This document shows, piece after piece, positions 1 through 64,000 of a stretch of 64,000 nucleotides of DNA. Positions within the stretch are counted from its first letter, which is position 1. Each line of letters starts with the position of its first letter. The notes beneath the pieces are model-generated. The model was not told the DNA's origin. It saw only the letters and a program-made list of their open reading frames with translations, and searched no databases. The position numbers were made by a program, and so were the translations under genes. The stretch comes from Candidatus Omnitrophota bacterium. GTDB taxonomy: Bacteria; Omnitrophota; Gorgyraeia; Zapsychrales; JANLHA01. The stretch spans positions 14,984 to 78,983 of the forward strand of contig JAGLHE010000055.1 of assembly GCA_023143685.1 (NCBI GenBank), given 5' to 3'.

Positions 1-1
1 T

Positions 2-625
2 TTGCCGGATAAACTTAATGACAAGGAATTCTTAAGGAAATTTGCGCGTATCGTTGGCAATGAGGCCGGGCGTATCAATAACCTTGTTGAACAACTTAAC
101 GATTTTGCCAAACCTGCCGCTCCCAAACCTGAAAAAACCAATATCCACCAACTACTTAACGATACACTAGACTTTTTAAACAGTAAATTCATTCATAACA
201 GAGTTGAAGTGGTCAAAAATTTTATACCGGAAGATTTAATTTTAAACGTCGACCCAAACCTGATCCGTCAAGCTGTCTTAAACATCATCCTGAACGCCCT
301 GGACGCCATGCCCTCCGGCGGAACCTTAACAATCGAGACCAAATGGGCTAAGATCATCGCCCCCGGCACTGATCACCAAACAGATCAGCGATCATCTGTG
401 TCTAAAAAACAATCTGCAATCATCTGCGTTAGAGATACTGGCGTAGGCATCAACAAAAAAGACCTAAAAAACATCTTCGACCCGTTCTTCACCAAAAAAG
501 ACGAAGGCACAGGATTAGGACTGGCTGTCACGCAAGGGATCATGGAAGATCACGGCGGGCAAATTAAGATTGAGAGTACGGTTGAGGTCGGGACGAGTGT
601 GATACTGGAATTTGATTTAAAATAA
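2..625 (+). CDS. Histidine kinase, C-terminal fragment (HATPase_c); the 5' part lies outside the window
   Basis: N-box NIILNALDAM, G-boxes DTGVGI and GTGLGLAV; the ORF runs off the window start. Confidence 0.75.
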   Translation: MPDKLNDKEFLRKFARIVGNEAGRINNLVEQLNDFAKPAAPKPEKTNIHQLLNDTLDFLNSKFIHNRVEVVKNFIPEDLILNVDPNLIRQAVLNIILNALDAMPSGGTLTIETKWAKIIAPGTDHQTDQRSSVSKKQSAIICVRDTGVGINKKDLKNIFDPFFTKKDEGTGLGLAVTQGIMEDHGGQIKIESTVEVGTSVILEFDLK

Positions 626-673
626 ACAACGCAAAACTTTACGCTAAACTACGCGAAAAAAAGATGTGAGAAA

Positions 674-760
674 ATAAACTCGCTTGATAGTTCTGATTGC
701 TCGCAACTATTTTATGCCCGTATAGGAATTTCGTATGGAATCTTTGAAATTCCTATACTA
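674..760. repeat. Dispersed repeat family, copy 1 (about 90 bp; contains 13-bp inverted repeat GTATAGGAATTTC..GAAATTCCTATAC)
   Basis: Near-identical sequence at about 13703-13790, 18741-18816, 38888-38945 and 62693-62745; all copies are intergenic. Confidence 0.8.
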
Positions 761-818
761 TAAATTAATATACAAAAATTTATGACAATGTCGTCCACTT
801 CGTACTTATCAAAATTAC

Positions 819-2009
819 TCAAAGTTTTCCCGCATCGAACAACTGCACGATCGCAACGGCAGGAATAGGATTAAACTGCATGCCGCTACACCGCTTAATC
901 TCTTCGATCGCGTCTTTCTTGCTATTCGCCCGTCGATACGGCCTATCTGTAATCATCGCGTCAAACGTATCTGCTACCGCGATAATCGAAGCAACCATCG
1001 GCACGTCATCACCTTTCAATCCATGCGGGTACCCTGCCCCATCATGCCGCTCATGATGATGCAACACCCCGTCTAAACTCTCGGTCAACTCTGACAGCGG
1101 CCGCAAGATTTCAACCCCATGAATCGGATGCTGCTTAATCACTTCAAACTCTTCATCTGTCAATTTGCTAGGCTTATTCAAAATCGCTTCAGGGATACCG
1201 ATCTTTCCGATGTCGTGAAAGATTCCGGCGAGGTAAAGATTTTCAAAAAATGCTTCATCAAACTGCGCGGTCCCGTTTGCCACCATCTGACGCGCAACTG
1301 CTGTCGCATAATTGGTCACACGTTCAGTATGTCCATGCGTATACTTATCCTTAGCTTCAATCGTGGATCCTAACACGATCGTCGCACGGATAAACAAATC
1401 ATGATTCTTGCGTGATTCCGCCTTTAAGTCTTCAAAAAGCTGAGCGTTACGGATCGCCATCGCCGCGTCTGACGCAAGGGCCGCAAAAAAATCAAGCTCT
1501 TCCTGCTTAAACGGTGTTCCATCCCTCTTGCTACCTAAAAGAAGCACTGCCAGAAGTTTATCTTTATAATATGCCGGCACACAAGCAGCTGCATTGATCA
1601 TCTGCATCTGGTCGCCAAACTTATGTAACAGTTCTTTAAGTCCGTTACCGTTGCTCATCAGACTCTCTTGCCAGAGCATTTTGTTAAGATCCTCGACGAG
1701 GATAGCATTTTTGTTGATCGTTAAGAACCGATACTCTTTTTCGCGAAGGAGCCTAATGACCGGGCTGTCGTGGTCAAACCGGGTAAACCCTTCAGGGATC
1801 TTGATACCGGAAGGACCGCGCGTAATTTTAAGGACATAGGTGTCGCGCACATCATCATAAAGAAGCATGCCCCCATGCTGAAGCTGGACCTTGCTGACAA
1901 TCATGCGGATAATAAGCTTAATCAACAGCTTCGGGTCATGAATCATAATCATTCCGTGGCTGGCAGCTTCGAGTTCTTTTTTGTAATCTATTTTATGTTT
2001 TGTTTTCAT
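819..2009 (-). CDS. HD-GYP domain c-di-GMP phosphodiesterase with N-terminal GAF domain
   Basis: HDIGKIGIP motif and HHERHDGAGYP (HD-GYP); GAF-like N-terminus. The ORF track starts at TTG 2027; the ATG at 2009 is more likely. Confidence 0.75.
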   Translation of the reverse strand: MKTKHKIDYKKELEAASHGMIMIHDPKLLIKLIIRMIVSKVQLQHGGMLLYDDVRDTYVLKITRGPSGIKIPEGFTRFDHDSPVIRLLREKEYRFLTINKNAILVEDLNKMLWQESLMSNGNGLKELLHKFGDQMQMINAAACVPAYYKDKLLAVLLLGSKRDGTPFKQEELDFFAALASDAAMAIRNAQLFEDLKAESRKNHDLFIRATIVLGSTIEAKDKYTHGHTERVTNYATAVARQMVANGTAQFDEAFFENLYLAGIFHDIGKIGIPEAILNKPSKLTDEEFEVIKQHPIHGVEILRPLSELTESLDGVLHHHERHDGAGYPHGLKGDDVPMVASIIAVADTFDAMITDRPYRRANSKKDAIEEIKRCSGMQFNPIPAVAIVQLFDAGKL

Positions 2010-2028
2010 GATAAAGACACTAATCAAT

Positions 2029-2145
2029 TGTCATTTCGACCGAAGGGAGAAATCTTGTTTTTTAAGATTCCTCGCTTCGCTTCGGAATGACAAAAATATT
2101 GATTTTATATTTCATATTCACAAACGTTGCACGTTGAACATCGCC
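2029..2145. repeat. 5'-leader repeat element, copy A (imperfect hairpin plus conserved AT-rich tail), upstream of the HD-GYP gene
   Basis: About 85% identical to 2587-2690; shared core ggaatgacaaaaatattgatttta...catattcacaa.cgttgcacgt. Confidence 0.7.
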
Positions 2146-2162
2146 CGTCGCACGCCACCAGT

Positions 2163-2522
2163 CTAAGCCTTAAGTTCTGCTAACACTATTTTTTCCAATT
2201 CGTCTAACACCAGCGGTTTGTGAATGAACCCTTGCACGCCTAAAGCTTCGGTTTCTTTAATCATATCTTCTTCTTCTATCCCTGAAACCATAATGACCTT
2301 CACATTGTTGCCGCTTTCGCGAATTTCGCGCAACAGCTCAACCCCTGTCTTTTCATCCATGCGGATATCCAAAAGGATCAGATCAAACTCCTGGTCTTGA
2401 ATAATTTCATGCGCTTCGTCTCCGCCGCTTGCAGTATAAACGTCAATGCCGCGCTTTTTAAAAAACCTTTTAGCAAATTCCCTGATATCAATTTCATCGT
2501 CGACAATTAATAGTTTAGACAT
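2163..2522 (-). CDS. Single-domain response regulator (receiver, CheY-like)
   Basis: LLIVDDE, conserved D in LILLDIRM, KPL motif near the C-terminus; 119 aa. Confidence 0.8.
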   Translation of the reverse strand: MSKLLIVDDEIDIREFAKRFFKKRGIDVYTASGGDEAHEIIQDQEFDLILLDIRMDEKTGVELLREIRESGNNVKVIMVSGIEEEDMIKETEALGVQGFIHKPLVLDELEKIVLAELKA

Positions 2523-2586
2523 ATTTTAGCTCCTGTTAGGTTATAAATTATATCTTGCCTGTCTAAATTACCATTTTTCCCTTGGT

Positions 2587-2690
2587 GTCATCTCGAGCAT
2601 AGCGAGAGATCTAAACAAAAGATTCCTCGCTCCTGCTCGGAATGACAAAAATATTGATTTTAATCTCATATTCACAACCGTTGCACGTCA
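2587..2690. repeat. 5'-leader repeat element, copy B, upstream of the receiver gene
   Basis: Paralogous to 2029-2145. Confidence 0.7.
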
Positions 2691-4880
2691 AGAATATGCC
2701 GGCAAAGTGATACGCACCTGTGTACCTTTCATGTGTTCTGACGTGTATTGTACTTTTCCGCCATGGTTCTCTTCAATCAAACGTTGGATAACAAACAACC
2801 CTAACCCTGTTCCTTTTCGGCTGGACAACTTGGTCGTAAAAAATGGGGTAAACAATTTTTCTTTATCTTCTTCTTTAATCCCCATGCCGGTATCTGACAA
2901 AACAATCTTCATCTTACCTGATGGTGTTGCTTCAGCTTCAATGCGAATAATCGCCTTGAAATCCGGCTCTTTAAGTTCTTCTTTTCTTTGCATCATCGCG
3001 TCAAACGCATTATCAACAAGATTAAAAAACACTTCCTGCAACTGGGTAAAATTTCCTTTAATCTTTGGAAGGTCTCTACTATACTCGCGCATAATAGCTA
3101 GCTGTCCCGGCTTGATCTTAAACTGCGTCATCTCAAGTGCAGCGTCGATCAGGGCATCTAAGTCAACGGCTGCAAACCCTTCTTCCCCCTTACGCGTGTA
3201 TTTTAAAAGCCCACGCACAATGTCACCACCCTGCGAAACATTATCTTCAATACGATGAAGAGCATGTTCAATATCAACCATCATTTCTTTAATTTCATCC
3301 GGGACAGGAACATTCTTCTTCATCTTAATCGTATCAAGCACGTCCCCCGCAATAAACCCCAGCGCATGAAAACGATTGTTGATCTGGTGCGAAAGGCCGT
3401 CAGCCATAGTCCCGATCGTAGCCATTTTTTCAGCTTTAAAAAGCTGTTCATGCGTTTCTTTCATGTCCTCATAAAAAAACGCATTCTCAATCGCAAGAGC
3501 GGCCTGGTTAGCGAGGATAGTAAAAACCGCCAAATCATCTTCGGTAAACATCTTACCTGAAAGTTTTTGGCCCAAGACAATCACGCCAACCAACTTTTCA
3601 TCCACAAACGTTGGAATAATAACTGCGGCACATAATTCTTTTAATTGCGCGTCAACTTCTTTAAGTTTTTCATCATTCCGATCTTGAGCTTTTTGGCTCA
3701 CCTCGTCAGTAACAATAGGACGTCTATATTTTTTGATTTCATCAATAAGTGCTGTTTTGGCATCGATGACTTTGGGCGGCTGGTTTGCGAGCTCTTCATT
3801 GCTTTTAATCGCACGCAAACCATACTGTTTATCTTCTTTATTATATAAATAAACCATACTGTGCGAGAGTCGCACAGTACGCGTGACAATATGCGCGATC
3901 AAACTTGTTAGCCGCCGCAAATCCTTGATCCGCCCCATACCCGCAGAGGCGCGGCGCAAAGTGTTTTGATATCGACGGCGTTCATGAAACAACTTGCTTT
4001 CAGCCCGGTTTTGAATGTAAAGATAAATAAATGGCCCAACAGTTGCCAAGACAGTTGAAGTAATCAACGGCGCCAACCACCATGACTCCCCCAGAACGCT
4101 GGTCAACCACGACCGCCCCGCAAAGGCTAAAATAAAAGGTATGCCAAGGATAAGGGAATATGTAGCAACAAATATCCCGGTGCGGGTGATGACGAGGGTG
4201 ATGTCCATGAGGCGGTAGCGAACGATGCCGTAGCCGATAATAACAGGGTAAATAGCAATTAAAAAATTTGAATACGGATAAACACCATCAACAAAAATTG
4301 TCAAAAAATTCCCGTGCGCCCCCAAGAAACCGATGCATGACCCAAGAATCAAATACTTCACAGCATTTCGTCTTACCCCAGCAGACTTGAAAAAGAATAT
4401 TAACAAGCGCGCGAACGAATACAGCAACAGAATCCAATAAAAACTGATATACATTATTACATAAAGCACCCCCTTTTTCTCAGTCCAATTGGTGTAAAAA
4501 AATTCATTAAAAACAAACCTTACACCCCCAAAAAAAGATTCTGGGAAACAAAAATTAAAGACAAGAAAGAGACACGCTAAACTATAAATTAGAAAAAGCC
4601 ATGCTGATTTTTTTAAATTGCAATACATTAAAACAAAATGCGAGAATAAAACAGGAATAAGAATCGTTCCAATATGTGCAATTTGCCAACCGAAAACTGC
4701 AAGCCTTTCAGATAAAGCTGTCGTGGCAATTAGACCGCCTAGCCCCCAGACAAAAACAGCTAAAGACGCCCAACTCCACATTTCCACAAAGGGCCTTTTA
4801 CCACTCCTTATTCTTAACAAAAACACAAGGATGCCACACATGACTACAATCAACAGATTTGATAAAGCTAATAAATGCAT
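2688..4880 (-). CDS. Membrane sensor histidine kinase (multi-TM N-terminus, GAF, HisKA, HATPase_c)
   Basis: Hydrophobic N-terminal 300 aa, H-box LSHQINNRFH, G-boxes DTGMGI and GTGLGLFV. Confidence 0.75.
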   Translation of the reverse strand: MHLLALSNLLIVVMCGILVFLLRIRSGKRPFVEMWSWASLAVFVWGLGGLIATTALSERLAVFGWQIAHIGTILIPVLFSHFVLMYCNLKKSAWLFLIYSLACLFLVFNFCFPESFFGGVRFVFNEFFYTNWTEKKGVLYVIMYISFYWILLLYSFARLLIFFFKSAGVRRNAVKYLILGSCIGFLGAHGNFLTIFVDGVYPYSNFLIAIYPVIIGYGIVRYRLMDITLVITRTGIFVATYSLILGIPFILAFAGRSWLTSVLGESWWLAPLITSTVLATVGPFIYLYIQNRAESKLFHERRRYQNTLRRASAGMGRIKDLRRLTSLIAHIVTRTVRLSHSMVYLYNKEDKQYGLRAIKSNEELANQPPKVIDAKTALIDEIKKYRRPIVTDEVSQKAQDRNDEKLKEVDAQLKELCAAVIIPTFVDEKLVGVIVLGQKLSGKMFTEDDLAVFTILANQAALAIENAFFYEDMKETHEQLFKAEKMATIGTMADGLSHQINNRFHALGFIAGDVLDTIKMKKNVPVPDEIKEMMVDIEHALHRIEDNVSQGGDIVRGLLKYTRKGEEGFAAVDLDALIDAALEMTQFKIKPGQLAIMREYSRDLPKIKGNFTQLQEVFFNLVDNAFDAMMQRKEELKEPDFKAIIRIEAEATPSGKMKIVLSDTGMGIKEEDKEKLFTPFFTTKLSSRKGTGLGLFVIQRLIEENHGGKVQYTSEHMKGTQVRITLPAYS

Positions 4881-4901
4881 AATTTAAGGATCCAGAACCC
4901 C

Positions 4902-5996
4902 TCATACATTTTGTGTTAATTTCTTGACAATTAAGAAAAAAACATGTCCGTTTTCTTCTCTAATAATCTCTACAGACATGGCTCCTAAAAATTTTCTGAA
5001 GAAATTCTGCAAGGCTACTGCATCTCGTTTATAGAAATTCCAATCACAAAACCACCCCAAAGGGAGATAAACTTCAGGATATTGCGAATCACAAGACGCA
5101 ACTACAAGTGTACCCCCAGGACGCAATTTATTATAAAAAAATTCAATAAAACGCTCAAGTGTACTATTCAAGAAATAATCAATAAGTCCCATACTGTATA
5201 TCAAATCATAATTATCAAAAAATGCGGGATCCTTCTTATCAGTTAGCCCAAGAATTTGGATCACGCTCTGGTTATAAATTCGCATACGCACATTAGGATA
5301 ACTTGACAACTCCTTTTCAGACAACGCTAATCCCTCCATATCTTGATCAACGAGAGAGCAATTAACCCTTTTAGAAACATTTCTACTTTCTGAAAAAAAT
5401 TCCCGCAATTCTCTGCATCCACCACATCCTAAATTTGCAATATTAACAACATCTCTCTCTGTCGATGCGAAAAACTCTGCTAAAATTTTTTTCATAATTT
5501 CCTTGCGGTTTATAACAGCACTACTCAAAGTATTATCAATAATAAATTTATCAAAGTAAGCCCCAATCCCCTTCGAACTATTGTATTGATCATAAATCAT
5601 TTCAAACATCATATAATCCCCAGGATATCCCCTCGGCTTCTCATAAAATCGTCGCAACAAATCCGACTTAAAAATATATTCAAAGACACTTTCTCTGAAC
5701 AAAAATCTAATTTTTTCTGCACCACCAGGAGAGATATTCTTCGATAGGCCATCGGAAGACAACAAAATATTTATCGTCTTCTCTTTTAAAATTTCATACA
5801 AGTTCGCATTAAAGGCTTTTCCTTCCTTGTCCTCCCCAGACAACCTCTCTAAGAATTCAGAATATCCCGTTAAAAGCTTCAAAAAACTTTCAAGCGTTCC
5901 TCTCCTCTCATAAGACAAAGTGTGAGCTGTTTTCTTATTATCGTCATCAATAAATACTTCACGGAAACAGCCAGAAAGTCTTTCAAGATTGCTCAT
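4902..5996 (-). CDS. Class I SAM-dependent methyltransferase-like protein
   Basis: Gly-rich SAM motif ANLGCGGCRE in an alternating hydrophobic context; overlaps the upstream oxidoreductase gene by 14 nt (operon). Confidence 0.4.
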   Translation of the reverse strand: MSNLERLSGCFREVFIDDDNKKTAHTLSYERRGTLESFLKLLTGYSEFLERLSGEDKEGKAFNANLYEILKEKTINILLSSDGLSKNISPGGAEKIRFLFRESVFEYIFKSDLLRRFYEKPRGYPGDYMMFEMIYDQYNSSKGIGAYFDKFIIDNTLSSAVINRKEIMKKILAEFFASTERDVVNIANLGCGGCRELREFFSESRNVSKRVNCSLVDQDMEGLALSEKELSSYPNVRMRIYNQSVIQILGLTDKKDPAFFDNYDLIYSMGLIDYFLNSTLERFIEFFYNKLRPGGTLVVASCDSQYPEVYLPLGWFCDWNFYKRDAVALQNFFRKFLGAMSVEIIREENGHVFFLIVKKLTQNV

Positions 5997-7416
5997 ATAA
6001 AATCCTCGTGTTTCTATTTATTTCGCTCATTCTTTTAAAAACAATCCTGGCCACCTTTTCCCCCACAATTGCAACTCCATCTATACCTTGGGCAACGGTA
6101 CTCCAGTGGCTAGACACAAAAAGATTTTCTAAAATTTTATCTCTTAAAAAATCCGGATCCATAAATTGATTAGTGCTCATAGCCCAGCCATAAGCAGCCC
6201 CCTTATAATTCCTAGTCCAATGAAACAAAGTTTGTGGGGTCGCCGCACTTTTATGCAGGATGCTTTGTCGTAATTTTGGAACAACATCTTCAGCTCTATT
6301 TATCATTTTGGCAATCATGAGTTGCTTTTGTTTAGCCCAATATTCTTTAGATTTAAAAAGGGCGTTCGCGTATATTGTGCACGTCTTTTTCGCAGAATCA
6401 AATCGAACCATCACCCAAGTAGAATCCGACGACGAAACTTTTTTAGATGTGTTAATAAAAAATTTTTTATCTACCAGCCAGACATTGCAGCGATTGGGAA
6501 GGCGGACATCAGCATCCTTGTTTAACCCCAGATAAACGACAAAGAGGGTGCGGGCTGGGACCATTTTATTTATTTTAGTTGTCGTTTTAGACGACAAATG
6601 ATTCTTTCCAATTAAAGATAAAAATGTTTGCCTTGCATCACAAGATGAGACGATAATCTGCGCTAATATCTCCTGACCTGTGTTCAAACGAATTCCCTGT
6701 GCGGTTTTATTTTTAATTAAAATTCTTTTAACTTCTTGAGATAGCAGAATTTCACCACCTAATTCTAAAAATCTTTTCCGCAGCAACTCGGGAACGATAT
6801 GCATGCCATCGGGGGGATAATAACCCCCATCAAGAATAAATTGTCGATAATGTTTAATAGCTGTAAATGCATTAATTTCATGCGCAGAAACTCCAAGATT
6901 CCCCAGAATCAAAAGAGAAAGCACGCTTTTTAAATCTTCATGGTTAAATGTTTCGTCTAAAATTTCCAAGAATGTTCGATTTCTTGTTTTAATAACAAGA
7001 TCCATGCTCTCACAATAAATAAATTCTTGAAAAAAATATTGAATTTGTTTCTCTTCTTCAGGAAAAATGGAAATAAATTCCTCAATCGTGCGTAGTTTAT
7101 TTTGCCAAAAATTTATTGTATATTCCGCAGTTACTATTTGATCCGTAGGATTATGCCTGACAAAATCCAACTGTTCTAAGACGCCCAAATCCTTAAGAAT
7201 ATTATAAAAATGTTCCCCCTTTGATAAATTTCCCAAAGTATGTGCACATGCATCAAATTGCCAATGTTTCACCTTAAACGATGTACAATACCCTCCCACT
7301 TTCTTATTCCTCTCCACAATCAACACCTTCAAACCAGCCTTGGCTAAATAACATCCACAGACAAGGCCACCAATCCCAGCCCCGATTATAATTACATCAT
7401 ATTCATCCTTTTTCAT
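5983..7416 (-). CDS. FAD/NAD(P)-dependent oxidoreductase, phytoene desaturase (CrtI)-like family
   Basis: N-terminal dinucleotide-binding motif DVIIIGAGIGGLVCGCYLAKAGLKVLIVE..GG; about 480 aa. The track gives 7446; the start at 7416 (MKKDEYDVIIIG) is more likely. Confidence 0.6.
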   Translation of the reverse strand: MKKDEYDVIIIGAGIGGLVCGCYLAKAGLKVLIVERNKKVGGYCTSFKVKHWQFDACAHTLGNLSKGEHFYNILKDLGVLEQLDFVRHNPTDQIVTAEYTINFWQNKLRTIEEFISIFPEEEKQIQYFFQEFIYCESMDLVIKTRNRTFLEILDETFNHEDLKSVLSLLILGNLGVSAHEINAFTAIKHYRQFILDGGYYPPDGMHIVPELLRKRFLELGGEILLSQEVKRILIKNKTAQGIRLNTGQEILAQIIVSSCDARQTFLSLIGKNHLSSKTTTKINKMVPARTLFVVYLGLNKDADVRLPNRCNVWLVDKKFFINTSKKVSSSDSTWVMVRFDSAKKTCTIYANALFKSKEYWAKQKQLMIAKMINRAEDVVPKLRQSILHKSAATPQTLFHWTRNYKGAAYGWAMSTNQFMDPDFLRDKILENLFVSSHWSTVAQGIDGVAIVGEKVARIVFKRMSEINRNTRILYEQS

Positions 7417-7421
7417 TACTA

Positions 7422-8654
7422 CTAAACCTCCCTGAACACTACACAAGCATTATTCCCCCCAAATGCCTGGGCGTTGTTTAATACTAGACTTACTTCTTTC
7501 TCGCGACTTTTGTTCGGTACACAGTCAATCTTGCATTCCGGATCTTGATTTTCTAAATTAATTGTTGGGGGAATTTTATTGTCTTGAATTGCCAGGCAAC
7601 ACGCAATCGCTTCTAATGCTGAAGCAGCACCCATAGTATGCCCTAACATCGACTTAATTGAACTAACAGGAATATTTTTCATGTCATTTCCAAAAACTCT
7701 GTTAAAGGCCTCGCTCTCAACCCCGTCATTCTCCTTGGTAGCTGTGCCGTGCGCGCTTATATAATCTACCTTGCTCTTTTGAATCCCCGCATTTTTAATA
7801 GCCTTTTCAATGGCATTACTAGCCCCGTTTGTCGACGGAATAGTCATATGCTGCGCATTACACGACAAACCATACCCTAGAACTTCCGCATAAACCTTGG
7901 CCTTACGCTTTTGCGCACTTTCTAAAGATTCTAAAACAAGCATGCCTGAGCCTTCACCAAGCATCATCCCTTGACGATCTTTATCAAACGGTTGACAACG
8001 CCGTTCTGCCATGGCAAACATACGGCCAAACCCTGTAAACGCAACACGTGAAAGTGCGTCTGACCCGCCAGCCAGGATGTAATCTGCTCTTCCAGAAGAT
8101 ATTAAATCTAAAGCATATCCAATGGAATAATTTCCAGCTGCGCAGGCGTTGCCAAACAGAAGATTATGTCCTGCCAGCTTTAATTCGTGTGCTACATTAA
8201 TCGGGATGACATTGTAGGGATAATAAAGTATGCGTTTTGCATATGTTATGGATTGCGTTTTTTTTATAGAATGTTTTACGAATTGTTCCGCAACTTGTAT
8301 CTCCCCCATCGTCGTCCCAACACAAACCCCCATCTTTAAATTCTTTAATTCTGCAAGGGTCAGTCCCGCATCTTTGACTGCTAACTTACTTGCTGCGATG
8401 GCAAACTTTGATGCGCGAGGAAGAAATTTTAGTTTATTTTTTCGGATAAACTTCTCCGGCTCAAAACCACTAACCTCTCCCGCATAATGACGATCATATG
8501 CTGATGTATCGAATAAAGAAATTTTGCGGATACCGGCCTTGCCGGCTAATAAGTTTTCCCAGAACGTTTGCCAGCCAATCCCTATTGAAGAAATCACTCC
8601 AAGGCCTGTGATGACGACGCGTCGGGATGGAGGTTGTTTTTTGTTTTTGGTCAT
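7422..8654 (-). CDS. Beta-ketoacyl-ACP synthase (KAS II/FabF-like)
   Basis: RVVITGLGVISSIG N-terminus; Cys in FGNACAAG, HGTAT and GHTMGAAS motifs. Confidence 0.8.
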   Translation of the reverse strand: MTKNKKQPPSRRVVITGLGVISSIGIGWQTFWENLLAGKAGIRKISLFDTSAYDRHYAGEVSGFEPEKFIRKNKLKFLPRASKFAIAASKLAVKDAGLTLAELKNLKMGVCVGTTMGEIQVAEQFVKHSIKKTQSITYAKRILYYPYNVIPINVAHELKLAGHNLLFGNACAAGNYSIGYALDLISSGRADYILAGGSDALSRVAFTGFGRMFAMAERRCQPFDKDRQGMMLGEGSGMLVLESLESAQKRKAKVYAEVLGYGLSCNAQHMTIPSTNGASNAIEKAIKNAGIQKSKVDYISAHGTATKENDGVESEAFNRVFGNDMKNIPVSSIKSMLGHTMGAASALEAIACCLAIQDNKIPPTINLENQDPECKIDCVPNKSREKEVSLVLNNAQAFGGNNACVVFREV

Positions 8655-8707
8655 AATTTTATTCCTGGATTCCTACTTTGACTATTCTGTCTTCTGTTCT
8701 CTATCTT

Positions 8708-9136
8708 TTACCGCTGTACACTAAAAAACATTTGCATCGCGGCAATTTGCTTAGCATCAACATCAACATTCACATCAGCACAACCCATATTATCGAGTAA
8801 TTTTGTTCCGCAAACTTCCAGATTCAGCACATCCCCGGCTGTGGCATGCCCCATAAACTCTGCCTTGACTTTTCCTATCACATACCGTGGCCGCTCCCCC
8901 TCTTTGACCCGGCTGACATGGTACAAAACAAGCGCGGCCTGGGCAGCGGCTTCGATTAATAACGTTTCAGGGAAGGTTTCACACTTCTGGCCGTACCCGA
9001 CGAACGGCCATTCATTGGCAGTAATATTTTTAATAGCAATAAGACTTTTGTCCTTTTTTATATCAATCACCCGGTCGATCAACAGCATCGGGTAAACATG
9101 TGGCAGGATTTGTTGTAGTTGATTGTGATTAAGCAT
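8708..9136 (-). CDS. FabZ/FabA-like 3-hydroxyacyl-ACP dehydratase (hotdog fold)
   Basis: LPHVYPMLLIDRV N-terminal motif and length typical of FabZ; first gene of the 9136-to-4902 minus-strand cluster. Confidence 0.6.
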   Translation of the reverse strand: MLNHNQLQQILPHVYPMLLIDRVIDIKKDKSLIAIKNITANEWPFVGYGQKCETFPETLLIEAAAQAALVLYHVSRVKEGERPRYVIGKVKAEFMGHATAGDVLNLEVCGTKLLDNMGCADVNVDVDAKQIAAMQMFFSVQR

Positions 9137-9396
9137 ACTTTTTAGAAAACACAGCTGAGCACAGATTTAAAATACAGATCAGCACTGATCCAAAACACAG
9201 GGCTGAAAAACGCTAATTTAGGCAACCTTAGTTAGTATTACTAAGAATATATATTATTATAAGAATATAGTGAAACGATGGCAAGGGGGAAGAAGAATAA
9301 TTACTCGCGGAGTTTACCCGCAATTATTTTGTGCGGGCTTGAGATGACAATGGGGTGAAAAACACTTCACATAACAGACAGTAATGGTGTTTTTCT

Positions 9397-9630
9397 TTAA
9401 CACCGATTTTCGCAGGGCGCATATCCGCCATAATGAAAAACTGCATGAAAACTGCAGTCTTCAAAGTTTTTCTCTTCAAGCTGAGTTGTTTCTCTATTTG
9501 CAATCAACTTGCAAATTTCCTGGTGATACCTGGCCCCCTTTTGAGTCACAAAGACATCTGCGGCAAACGCGGCACTCGTAACTGCCAAAAAGCTCAGCAT
9601 CAAAACAACTGACATTGCTTTCTTTAACAT
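9397..9630 (-). CDS. Small secreted protein (signal peptide, 4 Cys), unknown function
   Basis: N-terminal hydrophobic segment followed by AFAAD; 77 aa. Confidence 0.35.
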   Translation of the reverse strand: MLKKAMSVVLMLSFLAVTSAAFAADVFVTQKGARYHQEICKLIANRETTQLEEKNFEDCSFHAVFHYGGYAPCENRC

Positions 9631-9729
9631 CTCATTTCCCCCTTTTTGTTTGTTTAACTTTTCTTCACCTGTTCAACACGTGTTAATATCCTGTTCCTCC
9701 CGTCGTAAGCACCCCGCCAACGACAAGAC

Positions 9730-11376
9730 TCATTGTTTCATTTCCAAAATACATTTCGTAAATTCACCATCCGTTAAAGCATCGATCATAGCTGTCAACT
9801 CATCCACGCGCAGCTGCTTATCCATTGCCCAGCGCGGGTCGGGCATCAAAGAAACCGCTGCCAATAAATCCACCTGCACTCGACGGCGCTCAAAATACAA
9901 CCTTGTCACCTGGTCTAAAATGTCTTCCCTTAACTCCACCATCAATTTTGAACGTGAATCAATGCTCGTCTGATCCGTGCTCCAAACAATGTCAGCCAGA
10001 TCCCATGACAGAGAAACACCCCACCCAAAATTGCTGTAAAATGTTTTATCATCCGGCGCAAGATAATGTTGTCCGCCACTGGTGTAGCTCCCATAAATAC
10101 TGTCAGATACCGTTCTGTTCTGATCACCATCCATGCTTACGCTCAAATCCGGCAACCACGCCTTTTTCCTGGATAACTCCCGCCATTCCTTAATTTTACC
10201 GGGGTGGACTTCAGCATAATCGATAGCCATTTTGTGAACTTCCTGGACAGAAGGTTCAAATCCTAAAACTTGTTGATACGAGGCTTGAAATTCATGAAAC
10301 GAAGATTGATTCAAAGAATTTGTTTGCAGTGCTTGACGTGGCTGAGCGCAATATTTTTCTTGATCTTTAGATTCAATAAAATCATCCGAAAAGAATAGCC
10401 CCTTATCGGTTCCGGCATACAGATTTCCCTTACCATCAGCAGCTAACGATTCAACGTCCGTTGTCTCCATCCCTTGATACAACGCCTTCCACTGATCCCC
10501 ATCCAGGAAGAAAACGCCTTTTGACGTTGCCACAACAATATTACTGTTCACCATAACCAACCGGGTTCCAAATTCGACCGGCAAACCATCCACAACCATT
10601 CGCTTCCATGCACTCCCTTGACCCTGACGAACAAAAACCCCAAAATCACTCAATACATACACATTGCCTTGATTAATATAAATATCCCGGATTTTTTGTT
10701 CCAGCTCCAACGCCTGGATACCATAAAATTCATCTTCAGACACTTCTTCCGACACCTTTGATCCTAACGAAAACATTTTTTCAACCAAACCATTCACGCT
10801 GCCTATCATATATACAGCTGACGCGCTGGCAGCATAGAGGTTCTGATCATCGACAGCCAATTCATAAACCGCGGTGTTTCCCAATTCACCTTCTTGTTTT
10901 TGCCAAACCGATTCATTGACACCTTTTTGAAATATCCCCCGGTTGGTTGCGACATAGACCTGTTCCCGCATCCGCGTAATATCCCAACACTGCTTTGCCA
11001 CAGCATCGGCTGAAAAGTAAATAAGCTCCCACCTGCGACCACCATCAGGGCTATAAAAAGCACCTTCATCTGTAGCAACATAAATTTCATCCGAATTAGT
11101 TGCGGGAATATAAATAGAATGAATTTCTTTCGAACCCCCGGAAAGGCCGCTAACAGCAAAAAACTCCTTACCTTTATTATTAGATCGGTAGAGAGTTTTA
11201 TGAGTTCCGGCAAACACAATATTGGGGTCATCAGGCGCAACAGCCAGGCTTGTAATTTCACTTTCGTAAATTCCGGAAGAAATTTTTTGCCAACCCTGAT
11301 CCTGCATCGAAAACCCAGAAGCTGTTACAGCAGTCATCAGCAGCAAATACACTTGTAGAACCTTGGAATATTGCAT
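9730..11376 (-). CDS. Secreted repeat protein with BNR/Asp-box-like motifs (Ycf48-like beta-propeller region), unknown function
   Basis: Signal peptide; motifs YRSNNKGKEF, SPDGGRRWEL, ATNRG. Confidence 0.45.
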   Translation of the reverse strand: MQYSKVLQVYLLLMTAVTASGFSMQDQGWQKISSGIYESEITSLAVAPDDPNIVFAGTHKTLYRSNNKGKEFFAVSGLSGGSKEIHSIYIPATNSDEIYVATDEGAFYSPDGGRRWELIYFSADAVAKQCWDITRMREQVYVATNRGIFQKGVNESVWQKQEGELGNTAVYELAVDDQNLYAASASAVYMIGSVNGLVEKMFSLGSKVSEEVSEDEFYGIQALELEQKIRDIYINQGNVYVLSDFGVFVRQGQGSAWKRMVVDGLPVEFGTRLVMVNSNIVVATSKGVFFLDGDQWKALYQGMETTDVESLAADGKGNLYAGTDKGLFFSDDFIESKDQEKYCAQPRQALQTNSLNQSSFHEFQASYQQVLGFEPSVQEVHKMAIDYAEVHPGKIKEWRELSRKKAWLPDLSVSMDGDQNRTVSDSIYGSYTSGGQHYLAPDDKTFYSNFGWGVSLSWDLADIVWSTDQTSIDSRSKLMVELREDILDQVTRLYFERRRVQVDLLAAVSLMPDPRWAMDKQLRVDELTAMIDALTDGEFTKCILEMKQ

Positions 11377-11420
11377 ATTAAAAACTCTATGAATTGTAAG
11401 TTAAGGATGAAAGATATGAA

Positions 11421-11720
11421 CTACGAGTCCCGGATAACATCCCGGTAAATCTTCTCAATGCTCACCAGCGACAAGGCATGTTGCATAGACTCCTTGATCG
11501 CAGGATTTTCCTTTTCAACCGCTAGAAGATACTGCTCGCAATACTCGAGCATGGCCTCCAGGCCTAACTGTTGACGCATTGCAAACAGGATGCTTAAGCC
11601 TGTGTAAAACGTCACCATTCTATCTGGAGTATTAAGTGAGGTATTTGATTTGAAGCTTGGGGAGGAATTCTGGCTTAAATTGCCAAGGGGTTCATCAAAA
11701 TTACGTTCATTTAAATTCAT
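11421..11720 (-). CDS. Hypothetical protein
   Basis: 99-aa ORF with no recognisable motif. Confidence 0.3.
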   Translation of the reverse strand: MNLNERNFDEPLGNLSQNSSPSFKSNTSLNTPDRMVTFYTGLSILFAMRQQLGLEAMLEYCEQYLLAVEKENPAIKESMQHALSLVSIEKIYRDVIRDS

Positions 11721-11992
11721 TTATTTGATCATCCTTTCTAATTGCGATGATCAAGGATAGCACTATTTTGATGATTTGTCAATACACGTATTAAAATTTA
11801 ATCAAATATCTTAGCATGCCTAAATATTTGGCATAAAATAAGATACAAAATATTTTCGGATATAGATAGAAATTTTAAACATAAAAACAAAAAAATAATT
11901 CTCAGCCTTGTTGATATATCAAAACAGGAAACAAAAATTATCAGCGGCAGGCAAAGCACATACCGCTTTTTTAATACCATCTAATTCCCGGA

Positions 11993-12469
11993 TCAAGGTC
12001 TTTCAATCTTAAGAATTTTATATCGCAAAGAACCTGCCGGAACCTGGACTTCTAATTCTTCCCCGGCCTCATGCCCCATCAAGCCTTTTCCAATCGGCGA
12101 AAGAATCGAAAGTTTGTTCTCCTCATAATTCGCTTCTTCAGGGGAGACCATCATATACTTCATCTTTTCATCCGTATCGCAATCTTTCAAAGTCACAATA
12201 GCGCCAATAAAAACCTTATCCGCTGAGATATTTTGATCTTCAATCAATCGGACATTGGACAACTTCAACTCCAAGTTCGCAATCCTGGCTTCACAATGGC
12301 CTTGCTCCTCTTTCGCGGCATGATATTCTGCGTTTTCCTTAAGGTCACCCAAAAGCCTTGCCTCTCCAATAACCTTTGAGATGGCATGGCGCTTAGGGCC
12401 CTTGAGCTCTTCAAGTTCATCCCTTAATTTTTCATATCCTGCGCGTGTCAAGTAAACTTCTTGTGACAT
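11993..12469 (-). CDS. greA: Transcription elongation factor GreA
   Basis: Coiled-coil N-terminus (LTRAGYEKLRDELEELK), acidic EAKEEQ region, FKBP-like C-terminus; about 158 aa from the internal Met. Confidence 0.85.
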   Translation of the reverse strand: MSQEVYLTRAGYEKLRDELEELKGPKRHAISKVIGEARLLGDLKENAEYHAAKEEQGHCEARIANLELKLSNVRLIEDQNISADKVFIGAIVTLKDCDTDEKMKYMMVSPEEANYEENKLSILSPIGKGLMGHEAGEELEVQVPAGSLRYKILKIERP

Positions 12470-12670
12470 ACAAGTTCTCCAGTTTTTAATTAAAGGACAC
12501 GCACTAATCATTTACTTAAATACGTGCCCCCCAATTCTCGCCTCGTCGTAAATCTTGTTCATTCCCCCTGAATTCTTCGCAACCCTTCAGGGTTTGCTCC
12601 AGAATTCAAGAAGAGGGATAGTTCGCGCATATGAGCTATATCGGCTACACCTCTATAACTCATGCGTTCA

Positions 12671-12904
12671 CTACATATTCTCGACAGCTTTCATCATAAC
12701 AGGAATAACTTCCTGCGCTTCTCCCTTAGTCATGCGGCCTAATTTAGCAAAACGCCATTCTTCCGTCTGTCCTAAATTCTCACGAGAAACCTGCAATTTC
12801 TTCTCGGCACCATTATAAGAAAAAACCCCGACCGTAATACGGGTTTCACCGAAATCTTTAACTTCTTTGAACAATTCTTGATCTAACGACTTGTCGTAAG
12901 GCAT
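12671..12904 (-). CDS. Small hypothetical protein (possibly PC4/YdbC-like)
   Basis: 77 aa; weak resemblance only. Confidence 0.3.
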   Translation of the reverse strand: MPYDKSLDQELFKEVKDFGETRITVGVFSYNGAEKKLQVSRENLGQTEEWRFAKLGRMTKGEAQEVIPVMMKAVENM

Positions 12905-12953
12905 TGATCTTCCTCCTGGGTTATGATTTTGTTAAAACACTAATGAACACTGA

Positions 12954-13235
12954 TTATAAGCCTGGCATAACAGAAGCCATCTGCTTCGCTGCCATCTGCT
13001 GCGACTTCGTAATAGCTGCATTCGCACTTCTTAAAAGATCAGCTTCAAGCTTACCCTTATTCTCTAACGTCAACAAACTTTCATCTATCGCGATAGACCG
13101 AAAATTCTGTGACCCGGTTATCTCAACACGGATTCCATTACCCTCATCAACCTCGACTGTCATCCCATCAAGCTCGCGTTTAATCCTGTCCGCCTGTTTC
13201 TTCATTTCCATTAATTGTTTCATTTTGTCAAACAT
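12954..13235 (-). CDS. ybaB: YbaB/EbfC family nucleoid-associated protein
   Basis: MFDKMKQLMEMKKQ...GGMV-like core, C-terminal PGL; 93 aa. Confidence 0.8.
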   Translation of the reverse strand: MFDKMKQLMEMKKQADRIKRELDGMTVEVDEGNGIRVEITGSQNFRSIAIDESLLTLENKGKLEADLLRSANAAITKSQQMAAKQMASVMPGL

Positions 13236-13380
13236 CCTCTACTCCTTTTTAATTCGTGCTGCGTGCAACGGACTACAAAAACTTTTAACACTCTTAAACC
13301 TGAGGCCTACCCCTTATTGTTCTTGCCTATCATACTTAAAAGTAAAAAATTTGCAAGGGATTAATAACAGGCAAACATCC

Positions 13381-13677
13381 TCACCCCTTCAGCCGCAGGC
13401 CGATATCCCATAACGTTCGCACAAGAAAACCCTTCAAAAAAATCACCGCCAAAAAGGCGACAATCGGAGACAAATCAATTCCCATCGTCGGCATAAATCG
13501 TCGGATAGGCTGCAAAATCGGCTCTGTTGTCCTATGCAAAAATTGCACAATCGGATTAAAAGGATCAGGACTAACCCAACTGATCAAAGCCCGTGCTAAA
13601 ATAAGCCAATAAACAATCGACAAAACAACTTCCACAATTTGTGCTAATGCTAAAAAAAGATTTCCAAAAAGAAACAT
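13381..13677 (-). CDS. yggT: YggT family membrane protein
   Basis: Two-TM protein of about 98 aa with a YggT-like pattern (ILARALISW...DPFNP). Confidence 0.7.
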   Translation of the reverse strand: MFLFGNLFLALAQIVEVVLSIVYWLILARALISWVSPDPFNPIVQFLHRTTEPILQPIRRFMPTMGIDLSPIVAFLAVIFLKGFLVRTLWDIGLRLKG

Positions 13678-13702
13678 GCTTTCCCCTTCCTCCTGTTTAA
13701 TA

Positions 13703-13790
13703 AAATAAGCTCGCTTGATATTTTTGATTGCTCGCAGCTATTTTATGCCCGTGTAGGAATTTCTCATGGGGTCTCTGAAATTCCTATACT
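13703..13790. repeat. Dispersed repeat family, copy 2
   Basis: gctcgcttgata...ttgattgctcgcagctattttatgcccgtgtaggaatttc..gaaattcctatac. Confidence 0.8.
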
Positions 13791-14858
13791 AGAACTTACT
13801 TTTTCACCTTTTTCCTGCTCATTATTAATCGCGCGAATAGGATACGGAATAATAATCCCTTCTTGCGCGTATCGTTTATGCAGGCGTTTAATAAATTCAT
13901 GTTTGAGTAAATAATTATCCACAAACTCATGCGCGCGCAATATCACAGAAAAATTAATACTAAAATCATCAAATGTATGATATCGGATAAACGGATCAAA
14001 CTCCGCGACTGCTCCGGTTACATCTTGTAATGCTTGTTTCCCTACTTCCTTTGTCACGCGCTCAACATGCTCCAGATCTGAATCATAATGCACACCCACC
14101 TGCACGAGAACAGCCAACTCTTTTTCCGGATAATAAAAATTCGTAATACGCGAATTCACAAGCGCGTTATTCGACATAACAACCACATTGTTCGGCAACA
14201 TACGCAACCAGGTAGAACGCCACCCGATTTTATGAACGTACCCTTGCTCTCCAGATTCCAGCTGAATAAACTGTCCCACCTGAAACGGCTTATCAATAAT
14301 AATCTGAATACCGGCAAACAAATTCTCTAACGTCGGCTGCAATGCCAAGGCGATCGCCAAAGACCCGATCCCTAAAGAAGCAATAATCGGGGTAATCGAA
14401 ACTCCGAATGTATCTAACAAAATCAAAAGCCCAAGCCCGACAACAATAACACGAACAAACCCGCGCGCAACACCGCCTGTTGTTTTAAGGATCGCAACTT
14501 CCTCTTTGTACCTCTTCATCGTGCCATTTAAAAACTTATCAACAAACATAATAATCGCAATAATCGTCGCTGCCTTAAATCCAATCACAAAATATTTGGC
14601 TAATTGCGCATCCCGCATACTGGGCAACACCCACTCCACAATGAAACCACCACTGGCAAAAGCTAAAAGTGTAAGTGGAAAATCAGCAGCCTGAACAAAA
14701 ACATCATCCAGTCGCGTCTTTGTTTTTCCAGCTGCTTTCTTTACTGCCTTAAAGCATATCCTCTTAATTGCCAAAAGCACTGTCACCCAGGCAAAATAAG
14801 CTAAGGGGACAATCAGCCAGGAAGAAAATGAAAAACCTAAAAAATTAATATTTTGCAT
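13764..14858 (-). CDS. Mechanosensitive ion channel, MscS family
   Basis: Multi-TM N-terminus followed by a conserved MscS beta-domain (GDFIQLESGEQGYVHKIGWRST-like). Confidence 0.75.
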   Translation of the reverse strand: MQNINFLGFSFSSWLIVPLAYFAWVTVLLAIKRICFKAVKKAAGKTKTRLDDVFVQAADFPLTLLAFASGGFIVEWVLPSMRDAQLAKYFVIGFKAATIIAIIMFVDKFLNGTMKRYKEEVAILKTTGGVARGFVRVIVVGLGLLILLDTFGVSITPIIASLGIGSLAIALALQPTLENLFAGIQIIIDKPFQVGQFIQLESGEQGYVHKIGWRSTWLRMLPNNVVVMSNNALVNSRITNFYYPEKELAVLVQVGVHYDSDLEHVERVTKEVGKQALQDVTGAVAEFDPFIRYHTFDDFSINFSVILRAHEFVDNYLLKHEFIKRLHKRYAQEGIIIPYPIRAINNEQEKGEKVSSSIGISETP

Positions 14859-14861
14859 ACA

Positions 14862-15359
14862 TCAGCTCCTTTCTTTTAACCAAATCTTTTCCATCTCTGC
14901 GTTTATTTTTGCCTCAACGTTTTTGGAAACGTTCTTGTGTTCCTGCGAAAAACCCTTTTTGCCTGCTGCAGGAAAACCTTTTTCCCCTGCCTTGTCAAGA
15001 AATTCATACACACCCAAAACTTTCGCGCCTGATGCCCGCACATAATATTGAATCTCTCTATCTTCTGTCACAACAACAACCGACTTCTTATTAGGATGCC
15101 CATCAACCATACGCTTAATCTTTTCATCCGCGGTCTCATCCGACGTAAAAAAAACTTTCACAAATGATGCCTTCTGTGGGCCCCAAACATCTGACCGGCC
15201 ATCAAACACAACTATAACATCATTTTTTAAGCTTCCCTGCGGCCGATGTATTTCCAAGAAATGAATTAAACTTGATCGGCCATCCTCCAATGTACGGTCT
15301 GCCAACTCAGGGATACGCTTAATCACATTATACCCGTCAATAATAAATGAGACTGCCAT
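14862..15359 (-). CDS. NYN-domain protein, YacP-like (predicted RNase/RNA-binding)
   Basis: FIIDGYNVI N-terminus, VVFDG, VVTED motifs. Confidence 0.55.
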   Translation of the reverse strand: MAVSFIIDGYNVIKRIPELADRTLEDGRSSLIHFLEIHRPQGSLKNDVIVVFDGRSDVWGPQKASFVKVFFTSDETADEKIKRMVDGHPNKKSVVVVTEDREIQYYVRASGAKVLGVYEFLDKAGEKGFPAAGKKGFSQEHKNVSKNVEAKINAEMEKIWLKERS

Positions 15360-15360
15360 A

Positions 15361-16368
15361 CTACGTCCCTTGTTCAGCTTTGAGAGCTTTCTTAATCGCG
15401 GCTTCTTCTTCCGGGTTCTTTGTCAGCATATAAAAAGCACCACCCAAAAGGCCCACAAGCATCATAAACACAGAACTTCCAATAAACACAATACTGACCG
15501 CTACCCCGGAATCAACACCCACACGGACAAATAAAAACGCGGCAGCGGCTTCACGTACACCCAAGCCTCCGATCGATGGCACACACGAAGCCACGCAGAT
15601 CAATGGAGTAAAAATAATACAGTACAACAACGGCACATCTTGATGCAAGGCCTTAGCCGTCAAAAAAAACGTTGTTGCCATACATAGCTGACTAAAACAA
15701 GAAACCCCGATGGCTTTATAAATCGCATCTTTGCGCTCTCTTAAAAGAGCAATATCATAATGCATTTGCATTAAGGCCTTTTGAAATTTCGGGAAAATCT
15801 GAAAAATCTTGCAACAAAAACTATAAATCTTTTCATTGAATAAGACCACTCCGATTGACACAGACCCGCCGGCGATCATCACAATTCCAACGAGCAATGA
15901 TCTGTCTTCAATAACCTTTAACACGTATCCGACAAAAAATGAAATCACTGCCACAAGCGCGATCGCCGCAAACCCGCTTAGCCGGTCAAGAAGCGCGGAG
16001 GCTACAACCTTCGGCTTTTCAGAATGCGAAACCTGGCACAAACCAATTGTCTTAATAATGTCCCCACCGATCGCGCTCGGCAAAAAAAGGTTACCAAACA
16101 ACCCGACAAAAAAATACCGCGCAATACTTAAAAACGGGGCCCGCAACCCTAACGCATTGATAAAGATGTTCCACCGCATAAGCAAAATATAGTTAATGAC
16201 CATGAACACCAAAAACGCTAACGCAATAAAACCCCCATCCGCAGACTTTACCGCATTCCAGGTTTTATCCACATCAATTGTGTTATAAAGATAGACTAGC
16301 AGGGCACCGCTTAATCCAAACCGAAGCAAATTTGACAACAAATTCTTTGATTTCTGTTTTAAAGTCAC
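15361..16368 (-). CDS. UPF0104 / lysylphosphatidylglycerol-synthase-TM-like (flippase-like) membrane protein
   Basis: About 8 TM segments; GLRAPF-type motif, 335 aa. Confidence 0.45.
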   Translation of the reverse strand: MTLKQKSKNLLSNLLRFGLSGALLVYLYNTIDVDKTWNAVKSADGGFIALAFLVFMVINYILLMRWNIFINALGLRAPFLSIARYFFVGLFGNLFLPSAIGGDIIKTIGLCQVSHSEKPKVVASALLDRLSGFAAIALVAVISFFVGYVLKVIEDRSLLVGIVMIAGGSVSIGVVLFNEKIYSFCCKIFQIFPKFQKALMQMHYDIALLRERKDAIYKAIGVSCFSQLCMATTFFLTAKALHQDVPLLYCIIFTPLICVASCVPSIGGLGVREAAAAFLFVRVGVDSGVAVSIVFIGSSVFMMLVGLLGGAFYMLTKNPEEEAAIKKALKAEQGT

Positions 16369-17309
16369 GCAATATCCTTTATGTTTACAGCTCGATATCC
16401 TCGTTCGGCCAGATAAGAACTACGTACCAGCGGGCCGCTCTCAACATACTTAAAGCCAAAATCCTTACCCATTTGTGAATATTCCCGAAATTTCTCCGGC
16501 GCAATAAATTCCGATACCGGCACATGTCGGCCTTCTCTCGTCGGAGCAAGATATTGCCCTATCGTCAAAAGATCACAGCCGGCAGACAGCAGATCTTTCA
16601 TCGCCTCCCGAACCTCTTTTTCAGTCTCACCTAAACCAACCATCAAACTTGATTTTATAAAAGCAGCCGACATCTTACGCATATTACGCAACACGTCTAA
16701 AGACCGATCATAGCTAGCTTGTGGCCGTATCTTTAATGAAAGACGACGAACCGTTTCCAGATTATGCCCAATCACATCAGGCTCAGCAGTTCCGATTTTT
16801 TTTAAACTTTCTTCATTATTTTTAAAATCAGGGATCAATACCTCAATCTTTATTTGACGCGCATGCTTCTTAATTTGCCGAACCGTTTCAGCAAATTGCC
16901 CTGCCCCACCATCATCCAAATCATCACGTGTAACCGATGTCACAACAACATACCTTAAATTCAACGCCCTCACAGCCAAGGCAACCTCTCCGGGTTCCCT
17001 GATATCCAAAGATTCCGGACGCCCGGCCTTAACCGCGCAAAAACGGCACGCGCGCGTGCACAAATCTCCCAAAATCATAAATGTTGCTACACCCTGCCCC
17101 CAACACTGTCCCTGATTTGGACATCGCGCGCTCTCACACACCGTTGAAAGATTCCTGCTATGCAATAAATCTTTCATTTTTTTTATTTTTTGCGTATCAG
17201 GGAGAGGTTGACGGAACCAGGCAGGAAGCCTATGAGATAAACCACATATTTTTTCTTTACAGGTGGCTGTCATCGATCTTTTATATACTCTCTGCGGAAA
17301 GCTCTTCAA
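16365..17309 (-). CDS. lipA: Lipoyl synthase
   Basis: CPNQGQCW and radical-SAM CTRACRFCAV motifs. Confidence 0.9.
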   Translation of the reverse strand: MKSFPQRVYKRSMTATCKEKICGLSHRLPAWFRQPLPDTQKIKKMKDLLHSRNLSTVCESARCPNQGQCWGQGVATFMILGDLCTRACRFCAVKAGRPESLDIREPGEVALAVRALNLRYVVVTSVTRDDLDDGGAGQFAETVRQIKKHARQIKIEVLIPDFKNNEESLKKIGTAEPDVIGHNLETVRRLSLKIRPQASYDRSLDVLRNMRKMSAAFIKSSLMVGLGETEKEVREAMKDLLSAGCDLLTIGQYLAPTREGRHVPVSEFIAPEKFREYSQMGKDFGFKYVESGPLVRSSYLAERGYRAVNIKDIA

Positions 17310-17787
17310 GTTGTTTTCTTATCTGAAACTTTTGACGCCATCCGGCGTAATCCACAATCATTTTTCCTGACAAATGATCCATCTCATGCAAAAAAACCCG
17401 CGCCATTAACTCAGAATATTGTTTCTCAACCAACTGATTATTCTCATCAATATATTTAACGAGAATCTTTTCGGGACGTTTAATTTTCACCACAATCTCC
17501 GGAACGCTCAAACACCCCTCCTCCATCACCGCGCACCCACTTTTTTTAATAACTTTTGGATTAACAACAACAACCGGGCCTTCTCCGACATCCACCACAA
17601 AAATTTGCTTATTAACACCGACTTGAGGCGCGGCCAAACCAACGCCCTTTTCTTTATACATCGTTTCAATCATAGCTTCAAAAAGCATACGCTCTGCAAT
17701 ACCAGCTTCCTTAACAGCTTCTGCTTTCTGGCACAAACACGGATCTCCATATATGCGAATTTTTAATTTTTGGATAATTTTTTCCAT
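17281..17787 (-). CDS. def: Peptide deformylase
   Basis: GVGLAAPQVG, EGCLSVP, HEMDHL motifs. Confidence 0.9.
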   Translation of the reverse strand: MEKIIQKLKIRIYGDPCLCQKAEAVKEAGIAERMLFEAMIETMYKEKGVGLAAPQVGVNKQIFVVDVGEGPVVVVNPKVIKKSGCAVMEEGCLSVPEIVVKIKRPEKILVKYIDENNQLVEKQYSELMARVFLHEMDHLSGKMIVDYAGWRQKFQIRKQLEELSAESI

Positions 17788-17822
17788 ATCACATCTGGCC
17801 TGTTATCTCTATCAACAGCCTA

Positions 17823-18173
17823 CTAGTTCCGAACATGGTTATTCTCATCTAAATAAATAACCTTTATTTTATAATTCTTCGCATCATTCTGGTCCATCAA
17901 CGCATAACTTAAAACAATAACTTTATCCCCAACAACCCCGGAACGAGCCGCTGGGCCATTCAAACAAATCTGACCAGAGCCGGCCTTCCCCGCAATAGTA
18001 TAAGTCTCAAGGCGCGCCCCATTATTAAGGTTTAAAACTTCCACCTTCTCCCCTGGCAAAATATCTACAGATTTCAACAAATCCTCATCAATAGTAATGC
18101 TTCCTTCATAATATAATTCAGCTTCTGTCACTGTCGCATGAGCAATTTTAGCTTTACAAAACGTAATCCACAT
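17823..18173 (-). CDS. panD: Aspartate 1-decarboxylase
   Basis: [23 protein letters not shown] and the self-cleavage region around GS; 116 aa. Confidence 0.85.
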
Positions 18174-18201
18174 CTCTTTAACTCCTGTTCAAAACACTTA
18201 T

Positions 18202-18522
18202 TTACAAATTCTCATTAATTTTGGCAATCAATTGATCTTTGCCCACTGCGCCAACTGTTTGATCAACAACTTCACCCTGTTTAATAATCAGAAGAGTCGG
18301 GATAGACATAACATTATATTTGGCTGCCAATTCCTGGGATTCATCAATATTAACTTTTGCCACTTTCACCTTTCCTGCCATTTCTTCTGCAATTTCATCA
18401 ATTACAGGGCTAATCATCTTACACGGGCCACACCATTCTGCCCAAAAATCAACCAAAACAGGAAGGTCTGACTTAACAACTTCTTCTTCAAAATTTTTAA
18501 TTGTAATTTGTATTACACTCAT
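18202..18522 (-). CDS. trxA: Thioredoxin
   Basis: WAEWCGPCK active site; 106 aa. Confidence 0.9.
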
Positions 18523-18740
18523 CTTTAAACCCCTTTCGGCAATAACTTTATTAATTGCAATTAGTTAGATTCCTAACAAACAATAAACTCCTAGATATCT
18601 TTATAAGAACAAATATTATATCCGGGCAAAGTCTTTCTGGCAAGAAAATTCTCTTCACATCGATGGTGTCGAGGGATATCCTCTAATTCTTTTTGTTTCT
18701 GCGGATAAAATATAAATCAACTTTATAAAACAAGTTCACC

Positions 18741-18816
18741 TGATAATTTTGTTTGCTCGCAACTATTTCATGGCCGTGTAGGAATTTCCTTTGGGGTCTT
18801 TGAAATCCCTATACTA
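18741..18816. repeat. Dispersed repeat family, copy 3
   Basis: ttgtttgctcgcaactatttcatggccgtgtaggaatttcc..gaaatccctatac. Confidence 0.75.
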
Positions 18817-18827
18817 CAAGAAAATTT

Positions 18828-19289
18828 TTATAAATTCAGCATCAACTCAAAATTATATTGCTCACCACTCAAAATAACACGGTCTTTCTGAATATCAATT
18901 ACCGTATATTTATCTATCCGTGTCCCAATCTGAACAATCCTGTTGTTGATAATCGCTGTGGGCGTTACACTATCCCAGGCAATACCCATAAGGTGCAGAT
19001 CTGAAGATGTTTCGTCCGCTGTTCTTCGCGGGGCAGGAAAAAATGGATCCCGAGTTACCTCTAAATCTTCTGTCTCTTTCTCGAGCTTTCCGTAAAACTT
19101 TCTATCCACCACGTCAGGCTCTGAACCTGCTTGTGCTGCCAAAGTCTCGGTCGTTATACCCACAGGACTCTTCGCCCGCCTGGTTTTCTTTGCTTTCTTC
19201 TGAATCGAAGGAATAAGAAAGACCGCAAGGATCAGCAGCAATATTCCTGAAATGGATAATTGAATAATTTCTTTCTTGTTTAAATTCAT
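18828..19289 (-). CDS. PilP-like type IV pilus assembly lipoprotein/periplasmic protein
   Basis: N-terminal TM, C-terminal beta-domain; lies last in the pilM-N-O-P order. Confidence 0.45.
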   Translation of the reverse strand: MNLNKKEIIQLSISGILLLILAVFLIPSIQKKAKKTRRAKSPVGITTETLAAQAGSEPDVVDRKFYGKLEKETEDLEVTRDPFFPAPRRTADETSSDLHLMGIAWDSVTPTAIINNRIVQIGTRIDKYTVIDIQKDRVILSGEQYNFELMLNL

Positions 19290-19858
19290 GACAATAAATA
19301 TACATTCAGTTCAAGATGAACATCTAAAGTTTTTCCTGGCGCAGAACTCTTCCTGATATTCAATTTTTCAACCGTCAAATAAACCGGCAAATCAATTTTC
19401 AAACGCTCCAGATACTTAATAATAGTCGAATAATTACTTTTCAGCTTCATGGAAACAAGAACCTTGTAGCAACGCCGCCCCTCCATCACCACCTGCTGAT
19501 TATTTTCATCAAGAAACAGTGTTTTACGTTGCGTCCTTGTATTTTGGATTTCTATCTTCAATTCCCGGGCCAAGTCATTCATCAACCGCAAAGCATCCTC
19601 TTCCCTTTTAGGAAACTTTCGCTCCAATCCATCATATTGATTCGCAATATCTTGCAATGCTTCTTTAATTGTTTTTTTCTGATCAATAACAGATTCAATT
19701 TGCTGAATCTGGCTTTCAATCCCTTTCATCTCATCTTTTAGCCGCCCAATAACACCCTGCCCGGGCAAATAAATAAAAAGCAGGACAATCAAAACAATGC
19801 CCACACCGATACTCATAAACATAAAAATCTTTTGTTGAGCTAAACTGATCTTTTGCAT
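19286..19858 (-). CDS. PilO-like type IV pilus assembly protein
   Basis: N-terminal TM, coiled coil; 190 aa; overlaps the neighbouring genes. Confidence 0.55.
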   Translation of the reverse strand: MQKISLAQQKIFMFMSIGVGIVLIVLLFIYLPGQGVIGRLKDEMKGIESQIQQIESVIDQKKTIKEALQDIANQYDGLERKFPKREEDALRLMNDLARELKIEIQNTRTQRKTLFLDENNQQVVMEGRRCYKVLVSMKLKSNYSTIIKYLERLKIDLPVYLTVEKLNIRKSSAPGKTLDVHLELNVYLLS

Positions 19859-19897
19859 TTTCTCTTACCTGTGCCCCGGCAACACTCACTCAGAACA

Positions 19898-21532
19898 TCA
19901 ATAAACTAAATCACATTTAATTTCAAACACCCTTGAAACACCTTGGATATCCGATGAAACTAACGTAGCCTCTTCAAAAAAAGATGAAGACTCTAATTGC
20001 TCCATAAGCACTGTCAAAACCGGCTCCCCAATGCTGGCACTGAAAGGAGCAGCCCCTTTCATCACCACACTATGCTGATCATGGTCAAAAAACAACTCTC
20101 GCAAAACAACGTCTTTGGGAACAATCGTCCCGACAACCTTCAGAAGGCCATTAACAGGAAGGTGGCCAGCCACAATCTTTTCCATGAGGCCTTCACGCAT
20201 AATAATCTTTTGTTTAAGAAATTTAATTTCACCCACAGCTTGCAAATGACGTTTAGCATACTCAAGCCGTGCCCGATAATCCCGTATCTGAAACTCCGTA
20301 ATGAACAATAAAAATAAAAAAATTGCCCCAACCGATACCGCACAGAGCCGCAAAAACACTCTTTGAAATTGCTCAATTCTTTGCGTTTGGATCTCAAAAG
20401 GCAACAGGTTAATTGTGCGTGCACCGCCCATCGCCGCCCCGACGGCATTAACGATTCGGTTCTGATCATCCATCCCAATCTCTAACCCTTTTTGTGGCCG
20501 GGCGTCAATACATGGCGGGAAAAAAAGATACGAAATCCCGATCCCTGTTTCTTTACGCAAATATTTCCCGAGATTTTTTAAGTTAGCTCCTTCTCCCGTG
20601 ATGTAAAGGACCTCTGGACGCCCCTGCCCGAAAGTACTGACAAAATAATCAAAAGAAAAACGTATCTCTCTCACAATAGTTTCTAACACCGGCCTGAGAA
20701 GGGATAGCACATAACTCGCAGGGATCTCTTCTGTCAACCGGGCATTCTCATCTACAGGAATACCAAATTTGTTTTTCAAGTTTTCTGCTTCATCGTACGT
20801 TAAAGAAATTCGCCCCTTTTCTGAAACCAAACTTTCTGTCAACGCTTGTGTCATCCGCTGAGCTGAAACCGGGATTTCACGTGTAAAACAAAGCTTGTTC
20901 TCCACGTAAATACTTAAAACCGTATCTTTGCAATCAATATCTAAAACCGCTGAAATCTCGGGGTTCCCCGGTAAGTCTTTAAATAAATCACTATAATTAA
21001 AAGACGCACTGGTAATGCCAAATGGACTCAGGCCGCATTCGTCAAGAATAGACAAATAAGAATCCACTGTCTGTCTGGCGATAGCAATAAAAACTATTCC
21101 GACCTTCCTGGCGCCATCAGCATCTTCATACTCCCGAACCACATGCCAGTCAATGCAAGCTGTTTCAATATCAAAAGGAGCCTCTTCCTTCAATTTCCAT
21201 TTCGCCGCGCCCAAGAGTTCATCTTTCGGCAAAACAGGAAGTTCCAGATGCTGAACAAACACAAACTCCACATCAGAAATACTCACAACAACTTCTTTTT
21301 CCTGAATATTATTATCCTTAAGAAAACTCTGAATAATTCCTGTCATCACCTTAGAAAGATCTCCGACGTCATCCGGGATTCCCTGAAAGGCATAGGCTAG
21401 TATACGATATCCCTTCGCCGACGACTCCATATGAACAAGCTCAACCGATGAATGATTAAAGTCAATCGACAAAAACCTTGTCATCTTCTTTTGAAAAGGC
21501 TCAATAAATTTAAGAATCGTTTTGTATTTCAT
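19898..21532 (-). CDS. Fused PilM (actin-like ATPase) - PilN type IV pilus assembly protein
   Basis: Actin-like PilM region of about 350 aa, followed by INLLPFE plus a TM and a PilN-like C-terminus. Confidence 0.65.
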   Translation of the reverse strand: MKYKTILKFIEPFQKKMTRFLSIDFNHSSVELVHMESSAKGYRILAYAFQGIPDDVGDLSKVMTGIIQSFLKDNNIQEKEVVVSISDVEFVFVQHLELPVLPKDELLGAAKWKLKEEAPFDIETACIDWHVVREYEDADGARKVGIVFIAIARQTVDSYLSILDECGLSPFGITSASFNYSDLFKDLPGNPEISAVLDIDCKDTVLSIYVENKLCFTREIPVSAQRMTQALTESLVSEKGRISLTYDEAENLKNKFGIPVDENARLTEEIPASYVLSLLRPVLETIVREIRFSFDYFVSTFGQGRPEVLYITGEGANLKNLGKYLRKETGIGISYLFFPPCIDARPQKGLEIGMDDQNRIVNAVGAAMGGARTINLLPFEIQTQRIEQFQRVFLRLCAVSVGAIFLFLLFITEFQIRDYRARLEYAKRHLQAVGEIKFLKQKIIMREGLMEKIVAGHLPVNGLLKVVGTIVPKDVVLRELFFDHDQHSVVMKGAAPFSASIGEPVLTVLMEQLESSSFFEEATLVSSDIQGVSRVFEIKCDLVY

Positions 21533-21541
21533 AATAATTTC

Positions 21542-22099
21542 TTATTGAAACTTTTTAACCGCTACCGACGTGCTCATATCTGCCCGGCCTTCCCAGGCGT
21601 CGTAACTTCCCGTGCCAGTCTGTGCAACCAAATTATTTATTACTATCCTCCGGACATCCTCCGGCACACTGGTGACTGCTCCAGCCCCATCATAAAAAGA
21701 AAATAACTGTGCGCTATCCGTGGACAAACTTACGCCAGCTATTTGATAATACGGAATAAAACTCCACGGGTCACCATCAACCGAACGCTCCAAACGATCC
21801 GTGGCTTGATTTAAACGATATCGGATTGTCTGGCTATCCTGGTTAATAAACTCAACCTGGCTGCCGCTTATCGCCGTAATTTCTTTACTGAAACGCAATC
21901 CTTTCGCCTGGGCATCACCGTCCACAATAATATCCAAAGCATCCGCGGCCAGCATGTCCATATTCAGCTGATTCGGGAGAAACACCGTATTCTGCACCAA
22001 AAAGACCATAATGTAACCTCCTGATACAGAAAGTGTTGCAATAATTGCAATCACCATAACCAGCTCAATCAGTGAAAATCCTCGTTGATTATACCCCAT
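21542..22099 (-). CDS. Minor pilin / pseudopilin (type IV prepilin N-terminus)
   Basis: GFSLIELVMVIAIIA prepilin cleavage/methylation motif. Confidence 0.7.
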   Translation of the reverse strand: MGYNQRGFSLIELVMVIAIIATLSVSGGYIMVFLVQNTVFLPNQLNMDMLAADALDIIVDGDAQAKGLRFSKEITAISGSQVEFINQDSQTIRYRLNQATDRLERSVDGDPWSFIPYYQIAGVSLSTDSAQLFSFYDGAGAVTSVPEDVRRIVINNLVAQTGTGSYDAWEGRADMSTSVAVKKFQ

Positions 22100-22496
22100 A
22101 AGTCACATTCTTGGCAACATAAGTTACTAAACTTACGAGCACAGTTGCACTGCCTGACTTTGTTACCTGGACAGTGATTTGTTTTAACGCCTCAACACTT
22201 GAATCATTGCCAGAAGCATAACTAACCGTTCGCGTGACATCATAATCATAGCTTTGATAATTCGGGAATGAAGCTGTTGTAATATTTGCAAAATCCAGGT
22301 TATCAACTAACTCTATTTCATATTGCGCTAAATAAAGGGCTGCAGTGTAATCCTGGGATAAAAACGCACTCTGTATGTAACGTGCTACCAGCGATGCTAA
22401 AGGCAACGCCACAATCGTGACAATAACGATTGTCATAATCAGCTCGATTAATGTGAACCCTTTTTGTTTACGGCATGATCTCTGTATTAACTTCAT
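22089..22496 (-). CDS. Minor pilin / pseudopilin
   Basis: KGFTLIELIMTIVIV prepilin motif. Confidence 0.7.
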   Translation of the reverse strand: MKLIQRSCRKQKGFTLIELIMTIVIVTIVALPLASLVARYIQSAFLSQDYTAALYLAQYEIELVDNLDFANITTASFPNYQSYDYDVTRTVSYASGNDSSVEALKQITVQVTKSGSATVLVSLVTYVAKNVTYGV

Positions 22497-23256
22497 AATA
22501 ATTTGTAATATTTCCTATTATAGCATTATAATCGGCATGGATTGTATGATAAATACTGGACCCAGCTATTTTCCCTGTGGATTCAACAGAAAAGTTATAA
22601 TTATTCGATGCGGGGAAAACCGTCACATCTTTTATGGAACCGCCGGTCATAACAAACTGCACATTAACAGTTGACCCTGTCATATCTTTATCAAAACGAA
22701 AATAATCAATTGCATATCTTGTCGGGATGATATCAAGTGTAAAATCACTAATATCCGCATCAACAGGAGACGCCAAATTCCCAGTCCAAACATTTTTCCC
22801 ATTAATACGGATCCTGCGTAAAGATGGACTTGTATCCCAGGAAACGATCATACGCTCAATAATAATCGGCTGCGAATTCGTTGCATTCTGAATATAAATT
22901 TCTTCAAGTAAATTATTTTTAGATCCTGTCAAAACAGATGCTGACAGGTCCACCATTAAAAGGCCTGCATCACCACCGCTACTGCTTGCGCCTAAGACAA
23001 AGTAACTATCGTCTATGTTTGTTTGGCCTAAAGAAAAGTATCCATTACCGACTGTATCTTGAAAACGAAAATTATAGATCGCACTCTGAATACCAGCCTG
23101 GGCAAGGTACAAAGCCTTCTTATCAATTTCTTTAACACCTGTTTGAGACAATCTTTGAATAATAAAAGTAGCAACCCCTAAAACAGCGACGGATGCAAAT
23201 ACCATCAGCATAATTGAGGCAACGAGAGTAATTCCTTTTTTATTTGGTAAGATCAT
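22468..23256 (-). CDS. PilX-like minor pilin
   Basis: N-terminal hydrophobic helix KKGITLVASIMLMVF, about 260 aa. Confidence 0.5.
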   Translation of the reverse strand: MILPNKKGITLVASIMLMVFASVAVLGVATFIIQRLSQTGVKEIDKKALYLAQAGIQSAIYNFRFQDTVGNGYFSLGQTNIDDSYFVLGASSSGGDAGLLMVDLSASVLTGSKNNLLEEIYIQNATNSQPIIIERMIVSWDTSPSLRRIRINGKNVWTGNLASPVDADISDFTLDIIPTRYAIDYFRFDKDMTGSTVNVQFVMTGGSIKDVTVFPASNNYNFSVESTGKIAGSSIYHTIHADYNAIIGNITNYYEVNTEIMP

Positions 23257-23404
23257 ATCTTTAAAGAAGCTTCTGCGGGAGATTTTGGCATAATGCCCCT
23301 TTCAGCTATTTGATTCCAGCCGAAAGGGGCATTATACATGAAACACCAACTAATTAACCTAACACACCAGGAATTACGAAAACCCTTTTTAGGCCGGGCT
23401 TGTA

Positions 23405-23800
23405 CTAATTACCTATAAAACCCCCATCTCCAACGGTGTAGGTGTATGTTAGTCCAGTATCTGTGTCCGGACCAGTATAAGTCGTAGCGCCTTGTTTTGT
23501 CCAACCTTCTGTAATCCCCCCTTGTGATAAAATTGTATCAAAACAAGGAGCGCTGGCTGAACATGCGGTTGGTGCGCCTGCATTGCCATCCAGCGTTGCA
23601 GGAAAAGCCTTGTTCTGCGCAAAATAAGTTTGGATCCCGGCACGGACACCACCCACAACACCTTTTTCAGCAGCTGTGTTAGCATCACTTTGCAGGTCAT
23701 AATATCTCGGAATCGCTACCGCAGCCAAGACACCCAGGATCACGATGATCATGATCAATTCGATGAGGGTAAAACCTTTGTTTCTTCTCATCTGCTCCAC
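23405..23800 (-). CDS. Type IV major pilin (PilA-like)
   Basis: KGFTLIELIMIIVILGVLAAVAIP; 131 aa; C-terminal Cys pair. Confidence 0.8.
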   Translation of the reverse strand: MEQMRRNKGFTLIELIMIIVILGVLAAVAIPRYYDLQSDANTAAEKGVVGGVRAGIQTYFAQNKAFPATLDGNAGAPTACSASAPCFDTILSQGGITEGWTKQGATTYTGPDTDTGLTYTYTVGDGGFIGN

Positions 23801-23930
23801 CTCCTTTGTTGGTTAAACATAAACTTTTTACCCAAAATGCCAAAATCTTTTTTTACAGTTTGGATCATTTAAGGCTTCCTCTGATTAATTAAAACTTTTG
23901 CATCCTTCCTCAACAGGTAAAACAAAAATT

Positions 23931-25151
23931 CTATCTCTTAAACAAGCTCATCAAATCCCACATCGGCAAAAAGATTCCTAATGCCACAAACAAAACAATT
24001 CCGCCAAGGACAAAAACTAAAATCGGTTCAATCAAAGACACCAAATTATTAATCGTATGGTCTGCCTGGGAATCATAATAGTCCGCAATATGAAGCAACA
24101 ACTCATCCAGCTTGCCTGTCTCTTCTCCAACCGCGACCATCTGCGTGACAACCGGTGAAAACAATTCACTCTGCTGGATCGGGGCCAGCATTCCGCTTCC
24201 TTCATTCACACTTTCTTTAATATCCTCAATCGCGCGCGCAACAATAATATTGCCAACACTTTCTTTAACAATACCAAGGATCTGCAAAATCGGCACACCA
24301 CTGTGCATCAATGTTCCTGTAACACGACAGAACCTTGACATAGTTAACTTTAAAAAGAGCGGGCCGAAAATTGGTATTTTTAATTTTAACCTATCCCAAA
24401 TGATTTGTCCTCTATTTGTTTGAATAATTTTATGCGCCAAAAAAATAATGCCAGCAACAGCCAGGGCCAATAACCACCAATAATTTCGAACAAGATAATT
24501 CGTCCCCAACAACACACGCGTCGGGAAAGGCAACTCAGTGGTAAACTGGTCATACAGATTTGAAAACTTGGGGACAACAAACGTCACCAACCCCAAAAAG
24601 CCAAGGACAAGAGACACGACGACAAGAAGAGGATAACGCATCGCCCCCTCTATGCGCATACGGATAACTTCGTCATGCTCCCCTAACTTTGCCAGCCGCT
24701 CTAAGGTTTCTGGCAGACGGCCGGAAACTTCACCAGACTCAAGCATATTCACATACATCCGGTTAAAAACTCCAGGATGCCGGCCAAAGGCTGTTGAAAG
24801 ATTTGATCCTGCCTCAATATCCCGGGAAATCTGGCCTAAAACATCTCTCAAAACAACATTCGTTGCCTGGTCTTTAAGTGCACGCAAACTTGCAAGAATC
24901 GGCAAACCAGCTTTTTGTAACGCAAAAAGCTGACGGGTAAACATATTAACATCCTGAAAGCGCACCCTTTTAAACTTATCTATAAGCTTCGCGCTAGGCA
25001 GTTCTGTTTCCCTTTGCTCATTAATCGCAATAGGCAAATACGCCATCTGTTCCAATTTAGACGCAACCGCATCCCTGGAATCAGCACCCATAACCCCTTC
25101 AACCAATTTTCCAAATTTGTCTCGAGCTTTATAACGATAGGTCGTAGCCAT
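23931..25151 (-). CDS. pilC: Type IV pilus inner-membrane platform protein PilC (GspF family)
   Basis: Two GspF repeats, about 406 aa from the internal Met MATTYRYKARD. Confidence 0.8.
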   Translation of the reverse strand: MATTYRYKARDKFGKLVEGVMGADSRDAVASKLEQMAYLPIAINEQRETELPSAKLIDKFKRVRFQDVNMFTRQLFALQKAGLPILASLRALKDQATNVVLRDVLGQISRDIEAGSNLSTAFGRHPGVFNRMYVNMLESGEVSGRLPETLERLAKLGEHDEVIRMRIEGAMRYPLLVVVSLVLGFLGLVTFVVPKFSNLYDQFTTELPFPTRVLLGTNYLVRNYWWLLALAVAGIIFLAHKIIQTNRGQIIWDRLKLKIPIFGPLFLKLTMSRFCRVTGTLMHSGVPILQILGIVKESVGNIIVARAIEDIKESVNEGSGMLAPIQQSELFSPVVTQMVAVGEETGKLDELLLHIADYYDSQADHTINNLVSLIEPILVFVLGGIVLFVALGIFLPMWDLMSLFKR

Positions 25152-25188
25152 AAATCGCATTTTGCATTTTGCATTTCGCAAAAGCAAA

Positions 25189-26871
25189 CTATTCCACCTC
25201 TGTAACGCGCACCACCTCTTCAATCGTGGTAATGCCCTCTTTTGCCTTAAGAAGGCCATCTTCACGCAGTGTTTTCAAACCCTTTTCCCTGGTATATCTC
25301 TTTATTTCATCCACAGACTTTCGTTCATCAACCATCTTGCGAATTTCTTCATCAATCGTTAAAATTTCAAAAATCCCTGTCCGGCCTAAATATCCTGTTT
25401 GATGACATTCCTTGCACCCTTTTCCACGATAAAATGTCGTTCCATTCTCAATCCCTAATTCCCTAAATGCCTCCTCCGACAGAGCCTCTTTATCCCTACA
25501 CTTCGGACAAATCACCCGCACTAACCGTTGCGCTACGACACCGACAATCGCACTCGAAATCAAGAACGGTTCTACACCCATATCTATCAATCTCGTTAAC
25601 GCCGACGGAGCATCATTTGTGTGCAATGTTGAGAAGACCAAGTGGCCTGTTAGTGCCGCCTGAATAGAGACATCCGCTGTTTCTTTATCCCGGATTTCCC
25701 CGACCATAATAATATCCGGATCTTGTCGCAAAATACTGCGCAACCCCTTTGCAAACGTAATATCAGCTTTTGGATTAATCTGCGTCTGACGAATCAACGG
25801 CAACTCGTATTCCACGGGATCTTCAATTGTAATAATGTTCTTTTCAATTGAGCTGATCGTCGTTAAGGCCGCATAAAGGCTGGATGTCTTTCCGCTTCCC
25901 GTCGGCCCTGTTATCAAAATAATTCCATTTGTCCGACGGATCAACTTATCAAACACTTCCAAATCCTGCCCGACAAAACCTGTTTCTTTCAACCCCAAAA
26001 CAACTGATGAGCGGTCCAGCAAACGCATCACAACATTTTCTCCATGGATTGTCGGAAATGTTGAAACACGCACATCCAGATCTTTATTTTCAATCTTCAA
26101 ACGGAATCGGCCGTCTTGCGCTTTACGGCTTTCCGCAATATCCAATTTTGACAGAATTTTAATACGAGAAATAACGGCCCCTTGCAGCCTTTTTGGCAAA
26201 ACCGTTATTTCGTGAAGCAACCCATCAATCCGGTTACGGACACGCACACCTTCTTCCTCGGGTTCAATATGAATATCCGAGACCCGATCCTTAACCGCTT
26301 GCGACACAATCGTGTTAACTAATTTAATAACCGGGGCTTCTTCTGCGACCTCAACCAGGCTATCCACTCTCCCTGCAATCTCTTTATCAATCGACTGAAC
26401 AATATCTTCAATCGTTCCACCCCCCCGATAAAAAGTGTCTAAAATTCTTTGAATCCCTTTCTCTGAAACCGCTACCGGCTCAACCATCTCCATCTTACTG
26501 ATTCGACGGATATGATCCACGGCGACAATATCCTGCGGATCAAGCATTCCGATTGTCAAACTGCTCCCTATCTTAAAAAGTGGAACAACCTTATATTTTT
26601 TAACAACATTCTCAGTGATAAGCTTTGTGATTTCCGGATCAATAGCATAATCCGTTAAATCGACATAAGGAAGCCCAAGCGCAATGGCCTGGGCTCTAAC
26701 AATGTCTTCTGAAACAATAAATCCAAGTTTTTCCAAAGCCTTTTCAATACTAAGGCCTGTCCGCATGGCCTCTTGTCTGGCTTTTTCCAGGACCTCTTGA
26801 TTAACAAGGCCTTCCTTAAGCAGAAGGTCAATGATCTCTCTTTGCCGACGGACAATATTTTGTTTTTCCAT
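25189..26871 (-). CDS. pilB: Type IV pilus assembly ATPase PilB (GspE family)
   Basis: Walker A GPTGSGKT, Asp box, His box, tetracysteine CPKC...CKEC; N-terminal GspII domain. Confidence 0.85.
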   Translation of the reverse strand: MEKQNIVRRQREIIDLLLKEGLVNQEVLEKARQEAMRTGLSIEKALEKLGFIVSEDIVRAQAIALGLPYVDLTDYAIDPEITKLITENVVKKYKVVPLFKIGSSLTIGMLDPQDIVAVDHIRRISKMEMVEPVAVSEKGIQRILDTFYRGGGTIEDIVQSIDKEIAGRVDSLVEVAEEAPVIKLVNTIVSQAVKDRVSDIHIEPEEEGVRVRNRIDGLLHEITVLPKRLQGAVISRIKILSKLDIAESRKAQDGRFRLKIENKDLDVRVSTFPTIHGENVVMRLLDRSSVVLGLKETGFVGQDLEVFDKLIRRTNGIILITGPTGSGKTSSLYAALTTISSIEKNIITIEDPVEYELPLIRQTQINPKADITFAKGLRSILRQDPDIIMVGEIRDKETADVSIQAALTGHLVFSTLHTNDAPSALTRLIDMGVEPFLISSAIVGVVAQRLVRVICPKCRDKEALSEEAFRELGIENGTTFYRGKGCKECHQTGYLGRTGIFEILTIDEEIRKMVDERKSVDEIKRYTREKGLKTLREDGLLKAKEGITTIEEVVRVTEVE

Positions 26872-26965
26872 ATCCCCCACCCCGTTTCGCATCACACGTT
26901 GTTATACTGCAACTCCGAATTCAGGCCGCGTAGCGACACAACAACAAAATACTATTCACGAAATA

Positions 26966-27340
26966 CTAACTTTTATTAATCAACTCTTTCACTTTTCCCA
27001 TCAATATTTCCGGGTCAAATGGTTTCGTGATATATGCATCCGCGCCGACTTCATACCCGAGTTTTCGATCTTGCTCCTGGACGCGAGCCGTAAACATAAT
27101 AATCGGAATATCTTTATATTTCTCGTCAAACTTGAGCATCCGGCAGACCATATATCCATGCATTTTCGGCAACATAAGATCAAGAATAATTAAATCCACC
27201 GATTCACCGCGCGCCTTATCCAAAGCAACCTGGCCATCCGTCGCTGTTACGACCTCATACCCCCTGGCCTCAAGCTGCATCTTGACCGCGTAGACCATAT
27301 CCTCTTCATCGTCGACTAAAAGAATTTTTTTCTTACTCAT
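26966..27340 (-). CDS. Single-domain response regulator (receiver)
   Basis: ILLVDDEEDM, DLIILDLMLPKMHG, ITKP motifs; 124 aa; overlaps the upstream kinase gene. Confidence 0.8.
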   Translation of the reverse strand: MSKKKILLVDDEEDMVYAVKMQLEARGYEVVTATDGQVALDKARGESVDLIILDLMLPKMHGYMVCRMLKFDEKYKDIPIIMFTARVQEQDRKLGYEVGADAYITKPFDPEILMGKVKELINKS

Positions 27341-29483
27341 AATACAATTTCAATTCTTCCGAAAGAAGTTTTTGATCCTTTTTTGATATTTTTGTAAATT
27401 CAATACCCATTCGATACCGCGGCATCGTCTCTCCGGGAGGTATTCCCAAGTCTTTAATCCATGCCATACGCCCTGCTGCTTGAATAATCTCCCTTTTTTT
27501 AATAAGCTCAATTTTCACTTTGAATATCTCATCCGTTTTTATCGGGACATGACTATCAAAACAAGAACCATTTTCCGAAAGATCAACTGTCTGACATAAA
27601 CGACTTGCCTTATCCGGATATATCGCTTCCAGGGCGGTATTATACTTAATTCTTTTACTACGTCGTATTTCTGAGCCAATATAAATCTCTTTAATATTAA
27701 GATTTGTCCTGGATCCTGCGTTGTCCTGAGGATAATCATTCACCGAATATGCCATCATTCCCAATGCAATAAAAACATCATCAATATTATTTTGCAAAAA
27801 ATAAAATTTTGTTTTATCCCGCACACATTCACAAAAGTCGGACATAACCCTGGCCTTAACGCCGGAAAATATAACGCTGTACTTCCCTTGTTGAATCTCT
27901 GCAATCTCAATTTGATTGTCTTCCCTCATGTGTTCATGAAAAATTTCCTGATGCGCTTCATCCATAATCCGCCTGAGCTGGCCATAAAAATCCTTTGGCT
28001 TCACATCCACCTTTTTCTTAAACTCGTCGTAATTGACAATCATAAGATTAACCAAAAACACCGACTTATCTAATGCCAGAAACTCATTAATCCTTTCCTG
28101 AGTTGCTTCCGGGACAACCGTGGCTGTGTAGAATCTAAAAAGCGTAAAATAAATTTTTGTCCCTACCCCGGCTTCGGACTCAGCCCAAATCTCTCCGCCA
28201 TGCTGCTCAACCAACTCTTTAACAATAGCAAGGCCTAACCCTAATCCCTTTTTGCGGTCTTCACTTTTTTTCCCTACCTGGACAAATTTATTGAAAATCT
28301 TCGGCAAGTCTTCTTCCGAAATCCCCATACCCGTATCAATCACACCCACGCGCACCTTTGACTGCAAGACCTCCAGCTGAACCTTAATAGATCCATTTTC
28401 TCCTGTAAACTTGATCGCATTCGTAACAAGGTTAGTAATAACCTGAACGATTCTTTCCGCATCCACAAAGATCGTGATGGCATGTTTAGGCAATTGATAC
28501 GTAATTTTAATATTTTTCTCAGCAGCCTGTTTTTTAAAATAAGTTCTCGTCTCCTTCAAAAGGGCACTAAGATTAACTAACGAATATTGCAATTTAAGCG
28601 TTTCACGTTCAATACGCGAGGCATCCAGAAGCTTATCAATAATCCCTGTCAAACGGTCAATTTGAGAGCGAACCTTAACAACAATTTCTCTTTGTTTGTC
28701 ATTGATCGGCCCTGGAATCTCATCATAAATCAACAAAAACAATTGTTTCATAACAGCTAACGGTGTACGCAACTCATGCGAAACAGCCGATATGAATTCC
28801 GACTTCATTTCATTGGAACTGTCTTCCTCCAAAGATTCTATTTGACGTTCAACTTCCGCGCGCTTCTCACGCGCCTGCTCCGCCTTAAGACGCTTTGTCA
28901 CATCCCGGGTTACACAAATCATACCAATAATTTTCCCACTCTTATTATAATGTGGGACTTTGGTTGTAGAAACAAAGTTATCCTGGCCATCCGGCCGCGT
29001 AGCGCGTTCAATTTTATCAATAATCGAATACCCTGTCTGCATAACAAAATTATCATCTTCCGTCATTCGCTCCGCGCGATCTTTCGGGAAGAAATCAAAA
29101 TCCGTTTTCCCGATAATTTGCGCTGGCTTTAATTTAAGTCCCTTCGCGTAGGCCTTGTTAACCAGCACAAACTGCCCCTTGAGGTTTTTAAAATAAACGA
29201 CGTCGGGAACCTGATCCATAAAGTCCGTGAACAGTTCAAGGCCTTGCGGCACAACAGGTAAAATTTTTGCAATTGATTTTGTTTTAATAGCCCCGGAAGG
29301 AACTTTTGCTTTTGATTTGAGGCTTATCCTGGATTTTGTAGAAGTTTTTATGACTGCTTTCTTCTTTTTCATAGCGGAAACCTTACAAAAATCCTTTAGA
29401 AATCGTGGCTTATTTTCGAAAAATTTAATACAATATTTATTATTAGTAAAATTTATATTCGGGGATGATATTCGTGCTGTCAA
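27333..29483 (-). CDS. PAS-histidine kinase with a C-terminal degenerate GGDEF-like region and a PilZ domain
   Basis: PAS (VLVNKAY...), H-box SHELRTPL, G-boxes DTGMGI/GLGLGLAIV; C-terminus RRSKR...DLSENGSCF, a PilZ-like RxxxR / DxSxxG signature. Confidence 0.65.
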   Translation of the reverse strand: MTARISSPNINFTNNKYCIKFFENKPRFLKDFCKVSAMKKKKAVIKTSTKSRISLKSKAKVPSGAIKTKSIAKILPVVPQGLELFTDFMDQVPDVVYFKNLKGQFVLVNKAYAKGLKLKPAQIIGKTDFDFFPKDRAERMTEDDNFVMQTGYSIIDKIERATRPDGQDNFVSTTKVPHYNKSGKIIGMICVTRDVTKRLKAEQAREKRAEVERQIESLEEDSSNEMKSEFISAVSHELRTPLAVMKQLFLLIYDEIPGPINDKQREIVVKVRSQIDRLTGIIDKLLDASRIERETLKLQYSLVNLSALLKETRTYFKKQAAEKNIKITYQLPKHAITIFVDAERIVQVITNLVTNAIKFTGENGSIKVQLEVLQSKVRVGVIDTGMGISEEDLPKIFNKFVQVGKKSEDRKKGLGLGLAIVKELVEQHGGEIWAESEAGVGTKIYFTLFRFYTATVVPEATQERINEFLALDKSVFLVNLMIVNYDEFKKKVDVKPKDFYGQLRRIMDEAHQEIFHEHMREDNQIEIAEIQQGKYSVIFSGVKARVMSDFCECVRDKTKFYFLQNNIDDVFIALGMMAYSVNDYPQDNAGSRTNLNIKEIYIGSEIRRSKRIKYNTALEAIYPDKASRLCQTVDLSENGSCFDSHVPIKTDEIFKVKIELIKKREIIQAAGRMAWIKDLGIPPGETMPRYRMGIEFTKISKKDQKLLSEELKLYYE

Positions 29484-29537
29484 GGTAAAGTTAAGTAAAA
29501 AATGGCATAACTCTATTCTTTCATTGCGAAAATTCTT

Positions 29538-32192
29538 TTATTTGACTTCTTGCGTTGGTAATATTACTTTAAATGTGCTGCCTTCTCCTACCTTTGATTC
29601 TACTTCAAGAGTCCCTCCGTGGTTCTCTATTATATTATGACTAACTGAGAGCCCTAATCCTGCGCCATCACCAACATCTTTGGTAGTGAAGAAAGGATCA
29701 AATATCATATCTTTGTTTTCTTCAGAAATTCCACCGCCATTATCTTTAATCTCAGTTATTAAACGATTACCGTCCTGATAAATTTTAATGCATATTTTTC
29801 CTTGTTTGCTTTCTTTTGCATATGTCTCGTTAATGCAATATATGGCATTCATTAAAATATTTGTAAAGACTTGTCCTAATTCATTCGCATTACCCTTTAC
29901 CTGAGGAACATTACCATATTCTTGTTCAACGGTAATACAATTATGCAACAAATCATGATTAATCAGAATGAGGGTATCTTCAACTATTTTTTTAATATCA
30001 ACAAAATCAAATTCTTCCTTTGATTTTCTGGAGTAATTCAATAACTGTTCAACGATAACCTTACAGCGCAGAGTGCTTCTTTCAATTAAGTTTAAAGACT
30101 CTTGCTGAAACTCATCAGTAGTTTCAAGTTTGAGCATCTCGGCATTTGTCAAGATAGTGCCTAATGGAGTATTAATTTCATGTGCTACTCCCCCGGCTAA
30201 CACACCGACTGTTGCCATTTTTTCAGATTGGACTAATTGTTTTTGTGTTGATTTTAGCTTTTCATAAGCTTCTTCTAAATCTTCATTCTTTTCCTGTAAT
30301 ATATCTACATATTCTGCCTTGGTTTCAGCCTTAGCCATTCTTTGGGTGAGTTTTTTCTCTTGATCAATTAATTTAGCATTTCCGATTGCAATAGTGGCCT
30401 GATTTGCAAGAATCGACAAAATCTGCAAATCATCTTTTGTGAAAACCTCTGAACTTCTTTCGATATTTAAAACTCCAATAACCGTATCTTTCTCTATGAA
30501 AGGCACACTTAATAATGATTCCGTATAATAACTTTCCTTATCATTATTTTTAAATCTCGAATCATTTTTCACACTGGGAACTAATAATGCTTTTTTCTCC
30601 TGAGCGACCCATCCCGAAATGCCTTCCCCTATATTGGCTCTTGTCTCTTTTGAATCATTTTGATCAATACCAATACTGGAAAAAACGGATAGATAGGGAT
30701 TATTATCAAATAGTAAAAAGGCGCATTTATCAGCGCCTAATATACGATGGGCACTGCTCGTAATAATTTCATATAAATCGACAATATTAAATATGGAACA
30801 AATAGTAGTTCCTACGCCGAAAAGGTCGGATAATCTTTTAGTGAACTGTTTCAATTGATCCTGCAACGCTTTTGTACGTAATAATGCATACACGCGAATT
30901 AACAAATCAATTTTATTAACGGGCTTTGTCATATAATCATCCGCGCCCATATTATAGCCATATATTTTATCTATTAAGGTATCTTTGCCTGTTAACATTA
31001 TTAATGGTATATCTTTTAACATATCATTTTTTCTTATTTCCTTGCAGAATTCATAACCTGACATCCTCGGCATCATTAAGTCAAGAATAATCAGGTCTGG
31101 TTTTTTCTCTGTTGCTAATTGCAAACCTTCAACCCCGTCAGGAGCAGAGATAACATTATAATTGTTTAATTTTAATCTGCTGTCAAGGACTTCAATATTT
31201 ATGGGTTCGTCATCTATAACCAATATAGTCTCGCCATTACCTTTTGGCTCCTTCTTGAATTTTTCTTCATCCTGTTTTAATTCATAAACCTTGCTGACGG
31301 GTTTCTTTTCAGTTTGTTCAGCCATGCCTGGTTGAGCCCTTCTTAACAGTGCCTGCATCCTGGCTATCAACTCTTCGTTATCAAATGGTTTTACTATATA
31401 ATCATCCGCGCCCAAGTTGAACCCTTCTACTTTATCTGCAGTGGTTACCTTGGCTGTTAATAATATTATCGGAATATCTTTTATTGTTTCATCCTCTTTT
31501 GCCATCTTGCAAAATTCAAACCCGTCCATTCCAGGCATCATGACATCCAATACCACTACGGCAGGCTTCACTTCGCGCATTTCTTTTAAGCCCTTTACTC
31601 CATCCTGAGCAGATATAGTTTTGTAGTTATGTGAACTTAAGGCCACCTTAAGTGCCTCAATATTGATAGGCTCGTCATCTACAACCAGTATAGTTTCACC
31701 ATTGCCTTTATTAGCTTTTACTTTGACAGTTTCTTCAATCTCCGGGACTGCTTTTAACATCTGCTGCCTGTCTGTCCTTTTTGTCTCCATCTGATCTTTC
31801 TGTTTCTCACTATTCCCAGAATCTATCTCAAATGGTTTTTTGGGAACAGTGAAATAAAAAGTAGTTCCTTTATCTAATTCACTCTCAACCCATATTTTAC
31901 CTTTTTGGAGTTCAACCATTTCTTTAGTGATTGCCAGCCCCAAACCAGTCCCTTCATATACTCTTTTAGCTGAACCATCAGCTTGTCTGAACCTTTCAAA
32001 GATTATATCTAAATCTGATTGATTCATTCCAATGCCGGTATCACCTACAGCTATCTTTATTTCATCCTCATTTTCATCATAAATATCGATACTTACTTCA
32101 CCATTATGTGTAAATTTCACTGCATTACCTACCAAGTTCAGCAGGATCTGCCTGAGTCTTCTTTTATCACCATATACAGTTATTTCATCCAT
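29538..32192 (-). CDS. C-terminal part of a split multi-domain hybrid sensor kinase (HATPase_c N-box onward - REC - REC - GAF - HisKA - HATPase_c)
   Basis: Starts directly in the N-box (RLRQILLNLVGNAVKFT); two DDEP..D..MP receivers; second H-box HEINTPL; terminal GDGAGLGLSV. Confidence 0.6.
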   Translation of the reverse strand: MDEITVYGDKRRLRQILLNLVGNAVKFTHNGEVSIDIYDENEDEIKIAVGDTGIGMNQSDLDIIFERFRQADGSAKRVYEGTGLGLAITKEMVELQKGKIWVESELDKGTTFYFTVPKKPFEIDSGNSEKQKDQMETKRTDRQQMLKAVPEIEETVKVKANKGNGETILVVDDEPINIEALKVALSSHNYKTISAQDGVKGLKEMREVKPAVVVLDVMMPGMDGFEFCKMAKEDETIKDIPIILLTAKVTTADKVEGFNLGADDYIVKPFDNEELIARMQALLRRAQPGMAEQTEKKPVSKVYELKQDEEKFKKEPKGNGETILVIDDEPINIEVLDSRLKLNNYNVISAPDGVEGLQLATEKKPDLIILDLMMPRMSGYEFCKEIRKNDMLKDIPLIMLTGKDTLIDKIYGYNMGADDYMTKPVNKIDLLIRVYALLRTKALQDQLKQFTKRLSDLFGVGTTICSIFNIVDLYEIITSSAHRILGADKCAFLLFDNNPYLSVFSSIGIDQNDSKETRANIGEGISGWVAQEKKALLVPSVKNDSRFKNNDKESYYTESLLSVPFIEKDTVIGVLNIERSSEVFTKDDLQILSILANQATIAIGNAKLIDQEKKLTQRMAKAETKAEYVDILQEKNEDLEEAYEKLKSTQKQLVQSEKMATVGVLAGGVAHEINTPLGTILTNAEMLKLETTDEFQQESLNLIERSTLRCKVIVEQLLNYSRKSKEEFDFVDIKKIVEDTLILINHDLLHNCITVEQEYGNVPQVKGNANELGQVFTNILMNAIYCINETYAKESKQGKICIKIYQDGNRLITEIKDNGGGISEENKDMIFDPFFTTKDVGDGAGLGLSVSHNIIENHGGTLEVESKVGEGSTFKVILPTQEVK

Positions 32193-32229
32193 TTTATATT
32201 ACTCTCCATAAAGATCGCGTCCTATTATT

Positions 32230-33375
32230 CTAAGTATGTACCTCTAACTTAACATTTACATCCGGCTTATCTCTTACCAGCCCTTCTGCTATAGGCATAA
32301 CTGTGTCCATTACATCTTTGAGGTTAAACTCCTGAACATCAAACTCCATCAAGCCGGCTTCAAGCTTGGAAAGATCCAGAAGGTTATTTACAAGTTCAAG
32401 AAGGCTTACACTGCATTTTTTTACCATCTGCATATGTCTGTCCTGTTCAGCATTAACAGGGCCGTCCGCGCCATCGAGTATTGAGTCTACCAGGCCGATT
32501 ATACCATTCAGGGGAGTTCGCAGTTCATGAGAAGTGTTTGCCAGGAACTCACTTTTCAGTCTGTCGAACTCTTTTAATTCCAGGTTCTGTTGGTCTAATT
32601 TCTGTATACCTGTAGACATCTTTTCAGTCATTTCATTAAATGCAACGGCTAATTCTCCGATCTCATCTCTTGTTTTGATTTGTATTCTGTGCTCAAGATC
32701 TCCTGAACCGATTTTCTGCGCGCCAAGGTGTAATAATTTAATCGGTTGAGTTAATGTACGCACAAAAATAACAGCAACAATGACACCAAATATTAGAATC
32801 CCCAGAGATATAAGAAAAATCTTTACAGTCACAACACTGACCAGCCTTTTCATTCTCTCTTGTGATGCGCCTAATATTAACGCACCAATAAGCCTGTCAT
32901 CTATTCTTATTTCACGTTTTATCTCGAGGATTTCTTCATTTTCATATCTGACCTTTTCAATATAGAAATTATTATCTTCATCAATATCATATTCATAATT
33001 AATAATTTTATTAAATGCCTCAACATTTGTTTTTCCAACTTTATTTTGATCACTATCACCGATTATTCTACCGGTATCATCAAATAGCGTTAAATATAAT
33101 ATGTCCGTTTCCTCTATAACATTAGTACAAATTTTTATCAACAGAGTATAATCCCAGCTTAAAGTTGCCTCTTTACTGTTTTGTGCCAGGCTGGATGATA
33201 ATGTTTCTAAACGCATCATATTCTCAGTCCGGATCATATTTCGTATATTATTCAGGAAGAATATACTCGAAGCCAGAATAGCAAGCACTAGAAGGGAAAT
33301 GGTTACAATGAGGTATTTTTGCAGAATGCTTAAGGTTAATCTTTCTTTCTTAACAGGGATTTTCAATTCGTCCAT
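32230..33375 (-). CDS. N-terminal part of the same split sensor kinase (2 TM periplasmic sensor - HAMP - HisKA)
   Basis: H-box SHELRTPLNGIIG; ends 13 codons before the N-box would be expected; about 37 nt with stops in both frames separates it from 29538..32192. Confidence 0.6.
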   Translation of the reverse strand: MDELKIPVKKERLTLSILQKYLIVTISLLVLAILASSIFFLNNIRNMIRTENMMRLETLSSSLAQNSKEATLSWDYTLLIKICTNVIEETDILYLTLFDDTGRIIGDSDQNKVGKTNVEAFNKIINYEYDIDEDNNFYIEKVRYENEEILEIKREIRIDDRLIGALILGASQERMKRLVSVVTVKIFLISLGILIFGVIVAVIFVRTLTQPIKLLHLGAQKIGSGDLEHRIQIKTRDEIGELAVAFNEMTEKMSTGIQKLDQQNLELKEFDRLKSEFLANTSHELRTPLNGIIGLVDSILDGADGPVNAEQDRHMQMVKKCSVSLLELVNNLLDLSKLEAGLMEFDVQEFNLKDVMDTVMPIAEGLVRDKPDVNVKLEVHT

Positions 33376-33402
33376 ATTTGGAATCTGCCTTGTTGTAAAT
33401 TT

Positions 33403-33455
33403 TAAGGAGAGCCTGAACAGTGCAGAAATTACACACTGTTCAGGCTCTCCTTTTT
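33403..33455. terminator. Perfect 18-bp stem hairpin followed by a T-tract on the + strand (intrinsic-terminator-like)
   Basis: aggagagcctgaacagtg..cactgttcaggctctcct then ttttt; sits between the SBP and the kinase genes. Confidence 0.5.
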
Positions 33456-33460
33456 GATAA

Positions 33461-34393
33461 TTATTTATTACCTTTCTTTTCTTTTTTCTTCTTGTCAGCC
33501 ATTGATTGCCAGTGGTCGAGATCATAAAATTCGGGGCCATAAACAGTATCAATTACTTTTTTTATTCCTATATAATCTTCCCATGTGACAGATACCCATT
33601 TATCATATTTTCTAGCAACCTTTAACATACCTTCCATATCTTTCTCGTGCATATTCAGGACAGCATCCTTAACTTTTTTCAAGGTCGCTTCATCAACTTT
33701 TTCTGTGTTTACGCAAAAAGGAAATTCAGGAACAGCAGTATGTCTCCAAAGACTCCTTAATTTTGCGCCTTCTGTATTAAATGAATCGAAGGTTGCCTCA
33801 TTAATAAAACAGCCATCGAATTGTTTACTAATTACGGATTGCGCGGCATTGTCATGCCTTCCCAAGTATTCAAATGTACCAAAATAAGTAAACTTATCAA
33901 TGTTTTGATTTTTAAGCCAGGCACTGGGCATTAAATTCCCTGATGTTGAAGAGGCACTGGTTCCGCATACTTTCTTGCCTTTCAGGTCTTCAAGTGACTG
34001 AAAAGGAGCATCTACTCTTACTGCAAGATGTCCGTGATAAGCTGGTGCTCCGGATTTTTGAGCACATGCAAATGGAACAACAGGACCGGTTTCATGTGCC
34101 TGCACACAGGTAACAGAGGCAAGCCAGGCAAAATCAATCTTACCGGTTGATATATCTCTGACAATAGCCGTGTATCCGCCGGTATATCCTGTAGTCGGAT
34201 ACAGTCTTAATCGAATGTCCAGCCCGGTTTCTTCTTGTAAATGTTTTTCAACTGCATCAAATCTTTTTAACATTTCAGAGGGTTTTCTCAGAGGGAGGAT
34301 TCCTAGGTAATAAGTTCTTGCCCAAGCTGCTTCAGCTTGTGAGAAGAAAATACACAAACATACCAACGTGATTCCTATAACTTTTTTGACCAC
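33461..34393 (-). CDS. PhnD/SsuA-like periplasmic substrate-binding protein (phosphonate ABC-type SBP fold), probably a sensor partner of the kinase
   Basis: Signal peptide; type-2 periplasmic binding fold motifs (YPTTGYTGGYTAIV, GTSASSTSGNLMP). Confidence 0.55.
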   Translation of the reverse strand: MVKKVIGITLVCLCIFFSQAEAAWARTYYLGILPLRKPSEMLKRFDAVEKHLQEETGLDIRLRLYPTTGYTGGYTAIVRDISTGKIDFAWLASVTCVQAHETGPVVPFACAQKSGAPAYHGHLAVRVDAPFQSLEDLKGKKVCGTSASSTSGNLMPSAWLKNQNIDKFTYFGTFEYLGRHDNAAQSVISKQFDGCFINEATFDSFNTEGAKLRSLWRHTAVPEFPFCVNTEKVDEATLKKVKDAVLNMHEKDMEGMLKVARKYDKWVSVTWEDYIGIKKVIDTVYGPEFYDLDHWQSMADKKKKEKKGNK

Positions 34394-34748
34394 ACTACAC
34401 CGTCCTTTCTGTTTTTTTATTAAACTTTATTTTTTCTAAATATAACATGTTTCCAACAAATCCACAAACAATTCATCGATTTTTTAAAAAAAATTTTTCA
34501 CTACTGTCCTGACATAAGTTAATTATTTGTAATAAGTTATGACTTTCGCAAGTTCTAAAAACATAATTTTTGCTAGTTTCTCGTCGACAACGACTTTATT
34601 CTGTGGCTGTGAAAAGCATGAAAAAATGTAATACTGGAAGTCGAAACGCAGTTGATAATTGTCATAATTTTGAGGGTCGACCTCAATACGATCTGGCAGT
34701 ATAAATAAACACTTGTACAAAATTCGCGTAAATGCGCGGATTCAATTA

Positions 34749-35037
34749 GCAAGTGCAACACTTTGTTCTAGAAAGACCTGAACAGGAATTTTAAATCCTA
34801 GACATTTGCGAGGCCTATTGTTTAACAGAAATTCAATTTCTTTGATGCGTTTATGAGTTATTTTAGCAAAATCTGTTTTCTTGGGAAGAAATCTTCTGAT
34901 TAATCCATTAACATTTTCAACAGAACCTTTCTCCCAGCTGTGATAGGGATTACAAAAATAAGAGTCAGAGTTTAGCTCATCGTTGATAAGTTCTTGTAAA
35001 ACATTCTCTGAGCCATTGGAATCAAAAATATCATAAA
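34749..35037 (-). pseudogene. IS30-family transposase, C-terminal remnant (truncated; N-terminus missing)
   Basis: Minus-strand frame translates to FYDIFDSNGSENVLQELINDELNSDSYFCNPYHSWEKGSVENVNGLIRRFLPKKTDFAKITHKRIKEIEFLLNNRPRKCLGFKIPVQVFLEQ, the conserved IS30 DDE C-terminus (DNGSEF...PY.SWERG..EN.NGL.R...PK.TDF....LNNRPRK). Confidence 0.75.
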
Positions 35038-35081
35038 ATCATTTTGACGATTTCCAAAATTATTCAGGAACGAAAAAAATT

Positions 35082-36263
35082 TTAACAAATTACTGTCTTG
35101 TATAAACTTAACGTTGCCTGGGCAACATCTATTTTCCTGTAAGATGCCTCTACCATTTTACGTCCTGTTGCTCCTAATCTTGCTCTAAGATCTTTGTCAG
35201 CCATAACCTGAATTATCCTTGAAGCTAACTCTTCAGAATCCTTAACAGGGATCACAAATCCGTTTACCGCGTCAGAGATAATCTCAGGCATCCCCCCTGT
35301 TTTTGTAACAATCATCGGCCTTGAACATGCCATTGCCTCTAACATCGTTAATCCGAACGGCTCAAAACTTGAAGAGGGATAAACACAAACTTGTGAAACG
35401 TTATAAAGAGCCGGCATATCAGTTAAGTCATATGAATCAATAAGAACATTGTCCCTTAGGCCAAATTTCTCGACTAGCTGAACCATATAAGCAATATCCT
35501 TCTGCTGAGTGTCTCCCCAATCAATAATATTCTTTGTCCCTGCCAATACAAGCATAACATCCGGATATTTCCTTTTAACAGTCCGTAATGCCTTTATGCT
35601 CACATCACATCCTTTTGCCAGGCCCATACGCGCCGGATGAAAGATAACTCTTTTCCCCTTTAACTGAGGATATTTCTTAAGTATCTTTTTTGTATCAGCA
35701 TTGGGATTAAACATGTCCTCATCAACGCCATGGTGAATTGTTGTGACAATCCTATGATCACATCCTATTCCGTTTAATTCCTTAGCAATAAAATGGCTGA
35801 CAGCAATAATATGATTCCATGCAATCGTAGAGGTCAACTCCAAAAACTGAACATCATCCCAAGCATTGTGTGCGGTCAGAAAAAGAGGAATACCTTTTTG
35901 AATGGCCAAGCGCTCCAATGCTTTAATATGAGCTTTACTGAAATAATTCATATTGTGCGCGTGAAGAACATCAGGCTTGTTCTTATCAATAAATTTCTTA
36001 AAGACTCTTGCAGTTTCTACCTGGATTCCATCCAGCCCTCTTTTATACAGCCAGTTCAAATCCATAACCGGGTTTCGTGTAACTTTGACACCGTTATAAT
36101 CATCTTCACCGGGATACCCTTCAAAACTGCACGTTAATAAGCTTGCTTTATGCCCCATGGACACAAAGGCCGGCAATAAAATCGTAAGATGCGTTTCAAC
36201 CCCGCCTATGACAGGCGGGAATCCCCAATGCAAATGCGCAATATTTAGTTTCTTTTTAGACAT
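35082..36263 (-). CDS. Glycosyltransferase family 4 (GT4)
   Basis: GT-B fold; EPFGLTMLEAMACSRPMIVTKTGG (E-x7-E-like motif). Confidence 0.75.
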   Translation of the reverse strand: MSKKKLNIAHLHWGFPPVIGGVETHLTILLPAFVSMGHKASLLTCSFEGYPGEDDYNGVKVTRNPVMDLNWLYKRGLDGIQVETARVFKKFIDKNKPDVLHAHNMNYFSKAHIKALERLAIQKGIPLFLTAHNAWDDVQFLELTSTIAWNHIIAVSHFIAKELNGIGCDHRIVTTIHHGVDEDMFNPNADTKKILKKYPQLKGKRVIFHPARMGLAKGCDVSIKALRTVKRKYPDVMLVLAGTKNIIDWGDTQQKDIAYMVQLVEKFGLRDNVLIDSYDLTDMPALYNVSQVCVYPSSSFEPFGLTMLEAMACSRPMIVTKTGGMPEIISDAVNGFVIPVKDSEELASRIIQVMADKDLRARLGATGRKMVEASYRKIDVAQATLSLYKTVIC

Positions 36264-36323
36264 TAATGACTCCTTAATTTATATTGTAGTAGCCCGTGGG
36301 GAACGGTTTAAAACCGTTCCCTA

Positions 36324-38648
36324 CTAATAATATCCAGCTTCTACCAGTTTCTCTTTACGTCGAAAAATGTGTTCTTTTGCCGGGCTCAACAGATGGGTTT
36401 TCCCGAAAACCTGAATCTTCACCTTCTTCTTATTTCTTGATTCACATTTAATCCGTACTTCATTATTCTTAACTTCAAATCTTAAAATATCTTTTTTCCA
36501 AAACAACGCGAACTTCATCTTCCGCCAGGTTCCAGGAACCCTTGGATTCACGCGGAGAAGGCCGTTTAATCCGCGAACACCGGCAAATCCATGAATAACA
36601 TCTTGCCAAACCCCTCCCAAAGAAGCAGCGTGAATTCCTTCGGGTGTATTTCCATGCAGATTACTGATATCAGCTCTTAAGGCTACATTAAAGAACTGAT
36701 ACGCTTGACTAACAGCTCCAACTTCAAGAGCAATAAGAGCGTGCATTGAAACACTTAATGATGATTTATGCAATGTTCGACTGTAGTAATACCAGAAATT
36801 GCTTTCTTTGGTTTTCTTATTAAATATATCAGAAAGCAGAAAGAGACACATCAACACATCCGCCTGCTTCACTAACTGCGTCTTGTTGTAATCCTTTACT
36901 TTAATTCCGTCGGGCAAAGACGGGATATTGTTCTCATCGAACTTAACAAGATCTATCATCTTCTTTTTGAAGAACCCGTCAAACTCCTCTATAACATTAT
37001 CCTCTCTTATCTTAATATCGATGCGAGGCGCAATATATTTCCACTTCTTCACTTCTTTCTCAGCTAAAGATGTTGTTTTAACCAACTTGTCAAAAAGCCT
37101 TCTATTGCTTTTCTTAAGAGTATTATAATATTTGTACGCGGTTAACAAACACCACTTAGCCATGACATTTGTATAAGCATTATTATTCACATCTTCATGA
37201 AATTCATCCGGGCCGATAACATTTCTTATTTCATATCTACCTCTTCTATTACGAACAGTCCTGCTTGCCCAAAACCGGGCGATTTCAAAAATCATTTCAT
37301 ATCCTTGATCCTTCATAAATTCTTTATCGTCTGCAACCTGAAAATACTGAACAATCGCATAAGCGATATCCGCTGCGATATGATGCTCCAGGTCATTTGT
37401 CCTTATAGGAATAACTTCCCCGTCCAAATTTTTTGCCCATGAAGGCGTTTCTTCTTCACCTGTGCCTGCAGACTCCCACGGGAACATTGCACCTTCATAG
37501 CCTTTTTCTTTCGCGATTATTTTTGCCTGCTGTATTCTTTTATGCCTGTACATCAGCATGTTCTTTGCTACATCCGGCATGACATACGCGTAAAACGGCA
37601 GCAAAAATATTTCGGCATCCCAGAAGATGTGGCCTCTATATCCTTCGCCGCTGAGCGTCCGCGCGCCAATGCTTGAAAAACCCTGATCATCATGAGCACA
37701 GATAAGCATATGATAAATATTGAAGCGGACATTCTTTTGAATATCTGCTGTTCCCTCAATAATAACGTCCGCAATCTCCCATAATTTGCGCCATTGCTGG
37801 ATATGCTTCTTAAAAAGACTTTCAAAATGGCCACGATACGCTTTTTGAAATTCAATCTGTGATTTCTTCTTATTCTTTTTAAATTCAGATTCACCTTGTC
37901 CCATAACAGATATATGGTAAACAACAGTGAAAACAACGGATTGCTTTTTCTTAAGTTTTAAACGCACAAAATTGTCCCGCGCGTATATTTTTTTATTACC
38001 AATTTTGTAATAAAATCCATTTCGATAAATAACGCGATTGGTTTTTTCAAGTGTATCAATGACACGATAATTAGCATTATCTTCGCGCTCTAAATCCCTA
38101 ACAACAAAATGTCTTTTTCGCCCTTCTGTCAGGACCCCCCTGTTATGAACGCCCGTGTCAATATCTGTTTGTACTTCAAGCTTCACATCTTGATCTAACG
38201 GTGTAAGAACTATCCGCATAATCATTAAATTCTTATCGTGCATGGACATAAATCTCATAGATTGATAATCGTATCGTCTTTTCTTGCTATCCGAATAAAC
38301 AGTCCGTCTTACCACTAAGCCATCTTGCATATTCAAAATTCTTTTATGCTCCAGAATATCCATAGCAACGGCCCCCAGTTTTTCACCGTTAGCTGTAATT
38401 TTAAAATTAACTGGATTCGGAAAATTAACCAACTCACTTACTTGTGAAGTGAATCGATCAAAAACACCGGCGATATAGGTTCCCGGCATAGCTCCCTGGG
38501 GAATTTCTTCCAGGACACCACGCGTTCCAAGCAACCCATTACCCAAGGCAAACTGAGTCTCTCGAATATCCTGAATCTCTTTATCAAAGCCGTCTTCTTT
38601 GACGCACCAGAGATCCCCTGCCGTATATTTTGAAAATATTTCTTTCAT
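36324..38648 (-). CDS. Glycoside hydrolase family 65 (disaccharide phosphorylase, kojibiose/trehalose/maltose phosphorylase-like)
   Basis: About 774 aa; central (alpha/alpha)6 catalytic region with WDAEIF... and catalytic-acid context GYEGAMFPWESA. Confidence 0.7.
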   Translation of the reverse strand: MKEIFSKYTAGDLWCVKEDGFDKEIQDIRETQFALGNGLLGTRGVLEEIPQGAMPGTYIAGVFDRFTSQVSELVNFPNPVNFKITANGEKLGAVAMDILEHKRILNMQDGLVVRRTVYSDSKKRRYDYQSMRFMSMHDKNLMIMRIVLTPLDQDVKLEVQTDIDTGVHNRGVLTEGRKRHFVVRDLEREDNANYRVIDTLEKTNRVIYRNGFYYKIGNKKIYARDNFVRLKLKKKQSVVFTVVYHISVMGQGESEFKKNKKKSQIEFQKAYRGHFESLFKKHIQQWRKLWEIADVIIEGTADIQKNVRFNIYHMLICAHDDQGFSSIGARTLSGEGYRGHIFWDAEIFLLPFYAYVMPDVAKNMLMYRHKRIQQAKIIAKEKGYEGAMFPWESAGTGEEETPSWAKNLDGEVIPIRTNDLEHHIAADIAYAIVQYFQVADDKEFMKDQGYEMIFEIARFWASRTVRNRRGRYEIRNVIGPDEFHEDVNNNAYTNVMAKWCLLTAYKYYNTLKKSNRRLFDKLVKTTSLAEKEVKKWKYIAPRIDIKIREDNVIEEFDGFFKKKMIDLVKFDENNIPSLPDGIKVKDYNKTQLVKQADVLMCLFLLSDIFNKKTKESNFWYYYSRTLHKSSLSVSMHALIALEVGAVSQAYQFFNVALRADISNLHGNTPEGIHAASLGGVWQDVIHGFAGVRGLNGLLRVNPRVPGTWRKMKFALFWKKDILRFEVKNNEVRIKCESRNKKKVKIQVFGKTHLLSPAKEHIFRRKEKLVEAGYY

Positions 38649-38887
38649 AATATAATTCTACCAAAATCTTATCTGTTTTAAGACTAAAAATCTTTATTTC
38701 TTTTCAATATCCCGCACGCTTGCCTCTCCAAGATGCCTAACAAAGCCGCTCTTTCTTGACACTATAATATCTGCCTCGCGAATGGATCGCAGGGTATTCG
38801 AATTTATAAAAAACATAACTTGCTTCTTTATGTCCGTCTTTATCATCATGCAAAGACGTGTAATGGTTAAATATTTTTCCTCAAGTT

Positions 38888-38945
38888 AGCTCGCCCTAGC
38901 TCGCCACTTGCAACCGTATAGGAATTTTTCAAATTCCTATACTAA
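38888..38945. repeat. Dispersed repeat family, copy 4 (compact form: 12-bp arms with a 3-nt spacer)
   Basis: gtataggaattt ttc aaattcctatac. Confidence 0.7.
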
Positions 38946-38953
38946 AATTTAAA

Positions 38954-39109
38954 TCACTCCAATTTATCCTGAAATTCCCTACGGTGAACATGGCAGTATT
39001 GTTCCGGATTATAAACACTCAAGCGCTTCGCGCAACCATATTTCTTGCAGACCCGCCCCTTTTTATATTGTTTAGGCGGATTTTTTTTTGTAATTATTCG
39101 GGCATACAT
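38954..39109 (-). CDS. Unannotated small ORF (51 aa) with a zinc-ribbon-like C-x4-C-x12-C-x2-H pattern
   Basis: MYARIITKKNPPKQYKKGRVCKKYGCAKRLSVYNPEQYCHVHRREFQDKLE; absent from the ORF track (below 60 aa). Confidence 0.3.
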   Translation of the reverse strand: MYARIITKKNPPKQYKKGRVCKKYGCAKRLSVYNPEQYCHVHRREFQDKLE

Positions 39110-39419
39110 CGAACTTAACCTATCCTTCAACTTTTAACGATAAAATTAATCGCTTGCATTAACAATTGTTCGGCGTTTTATATACGCCTGCTCATTACTC
39201 GTTGGCGCTAAAACAAGCATTATAGCACTAAAAGATAACAACATGGGCAAAATTACAATATTACATCATTCCTCGTCATATGCCCCCCCCGATTGATCAC
39301 CAACCTGCCCATTACAAATTAAAAATTCTTATTACAATCTTTTATTCTTTATGTATAATATACACTCTCTTATATTTAATAATTGGTATTAGTAAATATA
39401 CCTTCAACAGGAGCCCTAT

Positions 39420-40169
39420 ATGGAAAACAATAAAATCATTAACGCAGAAAAATTACCCCTTGAGGTTCAGAACAAGTTTATCCCTTACCTGAAGATGATG
39501 GTAGAGATTCATAAGGATCATCTAATTTCTGTTTTTATTTATGGGTCTGCCACAGGAAAAAATTATATACCAAAAGTTTCTGATATTAATTCCGTATTTA
39601 TTTTTAAAAACCTTGCCTTCGCATCGCTCACGGATAGTCTCAAGACAGTTTCCAAAGGAATTTCTAAAAAGATTGCGGCCCCATTATTCTTAACCAAGAA
39701 ACATATTGAAACTTCCCTGGATGTCTTTCCTATAGAATTCTTAGACATGAAAGAAAACTATATCTTGCTGTATGGCACGGATTTTTTATCTGCCTTAAAT
39801 ATCAAAGAGGAACATATCCGCCTTTTCTGCGAACAACAAATCAAAGGGAAACTGATACGGATACGCCAGGCTTACCTGGAGGTTGGGCTTAAGAAAAAAG
39901 GGTTGGAATCTTTATTAAAAGAATCTCTTAATTCACTCATTCCTGTTTTCAGAAATCTCATCCGTCTCAAGGGAAGCCAACCCCCAACGGAAAAAAGTGA
40001 GATCATTAAACAACTTTGTTCGGAATTCGGCCTTGATGAAAATGTTTTTCTGCCCATCTATAAAGACACAAGCAATGATGAAAAAATAGCCAATCAGGAC
40101 GTCGTTGTTTTCATAGAAAAATATTTGGACCAAATAAAAAATCTGGCTGTTGGAGTAGATCAGCTATGA
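39420..40169 (+). CDS. Nucleotidyltransferase-domain protein (pol-beta-like NTase fold)
   Basis: FIYGSATGKNYIPKVSDINSVFIF (GS..G...SD.D motif); its stop overlaps the start of the TPM gene (ATGA). Confidence 0.5.
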   Translation: MENNKIINAEKLPLEVQNKFIPYLKMMVEIHKDHLISVFIYGSATGKNYIPKVSDINSVFIFKNLAFASLTDSLKTVSKGISKKIAAPLFLTKKHIETSLDVFPIEFLDMKENYILLYGTDFLSALNIKEEHIRLFCEQQIKGKLIRIRQAYLEVGLKKKGLESLLKESLNSLIPVFRNLIRLKGSQPPTEKSEIIKQLCSEFGLDENVFLPIYKDTSNDEKIANQDVVVFIEKYLDQIKNLAVGVDQL

Positions 40170-40957
40170 CAAAAAAAATCAGTAAATTTACTAAATTTAT
40201 TCTAACGTTCTCCCTTTTCTTCTCTCTGTTAGTTTCTTCTACTCTGGCTCAAGAGGTGAAAATTCCCACTCGAGGGCAAGGTTATGTCAGCGACTTTGCA
40301 GGCCTGCTAAAACCGGCAGACAAGATGGCCATCACAAAATTTGCCAGTGAATTAGAAAAAAAGACTACAGCCCAGCTAGCCGTCGTTACGATTCAATCGA
40401 CTCAACCGGAAACAATACAAGGCTTTTCCGTTAGACTTTTCGATCAATGGAAGATAGGACAAAAGGGCAAGGACAACGGTGCTTTGATACTCGTTGCTGT
40501 TAATGATCGCAAGGCATGGATTACAACCGGTTATGGTTTAGAGGGGGCCATCCCTGATGTGATTGCAACTAAAGTGGTTCAGAAAAAAATGATCCCTTAC
40601 TTTAAAGGCGGACAGTATTCCCAAGGCATCAAAGAAGGCTCTATTTTTGTTATCAGCCTTATCGCAAAGGAATATGATGTCTCCATAACAGGCCAAGAGG
40701 CGCAAGTTTACCAAACGGTTCATCGAAAAAGCAGCCCATTGCAAATGCTTTTTACGATTCTTATGTTTATATTTATCATAAGTTCCCGTTCGGGTTTTCT
40801 GGGATATTTTTTGATGGGTTCTCTGCTCGGAGGCAGAAGACGGGGTGGGTATTGGCACGGAACAGGATTTGGTGGAGCCAGCGGAGGATTTTCAGGAGGT
40901 TTTGGCGGCTTTGGCGGCGGGATGACAGGCGGTGGTGGTGGCGGCGGGGGATGGTAA
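40166..40957 (+). CDS. TPM-domain protein (YgcG-like), signal peptide, C-terminal TM and Gly-rich tail
   Basis: VSDFAGLL..., conserved TPM fold features, GGGGGGGW tail. Confidence 0.7.
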   Translation: MTKKISKFTKFILTFSLFFSLLVSSTLAQEVKIPTRGQGYVSDFAGLLKPADKMAITKFASELEKKTTAQLAVVTIQSTQPETIQGFSVRLFDQWKIGQKGKDNGALILVAVNDRKAWITTGYGLEGAIPDVIATKVVQKKMIPYFKGGQYSQGIKEGSIFVISLIAKEYDVSITGQEAQVYQTVHRKSSPLQMLFTILMFIFIISSRSGFLGYFLMGSLLGGRRRGGYWHGTGFGGASGGFSGGFGGFGGGMTGGGGGGGGW

Positions 40958-41016
40958 CGGTTCAGGCAGGCCTAAACCCTACAGGATAAAAATATTCCAA
41001 AAACGGAGGTTAAAAA

Positions 41017-41583
41017 ATGAAAAAAATCTGGATTACCCTGGGTGTTGTTGTACTAGTTTTATTCATGACTTTTGGTTGGTATAAAGGGGGTTATAATCAA
41101 GCCATTGCTAAAGATGAGGAGGTTAAATCCGCATGGGCGCAAGTCGACAATCAACTGCAAAGAAGAAATGATCTTATCCCTAATCTTATCAGTACGGTCA
41201 AAGGGTTTGCCTCTCATGAAAAAGAAATCTTTACGGAAGTTACACGACTTAGAAGCCAATGGGGAAAATCTGCCTCTGTCGGACAAAAGGTTGAAAATGC
41301 CAACGCTATGGGTGGGGCCCTTTCGCGTCTTTTATTAGTCGCGGAGAATTACCCTCAACTCAAATCAAATGAAAATTTCTTAGCCTTACAGGCCCAACTG
41401 GAAGGCACAGAAAACAGAATAGCTGTCGAACGCATGCGATACAATCGTTCTGTTAAAGATTTCAACCGATTTCAGCGTTTATTTTTTGGACGATTTTTTG
41501 CAAGCCAGGCAGGGGTGACAGAACCGGCTGTGTATTTTGAAGCGGTTGAATCAGCATCCGAAGTGCCGGAAGTAAAATTTTAA
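41017..41583 (+). CDS. lemA: LemA family protein
   Basis: N-terminal TM, DEEVKSAWAQVDNQLQRRNDLIPNL, ENYPQLKSNENF motifs. Confidence 0.8.
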   Translation: MKKIWITLGVVVLVLFMTFGWYKGGYNQAIAKDEEVKSAWAQVDNQLQRRNDLIPNLISTVKGFASHEKEIFTEVTRLRSQWGKSASVGQKVENANAMGGALSRLLLVAENYPQLKSNENFLALQAQLEGTENRIAVERMRYNRSVKDFNRFQRLFFGRFFASQAGVTEPAVYFEAVESASEVPEVKF

Positions 41584-41677
41584 TCGCTGGTTTCATATTT
41601 TAATACGCTGCCAAACTTGAACGCGTGCATGTTCTTATCTTTTATGATGGCAGCTCTGATTTCCCTTTGATGTTTTC

Positions 41678-43258
41678 CTAACTCTTCATCCACGCAACGA
41701 GTCCGCCAGCGGCAATGAATACAGGCATAAGGAAAAGAAGTGCTGCAATCTGGCGTCTTTGCTTGCTTGTTAAATCCAATCGCTCGACCTTGATTTCTTT
41801 TTGATCAAGAAAAACTTTGTAATCCAACTCCGATAGCCAATTAATAATGTTCAGCCCCATCTCGGCGTTACTATACTGATCGATATAAACATTCGTCAGG
41901 AAATCGGCATCCGTAAAAACAATAATACGCGTATCTGATTGATCACCTTCCTCCTTTTCTTCCCAAATAACAAACGATATCGGTACCGGCCCTGGGGTGT
42001 CCACTGTTTCATCAAAATGTATTTCTAAGGCCCTGTTGGTCTCAGCCCAACTATTTTCTTTTGTTGCTGTCAATACAATGGGCGCGAGCTTAATTGATGA
42101 TCGACGTTCATCTAAAACAGTCATAGAGCGGGGACGGACATAAAATGTATAATCCAATCCTTCTGTTATCGCTTTATGACGCATGTAGTTTCGGGTTGCG
42201 GGGCTTCCGACATCCGATCCGGCGTGACTGCTTAAATCTATAACCATATCGGATTCAACATTCACTCCCCATTGATTGAGAATACTGTTTAAAGAAGGAT
42301 TTTTGTGTTTCTCTTCATCCGTTAAAGGTTTATCGGGCGTGGTTACAATAACGTGTTCAATGAGAAATAACGCATCCCCTCCCTTTTTTAAATATCCTTC
42401 AATCGCTGCCTCTTCTTTTTTTGTTAAATCATTCCGCGGTCCCGCGATGATAAGGACATCACAATCCTCAGGGATGTTCTCTTCAACACCTAACATAAGA
42501 GTTTTACTTATAGTGTTATTCGACTCCAACAGCTTTGCGAAAAGACTAAACCCCTGATTTTCTTCACTCGCCAATGCAAATTCTCCGTGACCCGTGAGAA
42601 AATAAACATGCCGCTCTTCCCTTGTCACACGCACAATGGCATTTGTTAATTGTTCCTCAGATAATGCTGCTTGAGTAAAATCAATGTCTCTGCGTTCATC
42701 TCCAGCACAGACAACAACCTTTCTTTCTTGACTGTTGATAACACTGCCGAATTGAGCCGCGTAGCCAATCTGCTCGATCGGATCGATGATTTCAGTTTTA
42801 ATATTTCCACCAGAAATTCTCTCGTATTCTTTAAACAGATCTTCCAAATATTTTGGCGGCAAACCAACATAAAGAGCCGTTAATTGAACAGGGGGGGTTA
42901 ACCCGGCAACGAACTCGGCAGTACTTGCTGTTAATGTATGCTGTTTAGCCCGCGTTACATCCCATCGCCATGGAAGAGAATACGCCAAATAATTTATTCC
43001 TGCGGAAAAGACGACAGAAAGAAAGACCACCGTCAAGATAACACCCGCCTTCTTCCACTGAGATAATTTGAAATGCCTTTGAGAAAATTTACCTTTATGG
43101 ATAAAGCATATTAATAAAGAAACAAGCCCCAATAAAGAAAGCGAAATCGTTAAAACACTAAAACGCTGTTCTACATAAAAAGAAACGATTCCCCACGTAA
43201 GACAGACCATTCCTAATCCGAACAGAATAGAGTAATTTTTATTATTTTTATGATTCAT
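41678..43258 (-). CDS. GldG-like auxiliary component of an ABC-type system (Gldg family)
   Basis: N-terminal TMs plus a large extracytoplasmic domain, C-terminal TM; downstream of the ABC-2 permease and ATPase. Confidence 0.55.
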   Translation of the reverse strand: MNHKNNKNYSILFGLGMVCLTWGIVSFYVEQRFSVLTISLSLLGLVSLLICFIHKGKFSQRHFKLSQWKKAGVILTVVFLSVVFSAGINYLAYSLPWRWDVTRAKQHTLTASTAEFVAGLTPPVQLTALYVGLPPKYLEDLFKEYERISGGNIKTEIIDPIEQIGYAAQFGSVINSQERKVVVCAGDERRDIDFTQAALSEEQLTNAIVRVTREERHVYFLTGHGEFALASEENQGFSLFAKLLESNNTISKTLMLGVEENIPEDCDVLIIAGPRNDLTKKEEAAIEGYLKKGGDALFLIEHVIVTTPDKPLTDEEKHKNPSLNSILNQWGVNVESDMVIDLSSHAGSDVGSPATRNYMRHKAITEGLDYTFYVRPRSMTVLDERRSSIKLAPIVLTATKENSWAETNRALEIHFDETVDTPGPVPISFVIWEEKEEGDQSDTRIIVFTDADFLTNVYIDQYSNAEMGLNIINWLSELDYKVFLDQKEIKVERLDLTSKQRRQIAALLFLMPVFIAAGGLVAWMKS

Positions 43259-43969
43259 TTATCGCCACAATCGATTTTCAATACTCAAACGGGTTAATAC
43301 AATACAAATTAAGATTCCATTTAAATAATACACAACGTCCCCAACCGTAATAATACCAACCGCAAAATTCTCCAAATGACTCCAAGTGCTAAGTTGTCGA
43401 ATAACAATTTCAGCCGGACCTCTGAAATATGCTGTGAAACTGATCGAGAAATATATAAGAAACAAAATGACATAAGAAGTCATCGCCGAAACAATTTGAT
43501 TACGTGTCCAAGACGATGTCATCATACCAATACTAAGAAAAAAAGCCCCTTCCAACCAAATCCCTAGATAACCTGTTAACGTTGTCATCCGGTCGGGGTT
43601 CCCGAAATATTCAACAATTCCATAATAAACAAAGGTCATGCTGATCATAATTGAAAAGAAAATCAAAGCCCCTAAATATTTCCCCAAGACAACAGCTGTA
43701 TTGGTCAACGGTGCTGTCATAAGAAACTCAATCGTTCCCGTTGATTTCTCCTCTGAAAATATCCTCATAGTTAAGAGCGGCACTAAAAAGACAAACATAA
43801 ATTCCATCACCTGAAAAACATCCTTTAGGGATACCTCTCGATTTTGGTCAATAATCATAAAAAAGAAGATGTTAAATATTGTAATCGTAAGGATGAGAAT
43901 AATATACGCGATCGGCGACTTAAAATAGGTGAGTAATTCTTTTTTTGCGATGGCGAAAACTTTATTCAT
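43259..43969 (-). CDS. ABC-2 family permease (GldF-like)
   Basis: Six TM segments, about 236 aa from the internal Met. Confidence 0.6.
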   Translation of the reverse strand: MNKVFAIAKKELLTYFKSPIAYIILILTITIFNIFFFMIIDQNREVSLKDVFQVMEFMFVFLVPLLTMRIFSEEKSTGTIEFLMTAPLTNTAVVLGKYLGALIFFSIMISMTFVYYGIVEYFGNPDRMTTLTGYLGIWLEGAFFLSIGMMTSSWTRNQIVSAMTSYVILFLIYFSISFTAYFRGPAEIVIRQLSTWSHLENFAVGIITVGDVVYYLNGILICIVLTRLSIENRLWR

Positions 43970-44708
43970 AATTCTCATTACTTTCGCTGTGCAGCTTAAT
44001 AAAAACTTCTTCAAGTGTCGGCTGAGTGCCTTGAGCATCATCCGGAGTTTTTAAAAGTATCTCTAATGATTCATCAACAATAATCCGGCCTGACTTAATA
44101 ATGAGCACTCTATGAGCAATTTGTTCAATCTCTGAGAGAATATGCGTGCTTAAAATTACAGTTCTCTTTTCTTCTATGTCTTTAATCAGATTGCGTATTT
44201 GTAAATTTTGCACCGGGTCGAGTCCGCTGGTTGGTTCATCTAAGATAAGCAATTTGGGTTCGTGGATAATGGCCTGTGCTATTCCTACACGCTGTTTGTA
44301 TCCTTTTGACAGCGTTTCTATAGTGTTATGCTTGACATTCTGTATATGACATTCTTCTAAGACTCTATCAATTTGGCAGCGTTGTTGTTTGAGGGGAACA
44401 TCTTTGATTTCCGCGGCAAACTTGAGATAATCTTTCACTGTCATATTTTCATAAAGCGGCGGGGTTTCCGGCAGGTATCCTATTTTTTGCCGAATCGTTA
44501 AAGAATTCCTGGCAATATCATCACCATCAATCATAACAGTTCCGGATGATGCTGGAAGATAGGAAGTTAAAATACGCATCAACGTGGTTTTGCCCGCGCC
44601 ATTTTGACCCAGGAAGCCTACGATCTCACCTTTATTAATTTCAAAGGAAACATCCTTCAAGGCCTGAAATGAACCGAAATATTTTGTAATATTTTTAGTT
44701 GTAATCAT
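43962..44708 (-). CDS. ABC transporter ATP-binding protein (GldA-like)
   Basis: Walker A GQNGAGKTT, signature LSKGYKQR, Walker B LLILDEP. Confidence 0.85.
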   Translation of the reverse strand: MITTKNITKYFGSFQALKDVSFEINKGEIVGFLGQNGAGKTTLMRILTSYLPASSGTVMIDGDDIARNSLTIRQKIGYLPETPPLYENMTVKDYLKFAAEIKDVPLKQQRCQIDRVLEECHIQNVKHNTIETLSKGYKQRVGIAQAIIHEPKLLILDEPTSGLDPVQNLQIRNLIKDIEEKRTVILSTHILSEIEQIAHRVLIIKSGRIIVDESLEILLKTPDDAQGTQPTLEEVFIKLHSESNENYE

Positions 44709-44753
44709 AATGCTTTCTGAAATAGGGTACTGATTATTTGGCGCCTTTCCCCT

Positions 44754-45278
44754 TTAGGCTCCTCCTTCACTAACGAACGAAAATAAAAATGCTAAAAGGA
44801 CGACCTGAATGATCCAGCCGATGATGCACACGCCAACCGCCCGACCAGTGCTTTTATAGTCAAGCGCCTGTCGCACTGCAATAACCATAGCGACCAGCAT
44901 CCAAATTCCAGCCACAGTGAAGACCAATTTAGTGAGCACCGGGATTATTCCTAAAACCCGTATCAGACCCGGTGCACTGGAAAAGCCGATCGTTCTTAAC
45001 AGTTCCCCATGATCGGCCTTTGTTTGCGCTTCGGGAAGGAATTTAGTGCCGATAAAATACGTGAGATACGCCCAGACATACCATCCCACTAACGCCACGA
45101 TTGTTCCCCAAAACAAATTTCTGCCTCCCATGGATATACTGCCGATGCCGGCAGCAAGGGAAGACAAAACCACCACGCCCATCGCCTGGCCTATGGACGT
45201 CTTATCAGCTTCCACCTCTTCATAAAGGTTCACATCTAACTTAGCTGCGCGAATCATGCGTTCAGTGAATTTCGACAC
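44754..45278 (-). CDS. Yip1-like membrane protein
   Basis: Four or five TM segments after a soluble N-terminus; 174 aa. Confidence 0.4.
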   Translation of the reverse strand: MSKFTERMIRAAKLDVNLYEEVEADKTSIGQAMGVVVLSSLAAGIGSISMGGRNLFWGTIVALVGWYVWAYLTYFIGTKFLPEAQTKADHGELLRTIGFSSAPGLIRVLGIIPVLTKLVFTVAGIWMLVAMVIAVRQALDYKSTGRAVGVCIIGWIIQVVLLAFLFSFVSEGGA

Positions 45279-45485
45279 AGGCGCCTCCTTTTTAAATTAT
45301 CCAACCCCATCCACCTCCGTGGGGAGAAGGAAACATTCGGGGACATAATACTCATTTTTAGGCTTTCCATTAAATATTACGCCACCGGAATTATAAATGG
45401 ATTTATAACATTTTAGCACAAAAAAATGGACAAAATATCCCCTGTTGAATGCTTTCTGCTGCAGAATTTTTTCTGTTTTCTTATC

Positions 45486-45569
45486 CTATTGTTTTTTTGA
45501 CTTTTGTTCCTGTTTTGATTGCTTATGTTTACTACTCTTAGCCTTATCCTTCTTGCCTTTGTCTCCCAT
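45486..45569 (-). CDS. Candidate small lysine-rich peptide (27 aa) with a strong Shine-Dalgarno
   Basis: GGAGG 7 nt upstream of the ATG; MGDKGKKDKAKSSKHKQSKQEQKSKKQ. Confidence 0.2.
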   Translation of the reverse strand: MGDKGKKDKAKSSKHKQSKQEQKSKKQ

Positions 45570-45736
45570 TGCATACCTCCTCTCTTAACGAAGTTCTTTT
45601 TTTTAGAAGCTGTCTTTTCTGGGGCACATATACCAATATAATTTTACTCCAATAAAAAACCCTTCGCAACTAATTAAGCTACTAAGGACAAAATTAAATT
45701 TTTTATTTTCGTCTCGTTTGGGGTATCCCAACAAAT

Positions 45737-45797
45737 CATTGACTCACAACGGGTTAGAAGGTGGGGTGGCTGGCTGAAGCAAGTTAGAACCTGTTTC
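45737..45797. repeat. Cassette-boundary repeat, copy 1 (3' end of the Fic gene; the Fic stop codon lies inside it)
   Basis: cattgactcacaacgggttagaaggtggggtggctggctgaagcaagttagaacctgttt. Confidence 0.7.
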
Positions 45798-46806
45798 ATG
45801 CTAAACTGTACTTAACCGCCCGCGTTGTCCCCTCCTTAACTACGATACCACACTTAACTAACGGCGCAATAAGCTGATTCACCCTTGCCCTGTTTATTTG
45901 CATATATTCACAAATTTGGGCAGAACCCATAATGCCATGCCCGGAAAGAAGATTTAACAATTCTTCTTGCTTTGGTGTTAACCGCATTTTCTTTGCTGCT
46001 TTAGTGCGCTTAACCATTTTTAACCGACGAGATACTTCGTGAACAGAATCCAACAACCCCTCAGCCACATAATCAATCCAATAAGTATAATCCCCGTCCA
46101 TATCACGGGTCTGCTGAATCATATCATAATAGCGCCCTCGATCCGCTGCAAAAAAATCATCAAGGCCAAGGGTATACAACGGATCATATCCTTTTTCAAA
46201 AAGCAACCACTGAGACGCCACCCTGGCGACGCGCCCGTTTCCATCAACAAATGGATGAATGGTTACAAACTCATGGTGAAAAATAGCATTTATAACAATA
46301 GGATGATTTTCTTGAGATTTTTTAACCCAATTAAGAAGGCTAGACATGCGTTGCGCAACTTTTCCAGGAGCAGGCGGTGTACAGACAACGACATTTCTTG
46401 AATTAACAACATAATTCTGCACATGCCTGTATTTTCCACACTTGCTTTCTGCCAACATCCCATTAGTCATCATTTCATGGAGCCTTAACAATCTCTTCTC
46501 AGTTAAATTCTTGTCTCTATTTTGAAGAATCCACTTGACGGCTTTAATACAATTATTAACCTCTCGCTTTTGGTCTTCCTCTGCGATCACATTCTTATTA
46601 GCTGCCAACGCAACAACTTGATCAAAAGATAGCCTGTTACCTTCAATCCAGGTAGACGAGTGAACACTACGATTAATAAATTCTCTCTCTAGTCTAACCT
46701 GTAAAGGTAGAGTAATATCAGCGCGTTTGATAAAGGAAACCTGGGAAGCGATTTTCTCGCAACACTTCACAAAGCAATTTGACATTCGATATTGAGGATT
46801 AAGCAT
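45796..46806 (-). CDS. Fic family protein (AMPylation/Doc-like) with C-terminal wHTH
   Basis: Fic motif HPFVDGNGRVAR; the N-terminal extension in the ORF track overlaps repeat copy 2, so the internal start was chosen. Confidence 0.8.
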   Translation of the reverse strand: MLNPQYRMSNCFVKCCEKIASQVSFIKRADITLPLQVRLEREFINRSVHSSTWIEGNRLSFDQVVALAANKNVIAEEDQKREVNNCIKAVKWILQNRDKNLTEKRLLRLHEMMTNGMLAESKCGKYRHVQNYVVNSRNVVVCTPPAPGKVAQRMSSLLNWVKKSQENHPIVINAIFHHEFVTIHPFVDGNGRVARVASQWLLFEKGYDPLYTLGLDDFFAADRGRYYDMIQQTRDMDGDYTYWIDYVAEGLLDSVHEVSRRLKMVKRTKAAKKMRLTPKQEELLNLLSGHGIMGSAQICEYMQINRARVNQLIAPLVKCGIVVKEGTTRAVKYSLA

Positions 46807-46908
46807 AATGAAAGCATAACATATTGTATAGCTTTTGTATAGGATATTGTATAGGACGACTATCCAGGAGGCCGATTCTTCGTCTAATACCAAAAAAAAC
46901 CCGCCACA

Positions 46909-46974
46909 AGTCATTGACTCGCAACGGGGTAAGAGGTGGGGTCGGTGGCTGAAGCAGGTTAGAACCTGTTTAAC
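46909..46974. repeat. Cassette-boundary repeat, copy 2 (3' end of the NYN gene)
   Basis: agtcattgactcgcaacggggtaagaggtggggtcggtggctgaagcaggttagaacctgtttaac. Confidence 0.7.
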
Positions 46975-46990
46975 AATCTAAACCATTACT

Positions 46991-47623
46991 CTACCAGCTA
47001 TCTGGCTTATAAATTTCGTCATCCCCTACTTTGAACGGACTAGAAAGCAAATTATTGATATATTGTTTTTTGCCAATAGAGAAAGATTTTGGAGCAATTC
47101 TTGCCAATTCACTATTCTTTCTATTAAAAGGAAATGCAAAAAGAAAAGTTTTATCCTCAAAAATCCTTTCACACACTTCTACAGCAGGAAAAAGATCTGT
47201 GTCCCCAGAGACAACAACAATCTGATCACAATCATCGCAATGACAAAGTTCAAACATTTTAAGTGCAATGGAAACATCCGTTTCCTTTTCCTCATGTTTA
47301 AGAATGTTACTTTTACACCGATGACAATATACGTCTTTCTCCTTAAAACGCCCCCTTACGACCTTTATATTTAAACTTTCTAAACACTTAATGTAGGTTA
47401 AATGCCTTTCAATTTTTTCAGGATACCTAGACTCTAAGTAAAACGGTATGGCTGTAAAATAGTAAATATCTTGCAAAACTGCATCACGTCCAAATAAAGA
47501 CAGATAAGATTCACAAAGAGAACGTACGTTAAGCCATTTCGCCTTATACCGAGTTTTTTGCTCTAAACTTCGAATCGAGTGATATAAATTAAATCCATCA
47601 ATCAAAAAACAAACCCTCATCAT
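46991..47623 (-). CDS. NYN-domain protein (LabA/DUF88-like predicted RNase)
   Basis: CFLIDGFNLYH, TDVSIALKMFEL, VVVSGDTDLFPAV motifs. Confidence 0.65.
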   Translation of the reverse strand: MMRVCFLIDGFNLYHSIRSLEQKTRYKAKWLNVRSLCESYLSLFGRDAVLQDIYYFTAIPFYLESRYPEKIERHLTYIKCLESLNIKVVRGRFKEKDVYCHRCKSNILKHEEKETDVSIALKMFELCHCDDCDQIVVVSGDTDLFPAVEVCERIFEDKTFLFAFPFNRKNSELARIAPKSFSIGKKQYINNLLSSPFKVGDDEIYKPDSW

Positions 47624-47864
47624 AGTCCCCCTACAAAAGAAAACCTCCGGATCGTAACCCGGAGGTGGCCAGTGGTCTCCCACTGGGGATGAAATTTGTA
47701 TATATATTTAAATATCTCTTTATCCATTTAAAGTGTACACCATTTTATTCATCTGTACCACAAAATGCAAGACTTTTTTCAAAGCACTAAAAGTTGCCAA
47801 AAATCCTTTCGGAAAGCTATCAAAATCTTACCAAGCACCCGCCAAAACCATGTCTTTAAATATC

Positions 47865-47910
47865 CGTTTGAACCGGAGTGGCTGGCTGAAGCAGGTTAGA
47901 ACCTGTTTAA
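47865..47910. repeat. Cassette-boundary repeat, copy 3 (partial; 3' end of the kinase fragment)
   Basis: ggagtggctggctgaagcaggttagaacctgtttaa. Confidence 0.65.
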
Positions 47911-47961
47911 TACTTAATTAAATATTGTGTCCCCTTATTTTTTTACAAACAAACTTAATTT

Positions 47962-48519
47962 TCAAACATATTGCTTAATTAACGCTGTTAACCTATTAGC
48001 ATTCACAGGTTTTGTGATATACCCGTTCATTCCGGCATCTATACATTTACCCTCCACCCAATCCACCACATGAGCGGTTAAAGCGAGTATGGGAACATTT
48101 TTATCGATATCTCTTCTGATTATCTCTGCCGCTTCATACCCATCTATCCGGGGCATCTTTAAGTCCATAAGCACCAGGTCATATTTCTTTCTTTTCATCT
48201 CCTTAATAACCTCTTCGCCATTACACACAAACCGGATATGACATTCAGCATCAGCGAACAATTCCATCATCAATTTCCTGCTATCTTCATCATCTTCGGC
48301 TACCAGGATATTAACCCCGGCAAGGGCCACTTCCCCGTCAGGCCGCTCCAATAAAACTTCTTTGACTTCCTCTGCCGGAGCCCCCAACTCTTTCATTTTT
48401 AAACAAAATGAAAACTTGCTGCCCTTGCCCATCTGAGACTTCACGGCCATCTCTGAACCCATCTCTTTTACAAGCGTCCGCACGATATGCAGGCCCATCC
48501 CAACACCTTCTCTATCCAT
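47962..48519 (-). pseudogene. Truncated hybrid histidine kinase fragment (end of HATPase_c G2 box + receiver domain)
   Basis: Starts in GVGMGLHIV (G2 box) and is followed by a complete receiver (ILVAEDDE...DLVLMDLKMP...TKP); no HisKA or sensor lies upstream. Confidence 0.6.
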
Positions 48520-48553
48520 GCCTTTTTCTGCTTTATAAAATCGGACATAAGGT

Positions 48554-48907
48554 TCAAAAATATGAATTCTCTAACGTAATCCTAATATGATTCATACCCA
48601 ATGAATGCTGTACTTTTACTAACAAACTCTTTCCTCTAACCTTAAAATTCGGGATATCATCATAATAAGGTTTCAACATTTCAAATATCTTCTTATCCTC
48701 AATAAACCAAACCCCATATTTATAAACACCATAAGGCTGATGCGTAATCCCTAAATCATTCATAGTTACTCTTACTGAATGCTCACTCTTCCATCTTCGA
48801 AAATACTCCATAACATCACTAACTCGCACAATACCCTGCTCTGCAACAAATCTTAATATCTGCATCTTAATTAATTGTCTCTTCATCCTGAAACCTCCAA
48901 TCTCCAA
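48554..48907 (-). CDS. Hypothetical protein
   Basis: 117-aa ORF, no recognised motif. Confidence 0.3.
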   Translation of the reverse strand: MEIGGFRMKRQLIKMQILRFVAEQGIVRVSDVMEYFRRWKSEHSVRVTMNDLGITHQPYGVYKYGVWFIEDKKIFEMLKPYYDDIPNFKVRGKSLLVKVQHSLGMNHIRITLENSYF

Positions 48908-49269
48908 AATAATTTTATTCTCTAACTTTATATAATCTTCTCTTCAATGATACCTAAGGGTCGTTTAAGACCCCTATTTCTCAAATCAAAACGTTGGTTG
49001 AGAGAGAGGGGTCTTGAACAATCTGCGAACGCCAGTGACCAGATTCCCTTTGGTAGCATTGAAGTTAGAAGATTCATTTCCTTCATATGACTTTCACGAA
49101 TGAAACTTTAATGAAATTCTTGTGAGATTTCTAAAACTTCCAATCATCTAATAAAAAAGGACATACTCGTGGGTATCCCGCCACAATTATGCCCTCTTTA
49201 TACTGCTAAAATTTAGTTGATCAGACCAAATTTTCCTCAATAATCACAAAGATCAATTTATTTCCACTT

Positions 49270-49630
49270 CTACATATGTATGGTGAAAAGATTACCTTTT
49301 TAGCCAAAAATTATTAAGAAACCCAAAATTTCTTCCCCCTACTATATAATGGCGAGTAAAGTGCCTTTTTAGACAAAGTTTTTGAAAATAATTCAAAAAA
49401 ATCACTCCCCCTATATACTAATGTTGGAAAGAATGCGTTTTTAGACACAATTTCTGAAAATAATTTAAATTTTTCGCATTCATCTACAAAACTTGATTGA
49501 TAAGCAATAACCTTAAACCCATCTAGAATGGCATTTGCGAAACAATAAAAAACCGCACCCTCTATATACATATGTTAGAAGAAATGCGTTTTTTGCCAAA
49601 ATTTTTTAAAATAATTAAAAATTTATAAAA
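49270..49630. repeat. Degenerate tandem repeat array (4 copies of a roughly 65-70 bp unit, plus a degenerate gap)
   Basis: Units begin ctacatatgtatgg / ctactatataatgg / ctatatactaatgttgg / ctatatacatatgttag; each contains ...tgcgtttttagacac...gaaaataatt. Confidence 0.6.
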
Positions 49631-49890
49631 TCTTGCCTCTTGCTTGTTATTTATTGTCACATGGAAGAACTAAAAATGAAAATAAATATCATGGTAATTA
49701 AAATTGAAGAAGGCAAAATAAAAGGTGGCTCGTCCGTCACACAAAAGGAGTTCTAGAAGCCACAATACTTGATCAGACAAAAGAACAATTGCAAAAAGTC
49801 TAACAATGCACCACGACTGATTTTTATTACTTATCCTATTTAGGTTCGGACACTAGCAGAATTGCTCGCAAAATTTTTACATATTAATAT

Positions 49891-50436
49891 TTATGTATTA
49901 TTATCTTTCTTACGTAACGTCTTTTTTATTTTTAAAAAAGTTGCGTCAAAAGCAACAGAAGTAATTTTTGCAGTAACCTTATATAAATTCTTAGAATTAT
50001 TTGATATTAAAGACCCCGTATTAATTAAAATAGCTTTACCTGAATGCAAAGATTTCTTAATGATTTTAGATGGGGCTAAAGCTTTATTCTTTACAACTTC
50101 TATTCTTTGCTCAGCTCGTTGTTTTATCTCGGAAAGTTTACGGTAAATCTCCTCAATAACTGCCATCAGAATAAATCCAATAACAACAGAAAGCAAAAAA
50201 CACATTCCAATTAAAACATTTCCAAATACCTTGGGAATATCTACGTTAGAACCAATAGCACTAATTTTTGTTGTAAAGAATGAAAATAAAGATAAAAATA
50301 TAATCATAAAAAAACATATTCTAACAAGAGAAATAATTATTTTTCTAATTGGTTCTGGATATTTATCTATAACTTTTTTAACAGAATGATAGGATATCCC
50401 AATAAGAAAACCACGTATTAGCCCAGTAATTTTCAT
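49891..50436 (-). CDS. Hypothetical membrane protein (4 TM)
   Basis: Hydrophobic segments; overlaps the upstream small gene by 4 nt. Confidence 0.35.
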   Translation of the reverse strand: MKITGLIRGFLIGISYHSVKKVIDKYPEPIRKIIISLVRICFFMIIFLSLFSFFTTKISAIGSNVDIPKVFGNVLIGMCFLLSVVIGFILMAVIEEIYRKLSEIKQRAEQRIEVVKNKALAPSKIIKKSLHSGKAILINTGSLISNNSKNLYKVTAKITSVAFDATFLKIKKTLRKKDNNT

Positions 50437-50618
50437 TTATTATTAGCCCTATTTCCTTTCCCTCTTTTCCGTCCCCCTAAATAACTAATTACATTACTTA
50501 TTATTACAAAAGTTAAAATTAAAGCAACTGCCCAGCCTGCTATAGGCAACATTATTAGAATTCCCCATAATATTGCAATTAACACAAGCGCAAAAAAAAT
50601 AACTCCAAATGAACTCAT
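50433..50618 (-). CDS. Small two-TM membrane protein
   Basis: 61 aa, two hydrophobic helices, basic C-terminus. Confidence 0.3.
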   Translation of the reverse strand: MSSFGVIFFALVLIAILWGILIMLPIAGWAVALILTFVIISNVISYLGGRKRGKGNRANNK

Positions 50619-50948
50619 TTTATCCCCTCCTAATTTGTTTTAATAACAAATATAATATATCCCACAATATATTTGGAGTAAAGCATTAATCCTAGGCTAA
50701 TTCCTAATATTTTCTTTATAAATACCTTAATGTTATTAAAGAAATATTGAAATAAGGGCTTGCTTTCTAACATATTGTGGATAGTGCCTTTCTGTGGACT
50801 GCTCTTCTACCAGACCACATCATTTGGATAACTTTTTAAGTTACCCACACAATCCACAACACTGCGACTAGTTTTATTTTAAACACACAGAATTTATATG
50901 ATCAGATAATAATTTAGGAATAATGACAAGAAAGGATTTTAAAAGACA

Positions 50949-51272
50949 TTACGACATTTGGAGAAACTTTACACCCTTCTCATCAATAACTTGAAGAAGA
51001 CGGCTGGCAGGACCATTGGGTTTATTTATATCTAATTCCCATTTTTGTATTGTGGTAGATTTGGTATTTAAAATATATGCAAGCACGCTTTGACTAACAT
51101 GTATTTTCCGTCTAATTCTTCGGATATCCCTTGCTGTATATGCTTTGGGCTGAGGATATTTCAACTTATTAAATTTCCGCATAGACTCAGAAACATCCAT
51201 CACCTCGGATAAACTGCTAAGTTCATCCTCAACAATTTTTCTTATTTCATCTTTATCTCTTCTCTGGCTCAT
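50949..51272 (-). CDS. higA: HigA-like HTH antitoxin (addiction-module antidote family)
   Basis: C-terminal HTH VSQSVLAYILNTKSTTIQKWE; downstream of and overlapping the toxin gene. Confidence 0.6.
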   Translation of the reverse strand: MSQRRDKDEIRKIVEDELSSLSEVMDVSESMRKFNKLKYPQPKAYTARDIRRIRRKIHVSQSVLAYILNTKSTTIQKWELDINKPNGPASRLLQVIDEKGVKFLQMS

Positions 51273-51681
51273 AATGAATTTCCTCGAAAATATTCTTTTT
51301 TACTGCATTATTTATTATTTCTTCCGTAAATTTCTCATACTGCTGTGATAAAATCTTCAAATACTTAAATTCTTCTTTAGTTAAGTTCTCTTTATCTCCT
51401 TTTGAAAAGATATAGACTGCAATAGCCCATTTATCATTTTCCCAGAAGACAATATTTCGAAAACCTCCACTTTTTCCCTTACCTTCTTTGGCAACCCTAA
51501 CCTTATATAATTTTGCACCTAAGTTGTCTTTCTTGTGCTTATGAAAGTTTTCAAAAAGTTGCTTTGAATACTTAGCTTTATCAACTTTTTCATGCTTAAG
51601 CTCTTTCTTCAATTTAGTAACAAAAGAGCGATTCAGCAAATATCTTATTTTCATTCCTCTATCCTGTTTAAAGTATATCAT
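51253..51681 (-). CDS. higB: HigB-like RelE/ParE-superfamily toxin (addiction-module killer family)
   Basis: LYKVRVAKEGKGKSGGFRNIVFWENDKWAIAVYIFSKGDKENL matches the killer-protein core. Confidence 0.6.
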   Translation of the reverse strand: MIYFKQDRGMKIRYLLNRSFVTKLKKELKHEKVDKAKYSKQLFENFHKHKKDNLGAKLYKVRVAKEGKGKSGGFRNIVFWENDKWAIAVYIFSKGDKENLTKEEFKYLKILSQQYEKFTEEIINNAVKKNIFEEIHYEPEKR

Positions 51682-51754
51682 CTAATCATACACTTTACAA
51701 ATATTAAATTAATGCCGTATTAATATTAGTTTCACAAAATTGCTAACAACAATA

Positions 51755-52702
51755 TTAAGGCTTATCATAAACTTTAACCGTAAATGATTGAAAACTTATT
51801 TTTTCAAAGCACTCCATAAAAAAAATCAACTTTTTAAAATAAATCTTCCTATCTTTTTCATTAACATGGAATATTGTATCAAAATTCTTCAAATCACCAC
51901 CGGCAAAAAAAGACATCCATGCAGACCACAAACAAATTGTTCGAGGCGAATGGCAACCTTTTAAACCGTCTAATGATGGTCCCATATATACAACTATTCC
52001 ATTTTCTTCTTTCCAGCAATCATTAAATTTCAACTTAAACTGATTCTCAAAAAAATAATTCCACAATCGCTCTATTACGGCGATATTTGAATTTGAACTA
52101 TATTTTTTTTCTATCGCCTCTTGAATTTTCAAAAGAAAATTATTTAATATCGTAATAATTTTTACAAGATACAAGCTATTTATCTGTAATTTCTCTTCTG
52201 CTTGTGCTCCAGCTTGCTTTAAGTAAGTTTCATTTGAAATTAGATCATTATGAATTAAACAATTCCTTCTTGCTATTGATTCTCTGATCTGCTCCCAATC
52301 GTTTCCCCCAAGGTCAATTTCTATTTGCAACAATTTGCGAACCTTCTTAATCTTATCTTTAATGCATCTATTTTCAATCTGCAAAAGATATTCTTCTAAG
52401 ATGTATTCTTTAAATTGTTTTTCCTCAAAATTGTTCCTGTTTTGTGCAAAACGCTTATCAATTAATATCTCTTTTACCTTTTTTGATGTTAAGATTTCAT
52501 AAGGCCTAGCCAGTAAATATTCTTTTATAGTATCGATTAAAGATGCTTCAAAATAGGCTAATATAAGAGGCAAAAATGATTTTAAGATTAATGAATTTTG
52601 ATTTGTTTGTAAGAGAGTAGCAATTTCGGATAGATTAGAAGTTTTCTTTTGAATATGACGAATTAGATTATCTTTTGTGAGCAGATCAACGTTTTCAAAC
52701 AT
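51755..52702 (-). CDS. Hypothetical protein with a HEPN-like Rx4H motif (Abi_2/AbiD-F-like candidate)
   Basis: ESIARRNCLIHND (R-x4-H) in a predicted helical protein of 315 aa. Confidence 0.35.
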   Translation of the reverse strand: MFENVDLLTKDNLIRHIQKKTSNLSEIATLLQTNQNSLILKSFLPLILAYFEASLIDTIKEYLLARPYEILTSKKVKEILIDKRFAQNRNNFEEKQFKEYILEEYLLQIENRCIKDKIKKVRKLLQIEIDLGGNDWEQIRESIARRNCLIHNDLISNETYLKQAGAQAEEKLQINSLYLVKIITILNNFLLKIQEAIEKKYSSNSNIAVIERLWNYFFENQFKLKFNDCWKEENGIVVYMGPSLDGLKGCHSPRTICLWSAWMSFFAGGDLKNFDTIFHVNEKDRKIYFKKLIFFMECFEKISFQSFTVKVYDKP

Positions 52703-52917
52703 ATTTTACCTTTCTATTTTATGCCGAACAATTATTATACGATAGTCGCTTTTACTGGCTGTTTTGTTATCAATTACTAAAACACTAACATTTTTATCAA
52801 TTTTTGTCCATTTTTCGGACATTTTTATTATATTCCGTTATAAAGTATCACTTTAAAATATTAGCAAATATTGCGACTGTCCTACGACATAAAATTTTTG
52901 CAATACTGAACATAAAC

Positions 52918-53571
52918 TTAAATTTCTACACTTCCATTAAAACCCACTTCAACCTCCCCAAGAAGCTCACCAAACCGTGCCAGTTGCATCCTTTCTTCTC
53001 CCTGTCGAATAATGTCCAATAATTTACGAAGAGGGAAAAGTTTAACAATAACAGGGTCTTCTTTATTATTTCTTAAGAATTTTTTGATGGGCTTTGGAAG
53101 ACTCAAAATTCTGAGAAGCTTGGCGATATAAGACCAATCTTCTCCTGTGATCTTGGAAAGACCACGAACAGTATTAATTCCATGTGCTTCTTTTAATCTC
53201 AGATAATATTCTGCCTTATCCAGAGGGAAATACTCTAAACGGTTAAGATGCGATTGATGCTTTTTCCAAACCTTTTGTTCTATTGTTTCAATATGAGTTA
53301 AATCTTCGGGGCGGTATCCCATGCAGAATTTCTGCCTGCGACTTTTTATAATTATATAGAAGGGGAATTCTGTCCAGTATGTTCTAGGCTGTATTTTTTC
53401 GTATCTTTGCACATATCTTATATATTCGAACATTTCTGCAGAATTAAACCCTATCACTTCCTTTTCAGGCAAAAGAAAACCTTCGTGCAAACCGTTTTTG
53501 TGGCACAGTTCGCACGAAGGTAACATATGGGGTGGATGACTGGTAGTAGAAACCGCGCCCTTCTGAGCCAC
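52918..53571 (-). CDS. ParB-like HTH protein (paralog 1), N-terminus overlaps a copy of the tRNA-His 3' att core
   Basis: LSKITGEDWSYIAKLLRILSLPKPIKKFL resembles the ParB/Spo0J HTH (LRLL.LPE.I); about 55-60% identical to 56659..57231. Confidence 0.5.
   Translation of the reverse strand: MAQKGAVSTTSHPPHMLPSCELCHKNGLHEGFLLPEKEVIGFNSAEMFEYIRYVQRYEKIQPRTYWTEFPFYIIIKSRRQKFCMGYRPEDLTHIETIEQKVWKKHQSHLNRLEYFPLDKAEYYLRLKEAHGINTVRGLSKITGEDWSYIAKLLRILSLPKPIKKFLRNNKEDPVIVKLFPLRKLLDIIRQGEERMQLARFGELLGEVEVGFNGSVEI
53519..53539. repeat. Direct repeat of the tRNA-His 3' end plus 9 downstream nt (att core copy)
   Basis: gtaacatatggggtggatgac, identical to 57258-57278. Confidence 0.75.
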
Positions 53572-53661
53572 AAGTAAAAATCATTTTTTTAAAGTCTCCT
53601 GCCATATACTCTGATATATTAACTCCCGCAATATATTCTCTGCTTATCTCTCTCAATAACT

Positions 53662-54894
53662 TTAGTTCACATTCATTGGCTTTAATTTATCTTCAAGGCT
53701 TAAATGATATGCATGATAATCTGGGCTATCTTCTTCATTATCCATGCGACAGTGCTCAAAAGACCTTCCTCTACGCTTTGGACCGAACACTCTGGCAAAC
53801 TCACCTTGAAACGCAAGAAAGGTATTCCAGTCCTTATCATGTCGTTGTTTATCATTATAATCTTTATGCCAAGGTTTTCGTCCATATTCATCAAAAAAAT
53901 CAGCTCGCTTATTATCATACCCAATAATTATCTCACTCGAAAAAGTAACTGATCTTGGATCTGGCATTAAAAGATAACCATTACCTAGCTTATCCCATTC
54001 TCGATAAGGAATAACTTCTTCCGGGTAAAGCCATTCTTTTTTTGCTGCCGCTACATACCTATACGCTCTTTTCTTTACGATATAATTTATCTCATTTACT
54101 TCGATTTCTGATAACATTCTTTTAGTTTGAATTTGAGTAAAATTAAACATAGCCGACCTAAACATATTGGGATGTGGCCTAAGGACTCTTGGATTCTCGT
54201 AAGGATTTCTAATCCATGATAGATTAGTTAGTATAAGCATTTTATTCAAACTTAATGGGAACAATGTATGTGTTCCCATAAAAGCTATGTCCGGATCTCT
54301 ATGCCTGAGGCACCATTTCGAATTTGGTAAGCAACTTTTATTATATACTGTAACAGGATGATCAGAAATTATAAATTTGGTATCTGAGTCAGAAGCATCG
54401 ACTATGTTCCAAATACATTCAGTCCATAAAGCACAAAAAAGTTGACGAAACTCCTGCATTTTAAACAGTACAAGGTTCTTATCAGATAACCTTACAATTT
54501 CGCCTAACCAATTAAGACCTTTTAAAGTACGTAACTTTTGAATGCTCATGTACAGTAACAGATTTCTAAATGCATCACCATCAACACTTGGATGCTCAAA
54601 ATTCGTGAAGTATTCTATAGACTCCCTCCCGGAAGAGTCTATCTGACCAAAAAATTTTTGTTCTATTTCAGTTGATTCCCAGTTCCCAAAAGCTGTTGTA
54701 TATAAATCATCGACACAAAAACAACTTCGCGGTCCCCACCGAAGCAAAGCTTTCCGTGCGTACATTCCCTTTTTTGTCGATTTTCGCTCAGGATTAAGGT
54801 CTAAATAATAATACTTCTTTTCCTTATAGTCTTCAGGAATAAACCGATATTGGTACCACTTCGGCACATAATGATTTCTTGTGTACTCTGCCAA
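53662..54894 (-). CDS. DUF4238-like protein (family used as the single-gene anti-phage system Rst_DUF4238)
   Basis: N-terminal NHYVPKWYQYRF matches the HYVP.FY..F signature of DUF4238; 410 aa. Confidence 0.5.
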   Translation of the reverse strand: MAEYTRNHYVPKWYQYRFIPEDYKEKKYYYLDLNPERKSTKKGMYARKALLRWGPRSCFCVDDLYTTAFGNWESTEIEQKFFGQIDSSGRESIEYFTNFEHPSVDGDAFRNLLLYMSIQKLRTLKGLNWLGEIVRLSDKNLVLFKMQEFRQLFCALWTECIWNIVDASDSDTKFIISDHPVTVYNKSCLPNSKWCLRHRDPDIAFMGTHTLFPLSLNKMLILTNLSWIRNPYENPRVLRPHPNMFRSAMFNFTQIQTKRMLSEIEVNEINYIVKKRAYRYVAAAKKEWLYPEEVIPYREWDKLGNGYLLMPDPRSVTFSSEIIIGYDNKRADFFDEYGRKPWHKDYNDKQRHDKDWNTFLAFQGEFARVFGPKRRGRSFEHCRMDNEEDSPDYHAYHLSLEDKLKPMNVN

Positions 54895-54988
54895 CTTCTT
54901 CTCTCTCCCATTTATTGTTACTTATACCCCACCAACCACCCCGTCCGACCTGAACAAGGCGATCCCCATTAAAAACAATTCAATAAAT

Positions 54989-55804
54989 CTATCCTAACAA
55001 TTGTGCAATCCTCTCGAAAGCATCTTCCCGGACATTGCTAATAAAATAATCCGTTCCGTTTTCCCGCTCAACAGCAACCGGGCCTTTGTCATCTTTGTGC
55101 GCGAAAAAGGCTTTGATGTTGCTAAGAACCTTTTTGCCTTCCTTGCGATTTTCGATAAACTCTTTGACCTCATTCACCATCTTTGTTTTATCCGGGCAGA
55201 AGCGCAGCATAAAATAGACATAATAAAGGTCTTTTCGCTTTTTGTCCTCGTTTTCACGCAAGACAAAGGTAAGCAATTTATGAAAAACGAATACCGATTC
55301 TGTCGGGATCTGAACCTCCTGTGAGAAAAATTCGATCTTCCTGGTATATTCAAGTACAATTTCAAAATGTTTAATAGTGTTGAGTACAATCTCTTTGCCA
55401 ATCAGCTTCTCATGGATATGCTTTGGAGGATTCAGCACAGTAATAAATTCTACCTCTGCCTTTTCATTAGCCTCTTTGCCTTTGACAACTGGAACAAACG
55501 GCACCATCCTGCCCATATCTACGTGGCGTTCACTATATCCCAATTTTCTAACCCGATCAGCAATAGATTCATCACCATTATAACTTACCAATGTTACGCC
55601 AAAATCCATATCGGTCGTAGTCAGCGGTGTTGAAGATTGTAAAACGCCTGTTCCCAGACCTTGTCCAGTTAATTCTTTGGGCCAGACATGCTTTTGATAT
55701 AAATATGGAATCCACCCGCCAACCAGTACAAGATAAGGTAAAAAGTCACTTAGATCATCAATAACCTTGCGTAACAATTTTTCTGTTGGATAACCTTCAA
55801 CCAA
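54989..55804 (-). CDS. AbiEii-like nucleotidyltransferase toxin (DUF1814 family) candidate
   Basis: LVGGWIPYLY...TTDMDF (GG...D.D NTase motif); 271 aa; overlaps the upstream wHTH gene by 8 nt. Confidence 0.45.
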   Translation of the reverse strand: MVEGYPTEKLLRKVIDDLSDFLPYLVLVGGWIPYLYQKHVWPKELTGQGLGTGVLQSSTPLTTTDMDFGVTLVSYNGDESIADRVRKLGYSERHVDMGRMVPFVPVVKGKEANEKAEVEFITVLNPPKHIHEKLIGKEIVLNTIKHFEIVLEYTRKIEFFSQEVQIPTESVFVFHKLLTFVLRENEDKKRKDLYYVYFMLRFCPDKTKMVNEVKEFIENRKEGKKVLSNIKAFFAHKDDKGPVAVERENGTDYFISNVREDAFERIAQLLG

Positions 55805-56468
55805 TTTCCACCTCTTTCTCTTTGAGGACTTTTAATAAATAGTCAGCGTGTTCTCGACCTCGTTGAGGAAAATGATATAAATCCAAATAAAGTTGAAGAT
55901 TTGAAACAACGGATAGCCCTTTTATTTTCTGTTTGTGAAAAAAAACCGAGTTTTTGTAATATGGTTTGATAAAACAGATATTGCCGCCTCTTTTTAATTC
56001 TTTTAAATCCAACGCCTGCCGGATTTCCAGAGACATTTCTTTGAAACAGTGACTATCCAAATAACAGTACGTCACCGGGGTATTGACATAATTACTGATT
56101 AAATTGGCTCCAGTATGAAGGGTTAAAGCGTATTTGTCTTCCCATTTTCTATTTTCCAGGAAAACTTTCATTGTCTTTAAAATGTCACTTTCACTGTAAT
56201 ATAGATGGTTTTCGTTAAGTTCAAAATTGTAAACCCGAAGCCATTCATTGATCAAGCCTTCTTTGTCAGTGAGTTGGCTGTATGCCTTCCTACCGGATGT
56301 GACCCCTCCTACAAAGCCTTTTTTCCTTAATTCCGCTAATACTTGGGCTGCCCGGCTCCTGCCCACATTAAATTCAGCTTCGAAATCACGGACCGTCCAC
56401 TTGCGCTGCGGCTCTGCAAGCATAGCCCGAATAACTACCGTGGCTTTATCACTAAAAATAGATTTCAT
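55797..56468 (-). CDS. AbiEi-like wHTH antitoxin/transcriptional regulator candidate
   Basis: N-terminal wHTH (RSRAAQVLAELRKKGFV), about 220 aa; operon partner of the NTase. Confidence 0.4.
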   Translation of the reverse strand: MKSIFSDKATVVIRAMLAEPQRKWTVRDFEAEFNVGRSRAAQVLAELRKKGFVGGVTSGRKAYSQLTDKEGLINEWLRVYNFELNENHLYYSESDILKTMKVFLENRKWEDKYALTLHTGANLISNYVNTPVTYCYLDSHCFKEMSLEIRQALDLKELKRGGNICFIKPYYKNSVFFHKQKIKGLSVVSNLQLYLDLYHFPQRGREHADYLLKVLKEKEVEIG

Positions 56469-56658
56469 AACGACTTCCCTTCCAAGAGTAAATGTCTACT
56501 TATTATAATTGTCCGATATTTAACGGACATATCAACATAATGGACATTATGACATTTATTAAAACAATGTCAAGATTTTGATTGTTATATTCATTTTCCA
56601 TTTGTTTCACCTTCAATGAATTTACCCGGACTTTAATATGACAAATATTCTTACATTG

Positions 56659-57231
56659 TCAAATTCTTACATCTATCAGCCCCTGTTCTTCCATGAACTC
56701 TCGAAAACGAATTATTTGAAGCGATTCTTCGCCCTGCCGGACAATATCTAACAATATTTTGAAATTGAAAAGCTTTACAACAGAAGGATCACTTTTATTA
56801 TTGCGGAGAAAATCCTTGATCTGTTCCGGCAAACCCAAGAGTCTAAGAACCTTGGCGATATATGACCACTCTTCACCTGTAATCGCGGAAAGGCCACGAA
56901 CCGTATTTACGCCATGAGCCTCTTTCAGCCTCAAATATAGTTCAGCTTTATCAAGAGGAAACCGATCTAAACGGTTAAGAAAGCCTTGATGCTTTTTCAA
57001 GGCTTTCTGGTTAATAGTATCAATATGGGCAAGGTCTTCCGGGCGATAGCCAAAACGGAAATGCTTCTTATGATTTTCCATAGCAAAATAAAAAGGGAAT
57101 TCACACCAATACGTGCGGGGTGGAATAGTAGCGTATCGCTGAATATAACGGACATATTCCAGCATTTCTTCAGAAGAGAATTCTACGTAGTCTTTGCTCT
57201 CTAAAGAAAAACTCCCACACGAGCTGTGGCA
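56659..57231 (-). CDS. ParB-like HTH protein (paralog 2), adjacent to tRNA-His
   Basis: LSAITGEEWSYIAKVLRLLGLPEQIKDFL; the track start (57309) reads through the tRNA, so the true start is downstream (GTG near 57231 or Met at MLEYVRY). Confidence 0.5.
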   Translation of the reverse strand, partial: CHSSCGSFSLESKDYVEFSSEEMLEYVRYIQRYATIPPRTYWCEFPFYFAMENHKKHFRFGYRPEDLAHIDTINQKALKKHQGFLNRLDRFPLDKAELYLRLKEAHGVNTVRGLSAITGEEWSYIAKVLRLLGLPEQIKDFLRNNKSDPSVVKLFNFKILLDIVRQGEESLQIIRFREFMEEQGLIDVRI

Positions 57232-57265
57232 CACAAGTGCGCCGGTTCGCGTGGGAGTAACATAT

Positions 57266-57340
57266 GGGGTGGATGACGGGATTTGAACCCGCGACCGCCT
57301 GAACCACAATCAGGAGCGCTACCACTGCGCTACATCCACC
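57266..57340 (-). tRNA. tRNA-His (anticodon GTG), with G-1 and encoded CCA
   Basis: Acceptor GTGGATG/CATCCAC, anticodon arm CCTGA-TTGTGGT-TCAGG, T-arm GCGGG-TTCAAAT-CCCGT. Confidence 0.9.
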
Positions 57341-57456
57341 ATATTATAGTTATAAATTCTTAGTGATAAATGGTCGGTAAAGAGACATCATTTTACCAAA
57401 AAATCCCATATCAGCAAGTAGTTCTTTCTCACAAACAACCCCTCGCTATCAAAAAA

Positions 57457-58506
57457 CTACTCTTCCCTAATCAAGCTCTTCCCAAATGCCTCAAATTGCT
57501 TGCCTATACTCTTTAATTCATCCTTAACATTCCCGGAACTGTCTTTTCCATATCCAACCGTACCTTTCATTGCCACCGCACCAACTTTAAAATCATCCAT
57601 TTCCGTCTTAAAAGAAAAATTCATCCCCACGTCTACGCCAAACGCCCCCAATGCATCTAAAACCACCCCTGCCCCTGATTCTTCACGATCAATCATCTTG
57701 GACTGCCGCCCCATTTGGGCAAGCTTAACACTCCCTGTCACGACCATATCATTTGCAATAGATTTAAAGTCTGCCGCCAACCCCACACGCCCGTCATTTC
57801 CAATCAGCGCCAAGGTCGCATCCATATCTTTCTTTAAAAAATTTACCCTTCCTTGCCCTTTAACACGACTGCCTAAAAACGGGATATCCTCGCCACCCAC
57901 AACTCCCTGGACTTGAAAACATGTTTCATCAGCCTGTAGAGGATACGACAATGCATGCGCTGTCAAGCTAACCTTCTGCGCTTCAGGCTGCCATCCCTTT
58001 TCAGGAAAAAATCCCTTAAATTGTATTTGCCCGTTTTTTACCGCTAAATGTTTGACAATAATTTGCTTCTTTACTTTCGTCTCTGTTTTTCCTTTATCTT
58101 CTGAAAGGTATTTTTTTTCGTTACTAAAAACGAGCACATCTTTTACTGCGGTGATTTCCGGCACCACTTCGAATGGCTGCGCTTTGGGCAAATCCCTTTG
58201 CGTGATAACAATATCAGGGTTGATAACCTTTACTTCAGATAAAACAATTTTTTGCGGCCCGCCCCCTGCCAGCTGTATAACAACCTTCTCGATTTGTCCA
58301 ATATCCTTTACATCAATACCGTCGACCCTAACCCCAAAAGGAAACAGAAACTGCACGCCCTTAACCGTTACCGTCTTTTGTAAGGCCTGGCTTAATGTTG
58401 ATTCCACCATTCGCTTGCCATACAGATTGACCACCACCGAGGCCGCCCAGAAAACAACAATAATGAAAACAAAAAGACCAATAAATATTTTAGAAATTCT
58501 TTTCAT
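57457..58506 (-). CDS. AsmA-like / DUF748-like membrane-anchored protein
   Basis: N-terminal TM, repetitive beta-rich body; weakly similar to 60917..61903. Confidence 0.35.
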   Translation of the reverse strand: MKRISKIFIGLFVFIIVVFWAASVVVNLYGKRMVESTLSQALQKTVTVKGVQFLFPFGVRVDGIDVKDIGQIEKVVIQLAGGGPQKIVLSEVKVINPDIVITQRDLPKAQPFEVVPEITAVKDVLVFSNEKKYLSEDKGKTETKVKKQIIVKHLAVKNGQIQFKGFFPEKGWQPEAQKVSLTAHALSYPLQADETCFQVQGVVGGEDIPFLGSRVKGQGRVNFLKKDMDATLALIGNDGRVGLAADFKSIANDMVVTGSVKLAQMGRQSKMIDREESGAGVVLDALGAFGVDVGMNFSFKTEMDDFKVGAVAMKGTVGYGKDSSGNVKDELKSIGKQFEAFGKSLIREE

Positions 58507-58511
58507 AATAA

Positions 58512-58567
58512 AAAAACGCGCCCAGGACGATTCGAACGTCCGACCCTTGGCTTAGAAGGCTGTTGCT
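58512..58567 (-). pseudogene. tRNA-Arg 3'-half remnant (T-arm + acceptor 3' strand + variable loop + anticodon-arm-like segment)
   Basis: 38 nt identical to the 3' end of the tRNA at 59264-59337 including the trailing T-tract; lacks the 5' acceptor strand and D-arm. Confidence 0.75.
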
Positions 58568-58721
58568 CTATTACCCAAGGCACTCAACAAATTACATATA
58601 AATTATTAAATAACAACGACTTACGGTAAAACAAAAAATGGGCTATTCAGCCCAAAAACCTCAAGTGTCCAACCTTAAGAAAAACTTATCTTGTCTCACT
58701 TACCGCCAACTATCCTAATTC

Positions 58722-59243
58722 TTAAAAATCTCCAGACTTTCCCGCTCCGCCAAAATTCCCCCCACCGAACGGTGTCACCCCAAACGGACTTACTCCATAT
58801 CCAGCCGCACCTGAACGTGGAACGACTTTAAGTTCTTGTTGCATTTCTATTATCCCTCGCCGCAATCTTTCCTTCTCCTCTTCACTTAAATCTAAATTCT
58901 TCAATCTTTGCTGTTGTTTTTCTTTCGCATCCTCAATATCTTTGTATTCTTTATTTACTAACTCAAGAAACGACATCCATTTCTCTCTTAATTTCTCATC
59001 TTCTGTCACTGCAATAAAATATCTTGCTAAATTACGTCGTGTAGCAACATTTGAGCTCAAAGCGTATTCGACATATCGACCAAACTCAGCCATTTTCTGC
59101 AACTCTAATCTTTGCTGTTGTATATCATTACTAATACTATTACCAGCATACGCGACTATTATCGCACAAATGATAGCACTTACAAATTTTAACCAATGCC
59201 CCAACCTCTCATCACTCCCGGGAAAACTGAAACCCATAATCAT
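58722..59243 (-). CDS. Hypothetical membrane-anchored coiled-coil protein with Gly-rich C-terminus
   Basis: One TM, QQQRL coiled coil, GGGNFGGAGKSG tail. Confidence 0.35.
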   Translation of the reverse strand: MIMGFSFPGSDERLGHWLKFVSAIICAIIVAYAGNSISNDIQQQRLELQKMAEFGRYVEYALSSNVATRRNLARYFIAVTEDEKLREKWMSFLELVNKEYKDIEDAKEKQQQRLKNLDLSEEEKERLRRGIIEMQQELKVVPRSGAAGYGVSPFGVTPFGGGNFGGAGKSGDF

Positions 59244-59263
59244 ATTCCTTAAAAATAAAAAAA

Positions 59264-59337
59264 CGCGCCCAGGACGATTCGAACGTCCGACCCTCGCCTT
59301 AGAAGGGCGATGCTCTATCCAGCTGAGCTATGGGCGC
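59264..59337 (-). tRNA. tRNA-Arg (anticodon TCT)
   Basis: Acceptor GCGCCCA/TGGGCGC, D-arm GCTC-AGCTGGATA-GAGC, anticodon arm TCGCC-CTTCTAA-GGCGA, T-arm GGACG-TTCGAAT-CGTCC; T-tract follows. Confidence 0.9.
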
Positions 59338-59404
59338 ATATCTCACAAATTTTAATTATATAGTTATAACAAAATAAAATAATTATGTAAACCACCAAAC
59401 AATT

Positions 59405-59713
59405 TTAGCTTTCTAATACTGCATCAATCTTATCTACCATCCTTTTAGTCATATCCATCACCCGTTTATAAATATCCTCCATATTCTGAGAAATCACACA
59501 ACTATTCGCACTCATAGAAGAAGCATCAAAAGCCAGACGATGAAAATACATTCCATTTTCAATTTCTTCATTGAGCACTTTTACTTTAAATTTAATATCA
59601 ATTATATCTTTTTGAAATTTTGAATTAAAAAGAGATAGTTTATCTAAAACAAACCCCTCTGAAAACAATTGACATTTCTTCAAACTAAGCCCAGCATCTT
59701 TCTTTGCCTTCAT
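59405..59713 (-). CDS. Hypothetical protein
   Basis: 102-aa ORF. Confidence 0.3.
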   Translation of the reverse strand: MKAKKDAGLSLKKCQLFSEGFVLDKLSLFNSKFQKDIIDIKFKVKVLNEEIENGMYFHRLAFDASSMSANSCVISQNMEDIYKRVMDMTKRMVDKIDAVLES

Positions 59714-60229
59714 TTACTGAGCTACCGCTTGAAATTCTTCACCTGTTACATCTTTTAATTCAGAAAATATTAACAACTTAGCATCTCTTTTTTTATACCA
59801 TCTACCATTATGCCAAAATATTATTTGACCCAAAATCCCAGACAACCAACCACAAGATATATAACATTAATTTTATCCATAAATTCCCTCACTGTGTACG
59901 GCGGCATTTTATCATATTAGTTTTAATATTACTAATATAAATAAAGGGCACCTGCCTTAGCACATAACTATAAGGCAGATGCTCTTTTTGAAATAAAAAT
60001 CCACAGCAGAGTTGAAATACATTATATATCAAACAGTTGCGAGATTTAACTCTTTGGTAACCCAGGGTACTTTTTCCTCTGGTGTCCATATAATGTCCAT
60101 TTTCGGGATGACACTGTTTTCTTCAAACATCAAGAACCTTTCTTTTTAAATTGGCTAAAATTAAACACGAAAGAAAACGCTTTCTTGCCCAGTGAAAAAA
60201 CTCTTGATTTCCAGAACATTTCTTTCTAT

Positions 60230-60360
60230 ACTTGAAGTAAGCATTAATTGGCAAACCCTGCGTAAGCAGGGGACGCTTAAGCCACGGATCCGATTCGTAT
60301 TACACGCTTTACCCCTACCTTCACAGAAATTCATCAGGGGCCGGATAGCCGGGTTATTAA
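60230..60360 (+). ncRNA. Candidate c-di-GMP-I (GEMM) riboswitch in the 5' leader of the receiver gene
   Basis: GGCAAACC + GNRA hairpin (CCCTGC-GUAA-GCAGGG) + GGACGCUUAAGCCACGG, matching the GEMM-I conserved core GGCAAACC..GGACGCAAAGCCACGG; a downstream CCCCGGAUUUUUU terminator-like stretch precedes the SD. Confidence 0.4.
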
Positions 60361-60423
60361 ACAATCTTTAAAGAAAAGATTTTTTAATTCCCCGGATTTT
60401 TTATTGCCGAGGGAAAACCCGAC

Positions 60424-60834
60424 ATGCAAAAGAGGCCTTTTATGGAGAAGTCAAAAATCTCAGTTCTTATAATTGATGACGAAGAAGAACCTCGAGAGCT
60501 TCTCAAAAAATACATTGAGCGCCACGGCTACTCTGCTTTCACAGCAGATAATGGCTTAGCCGGGATTGAAATGCTCACCCGGCATGAAATAGGAATTGTC
60601 TTTTGCGATATTGTAATGCCAAAGATGGATGGCATTGAATTCTTGCGAGAAGTTCAAAAAAACAAATGGCAAGTTAAGGTCATCATGATCACAGGGAACC
60701 CTACGGTCGAAAACTGCCTGGACTCCTACAAAAACGACGCCTGTCACTATCTCTTAAAACCCACTCATCGTGAAGAAATCTTGCAGTGCCTAAAGAAAGC
60801 AGAAGTAAGTATTCAAGAAAACGACTGGGCCTAA
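60424..60834 (+). CDS. Single-domain response regulator (receiver)
   Basis: VLIIDDEEEP, conserved D in VFCDIVMPKMDG, LLKP motif; 136 aa. Confidence 0.8.
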   Translation: MQKRPFMEKSKISVLIIDDEEEPRELLKKYIERHGYSAFTADNGLAGIEMLTRHEIGIVFCDIVMPKMDGIEFLREVQKNKWQVKVIMITGNPTVENCLDSYKNDACHYLLKPTHREEILQCLKKAEVSIQENDWA

Positions 60835-60916
60835 ACACTCAAAAATATCTTGCGAAAATTTATTTAAAAACTTAAGGTTCTTTCTCTGCCTACTGGAACA
60901 AACTTTCATCTTCGCC

Positions 60917-61903
60917 CTACTTCAACTTTTCTGATATTTCATAAAGCACACCCTCAGCAATCTTGGGTTTAGGGATCATCATCTTCCGGGCAGAAACCGT
61001 TACCTTGGTTTTATTCTTTTCTTGTTCAATAATATTAATCGCGACATCACTTCCATTAACCTTTGCCTTAATAAGCCCTTTTGCCTCATTCACTGATTTA
61101 ATTTTCCCCAGCTCGGCGACAATCTGCTTGCTAACACTAAAAACTTCGCTTAATCCAACATCAAATTCAGCCGTTCCTCTGTCCTTGGCAATCAAAACAC
61201 CGACCACCCCTGCAGGTAAAAACCCAACCCCTAAAATAGCTGTTGCTGCATATATCTTTGCCCCTTTAAGAACAGCCGGGCCTGCTGTCTCAACCAGAAG
61301 AATCCTCGCAAGCTGTGCAGCGCTTTTGATATCCTTATATGTTTTATCTTTATCGATATTCATAACCGAAACAACCGGCTGATCCCCTTTACTGTAATCC
61401 TTTTGAACAAGCTTGCCTATTTTAAGAGTCATCACATCGATCTGCATAGCCGTCTCTTTTGATGTCTTCTTCTCTTTCTTCTCCTGTGAGACATCTTTCG
61501 GCTCTTCGACCTCTTCTTCCTTTTCAGCAATTTTAAGAGCATCCAGATTCAAGGCCCCTTCTGTGTTCCTGACAAGAACCATCTCTTTTAAATCAAAAAC
61601 AATTAACGGGAGGTGTATCTTCCCTTTCAACAACGCAAGGACGTTACATTTTATATTTATCTCCGGAATATCAATCAGAACCCCTTCAGGAAAACCCTCG
61701 GGTTGGTACATTTTAAAATCTTTGATATAAATCTTCTGAGTTAAAATTCCTAAATGAAATTTCCCGATTTTTACAGGCGTGCCTAAAACTTGCTTCGCGC
61801 CAACCGTAACCGCTGTTTTGATTAAAACATCTTTAATAACACCAAGCGCGAAAACACAAACAACAACAACCACTAAAACCTTCAGCCATTTTTTATTTTT
61901 CAT
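60917..61903 (-). CDS. Hypothetical membrane-anchored protein (AsmA/DUF748-like N-terminus)
   Basis: N-terminal TM, Lys/Glu-rich central linker. Confidence 0.3.
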   Translation of the reverse strand: MKNKKWLKVLVVVVVCVFALGVIKDVLIKTAVTVGAKQVLGTPVKIGKFHLGILTQKIYIKDFKMYQPEGFPEGVLIDIPEINIKCNVLALLKGKIHLPLIVFDLKEMVLVRNTEGALNLDALKIAEKEEEVEEPKDVSQEKKEKKTSKETAMQIDVMTLKIGKLVQKDYSKGDQPVVSVMNIDKDKTYKDIKSAAQLARILLVETAGPAVLKGAKIYAATAILGVGFLPAGVVGVLIAKDRGTAEFDVGLSEVFSVSKQIVAELGKIKSVNEAKGLIKAKVNGSDVAINIIEQEKNKTKVTVSARKMMIPKPKIAEGVLYEISEKLK

Positions 61904-62640
61904 AAAGACACTCCTTTCTTTTCAAGAAGATAGTCATACTTTATATTTTCTAAACTGTGAATGATATTCTTTTTCACAGCTGAATTTTCTTTCTCAAGCT
62001 GCGCCAAAAGATCTTTCATAGCTCGTCTTTTCGATGTTTCATCATTCGGACATTTAAAAGGGCTGATATCCAAAAAATCACCTTCATGGGCTAAAGCCTC
62101 TACATCTTCTTCCTTAATATATGCCAACGGCCGAATAATCGCAAGTTTTCCATCAAACAACTCTTGTTTGGGGCACATCGAGCCTATTTCTCCCCGATAA
62201 AACATATTCAATAAAATAGTCTCAACGATATCATCCATATGATGGCCCAAGGCAATCTTATTACATCCCATCTTATCTGCCAATTCAAAAAGTACCTTGC
62301 GTCGCTCACGCGAACATTGGTAACAATCAATTGTCTCCCAGGTTTTTCCCTTTAACAAATCCGCCTTTTCAATATGATAGGCAACTCCCCATTCTTTAAA
62401 ATATCCTATCATTTGTTCCATCGGAAAATCCGGCATCCCCGCGTCCACATGTACCGCAACAATCTCGAGGCCCACCGGTATAAAACTCTGCCGGTATTGC
62501 ATCACTTGCAACAAAGACAGGCTATCCTTTCCCCCTGAGACTGCGACCATTATCTTGTCGCCATCCTGCATCATATCGTAATCTGCAATCGCATTCCCGA
62601 CACGTTTGCTGATAAAATTCATTTGTTGAGTAACCGCCAT
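61900..62640 (-). CDS. ttcA: TtcA-family PP-loop ATPase (tRNA 2-thiocytidine biosynthesis-like)
   Basis: PP-loop SGGKDS, CYQCSRERR and CNKIALGHHMDD motifs. Confidence 0.75.
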   Translation of the reverse strand: MAVTQQMNFISKRVGNAIADYDMMQDGDKIMVAVSGGKDSLSLLQVMQYRQSFIPVGLEIVAVHVDAGMPDFPMEQMIGYFKEWGVAYHIEKADLLKGKTWETIDCYQCSRERRKVLFELADKMGCNKIALGHHMDDIVETILLNMFYRGEIGSMCPKQELFDGKLAIIRPLAYIKEEDVEALAHEGDFLDISPFKCPNDETSKRRAMKDLLAQLEKENSAVKKNIIHSLENIKYDYLLEKKGVSL

Positions 62641-62692
62641 GATTTCTCCTACAAGAAAGTTCGCCTTTTATCTTTGACCGGGTCACATCTTC

Positions 62693-62745
62693 TATGCGGC
62701 CGTGCCGGAATTTCGTTTGGGTTTTTTGAAATTCCTATACTACAA
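62693..62745. repeat. Dispersed repeat family, copy 5 (partial)
   Basis: ccggaatttcgtttgggttttttgaaattcctatac. Confidence 0.65.
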
Positions 62746-63717
62746 GACAACCTTCCGTCTTTTCCCGTTAATAATCATAATTCGCGGACATGGATAAAAA
62801 TAAAACCCCTGATCCTTTTGTATCTCTGAGAAAACATCCGCTTGCTTTTCTTTGGGGAATTTATCTGCTTTGATTCTGCTCTGCCGCGCCAACGCCTTAA
62901 ATCCTGATTTCTCAGCCGACAAACTAAAATACAGATAAGATTCATAAGGGGTGAACCCTGCCTTAGCGCTCTTATTTAAATACGTCATCGCCTCTTGATA
63001 TTTTTTCATTTCATATGCTCTTTTTCCCACATAATAATAAAAAAACCTTTTATCTCCCGGAGATTTTTTTATACCGACCAATGCGGCATCCCGCGCACCA
63101 CTAAGATCTCCCATATGATGAATCCCTAAAACAATCAACTCGAAGGCTTTTTGATAGCCCGAACGTAATTCTTTTTTGTTTTGCTGCATATTGTCGGCAT
63201 CTAAATCTGGCCTCAAACCAAAAGGCCCCACAGCACCGGCAATAAGTGTTTTGTGCGTTGAAGATTCAACCGCCTCCCGAAAGGCTTCCACAGCTTCCGC
63301 CCATTCCTGACGCTGATAATGCATCAAACCAAGATTATAAAAAACCCCAAAAAACCCGGCATCAAAACTCGCGGCTTTTTTATAATACTGCAACGCCATA
63401 TCTTTTTTGCCAAGATGATAATAACAAAAAGCTAACGCATTATACGCTGTGGCTGAATCAGGATAAAGCTTTATAAGATTCCTATAATATCTAACGCCAT
63501 GCCTAAAATTCTTATCATTTACCTCTTCCTCGCCCAGGGCATATTCCACCAAATAAGGAGGGATGCGTTGTAAAAAATCTAATGTTTTTTTAATAACTCG
63601 CTGGTGGTCGACTCCATATAATAAAGTTAAAGCCACAATAATATAAATCGTGATACACCGATTGCGAATCGATTTCACTCCCTTCGCAAAATTCCCCACC
63701 ACATCCACATCCTTCAC
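62740..63717 (-). CDS. TPR-repeat protein
   Basis: Multiple 34-aa TPR-like units (AxxAxxYxxLG, YYxxA); signal/TM at the N-terminus. Confidence 0.6.
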   Translation of the reverse strand: MKDVDVVGNFAKGVKSIRNRCITIYIIVALTLLYGVDHQRVIKKTLDFLQRIPPYLVEYALGEEEVNDKNFRHGVRYYRNLIKLYPDSATAYNALAFCYYHLGKKDMALQYYKKAASFDAGFFGVFYNLGLMHYQRQEWAEAVEAFREAVESSTHKTLIAGAVGPFGLRPDLDADNMQQNKKELRSGYQKAFELIVLGIHHMGDLSGARDAALVGIKKSPGDKRFFYYYVGKRAYEMKKYQEAMTYLNKSAKAGFTPYESYLYFSLSAEKSGFKALARQSRIKADKFPKEKQADVFSEIQKDQGFYFYPCPRIMIINGKRRKVVL

Positions 63718-63911
63718 TTTTCGCCCCTTTGTTTCCAGAAAGAATATAAGACATAAACCAGAAATACCAGAAAATATATCTCTAAAAAGATCTGAAAACT
63801 ATGCCACGCGTTTGACCGATACCGCATCAAAACAACATTCTCACCTGCCGGCAACCATAATCCTTTAAATGCGATATTTGCCCTATAAATTTTTGTCGGC
63901 TCATTGTTCAC
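63714..63911 (-). CDS. Small hypothetical membrane protein
   Basis: 65 aa with a C-terminal hydrophobic helix; overlaps the TPR gene start. Confidence 0.25.
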   Translation of the reverse strand: MNNEPTKIYRANIAFKGLWLPAGENVVLMRYRSNAWHSFQIFLEIYFLVFLVYVLYSFWKQRGEK

Positions 63912-64000
63912 CCATGCCTGCCACCCGCTATGATAACTGTCATTGTATACAAGGAATTTTCGTGTTTTATAATATGTCTTATATCGAATAAAATTTAAAT

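Follow-up and report, generated by a model that had tools for sequence, protein, structure and literature searches.

We found that the short dispersed repeats in the window, the whole 64,000-nucleotide stretch of DNA analysed, are very probably non-autonomous miniature derivatives of an IS91-family (rolling-circle, Y2-HUH transposase) insertion sequence. Judged from sequence, their conserved hairpin is the oriIS, the origin-end recognition site of the transposase. The repeats are ordinary mobile-DNA debris, of which this miniature form has been little described. The initial annotation had listed a miniature mobile element among its options, and this was the right one, of IS91-family type; the five copies it had reported, with their places and single orientation, were all confirmed (Table 1). 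It had described them as strictly intergenic, and they do mostly occupy short gaps between genes, but copies 2 and 5 overlap the 3' ends of MscS and TPR genes. Uniform copy orientation is inseparable from gene orientation, since nearly all genes here lie on one strand. The check for additional copies was positive: two more lie in tandem on the same contig ~6 kb past the window end (L102, 3516-3701), giving seven copies per ~74 kb sampled (window plus contig beyond its end), further copies occur in a related MAG, and the core palindrome is found in many phyla.

Table 1. Repeat copies in the window with their putative oriIS hairpins, flanking tetranucleotides and neighbouring genes
Feature	Position	Strand	Description
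Copy 1, probable miniature IS91-type element	670..760	+	Top strand = +, ter-like left end to oriIS right end; between convergent histidine-kinase (2-625 +) and HD-GYP/GAF (819-2027 -) genes
Flanking tetranucleotide, copy 1	761-764		TAAA
Putative oriIS hairpin, copy 1	720..758	.	GTATAGGAATTTC-N13-GAAATTCCTATAC; 13-bp arms perfect
Copy 2	13701..13791	+	Fills gap between MscS-like gene (13764-14858 -) and YggT-family gene (~13381-13677 -)
Flanking tetranucleotide, copy 2	13792-13795		GAAC
Putative oriIS hairpin, copy 2	13751..13789	.	Left arm GTGTAGGAATTTC; one G-T/A-C position
Copy 3	18726..18816	+	Between pilus/T2SS-like gene (18828-19289 -) and thioredoxin gene (18202-18522 -)
Flanking tetranucleotide, copy 3	18817-18820		CAAG
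Putative oriIS hairpin, copy 3	18776..18814	.	Two arm differences, uncompensated
Copy 4, compact variant	38882..38944	+	Left end CAAGTTAGCTCGCC-ct-AGCTCGCC; neighbours 58-aa ORF (38954-39130 -) and GH65 gene (36324-38648 -)
Flanking tetranucleotide, copy 4	38945-38948		AAAT
Putative oriIS hairpin, copy 4	38916..38942	.	GTATAGGAATTT-TTC-AAATTCCTATAC; 3-nt loop
Copy 5, most diverged	62652..62742	+	Left end CAAGAAAGTTCGCC; fills gap between TPR gene (62740-63717 -) and PP-loop/TilS-like gene (61900-62640 -)
Flanking tetranucleotide, copy 5	62743-62746		CAAG
Putative oriIS hairpin, copy 5, degenerate	62702..62740	.	Left arm GTGCCGGAATTTC, 3 mismatches; right arm intact

The length is 91 nt in copies 1-3 and 5 and ~93-95 nt in the two L102 copies; these begin with TAAA/CAAG... 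and end with ...CCTATAC-TA. Nothing separates the two tandem copies, ...CCTATACTA being directly followed by TAAAATAAG... Copy 4 is the compact form (~63 nt) that had been described, and its hairpin form is the one dominant in WOR-3 MAGs. In copy 5 both the upstream flank and the left arm have diverged. Likeness among copies is only ~75-87%, so the repeat family may be old and inactive. The arm GAAATTCCTATAC occurred 12 times with up to two mismatches versus 2.6 expected, and shuffles gave 0 occurrences of the full palindrome pattern. Four copies have a 13-nt loop and copy 4 a 3-nt one; across lineages the loop ranges from 1 to ~19 nt. It was noted that the right arm and terminus are nearly invariant across copies and that the left arm drifts; this pattern is what one would predict were the terminal arm the portion whose sequence is recognised.

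In sequence, the 13-bp palindrome matches oriIS, the hairpin at the right end of IS91-family insertion sequences. Annotated plasmid elements of this family end ...GAAATTCCTATGC-AT-CAAG, ...ATTTCCTATAC-GT-CAAG and ...AAATTCCTATCG-AT-CGAG. The end 3' of tnpA reads ...GCATAGGCGTTTTGAAATTCCTATGC-AT-CAAG and ...CAATTTCCTATAC-GT-CAAG in elements annotated "IS91 family transposase" on P. syringae and E. coli plasmids, respectively, ...TTAAATTCCTATCG-AT-CGAG in IS91 itself, and GGTTAGGAAACT-N20-AGTTTCCTAACC-AT-CGAG in a Serratia plasmid IS91-family element. Window copies end ...GAAATTCCTATAC-TA, followed by the tetranucleotides in Table 1, and the terminal flanks of the L102 copies are TAAA and TAAG. 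A right-end subterminal palindrome is common to the window elements and to IS91, IS801, IS1294 and related ISCR elements (PMC13181058), with a near-identical terminal arm, (G/T)AAATTCCTAT(A/G)C plus 2 nt, abutting a CAAG/GAAC-type tetranucleotide.

Published IS91 and IS801 elements have subterminal palindromes at both ends and target 5'-CTTG or 5'-GTTC (GAAC, GGAC, CAAG or CGAC on the other strand), with an invariant T at position 2, no TSD, and a functional circle of bottom-strand ssDNA only (PMC13181058; PMC3189936). The IS91 family lacks TSD and TIR, and none was found at the flanks or ends of our copies. All seven copies carry AA at tetranucleotide positions 2-3, and three of the seven are flanked by a canonical tetranucleotide; the rest have targets relaxed to TAAA, TAAG and AAAT, which are less specific in AT-rich spacers. 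Among 53 oriented elements from other lineages, T stood at position 2 in 49, and CTTG, GTTC, CTCG or GTCC flanked 12, compared to a background of ~1% per position for these four. The window elements further differ from the IS91 family in having no transposase gene, in their length (63-93 nt versus ~1.5-1.8 kb), in their terminal dinucleotide (TA, not AT or GT) and in the loss of the GC-rich ter hairpin.

The left ends start with TAAA or CAAG, both target-like, continue with AAGCTCGC... and fit the family plan of a tetranucleotide, ~4 nt and then a GC-rich hairpin; a target-like tetranucleotide opens the left end in the IS91 family as well. This hairpin is intact in the related-MAG copy L065 (TAAA-ATAG-GCGAGCCCCC/GGGGGCTCGC), in WOR-3 miniatures (CAAG-ATAT-TCAGGGGG/CCCCCTGA) and in a full-length WOR-3 element, L083 (GAAC-ATAG-TCAGGGG/CCCCTGA). 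It is degenerate in the window family, where the two units of GCTCGC...GCTCGC are in direct rather than inverted orientation.

Transposase genes were encountered beside the exact palindrome in other genomes. It lies 155 nt past the transposase stop in Pseudomonas quercus (L002), where AT-CAAG follows, and 210 nt past it in L083, and both genes encode Zn_Tnp_IS91 and Y2_Tnp domains (E 8e-30 to 6e-49). The WOR-3 MAG JBBILZ01 holds this full-length element together with miniatures (L048, L086). Multi-copy miniature elements that join the same palindrome to lineage-specific left ends are found in WOR-3, Clostridia, Elusimicrobia, Bdellovibrionales and other lineages. A tblastn search found no Y2 transposase gene in the window or ~10 kb beyond, and the copies are considered non-autonomous because none lies within the ~74 kb sampled. 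The recombinase or regulator binding site suggested earlier survives insofar as the palindrome appears to be recognised by a protein; that protein, however, would be an HUH (Y2) rolling-circle transposase of the IS91 family rather than a regulator or a Flp-like tyrosine recombinase.

An additional function is conceivable but unlikely, namely that the transposon remnant also carries an outward promoter through oriIS, like POUT of ISCR1, whose oriIS region has functional outward promoters (PMC6218425). The candidate, TTGATA/TTGACA-18-TATTT[TC] on the + strand, would yield antisense RNA to the 3' end of the upstream gene; promoter-like matches lie at 684-713 and 13715-13744, the -35 is kept in five of seven copies, and one L102 copy has a perfect TTGACA. 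However, the match reaches just 9/12 and has an 18-nt spacer, such matches in this AT-rich DNA come close to the number expected from shuffles (64 found versus 47) under a consensus that may not be this lineage's, the -10 is destroyed in one copy (TTTTTT), and copies 4 and 5 lack the match.

It is less probable again that the repeats are primarily a functional RNA (terminator or attenuator, mRNA 3'-end stabiliser, or small RNA) kept by selection rather than transposition. In many lineages the hairpin does lie 0-20 nt past a stop codon, 65 of 82 neighbouring ORFs share the orientation of their element, the hairpins predicted for copies 1 and 4 are stable (z ~ -3.6 to -4.8), the ter end of L065 resembles an intrinsic terminator, and Clostridial relatives overlap an Rfam "sRNA" family. 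Nevertheless, the small RNA or terminator of the initial annotation fits poorly with a hairpin that is followed by no U-tract, is called as a terminator at no copy, and carries stem changes that are uncompensated and inconsistent between strands, G-T/A-C positions favouring opposite strands within one copy. For copies 3 and 5 the predicted fold is no better than that of shuffled sequence, an Rfam search of the window gave no match, and transposition instead explains the cross-phylum stem identity, IS91-type termini and tandem abutment. A secondary role as an RNA element may have arisen by exaptation.

The copies are very unlikely to be REP/REPIN-type extragenic palindromes mobilised by RAYT (a Y1 HUH enzyme), as in enterobacteria and pseudomonads. 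Shared features include short, multi-copy extragenic hairpins at gene 3' ends near stop codons, single orientation, mosaic flanks, an HUH enzyme working on ssDNA hairpins, and GTAG in some copies (GTGTAGG). It is nonetheless the right ends of the IS91 family that have this hairpin and these terminal bases, the flanking tetranucleotides are of IS91 type, the transposase genes found beside the palindrome are only Y2_Tnp, not Y1, and clustering the flanking ORFs of 97 loci gave no recurrent Y1-like neighbour. REPs are also lineage-specific and usually inverted doublets, whereas this core is identical across phyla.

Least credible of all is that the repeats are FRT-like core sites on which a tyrosine recombinase acts, or operators bound by a dimeric regulator: the right arm is identical at 12/13 bases to one 13-bp FRT arm, and the loop of copy 1, like that of Clostridial forms, contains a third, degenerate arm-like segment, but the likeness claimed initially is at arm level only, spacers of 13/3 nt here and 1 to ~19 elsewhere are incompatible with a 6-8-bp crossover region or rigid dimer binding, no integrase or recombinase is in the gene tables (window ~7.4-24.9 kb and ~52.7-64 kb, and ~9.5 kb beyond its end), and the sites follow stop codons rather than lying at promoters. 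The ...CCTATAC ends of FRT face a fixed 8-bp spacer, whereas here the GAAAT ends face the variable loop; an FRT-type core is excluded because of this reversed arm geometry and the loop range, and the resemblance is best treated as coincidence.

As IS91-type miniatures, the repeats resemble the one-ended-transposition derivatives of IS801 in Pseudomonas syringae, miniature ori-end forms whose mobility was shown by experiment (Bardaji et al. 2011, PMC3189936). These too are non-autonomous ori (right)-end pieces with a target-like tetranucleotide at left, mobilised in trans. They are, however, low-copy direct truncations of a resident IS, 229-679 nt long, whereas the window elements are far shorter, diverged, present at seven copies per 74 kb, and equipped with a distinct left-end module that is conserved and recurs in other phyla (AAGCTCGC / AAATTCGC). 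Non-autonomous Helitrons of eukaryotes and PATEs or MITE-like IS200/IS605 derivatives are likewise protein-less derivatives of rolling-circle or ssDNA HUH transposons keeping only end hairpins, without TSD, inserted beside a short specific sequence with strand or orientation bias; they differ in end sequences and enzymes, and in Helitrons the hairpin belongs to the 3' (ter) end and insertion takes place between A and T.

Read on the + strand (top, tnpA-sense), each element comprises a ter-like left end, ~45 nt of interior, and the oriIS hairpin, GTATAGGAATTTC-loop-GAAATTCCTATAC, with a terminal TA abutting target NAAN (bottom-strand 5'-NTTN, often canonical CTTG or GTTC). As judged from the homologous IS91 and IS801, a transposase provided in trans would recognise the hairpin and terminal arm and nick the bottom strand between target tetranucleotide and element end. 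Rolling-circle displacement to the ter end and a second cleavage would free a bottom-strand ssDNA circle, which would then integrate on the 3' side of another 5'-NTTN and leave the target unduplicated. In all seven copies the bottom strand corresponds to the window - strand, the gene-coding, G-rich strand; this is presumably the leading strand, with the sequence of the lagging-strand template. The shared orientation would fit either insertion into ssDNA at the fork or selection in favour of copies aligned with transcription.

Insertion would place a stable hairpin directly after stop codons, with probable side effects on host genes. The MscS stop codon (13764-13766) lies within the copy 2 loop and the last 8-9 MscS codons are read from the element, which would have given MscS a new C-terminus. 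At copy 5, the SD of the PP-loop/TilS-like gene is 2-3 nt away, and the TPR gene's TAG stop (62740-62742), equal to the terminal C+TA of the copy, would derive from the element.

The initial annotation had described five copies of the repeat in one orientation, and direct reading of each copy confirmed both their places and their shared direction. An nhmmer profile recovered exactly these five from the window (E 1e-23 to 1e-28, except for the compact copy 4 at 6e-5), and a repeat finder sorted them into families D1, D3 and D4. The arm GAAATTCCTATAC was encountered 12 times in the window at two or fewer mismatches, where 2.6 would be expected; in shuffles the full palindrome pattern had zero occurrences. 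Two further copies lie in tandem on the same contig, for a total of 7 in about 74 kb, and their junction is exact (...GCGAGCTTATTTTA|TAGTATAGG... on the gene-sense strand). Pairwise identity between copies is 75-87%, so the window copies may be old. The description of the copies as strictly intergenic held in part: they occupy short intergenic gaps, but copies 2 and 5 overlap gene ends. The MscS stop codon lies inside the copy 2 loop and the final 8-9 codons (...SIGISETP*) are element sequence, while copy 5, with its terminal C plus TA, forms the TAG stop of the TPR gene. Nearly all real genes of the window lie on the - strand, and the + strand has a negative GC skew along its whole length.

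Positions of the repeat copies and of other features noted in the window and at related loci (positions are those of the window unless a locus is named)
Feature	Position (strand)	Tetranucleotide after copy	Surroundings
Copy 1	670-760	TAAA	gap between convergent histidine-kinase and HD-GYP genes
Copy 2	13701-13791	GAAC	gap between MscS-like gene and YggT gene
Copy 3	18726-18816	CAAG	gap between pilus/T2SS-like gene and thioredoxin
Copy 4 (compact)	38882-38944	AAAT	gap between 58-aa ORF and GH65 gene
Copy 5	62652-62742	CAAG	gap between TPR gene and PP-loop (TilS-like) gene
Two further copies, tandem	about 6 kb past window end	TAAA, TAAG	
Full-length IS91-family element	L083 1785-3700		same MAG as minis L048 and L086
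oriIS of Pseudomonas IS801-like elements	L002 2370-2415; L104 ~2036-2085		
RF02937 matches	L016 2286-2404 (-); L078 640-763 (+)		Clostridial loci
c-di-GMP-I riboswitch (45.6 bits)	60240-60361 (+)		ahead of receiver gene
Response-regulator receiver gene	60442-60834 (+)		stand-alone
tRNA-Arg(TCT)-related segment, 70 nt	58502-58571; 59249-59318		about 750 bp apart
Lowest-GC stretch (0.33-0.35)	48-56 kb		AbiEi-like, DUF4238 and ParB-HTH-like genes beside tRNA-His and tRNA-Arg
Possible integrated island	48000-59400		
66-nt repeat, three copies	45731-45796; 46906-46971; 47843-47908		between consecutive - strand ORFs
Four AT-rich units of ~78 nt	49255-49624		gene-poor, low-GC stretch
Second dispersed repeat	2029-2134; 2619-2688		upstream of two - strand genes
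Match to second dispersed repeat	L052 1640-1702		groundwater MAG

Searching 185,579 species genomes for TAGGAATTT-N(1-20)-AAATYCCTATAC gave at least 97 stretches. When the ORFs near the listed palindrome loci were clustered, the sole recurrent neighbour was a pair of related proteins, one from Pseudomonas quercus (L002) and one from a WOR-3 genome (L083). Both carry Zn_Tnp_IS91 and Y2_Tnp domains (E 6e-49 and 8e-30) and are therefore IS91-family rolling-circle transposases. The palindrome lies 155 nt (L002) and 210 nt (L083) downstream of the transposase stop codon, and in L002 it is followed by AT-CAAG.

We compared the right end of the window copies with those read from annotated IS91-family elements of plasmids. 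On the + strand, similarity among the window copies stops at CCTATAC-TA, giving GAAATTCCTATAC-TA, against GAAATTCCTATGC-AT, ATTTCCTATAC-GT and AAATTCCTATCG-AT in the annotated elements. With flanks included, the right ends are GCATAGGCGTTTTGAAATTCCTATGC-AT-CAAG in Pseudomonas syringae (IS801-like), ...CAATTTCCTATAC-GT-CAAG in Escherichia coli beside blaCMY-2, ...TTAAATTCCTATCG-AT-CGAG in IS91, and GGTTAGGAAACT-N20-AGTTTCCTAACC-AT-CGAG in Serratia. The window copies likewise have a subterminal palindrome whose terminal arm ...AAATTCCTAT(A/G)C is followed by 2 nt. IS91-family elements make no target duplication, have subterminal palindromes at both ends, and insert beside 5'-CTTG or 5'-GTTC, of which the T at position 2 is invariant and the tetranucleotide abuts oriIS, the hairpin-bearing right end (PMC13181058). 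For IS801, the targets are GAAC, GGAC, CAAG and CGAC (PMC3189936). All seven copies are followed by NAAN on the top strand, three of them by GAAC or CAAG, so that the IS91-type target tetranucleotide adjoins their oriIS. The right arm and terminus are nearly invariant across window-type copies and the left arm drifts, an asymmetry shared with the P. syringae and E. coli elements. It was also noted that in the Pseudomonas IS801-like elements (L002, L104) the oriIS stem is longer: it takes in the terminal AT, and the flanking CTTG base-pairs with an internal CAAG (CTTGATG...CATCAAG), which puts the target tetranucleotide within the hairpin stem; this extension is missing in the window family.

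At the other end, the flanked alignment of the seven copies shows, as in the IS91 family, neither a direct repeat in the flanks nor terminal inverted repeats, and no sequence relation between the two ends. The left end therefore opens with a target-like tetranucleotide, resembling IS801 and IS1294 in this respect. Similarity begins at TAAAATAAGCTCGC (at CAAGTTAGCTCGCC in copy 4 and CAAGAAAGTTCGCC in copy 5), and the opening tetranucleotide of the window family is TAAA or CAAG. The published left end has a conserved GC-rich hairpin, which may be dispensable (PMC3189936). Several elements suggest a common left-end (ter) plan of a tetranucleotide, about 4 nt and a GC-rich hairpin: GAAC-ATAG-TCAGGGGtttcaCCCCTGA in the full-length WOR-3 element, CAAG-ATAT-TCAGGGGGtatCCCCCTGA in the short non-autonomous WOR-3 elements (minis), CGAG/GAAC...GCAGCCtggcGGCTGC in IS91 and the E. 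coli element, and TAAA-ATAG-GCGAGCCCCCttctGGGGGCTCGC in L065, a related MAG that holds the closest relative of the window element. The L065 ter end folds as DNA at -26 kcal/mol (z = -8). The hairpin is intact in L065 and the WOR-3 minis and has decayed to the direct repeat GCTCGC...GCTCGC in the window family.

Transposase adjacency, the right-end match and the published family traits together identify the "universal" palindrome as an IS91-family oriIS; a conserved transposase family recognises it, which is why it is conserved across phyla. No Y2 transposase gene was found in the window or in adjacent contigs (L098, L102, L103), and the copies are therefore non-autonomous; such a gene sits beside the same palindrome in L002 and L083, the latter in a WOR-3 MAG that also carries minis. 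Judged from sequence, the repeats are best classified as small, multi-copy, non-autonomous IS91-family elements of an uncultivated lineage. The closest precedents are the miniature fragments of IS801 and, in eukaryotes, non-autonomous Helitrons; miniature ori-end derivatives of 229-679 nt transpose in vivo (PMC3189936).

Extrapolating from the IS91 family, whose inserted form is a bottom-strand ssDNA circle only (PMC13181058), a transposase acting in trans would nick the bottom strand (window -) where the TA-hairpin end meets 5'-NTTN. Rolling-circle displacement would then run onward to the ter end (...CTTATTTTA), and the released bottom-strand circle would insert 3' of another NTTN. Tandem abutment, overlaps with gene ends and the multiple dispersed copies are indirect signs that would fit mobility of this kind. 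Where the two tandem copies meet, the tetranucleotide that flanks one is the other's TTTA terminus, an arrangement that a target-resembling ter end would produce. The transposed strand of all seven copies is the G-rich, gene-coding strand and has the sequence of the lagging-strand template. Integration targeted to ssDNA is known from IS200/IS605, and the strand bias would fit it, though here ssDNA targeting and co-orientation with transcription cannot be told apart. The host is likely affected in two ways: the elements place a stable hairpin at the 3' ends of coding regions, and copies 2 and 5 alter the ends of genes. A weak match to a promoter (TTGATA-18-TATTTT) points outward through oriIS; it recalls the outward promoters of ISCR1 (PMC6218425) but is not convincing in the window element.

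Among other readings, a REP/RAYT system would work in a similar way, since there too an HUH enzyme acts on a hairpin. In the present elements, however, the termini, the target sites and the transposases found alongside are of IS91 type: no recurrent Y1-like ORF occurs near the listed palindrome loci (at least 97), the adjacent transposases are Y2 only, and REP sequences are lineage-specific with a 5' GTAG, whereas the core is identical across phyla among the matches listed. As to a small RNA or terminator, a candidate role in the initial annotation, copies 1 and 4 fold far better than shuffles, but copies 3 and 5 fold no better. An Rfam search of the window returned two tRNAs and a c-di-GMP-I riboswitch, with no family reaching its gathering threshold at any copy. 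Differences between the arms are uncompensated (the recurrent GTGTAGG pairs as G-T on the + strand but is mismatched as A-C on the - strand, and the second change in copy 3 is the reverse), and four copies have a spacer of 13 nt against 3 nt in copy 4, which argues against both a selected structured RNA and a rigid dimeric DNA-binding site. An intrinsic terminator is further disfavoured by a stem that is AT-rich instead of GC-rich, by the lack of a T-run after the hairpin on either strand, and by a terminator scan that called none at the copies.

As for the proposed FRT-like site, the likeness to FRT extends to one arm only; the polarity of the arms is reversed, and the spacer of 13 or 3 nt (1 to about 19 nt elsewhere) is not the fixed 6-8-bp crossover spacer of a Flp/FRT-type tyrosine recombinase site, which together rule this reading out. 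A TIR-type MITE with TA duplication was rejected because bases flanking the arms lengthen the palindrome (ATT/AAT, AG/CT, CTTAGG/CCTAAG) and form no direct repeats, and a dimeric transcription-factor operator because spacing is variable. A sigma-70 promoter formed by the palindrome fails since its spacing would shift with loop length, and sigma-H-like or ECF-like boxes have the wrong spacing. The likeness of GGAAT-TTGAAAA-ATTCC to a tRNA-Phe anticodon arm founders on a lineage-variable loop triplet and a 12-bp stem, and a SECIS- or PYLIS-like recoding hairpin after UAG on the element TAG being a stop codon in only one of the seven copies. Abutted IR-IR junctions of circle-forming IS elements were dropped, as was a small peptide from the WOR-3 module, whose frame is not conserved. 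An apparent conserved tilS link was a cluster artefact of translating the repeat, with tilS-like genes adjoining copies in three loci only. A literature search for the arm sequence gave no match.

In other lineages, the palindrome matches listed cluster in a few MAG groups: WOR-3 (several MAGs, rich in copies that frequently sit at contig ends), Clostridia (Acetivibrio and others), Elusimicrobia, Bdellovibrionales, Patescibacteria/Parcubacteria, Atribacteria, a groundwater 'Actinomycetota' MAG, and the MAG CBDUYP01, in which the flanks are of window type (CCGTG...CTA). BLAST of the window against all the loci collected found distant relatives only, the nearest being L021, at 63% aa identity in one operon. 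Among the matches listed, the 12-nt arms are identical within each lineage, the loop varies from 1 to about 19 nt, and a lineage-specific module always lies on one side of the palindrome; the stem is lengthened by complementary bases particular to the lineage (ATT/AAT, AG/CT, CG/CG, CTTAGG/CCTAAG). Oriented from palindrome to module, the listed elements share the direction of 65 of 82 neighbouring ORFs, and the palindrome often starts 0-20 nt past the upstream stop codon, both by crude ORF calls. In 53 oriented elements of other lineages, the flanking tetranucleotide has T at position 2 in 49, and is CTTG, GTTC, CTCG or GTCC in 12, where the background is about 1% per position. A scan of viral contigs gave three single-strand matches, at chance level, and phage contigs were essentially without the palindrome, so no phage link emerged. 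Metagenome contigs scanned with window-specific patterns gave no matches.

Minis that combine the oriIS hairpin with a left end of the AAG(C/T)TCGC type are present in several phyla. It was noted that the WOR-3 MAG minis are numerous and about 170-200 nt long (L009, L039, L047, L062, L071, L086 and others), and consist of CAAG with a GC hairpin (TCAGGGGG/CCCCCTGA), an interior of about 100 nt, a second palindrome (TAATGAAATTTTTCATTA) and the oriIS palindrome. Their copies are often at contig ends, some have other repeats nested inside, and the ends of the full-length element in L083 match them.

The Rfam family RF02937 (Clostridiales-2) matched only in two Clostridial loci (87 bits in L016 and 79 in L078), where the motif directly abuts the IS91-type palindrome and maps to the bottom strand of the element interior. 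Clostridial repeats (L016, L078, L003, L029, L030, L055, L079, L084, L007) are 150-230-nt units that start CAAGAAAATTCGC..., in a hairpin with ...GAATTTTCTTG, and end ...CCTATAC-TC|CAAG. Given these boundaries and the abutting palindrome, the RF02937 motif appears to be interior sequence from a non-autonomous IS91-type element, which suggests re-examining at least one Rfam 'sRNA' family. A literature search on 'Clostridiales-2' returned no relevant text.

IS91 and ISCR elements have been studied mainly as resistance-gene vehicles in Proteobacteria. A strongly conserved oriIS hairpin on protein-less minis in distant uncultivated phyla suggests that trans-mobilisable IS91 derivatives are far commoner than the few described IS801 fragments. 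In annotation, the window repeats call for masking as miniature elements of the IS91 family, not as sRNAs, terminators or recombination sites, and the odd gene ends are explained by an element supplying the MscS C-terminus and the TPR stop codon. The copies also offer a natural alignment of minimal ori and ter requirements, and, since many lie at contig ends, the elements break MAG assemblies. The minis sharing ends across phyla and the Clostridiales-2 overlap may be more interesting than the window finding itself. As a tentative proposal, to which we give somewhat less than an even chance, the IS91 family gave rise to a largely undescribed, MITE-like class of 60-230-nt non-autonomous elements, a bacterial counterpart of mini-Helitrons, amplified in WOR-3, Elusimicrobia, Clostridia, Bdellovibrionales, Patescibacteria, Atribacteria and the window lineage. 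Its members would share the oriIS hairpin and the AAG(C/T)TCGC-type left end and lie preferentially just past stop codons, co-oriented with genes. Under the same proposal, the Clostridiales-2 'sRNA' would be element interior (an ssDNA or transposon-end structure and no RNA gene), and the window family, without a ter hairpin yet kept at gene ends, would be in keeping with its exaptation, either as a hairpin at mRNA 3' ends or as an antisense-promoter module.

Several other features of the window were noted. The receiver gene behind the riboswitch is among the few + strand genes in its stretch. The duplicated 70-nt segment corresponds, at 90% identity, to the 3' part of tRNA-Arg(TCT) together with sequence downstream, and the region around it is possibly an integrated island whose tRNA repeats are of att type. 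The 66-nt repeat (88% and 65% identity) ends in GGCTGGCTGAAGCAGGTTAGAACCTGTTT. The ~78-nt units (62-79% identity, spacing 69-151 nt) are not CRISPR-like. The second dispersed repeat (44 nt at 91% and 31 nt at 87%), with the hairpin GATTCCTCGCTTCGCTTCGGAATGAC, is probably another small mobile repeat; it matches L052 at 83% and resembles ...CGCTTCGCTCCGTTCAGAATGAC... inside WOR-3 repeats (L077).

Follow-up and report, generated by a model that had tools for sequence, protein, structure and literature searches.

Two routes are known by which cyclic di-GMP (c-di-GMP) controls histidine kinases: ad hoc ligand sites, as in CckA, ShkA, RavS and SgmT, and a free PilZ adaptor, as with HapZ. The kinases CckA of Caulobacter, RavS of Xanthomonas and SgmT of Myxococcus have a kinase/phosphatase or phosphotransfer output that responds to c-di-GMP, as does ShkA of Caulobacter, whose ligand site is a pseudo-receiver, whereas the ligand site is the CA domain in CckA and RavS and the I-site of a C-terminal degenerate GGDEF domain in SgmT, and none of these sites is a PilZ domain. 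In the HapZ-SagS system of Pseudomonas aeruginosa, HapZ is a separate, stand-alone PilZ protein; it binds in trans to the REC domain of the hybrid kinase SagS and controls phosphotransfer. On the side of the filament machines, c-di-GMP control of a PilB-type ATPase is known from FimX-PilZ-PilB, which involves a degenerate GGDEF domain (in FimX) and a PilZ protein, and from MshE with its MshEN domain; FimX senses the ligand through a degenerate EAL domain and carries no kinase, and the PilZ protein of Xanthomonas that binds PilB lacks the c-di-GMP motifs and does not bind c-di-GMP. Among the two-component systems of pili, PilS-PilR pairs a kinase that crosses the membrane several times with a transcription factor of the NtrC type, the Pil-Chp kinase is of the CheA type, and PilG and PilH are single-domain receivers that act post-translationally. 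Phosphorylation-based control of pili by PilG and PilH of Pil-Chp is among the subjects treated in PMC12632253. Neither two dedicated PilZ surveys nor full-text literature searches turned up a histidine kinase to which a PilZ domain is covalently fused.

The locus compared here with these systems lies in a 64,000-nt stretch of DNA (the window) from a Candidatus Omnitrophota bacterium (GTDB lineage Bacteria; Omnitrophota; Gorgyraeia; Zapsychrales; JANLHA01), namely forward-strand positions 14,984-78,983 of contig JAGLHE010000055.1 in assembly GCA_023143685.1, and its features are collected in Table 1. The kinase ORF of the ORF list covers 27333..29483 and encodes 716 aa from a TTG codon; the first-pass annotation had given these coordinates exactly, but the gene lies on the minus strand. 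The gene callers of two public assemblies (ENA and Logan) chose the ATG at 29372 instead, which yields a kinase of 679 aa that is 37 N-terminal residues shorter than the TTG product and unchanged in domain content. The protein is present in the NCBI database as MCK5580244.1 under the automatic name 'PAS domain-containing protein'. Pfam coordinates in the text follow the 716-aa numbering, and residue labels such as His199 and R570 follow the 679-aa numbering.

Table 1. Features of the kinase, its receiver and the filament cluster in the window (aa ranges and residue labels in the 679-aa numbering unless stated otherwise).
Feature	Position	Strand	Evidence
Soluble sensor kinase PAS-HisKA-HATPase_c-dGGDEF-PilZ, 679 aa	27333..29372	-	ORF, gene callers, Pfam
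PAS sensor domain, aa 53-161	28890..29216	-	Pfam PAS_4 71.8 bits, PAS_9 37.3 bits
HisKA dimerisation/phospho-acceptor domain, H-box SHELRTPL, aa 189-256	28605..28808	-	Pfam HisKA 50.8 bits
HATPase_c catalytic domain, N/G1/G2 boxes intact, aa 304-411	28140..28463	-	Pfam 106.7 bits
Predicted degenerate GGDEF-derived palm domain, aa 413-547	27732..28136	-	AF2, Foldseek, hhalign
PilZ domain and C-terminal helix, aa 569-679	27336..27668	-	Pfam, AF2, Foldseek
RxxxR motif RRSKR, R570-R574 (607-611 in the 716-aa ORF)	27651..27665	-	Motif search, alignment
[D/N]xSxxG motif DLSENG, D597-G602 (634-639 in the 716-aa ORF)	27567..27584	-	Motif search, alignment
Stand-alone receiver, 124 aa, REC only, presumed cognate response regulator	26966..27340	-	Pfam Response_reg 99.4 bits, 6-117
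PilB/GspE-type assembly ATPase, N-terminal MshEN	25189..26871	-	Pfam T2SSE 460.9 bits, MshEN 63.9 bits
PilC/GspF platform protein	23931..25187	-	Pfam T2SSF 192.9 bits, NCBIfam matches
Major (pseudo)pilin, prepilin N-methylation motif	23405..23791	-	Pfam N_methyl; NCBIfam IV_pilin_GFxxxE 24.2 vs 16.3 bits
Remaining conserved filament cluster	18828..23256	-	Order kept in L005, L008-L011, L013

The kinase exhibits Pfam matches to PAS_4 (90-198), HisKA (226-293), HATPase_c (341-448) and PilZ (606-708), so that the order PAS-HisKA-HATPase read earlier from the sequence is borne out for all three domains. In the alignment of 20 family members, the H-box residue His199 is nearly invariant, and N314, N318, D346, G348, G350, G376, G378 and G380 of the HATPase_c domain are invariant, in keeping with kinase competence. 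The H-box histidine of HisKA, together with the N, G1 and G2 boxes of HATPase_c, places the protein in class I, and no transmembrane segment was detected (maximum 19-aa hydropathy 1.44); the protein is a cytoplasmic, soluble class-I (HisKA) sensor kinase. Some members of the family, such as P0026, carry a REC domain in place of the PAS domain.

The C-terminal PilZ domain scores 37.5 bits against PF07238 (gathering cut-off 22.5, E 3.2e-9), and both of its c-di-GMP motifs are present, with the canonical spacing of 22 residues between RRSKR and DLSENG; the two points on which the first-pass annotation had staked its PilZ assignment, an HMM match and the spacing of RxxxR and DxSxxG, therefore came out in its favour. 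The ligand-binding residues R570, R574, S599 and G602 are invariant in 20/20 sequences, and both motifs are kept in 64 of the 65 PilZ domains of the family, 62 of those 64 with the 22-residue spacing. This level of retention was observed at an overall family identity of only about 20-49%, with the tail outside the motifs diverged to 20-40%, which argues for purifying selection on the ligand site. The AF2 model of the domain shows a six-stranded barrel (strands at model positions 168-250) and a C-terminal helix (model positions 252-266) at pLDDT >90, and in Foldseek it matches the c-di-GMP-bound PilZ domains of Alg44, MapZ and YcgR with TMt 0.70-0.76 and E values down to 3e-6. The linker between the GGDEF-like domain and the PilZ barrel contains the RxxxR arginines, and the relative orientation of these two domains is of low confidence in the two-domain model (pTM 0.56). 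Taken by sequence and model, the tail is apparently a working c-di-GMP-binding domain.

The middle domain covers about residues 450-585 in the 716-aa numbering. The Pfam GGDEF model (PF00990), a check proposed with the first-pass annotation, finds no match in the middle domains of any of 27 family members even at E<=10, and in a PDB profile search the sole cyclase match (3ign) is insignificant at E 1.5. The AlphaFold core is nevertheless an alpha-beta-alpha-alpha-beta-beta-alpha-beta palm (pLDDT 82.6, pTM 0.77), and its best PDB matches in Foldseek are GGDEF domains, with that of FimX (3hva, E 8e-4, TM 0.58) at the top and only marginally ahead of others such as 4urq, 6eib, 6tts and PleD 2wb4 (range TM 0.53-0.58, E 8e-4 to 8e-3). 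Moreover, hhalign joins the domain to the same-position domains of six outgroup kinases with 96% probability and E 3.9e-9, and four of these six are above the Pfam GGDEF threshold. Because the modelled core, the Foldseek matches and the alignment to the outgroup GGDEF domains agree, the domain is taken to be GGDEF-derived, and the reading 'degenerate GGDEF' is thus correct as regards fold and distant homology. The position of the GGDEF hairpin reads QQGKY in the window kinase, the GG[DE]EF active site occurs in 0/27 family members, and the alignment of the 27 sequences contains no conserved in-register Arg or Asp of an RxxD I-site. The lack of a Pfam match, of GG[DE]EF and of an in-register RxxD led to the rejection of a functional GGDEF domain, as a cyclase or as an I-site receptor, and the domain is predicted from sequence and model to be catalytically dead and I-site-less. 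An accessory domain of the PilZN/YcgR_N type was likewise rejected, as the fold is an alpha/beta palm that matches GGDEF domains and cyclases, with no PilZN barrel, and no YcgR-type Pfam match was obtained; a 'GGDEF' motif in one related locus (L010) was dismissed as a spurious ORF on the opposite strand within the kinase gene.

Close architectural counterparts are uncharacterised database entries, outgroup HisKA-HATPase_c-GGDEF-PilZ kinases such as MBN1410896.1 (from a Spirochaetales MAG), P0074, P0088, P0092 and P0115. They share with the window kinase the domain order and the PilZ motifs, they too are followed directly by a stand-alone REC gene, and they are remote homologues of the tail of the window kinase. 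Their degenerate GGDEF domains have the signature xGEC and are still seen by Pfam (26-54 bits), whereas those of the window family are not, and the outgroup kinases are tied to pilus genes more loosely or not at all. Among the characterised kinases, SgmT resembles the window kinase in its C-terminal degenerate GGDEF domain, but here the I-site is lost and the candidate ligand site is the PilZ domain. As in HapZ-SagS, a canonical c-di-GMP-binding PilZ domain is predicted to modulate two-component phosphorylation; unlike there, PilZ stands in cis behind the catalytic domain, joined to it through the dead GGDEF domain, the kinase is non-hybrid and the genes belong to a pilus cluster.

The receiver gene begins within the last 8 nt of the kinase gene. 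The receiver possesses D10, D11, D54, T84 and K106, so that the phospho-acceptor set is intact, and it has no output domain, in keeping with a stand-alone CheY-like response regulator; among solved structures it is closest to generic receivers of the OmpR/PhoB type and of PleD, which hint at no pilus-specific partner. The identity of the pair as PilS-PilR was rejected, as the kinase has no TM segment and the receiver neither an AAA+ nor an HTH domain, and a Chp-type identity was rejected on domain content, the present kinase being a soluble HisKA protein with a PilZ tail. The kinase had been placed 'immediately upstream of pilB'; it does stand at the head of the cluster, but the receiver gene sits between it and the pilB-like gene. 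Downstream of the major pilin, the region 18828..23256 encodes a 262-aa protein with no family match, two minor pilins, a 544-aa PilM-like fusion, and proteins of 190 aa and 153 aa with weak GspM and GspC hints. All NCBIfam equivalog models for the filament machine are below threshold: the PilB-like ATPase scores 592.9 with PilB (TIGR02538, cut-off 675.65) and 599 with GspE (cut-off 630.25), PilM scores 117.5 against 133, and the hints of GspG, GspM and GspC in the cluster are weak. No secretin, PilT or prepilin peptidase was found within the 64-kb window. The machine is therefore better termed a type IV filament (T4P/T2SS-like) machine than, as earlier, a 'type IV pilus'; T4aP and a T2SS-like system are not firmly separable here, and it may be T2SS-like and not a pilus. 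Such clusters of Omnitrophota were classed as T4aP by Seymour et al. (PMC10066038). The local PilB-like protein carries an MshEN domain, as MshE does, and reaches only 23.4 bits (cut-off 38) with NF053729, the NCBIfam model of the c-di-GMP motif. No convincing terminator was detected between the kinase, REC and PilB genes, and the promoter scan was uninformative (20 promoter-like sites vs 12.8±3.5 expected).

The kinase family is small: clustering at 50% identity leaves about 40 clusters. Its named members are Candidatus Omnitrophota. Word-indexed homologue searches returned just 2 and 5 matches, and the family emerged only by exhaustive profile search. The 20-sequence alignment contains no conserved stretch of 7-10 columns, and the related loci were found from a 3-sequence alignment; at least 10 reference-genome loci were recovered, a lower bound as the count was set by two peptide patterns. 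The synteny rests on these 10 loci, a REC-headed variant and the window. An overlapping stand-alone receiver follows the kinase in 12/12 Omnitrophota loci that reach past the kinase (the window included); 11 of these extend as far as the gene of the PilB ATPase, and in 8 the cluster is present up to and including the PilM-like gene. Wherever the contig continues, the order kinase, REC, PilB, PilC, pilin, minor pilins, PilM-like is constant, a strongly positive answer to the synteny check proposed at the outset. Within the 10 loci the receiver is the more conserved of the two proteins, at 68-73% identity vs 47-52% for the kinase. One contig (P0001, locus L003) exhibits unrelated GC-rich sequence at the expected kinase N-terminus, probably an assembly chimera or a truncation, and was used only for the C-terminal part since its upstream sequence is unreliable.

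As kinase and receiver head the cluster in every related genome checked, the kinase is likely a second-messenger switch for the pilus, and a c-di-GMP-gated two-component switch that acts on the pilus machine via the CheY-like receiver is the most likely role, held with moderate confidence. In this mechanism, which we infer from sequence, models and gene order, the PAS domain would provide one input to the kinase, and c-di-GMP would bind the RxxxR/DxSxxG site of PilZ; ligand binding would turn the tail module relative to the CA/DHp core next to it, and so shift the kinase/phosphatase balance in one direction or the other. The signal would then pass to the translationally coupled receiver, which, with no DNA-binding output, would most likely contact the filament machine (the PilB ATPase, PilC or PilM) and tune pilus assembly. 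The precedents of CckA, RavS, SgmT and HapZ with SagS speak for this mechanism, as does the sign of c-di-GMP turnover given by a GAF-HD-GYP protein encoded in the window; the lack of a diguanylate cyclase in the 64-kb window, the Spirochaetales kinase and REC pair apart from pilus genes, the generic relatives of the receiver and the possible T2SS-like nature of the machine speak against it.

An unlikely alternative is that PilZ is a docking or localisation domain that tethers the kinase to the pilus machine, in a c-di-GMP-dependent manner or not, so that phosphorylation would be local and kinase activity independent of the ligand. This reading has parallels in the Xanthomonas PilZ that bridges FimX and PilB, and in MapZ and HapZ, which bind their partners via the PilZ C-terminal helix. 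PilZ domains commonly act as c-di-GMP-dependent adaptors through a charged C-terminal helix (10.1101/814665; compare HapZ-SagS), and the present family possesses a long helix, whose ELKLYYE end is conserved in one subgroup. PilB is always encoded beside the kinase, and among the fold matches of the middle domain the degenerate GGDEF of the pilus regulator FimX ranks first, though by a slight margin. Here, however, PilZ follows the catalytic domain directly in cis, with a linker (RFYT) that is short and conserved in the family alignment, an arrangement favouring intramolecular control, and the family keeps its c-di-GMP motifs, unlike the Xanthomonas-type PilB-binding PilZ. In addition, outgroup kinase and REC pairs occur apart from adjacent pilus genes; the Spirochaetales pair has no pilus genes within 8 kb, and the kinase-REC module is thus not intrinsically tied to pili.

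It is more doubtful still that kinase and receiver form the opening part of an extended phosphorelay, or a phosphate sink, with another process or transcription being controlled and the position in the cluster reflecting co-expression only. The receiver without an output domain would suit such a relay, and further components are at hand, such as a hybrid kinase at 29538-33552 in the window and extra kinases and receivers upstream in L008, L009 and L012 and beside the outgroup P0072. These upstream genes are not conserved between the Omnitrophota loci, whereas the kinase-REC-PilB order is invariant, and the cluster has no conserved Hpt protein or DNA-binding regulator. Least probable, and by our estimate quite improbable, is that PilZ binds another ligand or none in the Omnitrophota lineage and that the tail is a structural remnant of an ancestral GGDEF-PilZ fusion: the adjacent GGDEF domain is clearly decayed, no diguanylate cyclase was found within the 64-kb window and PilZ variants that do not bind are known (10.1101/814665), but motifs and spacing have outlasted the divergence of the remaining tail, the fold is that of ligand-bound canonical PilZ domains, and a GAF-HD-GYP protein with HHERHDGAGYP, a candidate c-di-GMP phosphodiesterase, is encoded in the same window.

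The preferred reading, a c-di-GMP-gated switch, bears on the biology of the phylum. The Omnitrophota are ultra-small and are regarded as probable predators or parasites. Their type IV pili are near-universal and have been proposed to serve host attachment (PMC10066038). We tentatively suggest that Omnitrophota may use the cis-fused PilZ kinase, with its fossil GGDEF domain, and the CheY-like receiver to switch the host-attachment pilus on and off post-translationally, gated by c-di-GMP. If so, c-di-GMP would be coupled to two-component signalling in a way not described before, and the attachment organelle of an uncultured phylum would gain its first regulatory handle. A tail that gates the kinase would represent a modular and easily recognised wiring of a second messenger into a phosphorelay, and the fossil GGDEF domain would record the origin of that wiring. 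Kinase and receiver are soluble proteins, which allows in-vitro testing without culturing the host organism. Since the module heads the pilus cluster across Omnitrophota, it points to a signal that may decide when the attachment organelle is deployed.

The kinase gene is open from a TTG over 716 aa, and in two public assemblies of this sequence the gene callers place its start at the ATG at 29372, which was adopted for the residue numbering used here. Pfam assigns PAS_4 (71.8 bits), HisKA (50.8 bits), HATPase_c (106.7 bits) and PilZ (PF07238, 37.5 bits against a gathering cut-off of 22.5, E 3e-9), in the order read by the first-pass annotation, and the two PilZ signature motifs, RRSKR and DLSENG, are both present in the RxxxR/DxSxxG arrangement, 22 residues apart. 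Kyte-Doolittle hydropathy averaged over 19 aa peaks at 1.44 and the hydrophobic stretches are too short to span a membrane, so the kinase is predicted to be cytoplasmic. The identical protein in NCBI, MCK5580244.1 from a Candidatus Omnitrophota MAG, is automatically named 'PAS domain-containing protein', and the family proteins are present in public databases under generic names.

Coordinates of the features in the window and in three loci of relatives (L003, L008, L009)
Sequence	Position	Strand	Feature
Window	819..2027	-	GAF-HD-GYP protein (GAF + HD_5), 402 aa
Window	2688..4880	-	Sensor kinase, 7TM (HisKA_7TM)-GAF-HATPase_c, 730 aa
Window	18828..26871		Filament cluster
Window	22468..23256	-	262-aa protein between major and minor pilins
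Window	25189..26871	-	PilB-like ATPase
Window	27333..29372	-	PilZ kinase from ATG, 679 aa
Window	27333..29483	-	PilZ kinase ORF from TTG
Window	27336..27356	-	ELKLYYE C-terminus of PilZ kinase
Window	29538..33552	-	Hybrid kinase; first ORF stops at 32230
Window	~45800..57300	-	Low-GC stretch
Window	47962..48519		Truncated HATPase_c-REC fragment
Window	55797..56468, 54989..55804		AbiEi/AbiEii-like pair
L003	1-490		Unrelated GC-rich sequence
L008	8006-8371		Extra receiver gene(s)
L009	8028-8747		Extra receiver gene(s)

Word-indexed homologue searches returned almost nothing, and the family was defined by an exhaustive HMMER search against 1.84 billion representatives, which gave 39 clusters with E<1e-30; roughly a dozen of these are full-length (648-657 aa) and share the architecture. 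Among the 20 aligned sequences (32-49% identity), no variation occurs in the residues of the N, G1 and G2 boxes or in R570, R574, S599 and G602 of PilZ, and the H-box histidine is close to invariant. The kinase looks like a competent one of the HisKA type. Both PilZ motifs occur in 64 of the 65 family PilZ regions collected, with the 22-residue spacing in 62, while identity over the remainder of the tail has fallen to 20-40%, which looks like the pattern expected of purifying selection on a ligand site. The PilZ model matches the c-di-GMP-bound PilZ structures of Alg44, MapZ and YcgR (TMt 0.70-0.76). The N-terminal sensor is variable, with REC in place of PAS in some members such as P0026, while the tail is constant. 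The C-terminus following the PilZ helix, ELKLYYE, is strictly conserved in one subgroup including the window protein and could be a docking motif; other subgroups carry variable basic tails. At the expected kinase N-terminus, the short contig of family member P0001 (L003) holds unrelated sequence, and its metagenome assembly is probably chimeric or truncated.

The roughly 135 residues between HATPase_c and PilZ have no Pfam assignment; GGDEF (PF00990) was matched in none of the 27 family members even at E<=10, and the sole diguanylate cyclase match of the family profile among PDB sequences, 3ign, was insignificant (E 1.5). In AlphaFold models, both the tail (pLDDT 81) and the isolated middle domain (from an alignment of 27 sequences; pLDDT 82.6, pTM 0.77) display an alpha-beta-alpha-alpha-beta-beta-alpha-beta core, for which the best Foldseek match in the PDB was the GGDEF domain of FimX (3hva, E 8e-4, TM 0.58), followed by those of T. 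maritima 4urq, V. cholerae 6eib, DgcB 6tts and PleD 2wb4, and below these by further enzymes of the palm-fold cyclase type, Cas10 and adenylyl/guanylyl cyclases among them. The exhaustive search also recovered remoter HisKA-HATPase_c-GGDEF-PilZ kinases, in which GGDEF is Pfam-significant (P0074, 53.6 bits; P0088, 41.4; P0115, 36.5; P0092, 26.5), and hhalign aligned the family middle domain with their same-position domains in the expected register (96% probability, E 3.9e-9, 121 columns). It is because of the fold, the Foldseek matches and this remote homology, and not of sequence searches alone, that the domain is read as GGDEF-derived. The window kinase has QQGKY at the GGDEF position, and neither GG[DE]EF nor an in-register RxxD I-site is kept in any of the 27 members; the earlier guess of a degenerate GGDEF is thus correct, in the sense of a GGDEF-derived fold that has lost its function, and the domain is a fossil.

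Directly downstream, a 124-aa protein consisting only of REC overlaps the kinase stop by 8 nt; its acidic pocket, D54, T84 and K106 are intact, and it looks competent and translationally coupled to the kinase. After a gap of 94 nt follow an MshEN-containing ATPase of the PilB/GspE type, then PilC/GspF, the prepilin-type major subunit, a protein of 262 aa, a pair of minor pilins, a PilM-like fusion of 544 aa and two small proteins that faintly resemble GspM and GspC, so that kinase and receiver do head a pilB-pilC-pilin cluster, as first proposed. A scan of species-representative genomes limited to two peptide patterns gave at least 10 loci, all in Candidatus Omnitrophota MAGs, some labelled 'uncultured Planctomycetales', and by tblastn the order (kinase, overlapping REC, PilB, PilC, pilin, 262-aa protein, minor pilins, PilM-like, two small proteins) is identical in every locus as far as the contig reaches, which bears out the suggested synteny. 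In these loci the receiver shows 68-73% identity, PilB 58-69% and the kinase 47-52%. Conservation does not extend to the genes upstream of the kinase, and the REC-headed P0026 lies in the same operon. In the outgroup P0072, REC follows the kinase, with PilB-PilC located some 5 kb beyond, and a Spirochaetales MAG has the kinase and REC pair with no pilus genes within 8 kb. This looser or absent linkage indicates that the conserved core is the kinase with its dGGDEF-PilZ tail plus the stand-alone REC, apparently dedicated to the filament cluster in Omnitrophota. In L008 and L009, one or two extra stand-alone receiver genes lie immediately upstream of the PilZ kinase, one of them 60% identical to the downstream receiver, which suggests paralogues competing for the same kinase.

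All NCBIfam equivalog models for the cluster are sub-threshold, PilB and GspE scores are equal, and genes for a secretin, a retraction ATPase (PilT) and a prepilin peptidase were found neither in the cluster nor elsewhere in the 64 kb. The gene arrangement E-F-G-minor pilins-L/M-like, together with weak matches to GspG, GspM and GspC, is reminiscent of a T2SS; the machine may be T2SS-like or a type IVa pilus. Such clusters are classed as T4aP by Seymour et al. (PMC10066038), who found them in nearly all Omnitrophota genomes, tied them to host attachment and predation, and mention no c-di-GMP, PilZ or two-component genes. The 262-aa protein, with no Pfam or NCBIfam match, is conserved at 35-62% identity in the same place in all Omnitrophota loci reaching that far and is thus a conserved, uncharacterised part of the filament machinery. 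The PilB-like ATPase scores 63.9 bits with Pfam MshEN and 23.4 bits with the NCBIfam MshE-type c-di-GMP motif model (cut-off 38), and its RLG positions look substituted by eye, so the c-di-GMP input may have moved from ATPase to kinase in this lineage.

Two-component genes are unusually abundant in the window (at least five kinase or receiver ORFs), among them a 7TM sensor kinase. The upstream hybrid kinase, not conserved there in relatives, looks interrupted: its HAMP-HisKA ORF stops, and 37 nt further on a second ORF, in a different frame, opens straight with HATPase_c and continues as REC-REC-GAF-HisKA-HATPase_c. The split is identical in the ENA and Logan assemblies and may represent either a true split kinase or a pseudogene that arose by frameshift. 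The low-GC stretch (GC 0.30-0.33 at 50-54 kb), with Fic, NYN, DUF4238, two ParB-HTH proteins, the AbiEi/AbiEii-like pair and the HATPase_c-REC fragment, may be a mobile or defence island.

The PilZ domain, with its conserved ligand site, is tethered behind the catalytic domain via the dead GGDEF domain, and the RxxxR arginines lie within a highly conserved linker (IKEIYIGSEIRRSKR) joining GGDEF-like domain and barrel. Ligand binding re-orients domains in YcgR-type two-domain PilZ proteins; here, PilZ probably binds c-di-GMP, and binding would re-orient the two tail domains and shift the kinase/phosphatase balance, an allosteric gating that we somewhat favour. That the tail instead docks the kinase at the machine seems unlikely: PilZ adaptors are precedents and the C-terminal helix of PilZ is conserved, but the fusion is in cis beside the catalytic domain and the outgroup pair occurs without pilus genes. 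The receiver has no output domain and is better conserved than the kinase. It probably works through contact with a conserved partner, for which a component of the co-encoded machine is the most economical candidate, and an action on the filament system is reasonably likely. The position of the pair at the head of the filament operon is invariant in Omnitrophota. Less plausible still than docking is that the pair feeds a longer relay or serves as a phosphate sink, with the pilus genes merely co-expressed; additional kinases and receivers do lie nearby, but none of them recurs from locus to locus, and the cluster has no conserved Hpt protein or DNA-binding regulator. A PilZ domain that does not bind c-di-GMP is improbable, being contradicted by the motif conservation. 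The whole chain from c-di-GMP through kinase and receiver to filament stands at about even chances. The GAF-HD-GYP protein, a candidate c-di-GMP phosphodiesterase with an intact HHExxDGxGYP motif (HHERHDGAGYP), points to c-di-GMP turnover in this organism; no GGDEF cyclase was found in the 64-kb window.

Histidine kinases responsive to c-di-GMP are established, and each uses a different site: the CA domain in CckA and RavS, the pseudo-receiver in ShkA and the GGDEF I-site in SgmT, whereas HapZ is a free PilZ protein controlling SagS phosphotransfer in trans. A full-text literature search for C-terminal PilZ in sensor kinases returned nothing relevant. Both the ligand-sensing domain and the signalling logic of the family are known; their covalent combination is undescribed, and its genomic assignment is clear and conserved.

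Follow-up and report, generated by a model that had tools for sequence, protein, structure and literature searches.

Integron attC sites are 57-141 nt long and comprise an R'' box (RYYYAAC) located near the end of the ORF and an inverted distal R' box (GTTRRRY). As single-stranded DNA, they fold into imperfect palindromes in which the R and L boxes are paired, the central spacer is unpaired, and the terminal structure is variable. It is this structure that attC sites conserve, their sequence being poorly conserved, and integron cassettes rarely possess their own promoters. A complete integron displays attI and, beside the array, intI, which encodes a tyrosine recombinase with the IntI-specific insertion. 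CALINs are recognized by at least two same-strand sites within 4 kb, and most of them are not located near intI remnants (PMC4889954). Other short repeats bear different signatures: REPs reach a high, genome-wide copy number, occupy both orientations relative to genes, form inverted doublets, and go with a RAYT (Y1 HUH transposase) in the genome, Xer/dif sites possess two conserved 11-bp arms around a 6-8-bp spacer, with the chromosomal dif at the GC-skew switch, and tRNA-fragment att sites reproduce the 3' part of a tRNA.

The locus described here belongs to the Omnitrophota, a large uncultured phylum of very small, possibly host-dependent bacteria. With a confidence somewhat short of even, its repeats are tentatively regarded as what is left of an integron-like, attC-like element marking cassette boundaries, and as making up a small array without integrase.

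Three genes and their 3' repeats

The window, i.e., the whole 64-kb stretch of DNA analysed, harbors three direct copies of a repeat on its plus strand (Table 1). They are spaced by 1175 and 937 nt and fall inside 2.2 kb, well within the 4 kb that applies to the same-strand sites of CALINs. The repeat search, the shuffles, and the stop positions confirm the initial annotation, which had seen a copy at the 3' end of each of three consecutive genes: the distance from stop to element is 0-50 nt for the Fic, NYN, and truncated kinase-receiver genes, and the Fic stop codon (45796-45798) does overlap the end of copy 1. Segments 45731-45796 and 46906-46971 are 88% identical over 66 nt, while a third aligned segment (47843-47908) has only its 3' 32-41 nt in common with the other copies. 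Copies 1 and 2 are similar over ~75 nt, part of a hairpin included, and copy 3 is far more diverged outside the core. The core common to the three copies, TGGGGTCGCTGGCTGAAGnnGGTTAGAACCTGTTTrAT, covers ~40 nt; its 25-nt part GGCTGAAGCAGGTTAGAACCTGTTT occurs three times in the window with up to three mismatches, versus none in 100 shuffles. No further copy was found in the rest of the window or in ~8 kb of additional sequence of this genome (~72 kb scanned in total), and the element is absent at the ~55 other genes of the window.

Table 1. Features of the array and of its surroundings (window positions)
Feature	Coordinates	Strand	Remarks	Basis
Element copy 1	45731..45800	+	core 45757-45800; overlaps Fic stop on gene (-) strand	nhmmer E 1.7e-13
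Element copy 2	46906..46975	+	core 46932-46975; 16-20 nt past NYN stop on gene strand	nhmmer E 2.9e-13
Element copy 3	47871..47912	+	conservation limited to core; ~50 nt past stop of kinase fragment/REC	nhmmer E 4.4e-14
Fic-domain gene	45796..46893	-	C-terminal wHTH	Pfam Fic, gene callers
NYN-domain gene	46991..47620	-	209 aa	Pfam NYN E 9e-10
5'-truncated hybrid kinase	47962..48570	-	~56 aa of ATPase-domain end and intact receiver domain	
Intrinsic terminator	46888..46928	-	13-bp stem then T8; directly past copy 2 on gene strand	
Double hairpin and T-run	47636..47713	-	between copy 3 and NYN start; terminates kinase-REC unit	
Weaker terminator-like hairpin and T-run	45654..45688	-	~105 nt past copy 1	
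Three direct TTGTATAG repeats	46823..46860	+	CTATACAA on gene strand; upstream of Fic start	read from sequence
GTCTAAT	46878..46884	+	weak; sole candidate for the distal inverted box of copy 2 in a decayed state	
Low-GC island	48554..57264		GC 0.29-0.31 at 49-53 kb; context, outside array	
tRNA-His	57265..57339	-	upstream of array, orientation as array genes	

The near-invariant box of the repeat is GTTAGAAC. The GTTAAAC site claimed at the outset is absent, GTTTAAC being found in copy 2 only, and the CAGGTT/AACCTG palindrome reported with it is real. All three copies possess a proximal TTCTAAC box. Read on the gene strand, the core (GTTCTAAC CTTC TTCAGCC) resembles the left-hand consensus of classical 59-base elements, which counts for the integron-like reading.

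The Fic and NYN identities are upheld by Pfam (E 2.7e-20 and 9e-10, respectively), and the HPFVDGNGR motif is present in the former. Gene callers place the Fic start at 46893 or 46785, the latter being more plausible. The TTGTATAG repeats look, from their sequence, like a promoter/operator of Fic's own, in which case Fic would be an independent transcription unit. The terminator past copy 2 has half of its stem inside the 66-nt repeat, and the double hairpin is 80% identical to positions 566-641 of locus L026, in inverted orientation.

In the truncated kinase ORF, Pfam recognizes the last ~40 HATPase_c positions and a complete receiver domain. The ATG-initiated ORF spans 47962-48519, and the homology to the kinase of locus L016, in which the full arrangement of kinase, receiver, and motif is present, reaches 48558 and ends where the first gene of the low-GC island has its stop codon. 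Judging from this boundary, the fragment is cut by the adjoining island and not by cassette recombination, so that its earlier interpretation as a cassette fragment does not hold. The island sits between tRNA-His and the truncated kinase, carries RelE/MqsA-like, HEPN, two ParB-HTH, DUF4238, and AbiEi/AbiEii-like genes, and contains no copy of the motif.

Several other readings of the core were rejected. The plus frame GRWLKxVRTCL is open, yet third positions are equally conserved, the upstream sequence is unrelated, and two of the three frames contain stops, which excludes a coding sequence. The -12 GC of a sigma-54 promoter is missing, and a promoter scan, covering sigma-70 as well, stays at background level. 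A Tn3-type 38-bp inverted repeat (GGGG start) is excluded by every copy being direct and none inverted, an IS end by the IS481 inverted repeats of L004, which stop 17 nt outside the core, and a CRISPR repeat by a spacing of 300-1800 nt with genes in between.

The element family in other genomes

Scanning public data with the core as query, a procedure that makes core conservation partly a matter of construction, yielded 31 further element-bearing loci, mostly Omnitrophota-like. The alignment of the family (from loci retrieved with the core pattern) has 20 of its 46 columns conserved at 90% or more, six of them invariant; the central box is invariant and the arms are variable. An opposite-strand gene ends within -16 to +132 nt of the core end in 28 unique cases, most of them between -16 and +37, and the stop codon of some members is the TAA of TTCTAAC. 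Orientation relative to the upstream gene is identical in 31 of 31 gene-adjacent copies. Same-orientation arrays with a spacing of 300-1800 nt are found in L014 (four copies), L031 and L013 (three each), L008, L015, L005, L002, and L016, and the longest, in L017/L025, counts at least ten units. The genes beside the element are accessory and of diverse kinds (Fic, NYN, OsmC, cupin, DJ-1, ankyrin, TPR, NlpC/P60, NUDIX, MBL-fold, methyltransferase, hydrolase, peptidase C39, ANT-like), many others being devoid of any Pfam match. Fic, NYN, and kinase-REC recur beside the element in several genomes, so some pairs of gene and element could be vertically inherited. The closest Fic homologue (L007, 46% identity) lacks the element and distant ones (L019 and L031, 28-29%) possess it, a distribution that counts for the integron-like reading.

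A single strain-level gain or loss of a unit could be examined. L032 differs from L017, the flanks of the two being 99.6% identical, by one additional unit of 871 nt with a 185-aa gene, located between two copies of the element. The crossover is located in the shared central part of the elements and at neither box, which counts against the integron-like reading; present-day unit turnover is consistent with plain homologous recombination between copies. L015 and L023 have gene, core, terminator, and distal box in common and diverge just past the distal box. A partial core in L013 (325-354) with a toxin-gene remnant was discarded as a recombination junction, a microhomology deletion explaining it equally well. 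The array of the window is identical in every assembly found. Comparison of orthologous loci retrieved homologues 83-91% identical in unrelated contexts and without motif when based on Yip1, and one distant homologue only when based on DUF748. The element has no match among the plasmids, phages, and viral contigs searched.

The exact core occurs once per genome in four of 185,579 species genomes. This low copy number, together with three clustered copies and none elsewhere in ~72 kb, departs from what is seen with REPs and makes quite unlikely a selfish extragenic repeat of the REP/REPIN or MITE type, which would insert near gene 3' ends or terminators and depend for its mobility on a transposase acting in trans from another locus, e.g., a RAYT/HUH enzyme recognising the conserved-loop hairpin. 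Such a repeat would account for the small hairpin with its invariant loop and variable, covarying stem, for the 8-10-bp terminal inverted boxes ~100 nt apart in some copies, for the extragenic position just past stop codons, and for the IS481 and ISL3 elements found right next to the element in L004 and L008, in the way IS elements adjoin REPs. It is at odds with the invariable orientation relative to the upstream gene and with the lack of a GTAG-type 5' tetranucleotide and of inverted whole-core doublets; no RAYT or other Y1 HUH transposase appears in the gene tables of the window.

A tRNA-His is located upstream of the core in four genomes (the window, L001, L003, and L019), with different intervening genes in each, an observation that counts for the integron-like reading. 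It would also suit att-site scars left by successive island integrations at tRNA-His. These, or dif-like Xer sites flanking modules of the IMEX/pdif type, require no local recombinase and agree with copies that are direct repeats in the orientation of the tRNA; the core admits an 11-6-11 reading, with an outer right arm, TGTTTAAT, that looks like XerD arms. Nevertheless, this explanation is highly improbable. The core is unlike the 3' end of tRNA-His, whose last 23 nt (up to three mismatches) are found nowhere in the window beyond the tRNA itself; ARAGORN and Rfam return no tRNA-like match, and a by-eye likeness to a T-arm or D-arm failed, which disposes of a tRNA or tmRNA fragment. The cumulative GC skew runs monotonically through the window, so the locus is not a replication terminus. 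Moreover, the invariant centre and variable arms are the opposite of Xer sites, where the two arms are conserved, and the units are single genes without integrases.

Partner boxes, terminators, and recombinases

An exact inverted GTTCTAAC/GTTCGAAC box is found 72-101 nt from the core in six of 47 copies (~13%), versus 0.4% of shuffles. L013, L015, L017, and L055b form imperfect palindromes closed by the R boxes, the apex being occupied by a terminator (z -2.1 to -5.4). Most copies of the family, however, lack the distal partner box and the attC-like fold. In the three window copies, the best match to a distal inverted box is 5-6/10, with none reaching 7/8, and the GTCTAAT of copy 2 scores under the thresholds of both distal-box searches. 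Folding the three elements as single-stranded DNA on both strands, a check proposed with the initial annotation, revealed no attC-like fold and no long hairpin (z -0.8 to +0.3), but only the small hairpin, plus the terminator for copy 2. The duplex test of arm versus distal sequence gave z values of +0.24, +0.37, and +1.44 for the window copies, and in 39 copies the complementarity of the core arm to the distal 170 nt is no higher than in shuffled sequences (mean z -0.02). The initial remark that the copies do not fit a classical attC is therefore well founded: the distal inverted box, the long hairpin, and a family-wide arm complementarity are all missing, and these absences count against the integron-like reading, as does the conservation by the family of sequence over structure, unlike attC. 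A functional classical attC array, i.e., a true CALIN on whose sites an IntI from another part of the genome still acts, is very unlikely: window copies without R', L', or fold, a family that keeps sequence more than structure, and an IntI found neither in the window nor in the loci outweigh the two or more sites within 4 kb on one strand, the RYYYAAC-like box (TTCTAAC) at the stop codon, and the attC-like fold of full-length relatives.

The stem flanking the invariant GTTAGAAC shows ten alignment cells changed on both sides, a value reached in none of 500 shuffles, and these compensatory changes count for the integron-like reading. G.T and A.C mismatches are equally frequent in this stem, so neither strand is favoured as RNA. 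A terminator lies past the core in 17 of 47 copies (36%), versus 9% of controls. These own terminators count against the integron-like reading; with the strong intrinsic terminator past copy 2, their ~4-fold enrichment after the core lends partial support to the termination element put forward earlier as an alternative. They also bear on a 3'-UTR module, in which the core would be transcribed at the mRNA end as a small conserved-loop hairpin followed by a C-rich tail, itself conserved and single-stranded, with an intrinsic terminator usually coming next. It would serve mRNA 3'-end formation or stability, or bind a conserved protein or sRNA. The arrays would then merely reflect co-regulated accessory genes. 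The strictly fixed orientation of the core 0-50 nt past stop codons, some covariation in the hairpin, units that each look like independent transcription units, the absence of a recombinase nearby, and the recurrence of the same gene families all suit such a module. It is nonetheless unlikely, since the element is missing from the ~55 other genes of the window and clustered in accessory arrays, G.T mismatches are no more frequent than A.C ones, the closest Fic homologue lacks the element, the distal inverted box of a subset has no obvious role in RNA, and Rfam returns nothing over the repeats at the gathering threshold, nor any family at E up to 10.

Neither the window nor any of ~45 loci yielded a tyrosine recombinase, which counts against the integron-like reading. 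The phmmer searches with IntI1 and XerD gave no match (E cutoff 0.1) against the window and L001-L033 translated in six frames, and PF00589 is absent from Pfam scans and gene tables; neither the intI-like recombinase that the initial annotation suggested looking for nor any other recombinase was found in the 64 kb. A large serine recombinase is encoded 3-9 kb from the arrays in L025, L053, and L055 with equal geometry, the motif copies and the recombinase being on the same strand and the cassette genes divergent from the recombinase. Two more homologue loci (L050-52 and L054) are devoid of the motif. We infer that the element serves, or once served, as a recombination site for a recombinase encoded elsewhere, most likely an integron-type tyrosine integrase, the large serine recombinase being a lead. 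That Omnitrophota and their neighbours practise an integron-like gene capture without IntI, based on a sequence-specific ~40-nt boundary with a built-in terminator and on a recombinase of the large serine type, is decidedly unlikely.

The cassette array proposed initially is accordingly retained in part: same-strand arrays of unrelated genes elsewhere, the gain or loss of a unit, and the attC-like minority speak for it, while the recombinase and a crossover at the boxes are wanting. In the preferred, integron-like reading, the three repeats would each be the half lying next to the gene in a hitherto undescribed boundary element of Candidatus Omnitrophota and relatives, which would work like the integron attC site and may descend from it. 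Full-length members, of ~90-125 nt, comprise on the gene strand, in this order, the stop codon, the GTTCTAAC box in a small hairpin, the conserved arm (CTTCAGCCAGCGACCCC), a hairpin of variable sequence, in many cases an intrinsic terminator, and the inverted GTTAGAAC box. One gene (sometimes a few) and one element would constitute a unit, and units of unrelated accessory genes would accumulate head-to-tail in a single orientation. The window would thus hold a three-unit array (kinase-REC, NYN, and Fic) without integrase, each unit with its own terminator and Fic apparently with its own promoter. The distal halves of its elements would have decayed, with the probable consequence that site-specific recombination can no longer mobilise the units.

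If the repeat is a cassette boundary, Omnitrophota would carry an integron-analogous gene-shuffling system with a distinctive, easily searchable site, offering a direct route to catalogue mobile accessory genes (Fic, NYN, toxin-antitoxin, effector-like) from metagenomes and raising a concrete question, namely what recombinase acts on a site whose sequence is maintained and whose fold is not. If it is a 3'-UTR module, it would represent an unusually conserved post-transcriptional signal common to unrelated genes. Under either reading the ~40-nt core appears to be undescribed; the literature searched contains nothing relevant linking integrons with Omnitrophota and no paper matching the element.

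Comparison with known systems

A first close likeness is to integron attC sites and CALINs. Here as there, single accessory genes unrelated to one another line up on one strand, a repeat resembling a recombination site follows each of them, and the stop codon lies beside or inside an RYYYAAC-like box (TTCTAAC). Full members of 90-125 nt with inverted AAC/GTT-containing boxes and a variable apex, a lineage-specific sequence type, a unit content that varies among strains, and, as in most CALINs, no nearby integrase complete the resemblance. In contrast with attC, most copies, including all three here, possess only the gene-proximal half and no fold, and the element keeps a primary sequence of 35-40 nt where attC keeps a structure. 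Furthermore, a genuine intrinsic terminator often occupies its apex, promoters belong to the units themselves, IntI was seen in no locus, and the one documented crossover is not at the boxes.

REP/REPIN sequences with their RAYT are likewise short extragenic hairpins just past stops, sometimes acting as terminators, and hot spots of IS insertion. The element differs from them in being low-copy (as seen in the window with ~8 kb more and in four species genomes), clustered, and of fixed orientation, with no GTAG head, no inverted whole-unit doublets, and no RAYT in view. Xer modules, such as pdif modules of Acinetobacter plasmids and IMEX at dif, share with it small accessory or toxin-antitoxin modules, a short conserved site, and no recombinase inside or adjacent. 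However, successive pdif sites point in alternating directions and dif is found at the replication terminus, whereas direct repeats without skew switch are found here, with the reverse pattern of an invariant centre and variable arms. Finally, tandem tRNA islands resemble the locus by an array downstream of tRNA-His, direct repeats in tRNA orientation, and a gene content that varies among relatives; they differ from it by their repeat, which here is not a fragment of tRNA-His, and by their units, which here are single genes without integrases.

The repeat and its three genes

The array in the window is tentatively read as three gene-proximal halves of an attC-like (integron cassette site) boundary element, in a small and probably fossil array resembling a CALIN, an attC cluster without integrase. 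This reading is the most economical. The repeat described in the initial annotation is present behind the three genes, as three direct copies retrieved by a repeat search. Three matches to its 25-nt core GGCTGAAGCAGGTTAGAACCTGTTT exist at up to three mismatches, versus 0 in 100 shuffles, and the rest of the 64 kb has none at that threshold; a profile built from relatives retrieves the same three copies and no others. The GTTAAAC site attributed to the repeat is absent, and the near-invariant box of the core is GTTAGAAC.

Pfam confirms the three minus-strand genes as Fic, NYN and truncated kinase. The Fic gene (E 2.7e-20) displays an HPFVDGNGR motif and a C-terminal wHTH, and its stop codon and the end of copy 1 share bases. 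The NYN gene (E 9e-10) stops 16-20 nt from copy 2. The kinase-receiver ORF, composed of a HATPase_c tail (profile positions 70-110 of 111) and a complete receiver domain, stops ~50 nt from copy 3. Three direct TTGTATAG repeats, spaced 12-13 nt and directly upstream of the likely Fic start, look like an operator for autoregulation by the wHTH of the Fic protein. The Yip1-family gene adjoining the array has homologues (83-91% protein identity) in wholly unrelated contexts, one of which, in outside locus L048, has IS3 copies on its flanks; this gene itself appears horizontally mobile.

Coordinates of the features discussed (window positions unless another locus is named)
Feature	Coordinates	Strand	Remark
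Yip1-family gene	44754-45278
Copy 1 (Fic)	45731-45796	+	Repeat search
TTGTATAG repeats	46823-46860
Terminator after copy 2	46888-46928		13-bp stem, T8
Copy 2 (NYN)	46906-46971	+	88% identity to copy 1 across 66 nt
Terminator before NYN	47636-47713		77-nt double-hairpin region
Copy 3 (kinase-receiver)	47843-47908	+	Only final 32-41 nt common to copies 1 and 2
Island	48554-57264		Between tRNA-His and truncated kinase; GC down to 0.29-0.31 at 49-53 kb
Inverted repeat	48963-49019		22 nt
AT-rich direct repeats	49255-49624
First ParB-HTH ORF	52918-53571
Second ParB-HTH ORF	56659-57309
tRNA-His	57265-57339	-
c-di-GMP-I riboswitch	60240-60361		Rfam RF01051, 45.6 bits
L017 second repeat	L017 reverse complement 655-800, 1389-1494, 8640-8750, 9560-9725, 10420-10585

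The element in other loci

An exact core scan of 185,579 species genomes yields a single locus in each of four genomes, two being named Omnitrophota, and a looser pattern yields 29 further loci in metagenomes, of which L011 and L030 seem fortuitous. The element has no match in plasmid, phage and viral collections, and Rfam gives no family match to the repeats, even at E up to 10. The element-bearing genomes are very divergent (shared proteins 25-40% identical, locus GC 0.35-0.51). The aligned copies share a core of ~40 nt, TGGGGTCGCT GGCTGAAG nnG GTTAGAAC Cnn TTT rAT, whose conservation is partly by construction since the core itself served as the probe; the probe did not include the flanking GGGGTCGCT or TTTrAT. 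IS481 and ISL3 elements adjoin it in L004 and L008. A REP- or MITE-like nature is quite improbable and ranks after the termination module discussed below. The terminal inverted repeat of the L004 IS481-like element (1073-1120, 2321-2365) also occurs as a solo remnant in L003 (1330-1420), directly 3' of tRNA-His.

Taking the core as plus-strand, 28 unique cases have a minus-strand ORF whose end falls -16 to +132 nt from the right end of the core, mostly -16 to +37, and in several the stop codon is the TAA within TTCTAAC; copies with no adjoining ORF end are mostly at a contig or locus end. The neighbours are assorted accessory genes: Fic (three loci), NYN (two), receiver domains, OsmC, cupin, DJ-1, ankyrin, TPR, NlpC/P60, NUDIX, MBL-fold, methyltransferase, hydrolase, C39 peptidase and ANT-like, many others having no Pfam match. 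The closest homologue of the window Fic (46% identity, L007) lacks the element and homologues at 28-29% carry it, so the element does not simply track the gene tree. A profile search reveals further diverged copies, in the same orientation and 300-1800 nt away, in L014 (four), L031 and L013 (three each), L008, L015, L005, L002 and L016. L017 and the L025 continuation harbor at least 10 one-gene units (gene plus element) in a row, with the diverged core GGCTCCGCaTGCTGAACGAGGTCAGAACCTATTT. Several L017 elements carry an inserted second repeat of 110-160 nt (82-86% identity among copies) between the GGCTCCCC head and the remaining core; its first bases are GTTCAGCA, which inverts the TGCTGAAC of the core.

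The main rival reading, an unlikely one, is a 3'-UTR or termination module. On the gene strand, a hairpin with a T-run lies within 118 nt past the core in 17 of 47 copies, versus 21 of 235 control windows; a terminator directly follows copy 2, and another good one precedes NYN. The flanks of GTTAGAAC are a short palindrome in which some changes compensate each other (AGG/CCT, ACG/CGT, AAG/CTT): pairing holds in 86% of cells, and both sides are changed in 10, a number reached in 0 of 500 shuffles. Neither strand is favoured as RNA, since G.T and A.C exceptions are equally frequent. The terminator region preceding NYN is 80% identical to L026 566-641, in inverted orientation and at a similar distance from the L026 motif copy.

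The truncated kinase and the island beside tRNA-His

The kinase piece had been taken for a cassette fragment, which does not hold: its homology to the full L016 kinase extends to 48558 and ends exactly where the first island gene has its stop codon (48554-48556). L016 also possesses kinase, receiver and the same motif. The fragment is therefore what the island left of a native gene when it cut into it. Island genes are of the toxin-antitoxin or abortive-infection type (RelE/MqsA-like, HEPN, two ParB-HTH, DUF4238, AbiEi/AbiEii-like), with no integrase among them. The window comes from a Candidatus Omnitrophota MAG, present in public collections as GCA_030641635.1 and as an ENA scaffold; all retrieved assemblies of this population carry the same array without differences.

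Related assemblies show contig breaks at both island borders (L035, L049), and the MAG and ENA versions of the part beside tRNA-His are not the same (L036 versus L037). Four direct AT-rich repeats (~70-78 nt, 62-79% identity, spacing 69-151 nt), on which Tandem Repeats Finder makes no call, lie beside an inverted repeat, in 1 kb of the island that has no ORF; they are iteron-like and may be the origin from which the inserted element replicates. The two ParB-HTH ORFs are paralogues (57% identity over 207 aa), and the second, taken as a full ORF, overlaps the tRNA-His gene; gene callers give it a shorter extent. A tRNA-His lies upstream, in gene orientation, in the window, L001, L003 and L019, the intervening genes up to the core differing each time. 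Beyond it in the window, a c-di-GMP-I riboswitch is found upstream of a 136-aa plus-strand ORF.

Recombination and likeness to integron sites

The intI-like recombinase that the initial annotation proposed to look for was not found by phmmer (E up to 0.1) with approximate IntI1 and XerD queries in six-frame translations of the window or of L001-L033. Neither the Pfam scans nor the gene tables for the window list an integrase, a transposase or a Y1 enzyme. Att or Xer scars are the least probable identity of the copies. Among the loci scanned, L025 alone has a resolvase-domain protein, a large serine recombinase ~3 kb past the array end. Of four distinct loci retrieved with recombinase homologues, L053 and L055 bear diverged, partly full-length elements 6-9 kb upstream of the recombinase, in the same relative geometry as L025, and the other two bear none. 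This enzyme is only a lead for the element, and shared phylogeny could explain the association. In all of L050-L055, the large serine recombinase is called as 2-3 consecutive ORFs (~10001-11700; resolvase domain, then Zn-ribbon), which suggests a conserved frameshift, recoding event or pseudogenisation.

L032 matches L017 at 99.6% identity along 6.2 kb but has an extra unit, a 185-aa gene in 871 nt flanked by two element copies. At that site L017 has one hybrid element, made of the distal part of one copy and the core of the other, which places the crossover in the shared central (terminator) region and in neither box; homologous recombination fits this change better than integron-type exchange. 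In L013, a partial core is fused to the final 45 nt of a toxin gene intact in L031, and the joint shows microhomology; either recombination or an ordinary deletion could have produced this junction.

The poor fit of the window copies to classical attC, already pointed out, is borne out. Single-stranded folds of either strand give only a small hairpin and the terminator (z about 0), the best inverted box partner within 165 nt matches 5-6 of 10 positions, and complementarity between the core arm and the distal 170 nt in 39 copies does not exceed that with shuffled sequences (mean z -0.02; 1/39 below -2). The three window copies are not attC, and still-functional classical sites are very unlikely there. 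A literature search linking integrons with Omnitrophota returned nothing relevant.

Some family members, a minority, are attC-like. In 6 of 47 copies, versus 0.4% of shuffles, GTTCTAAC or GTTCGAAC recurs as an exact inverted box 72-101 nt off the core. L013, L015, some L017 units and L055b form imperfect-palindrome folds (z -2.1 to -5.4); a box pairing of 9-10 bp closes each fold, and the terminator occupies the apex.

In attC sites, structure is conserved and sequence poorly so (PMC4889954); the element family displays the reverse pattern, sequence being conserved over structure. L015 and L023 have one unit in common, from gene through core and terminator to distal box; their divergence sets in just past that box, where the boundary of a cassette would be expected. 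The proximal half of the element resembles the left-hand consensus of classical 59-base elements. Finally, the attC-like minority follows the gene-strand order of an integron cassette: ORF, stop, RYYYAAC-like box, arm, variable apex and GTTRRR box.
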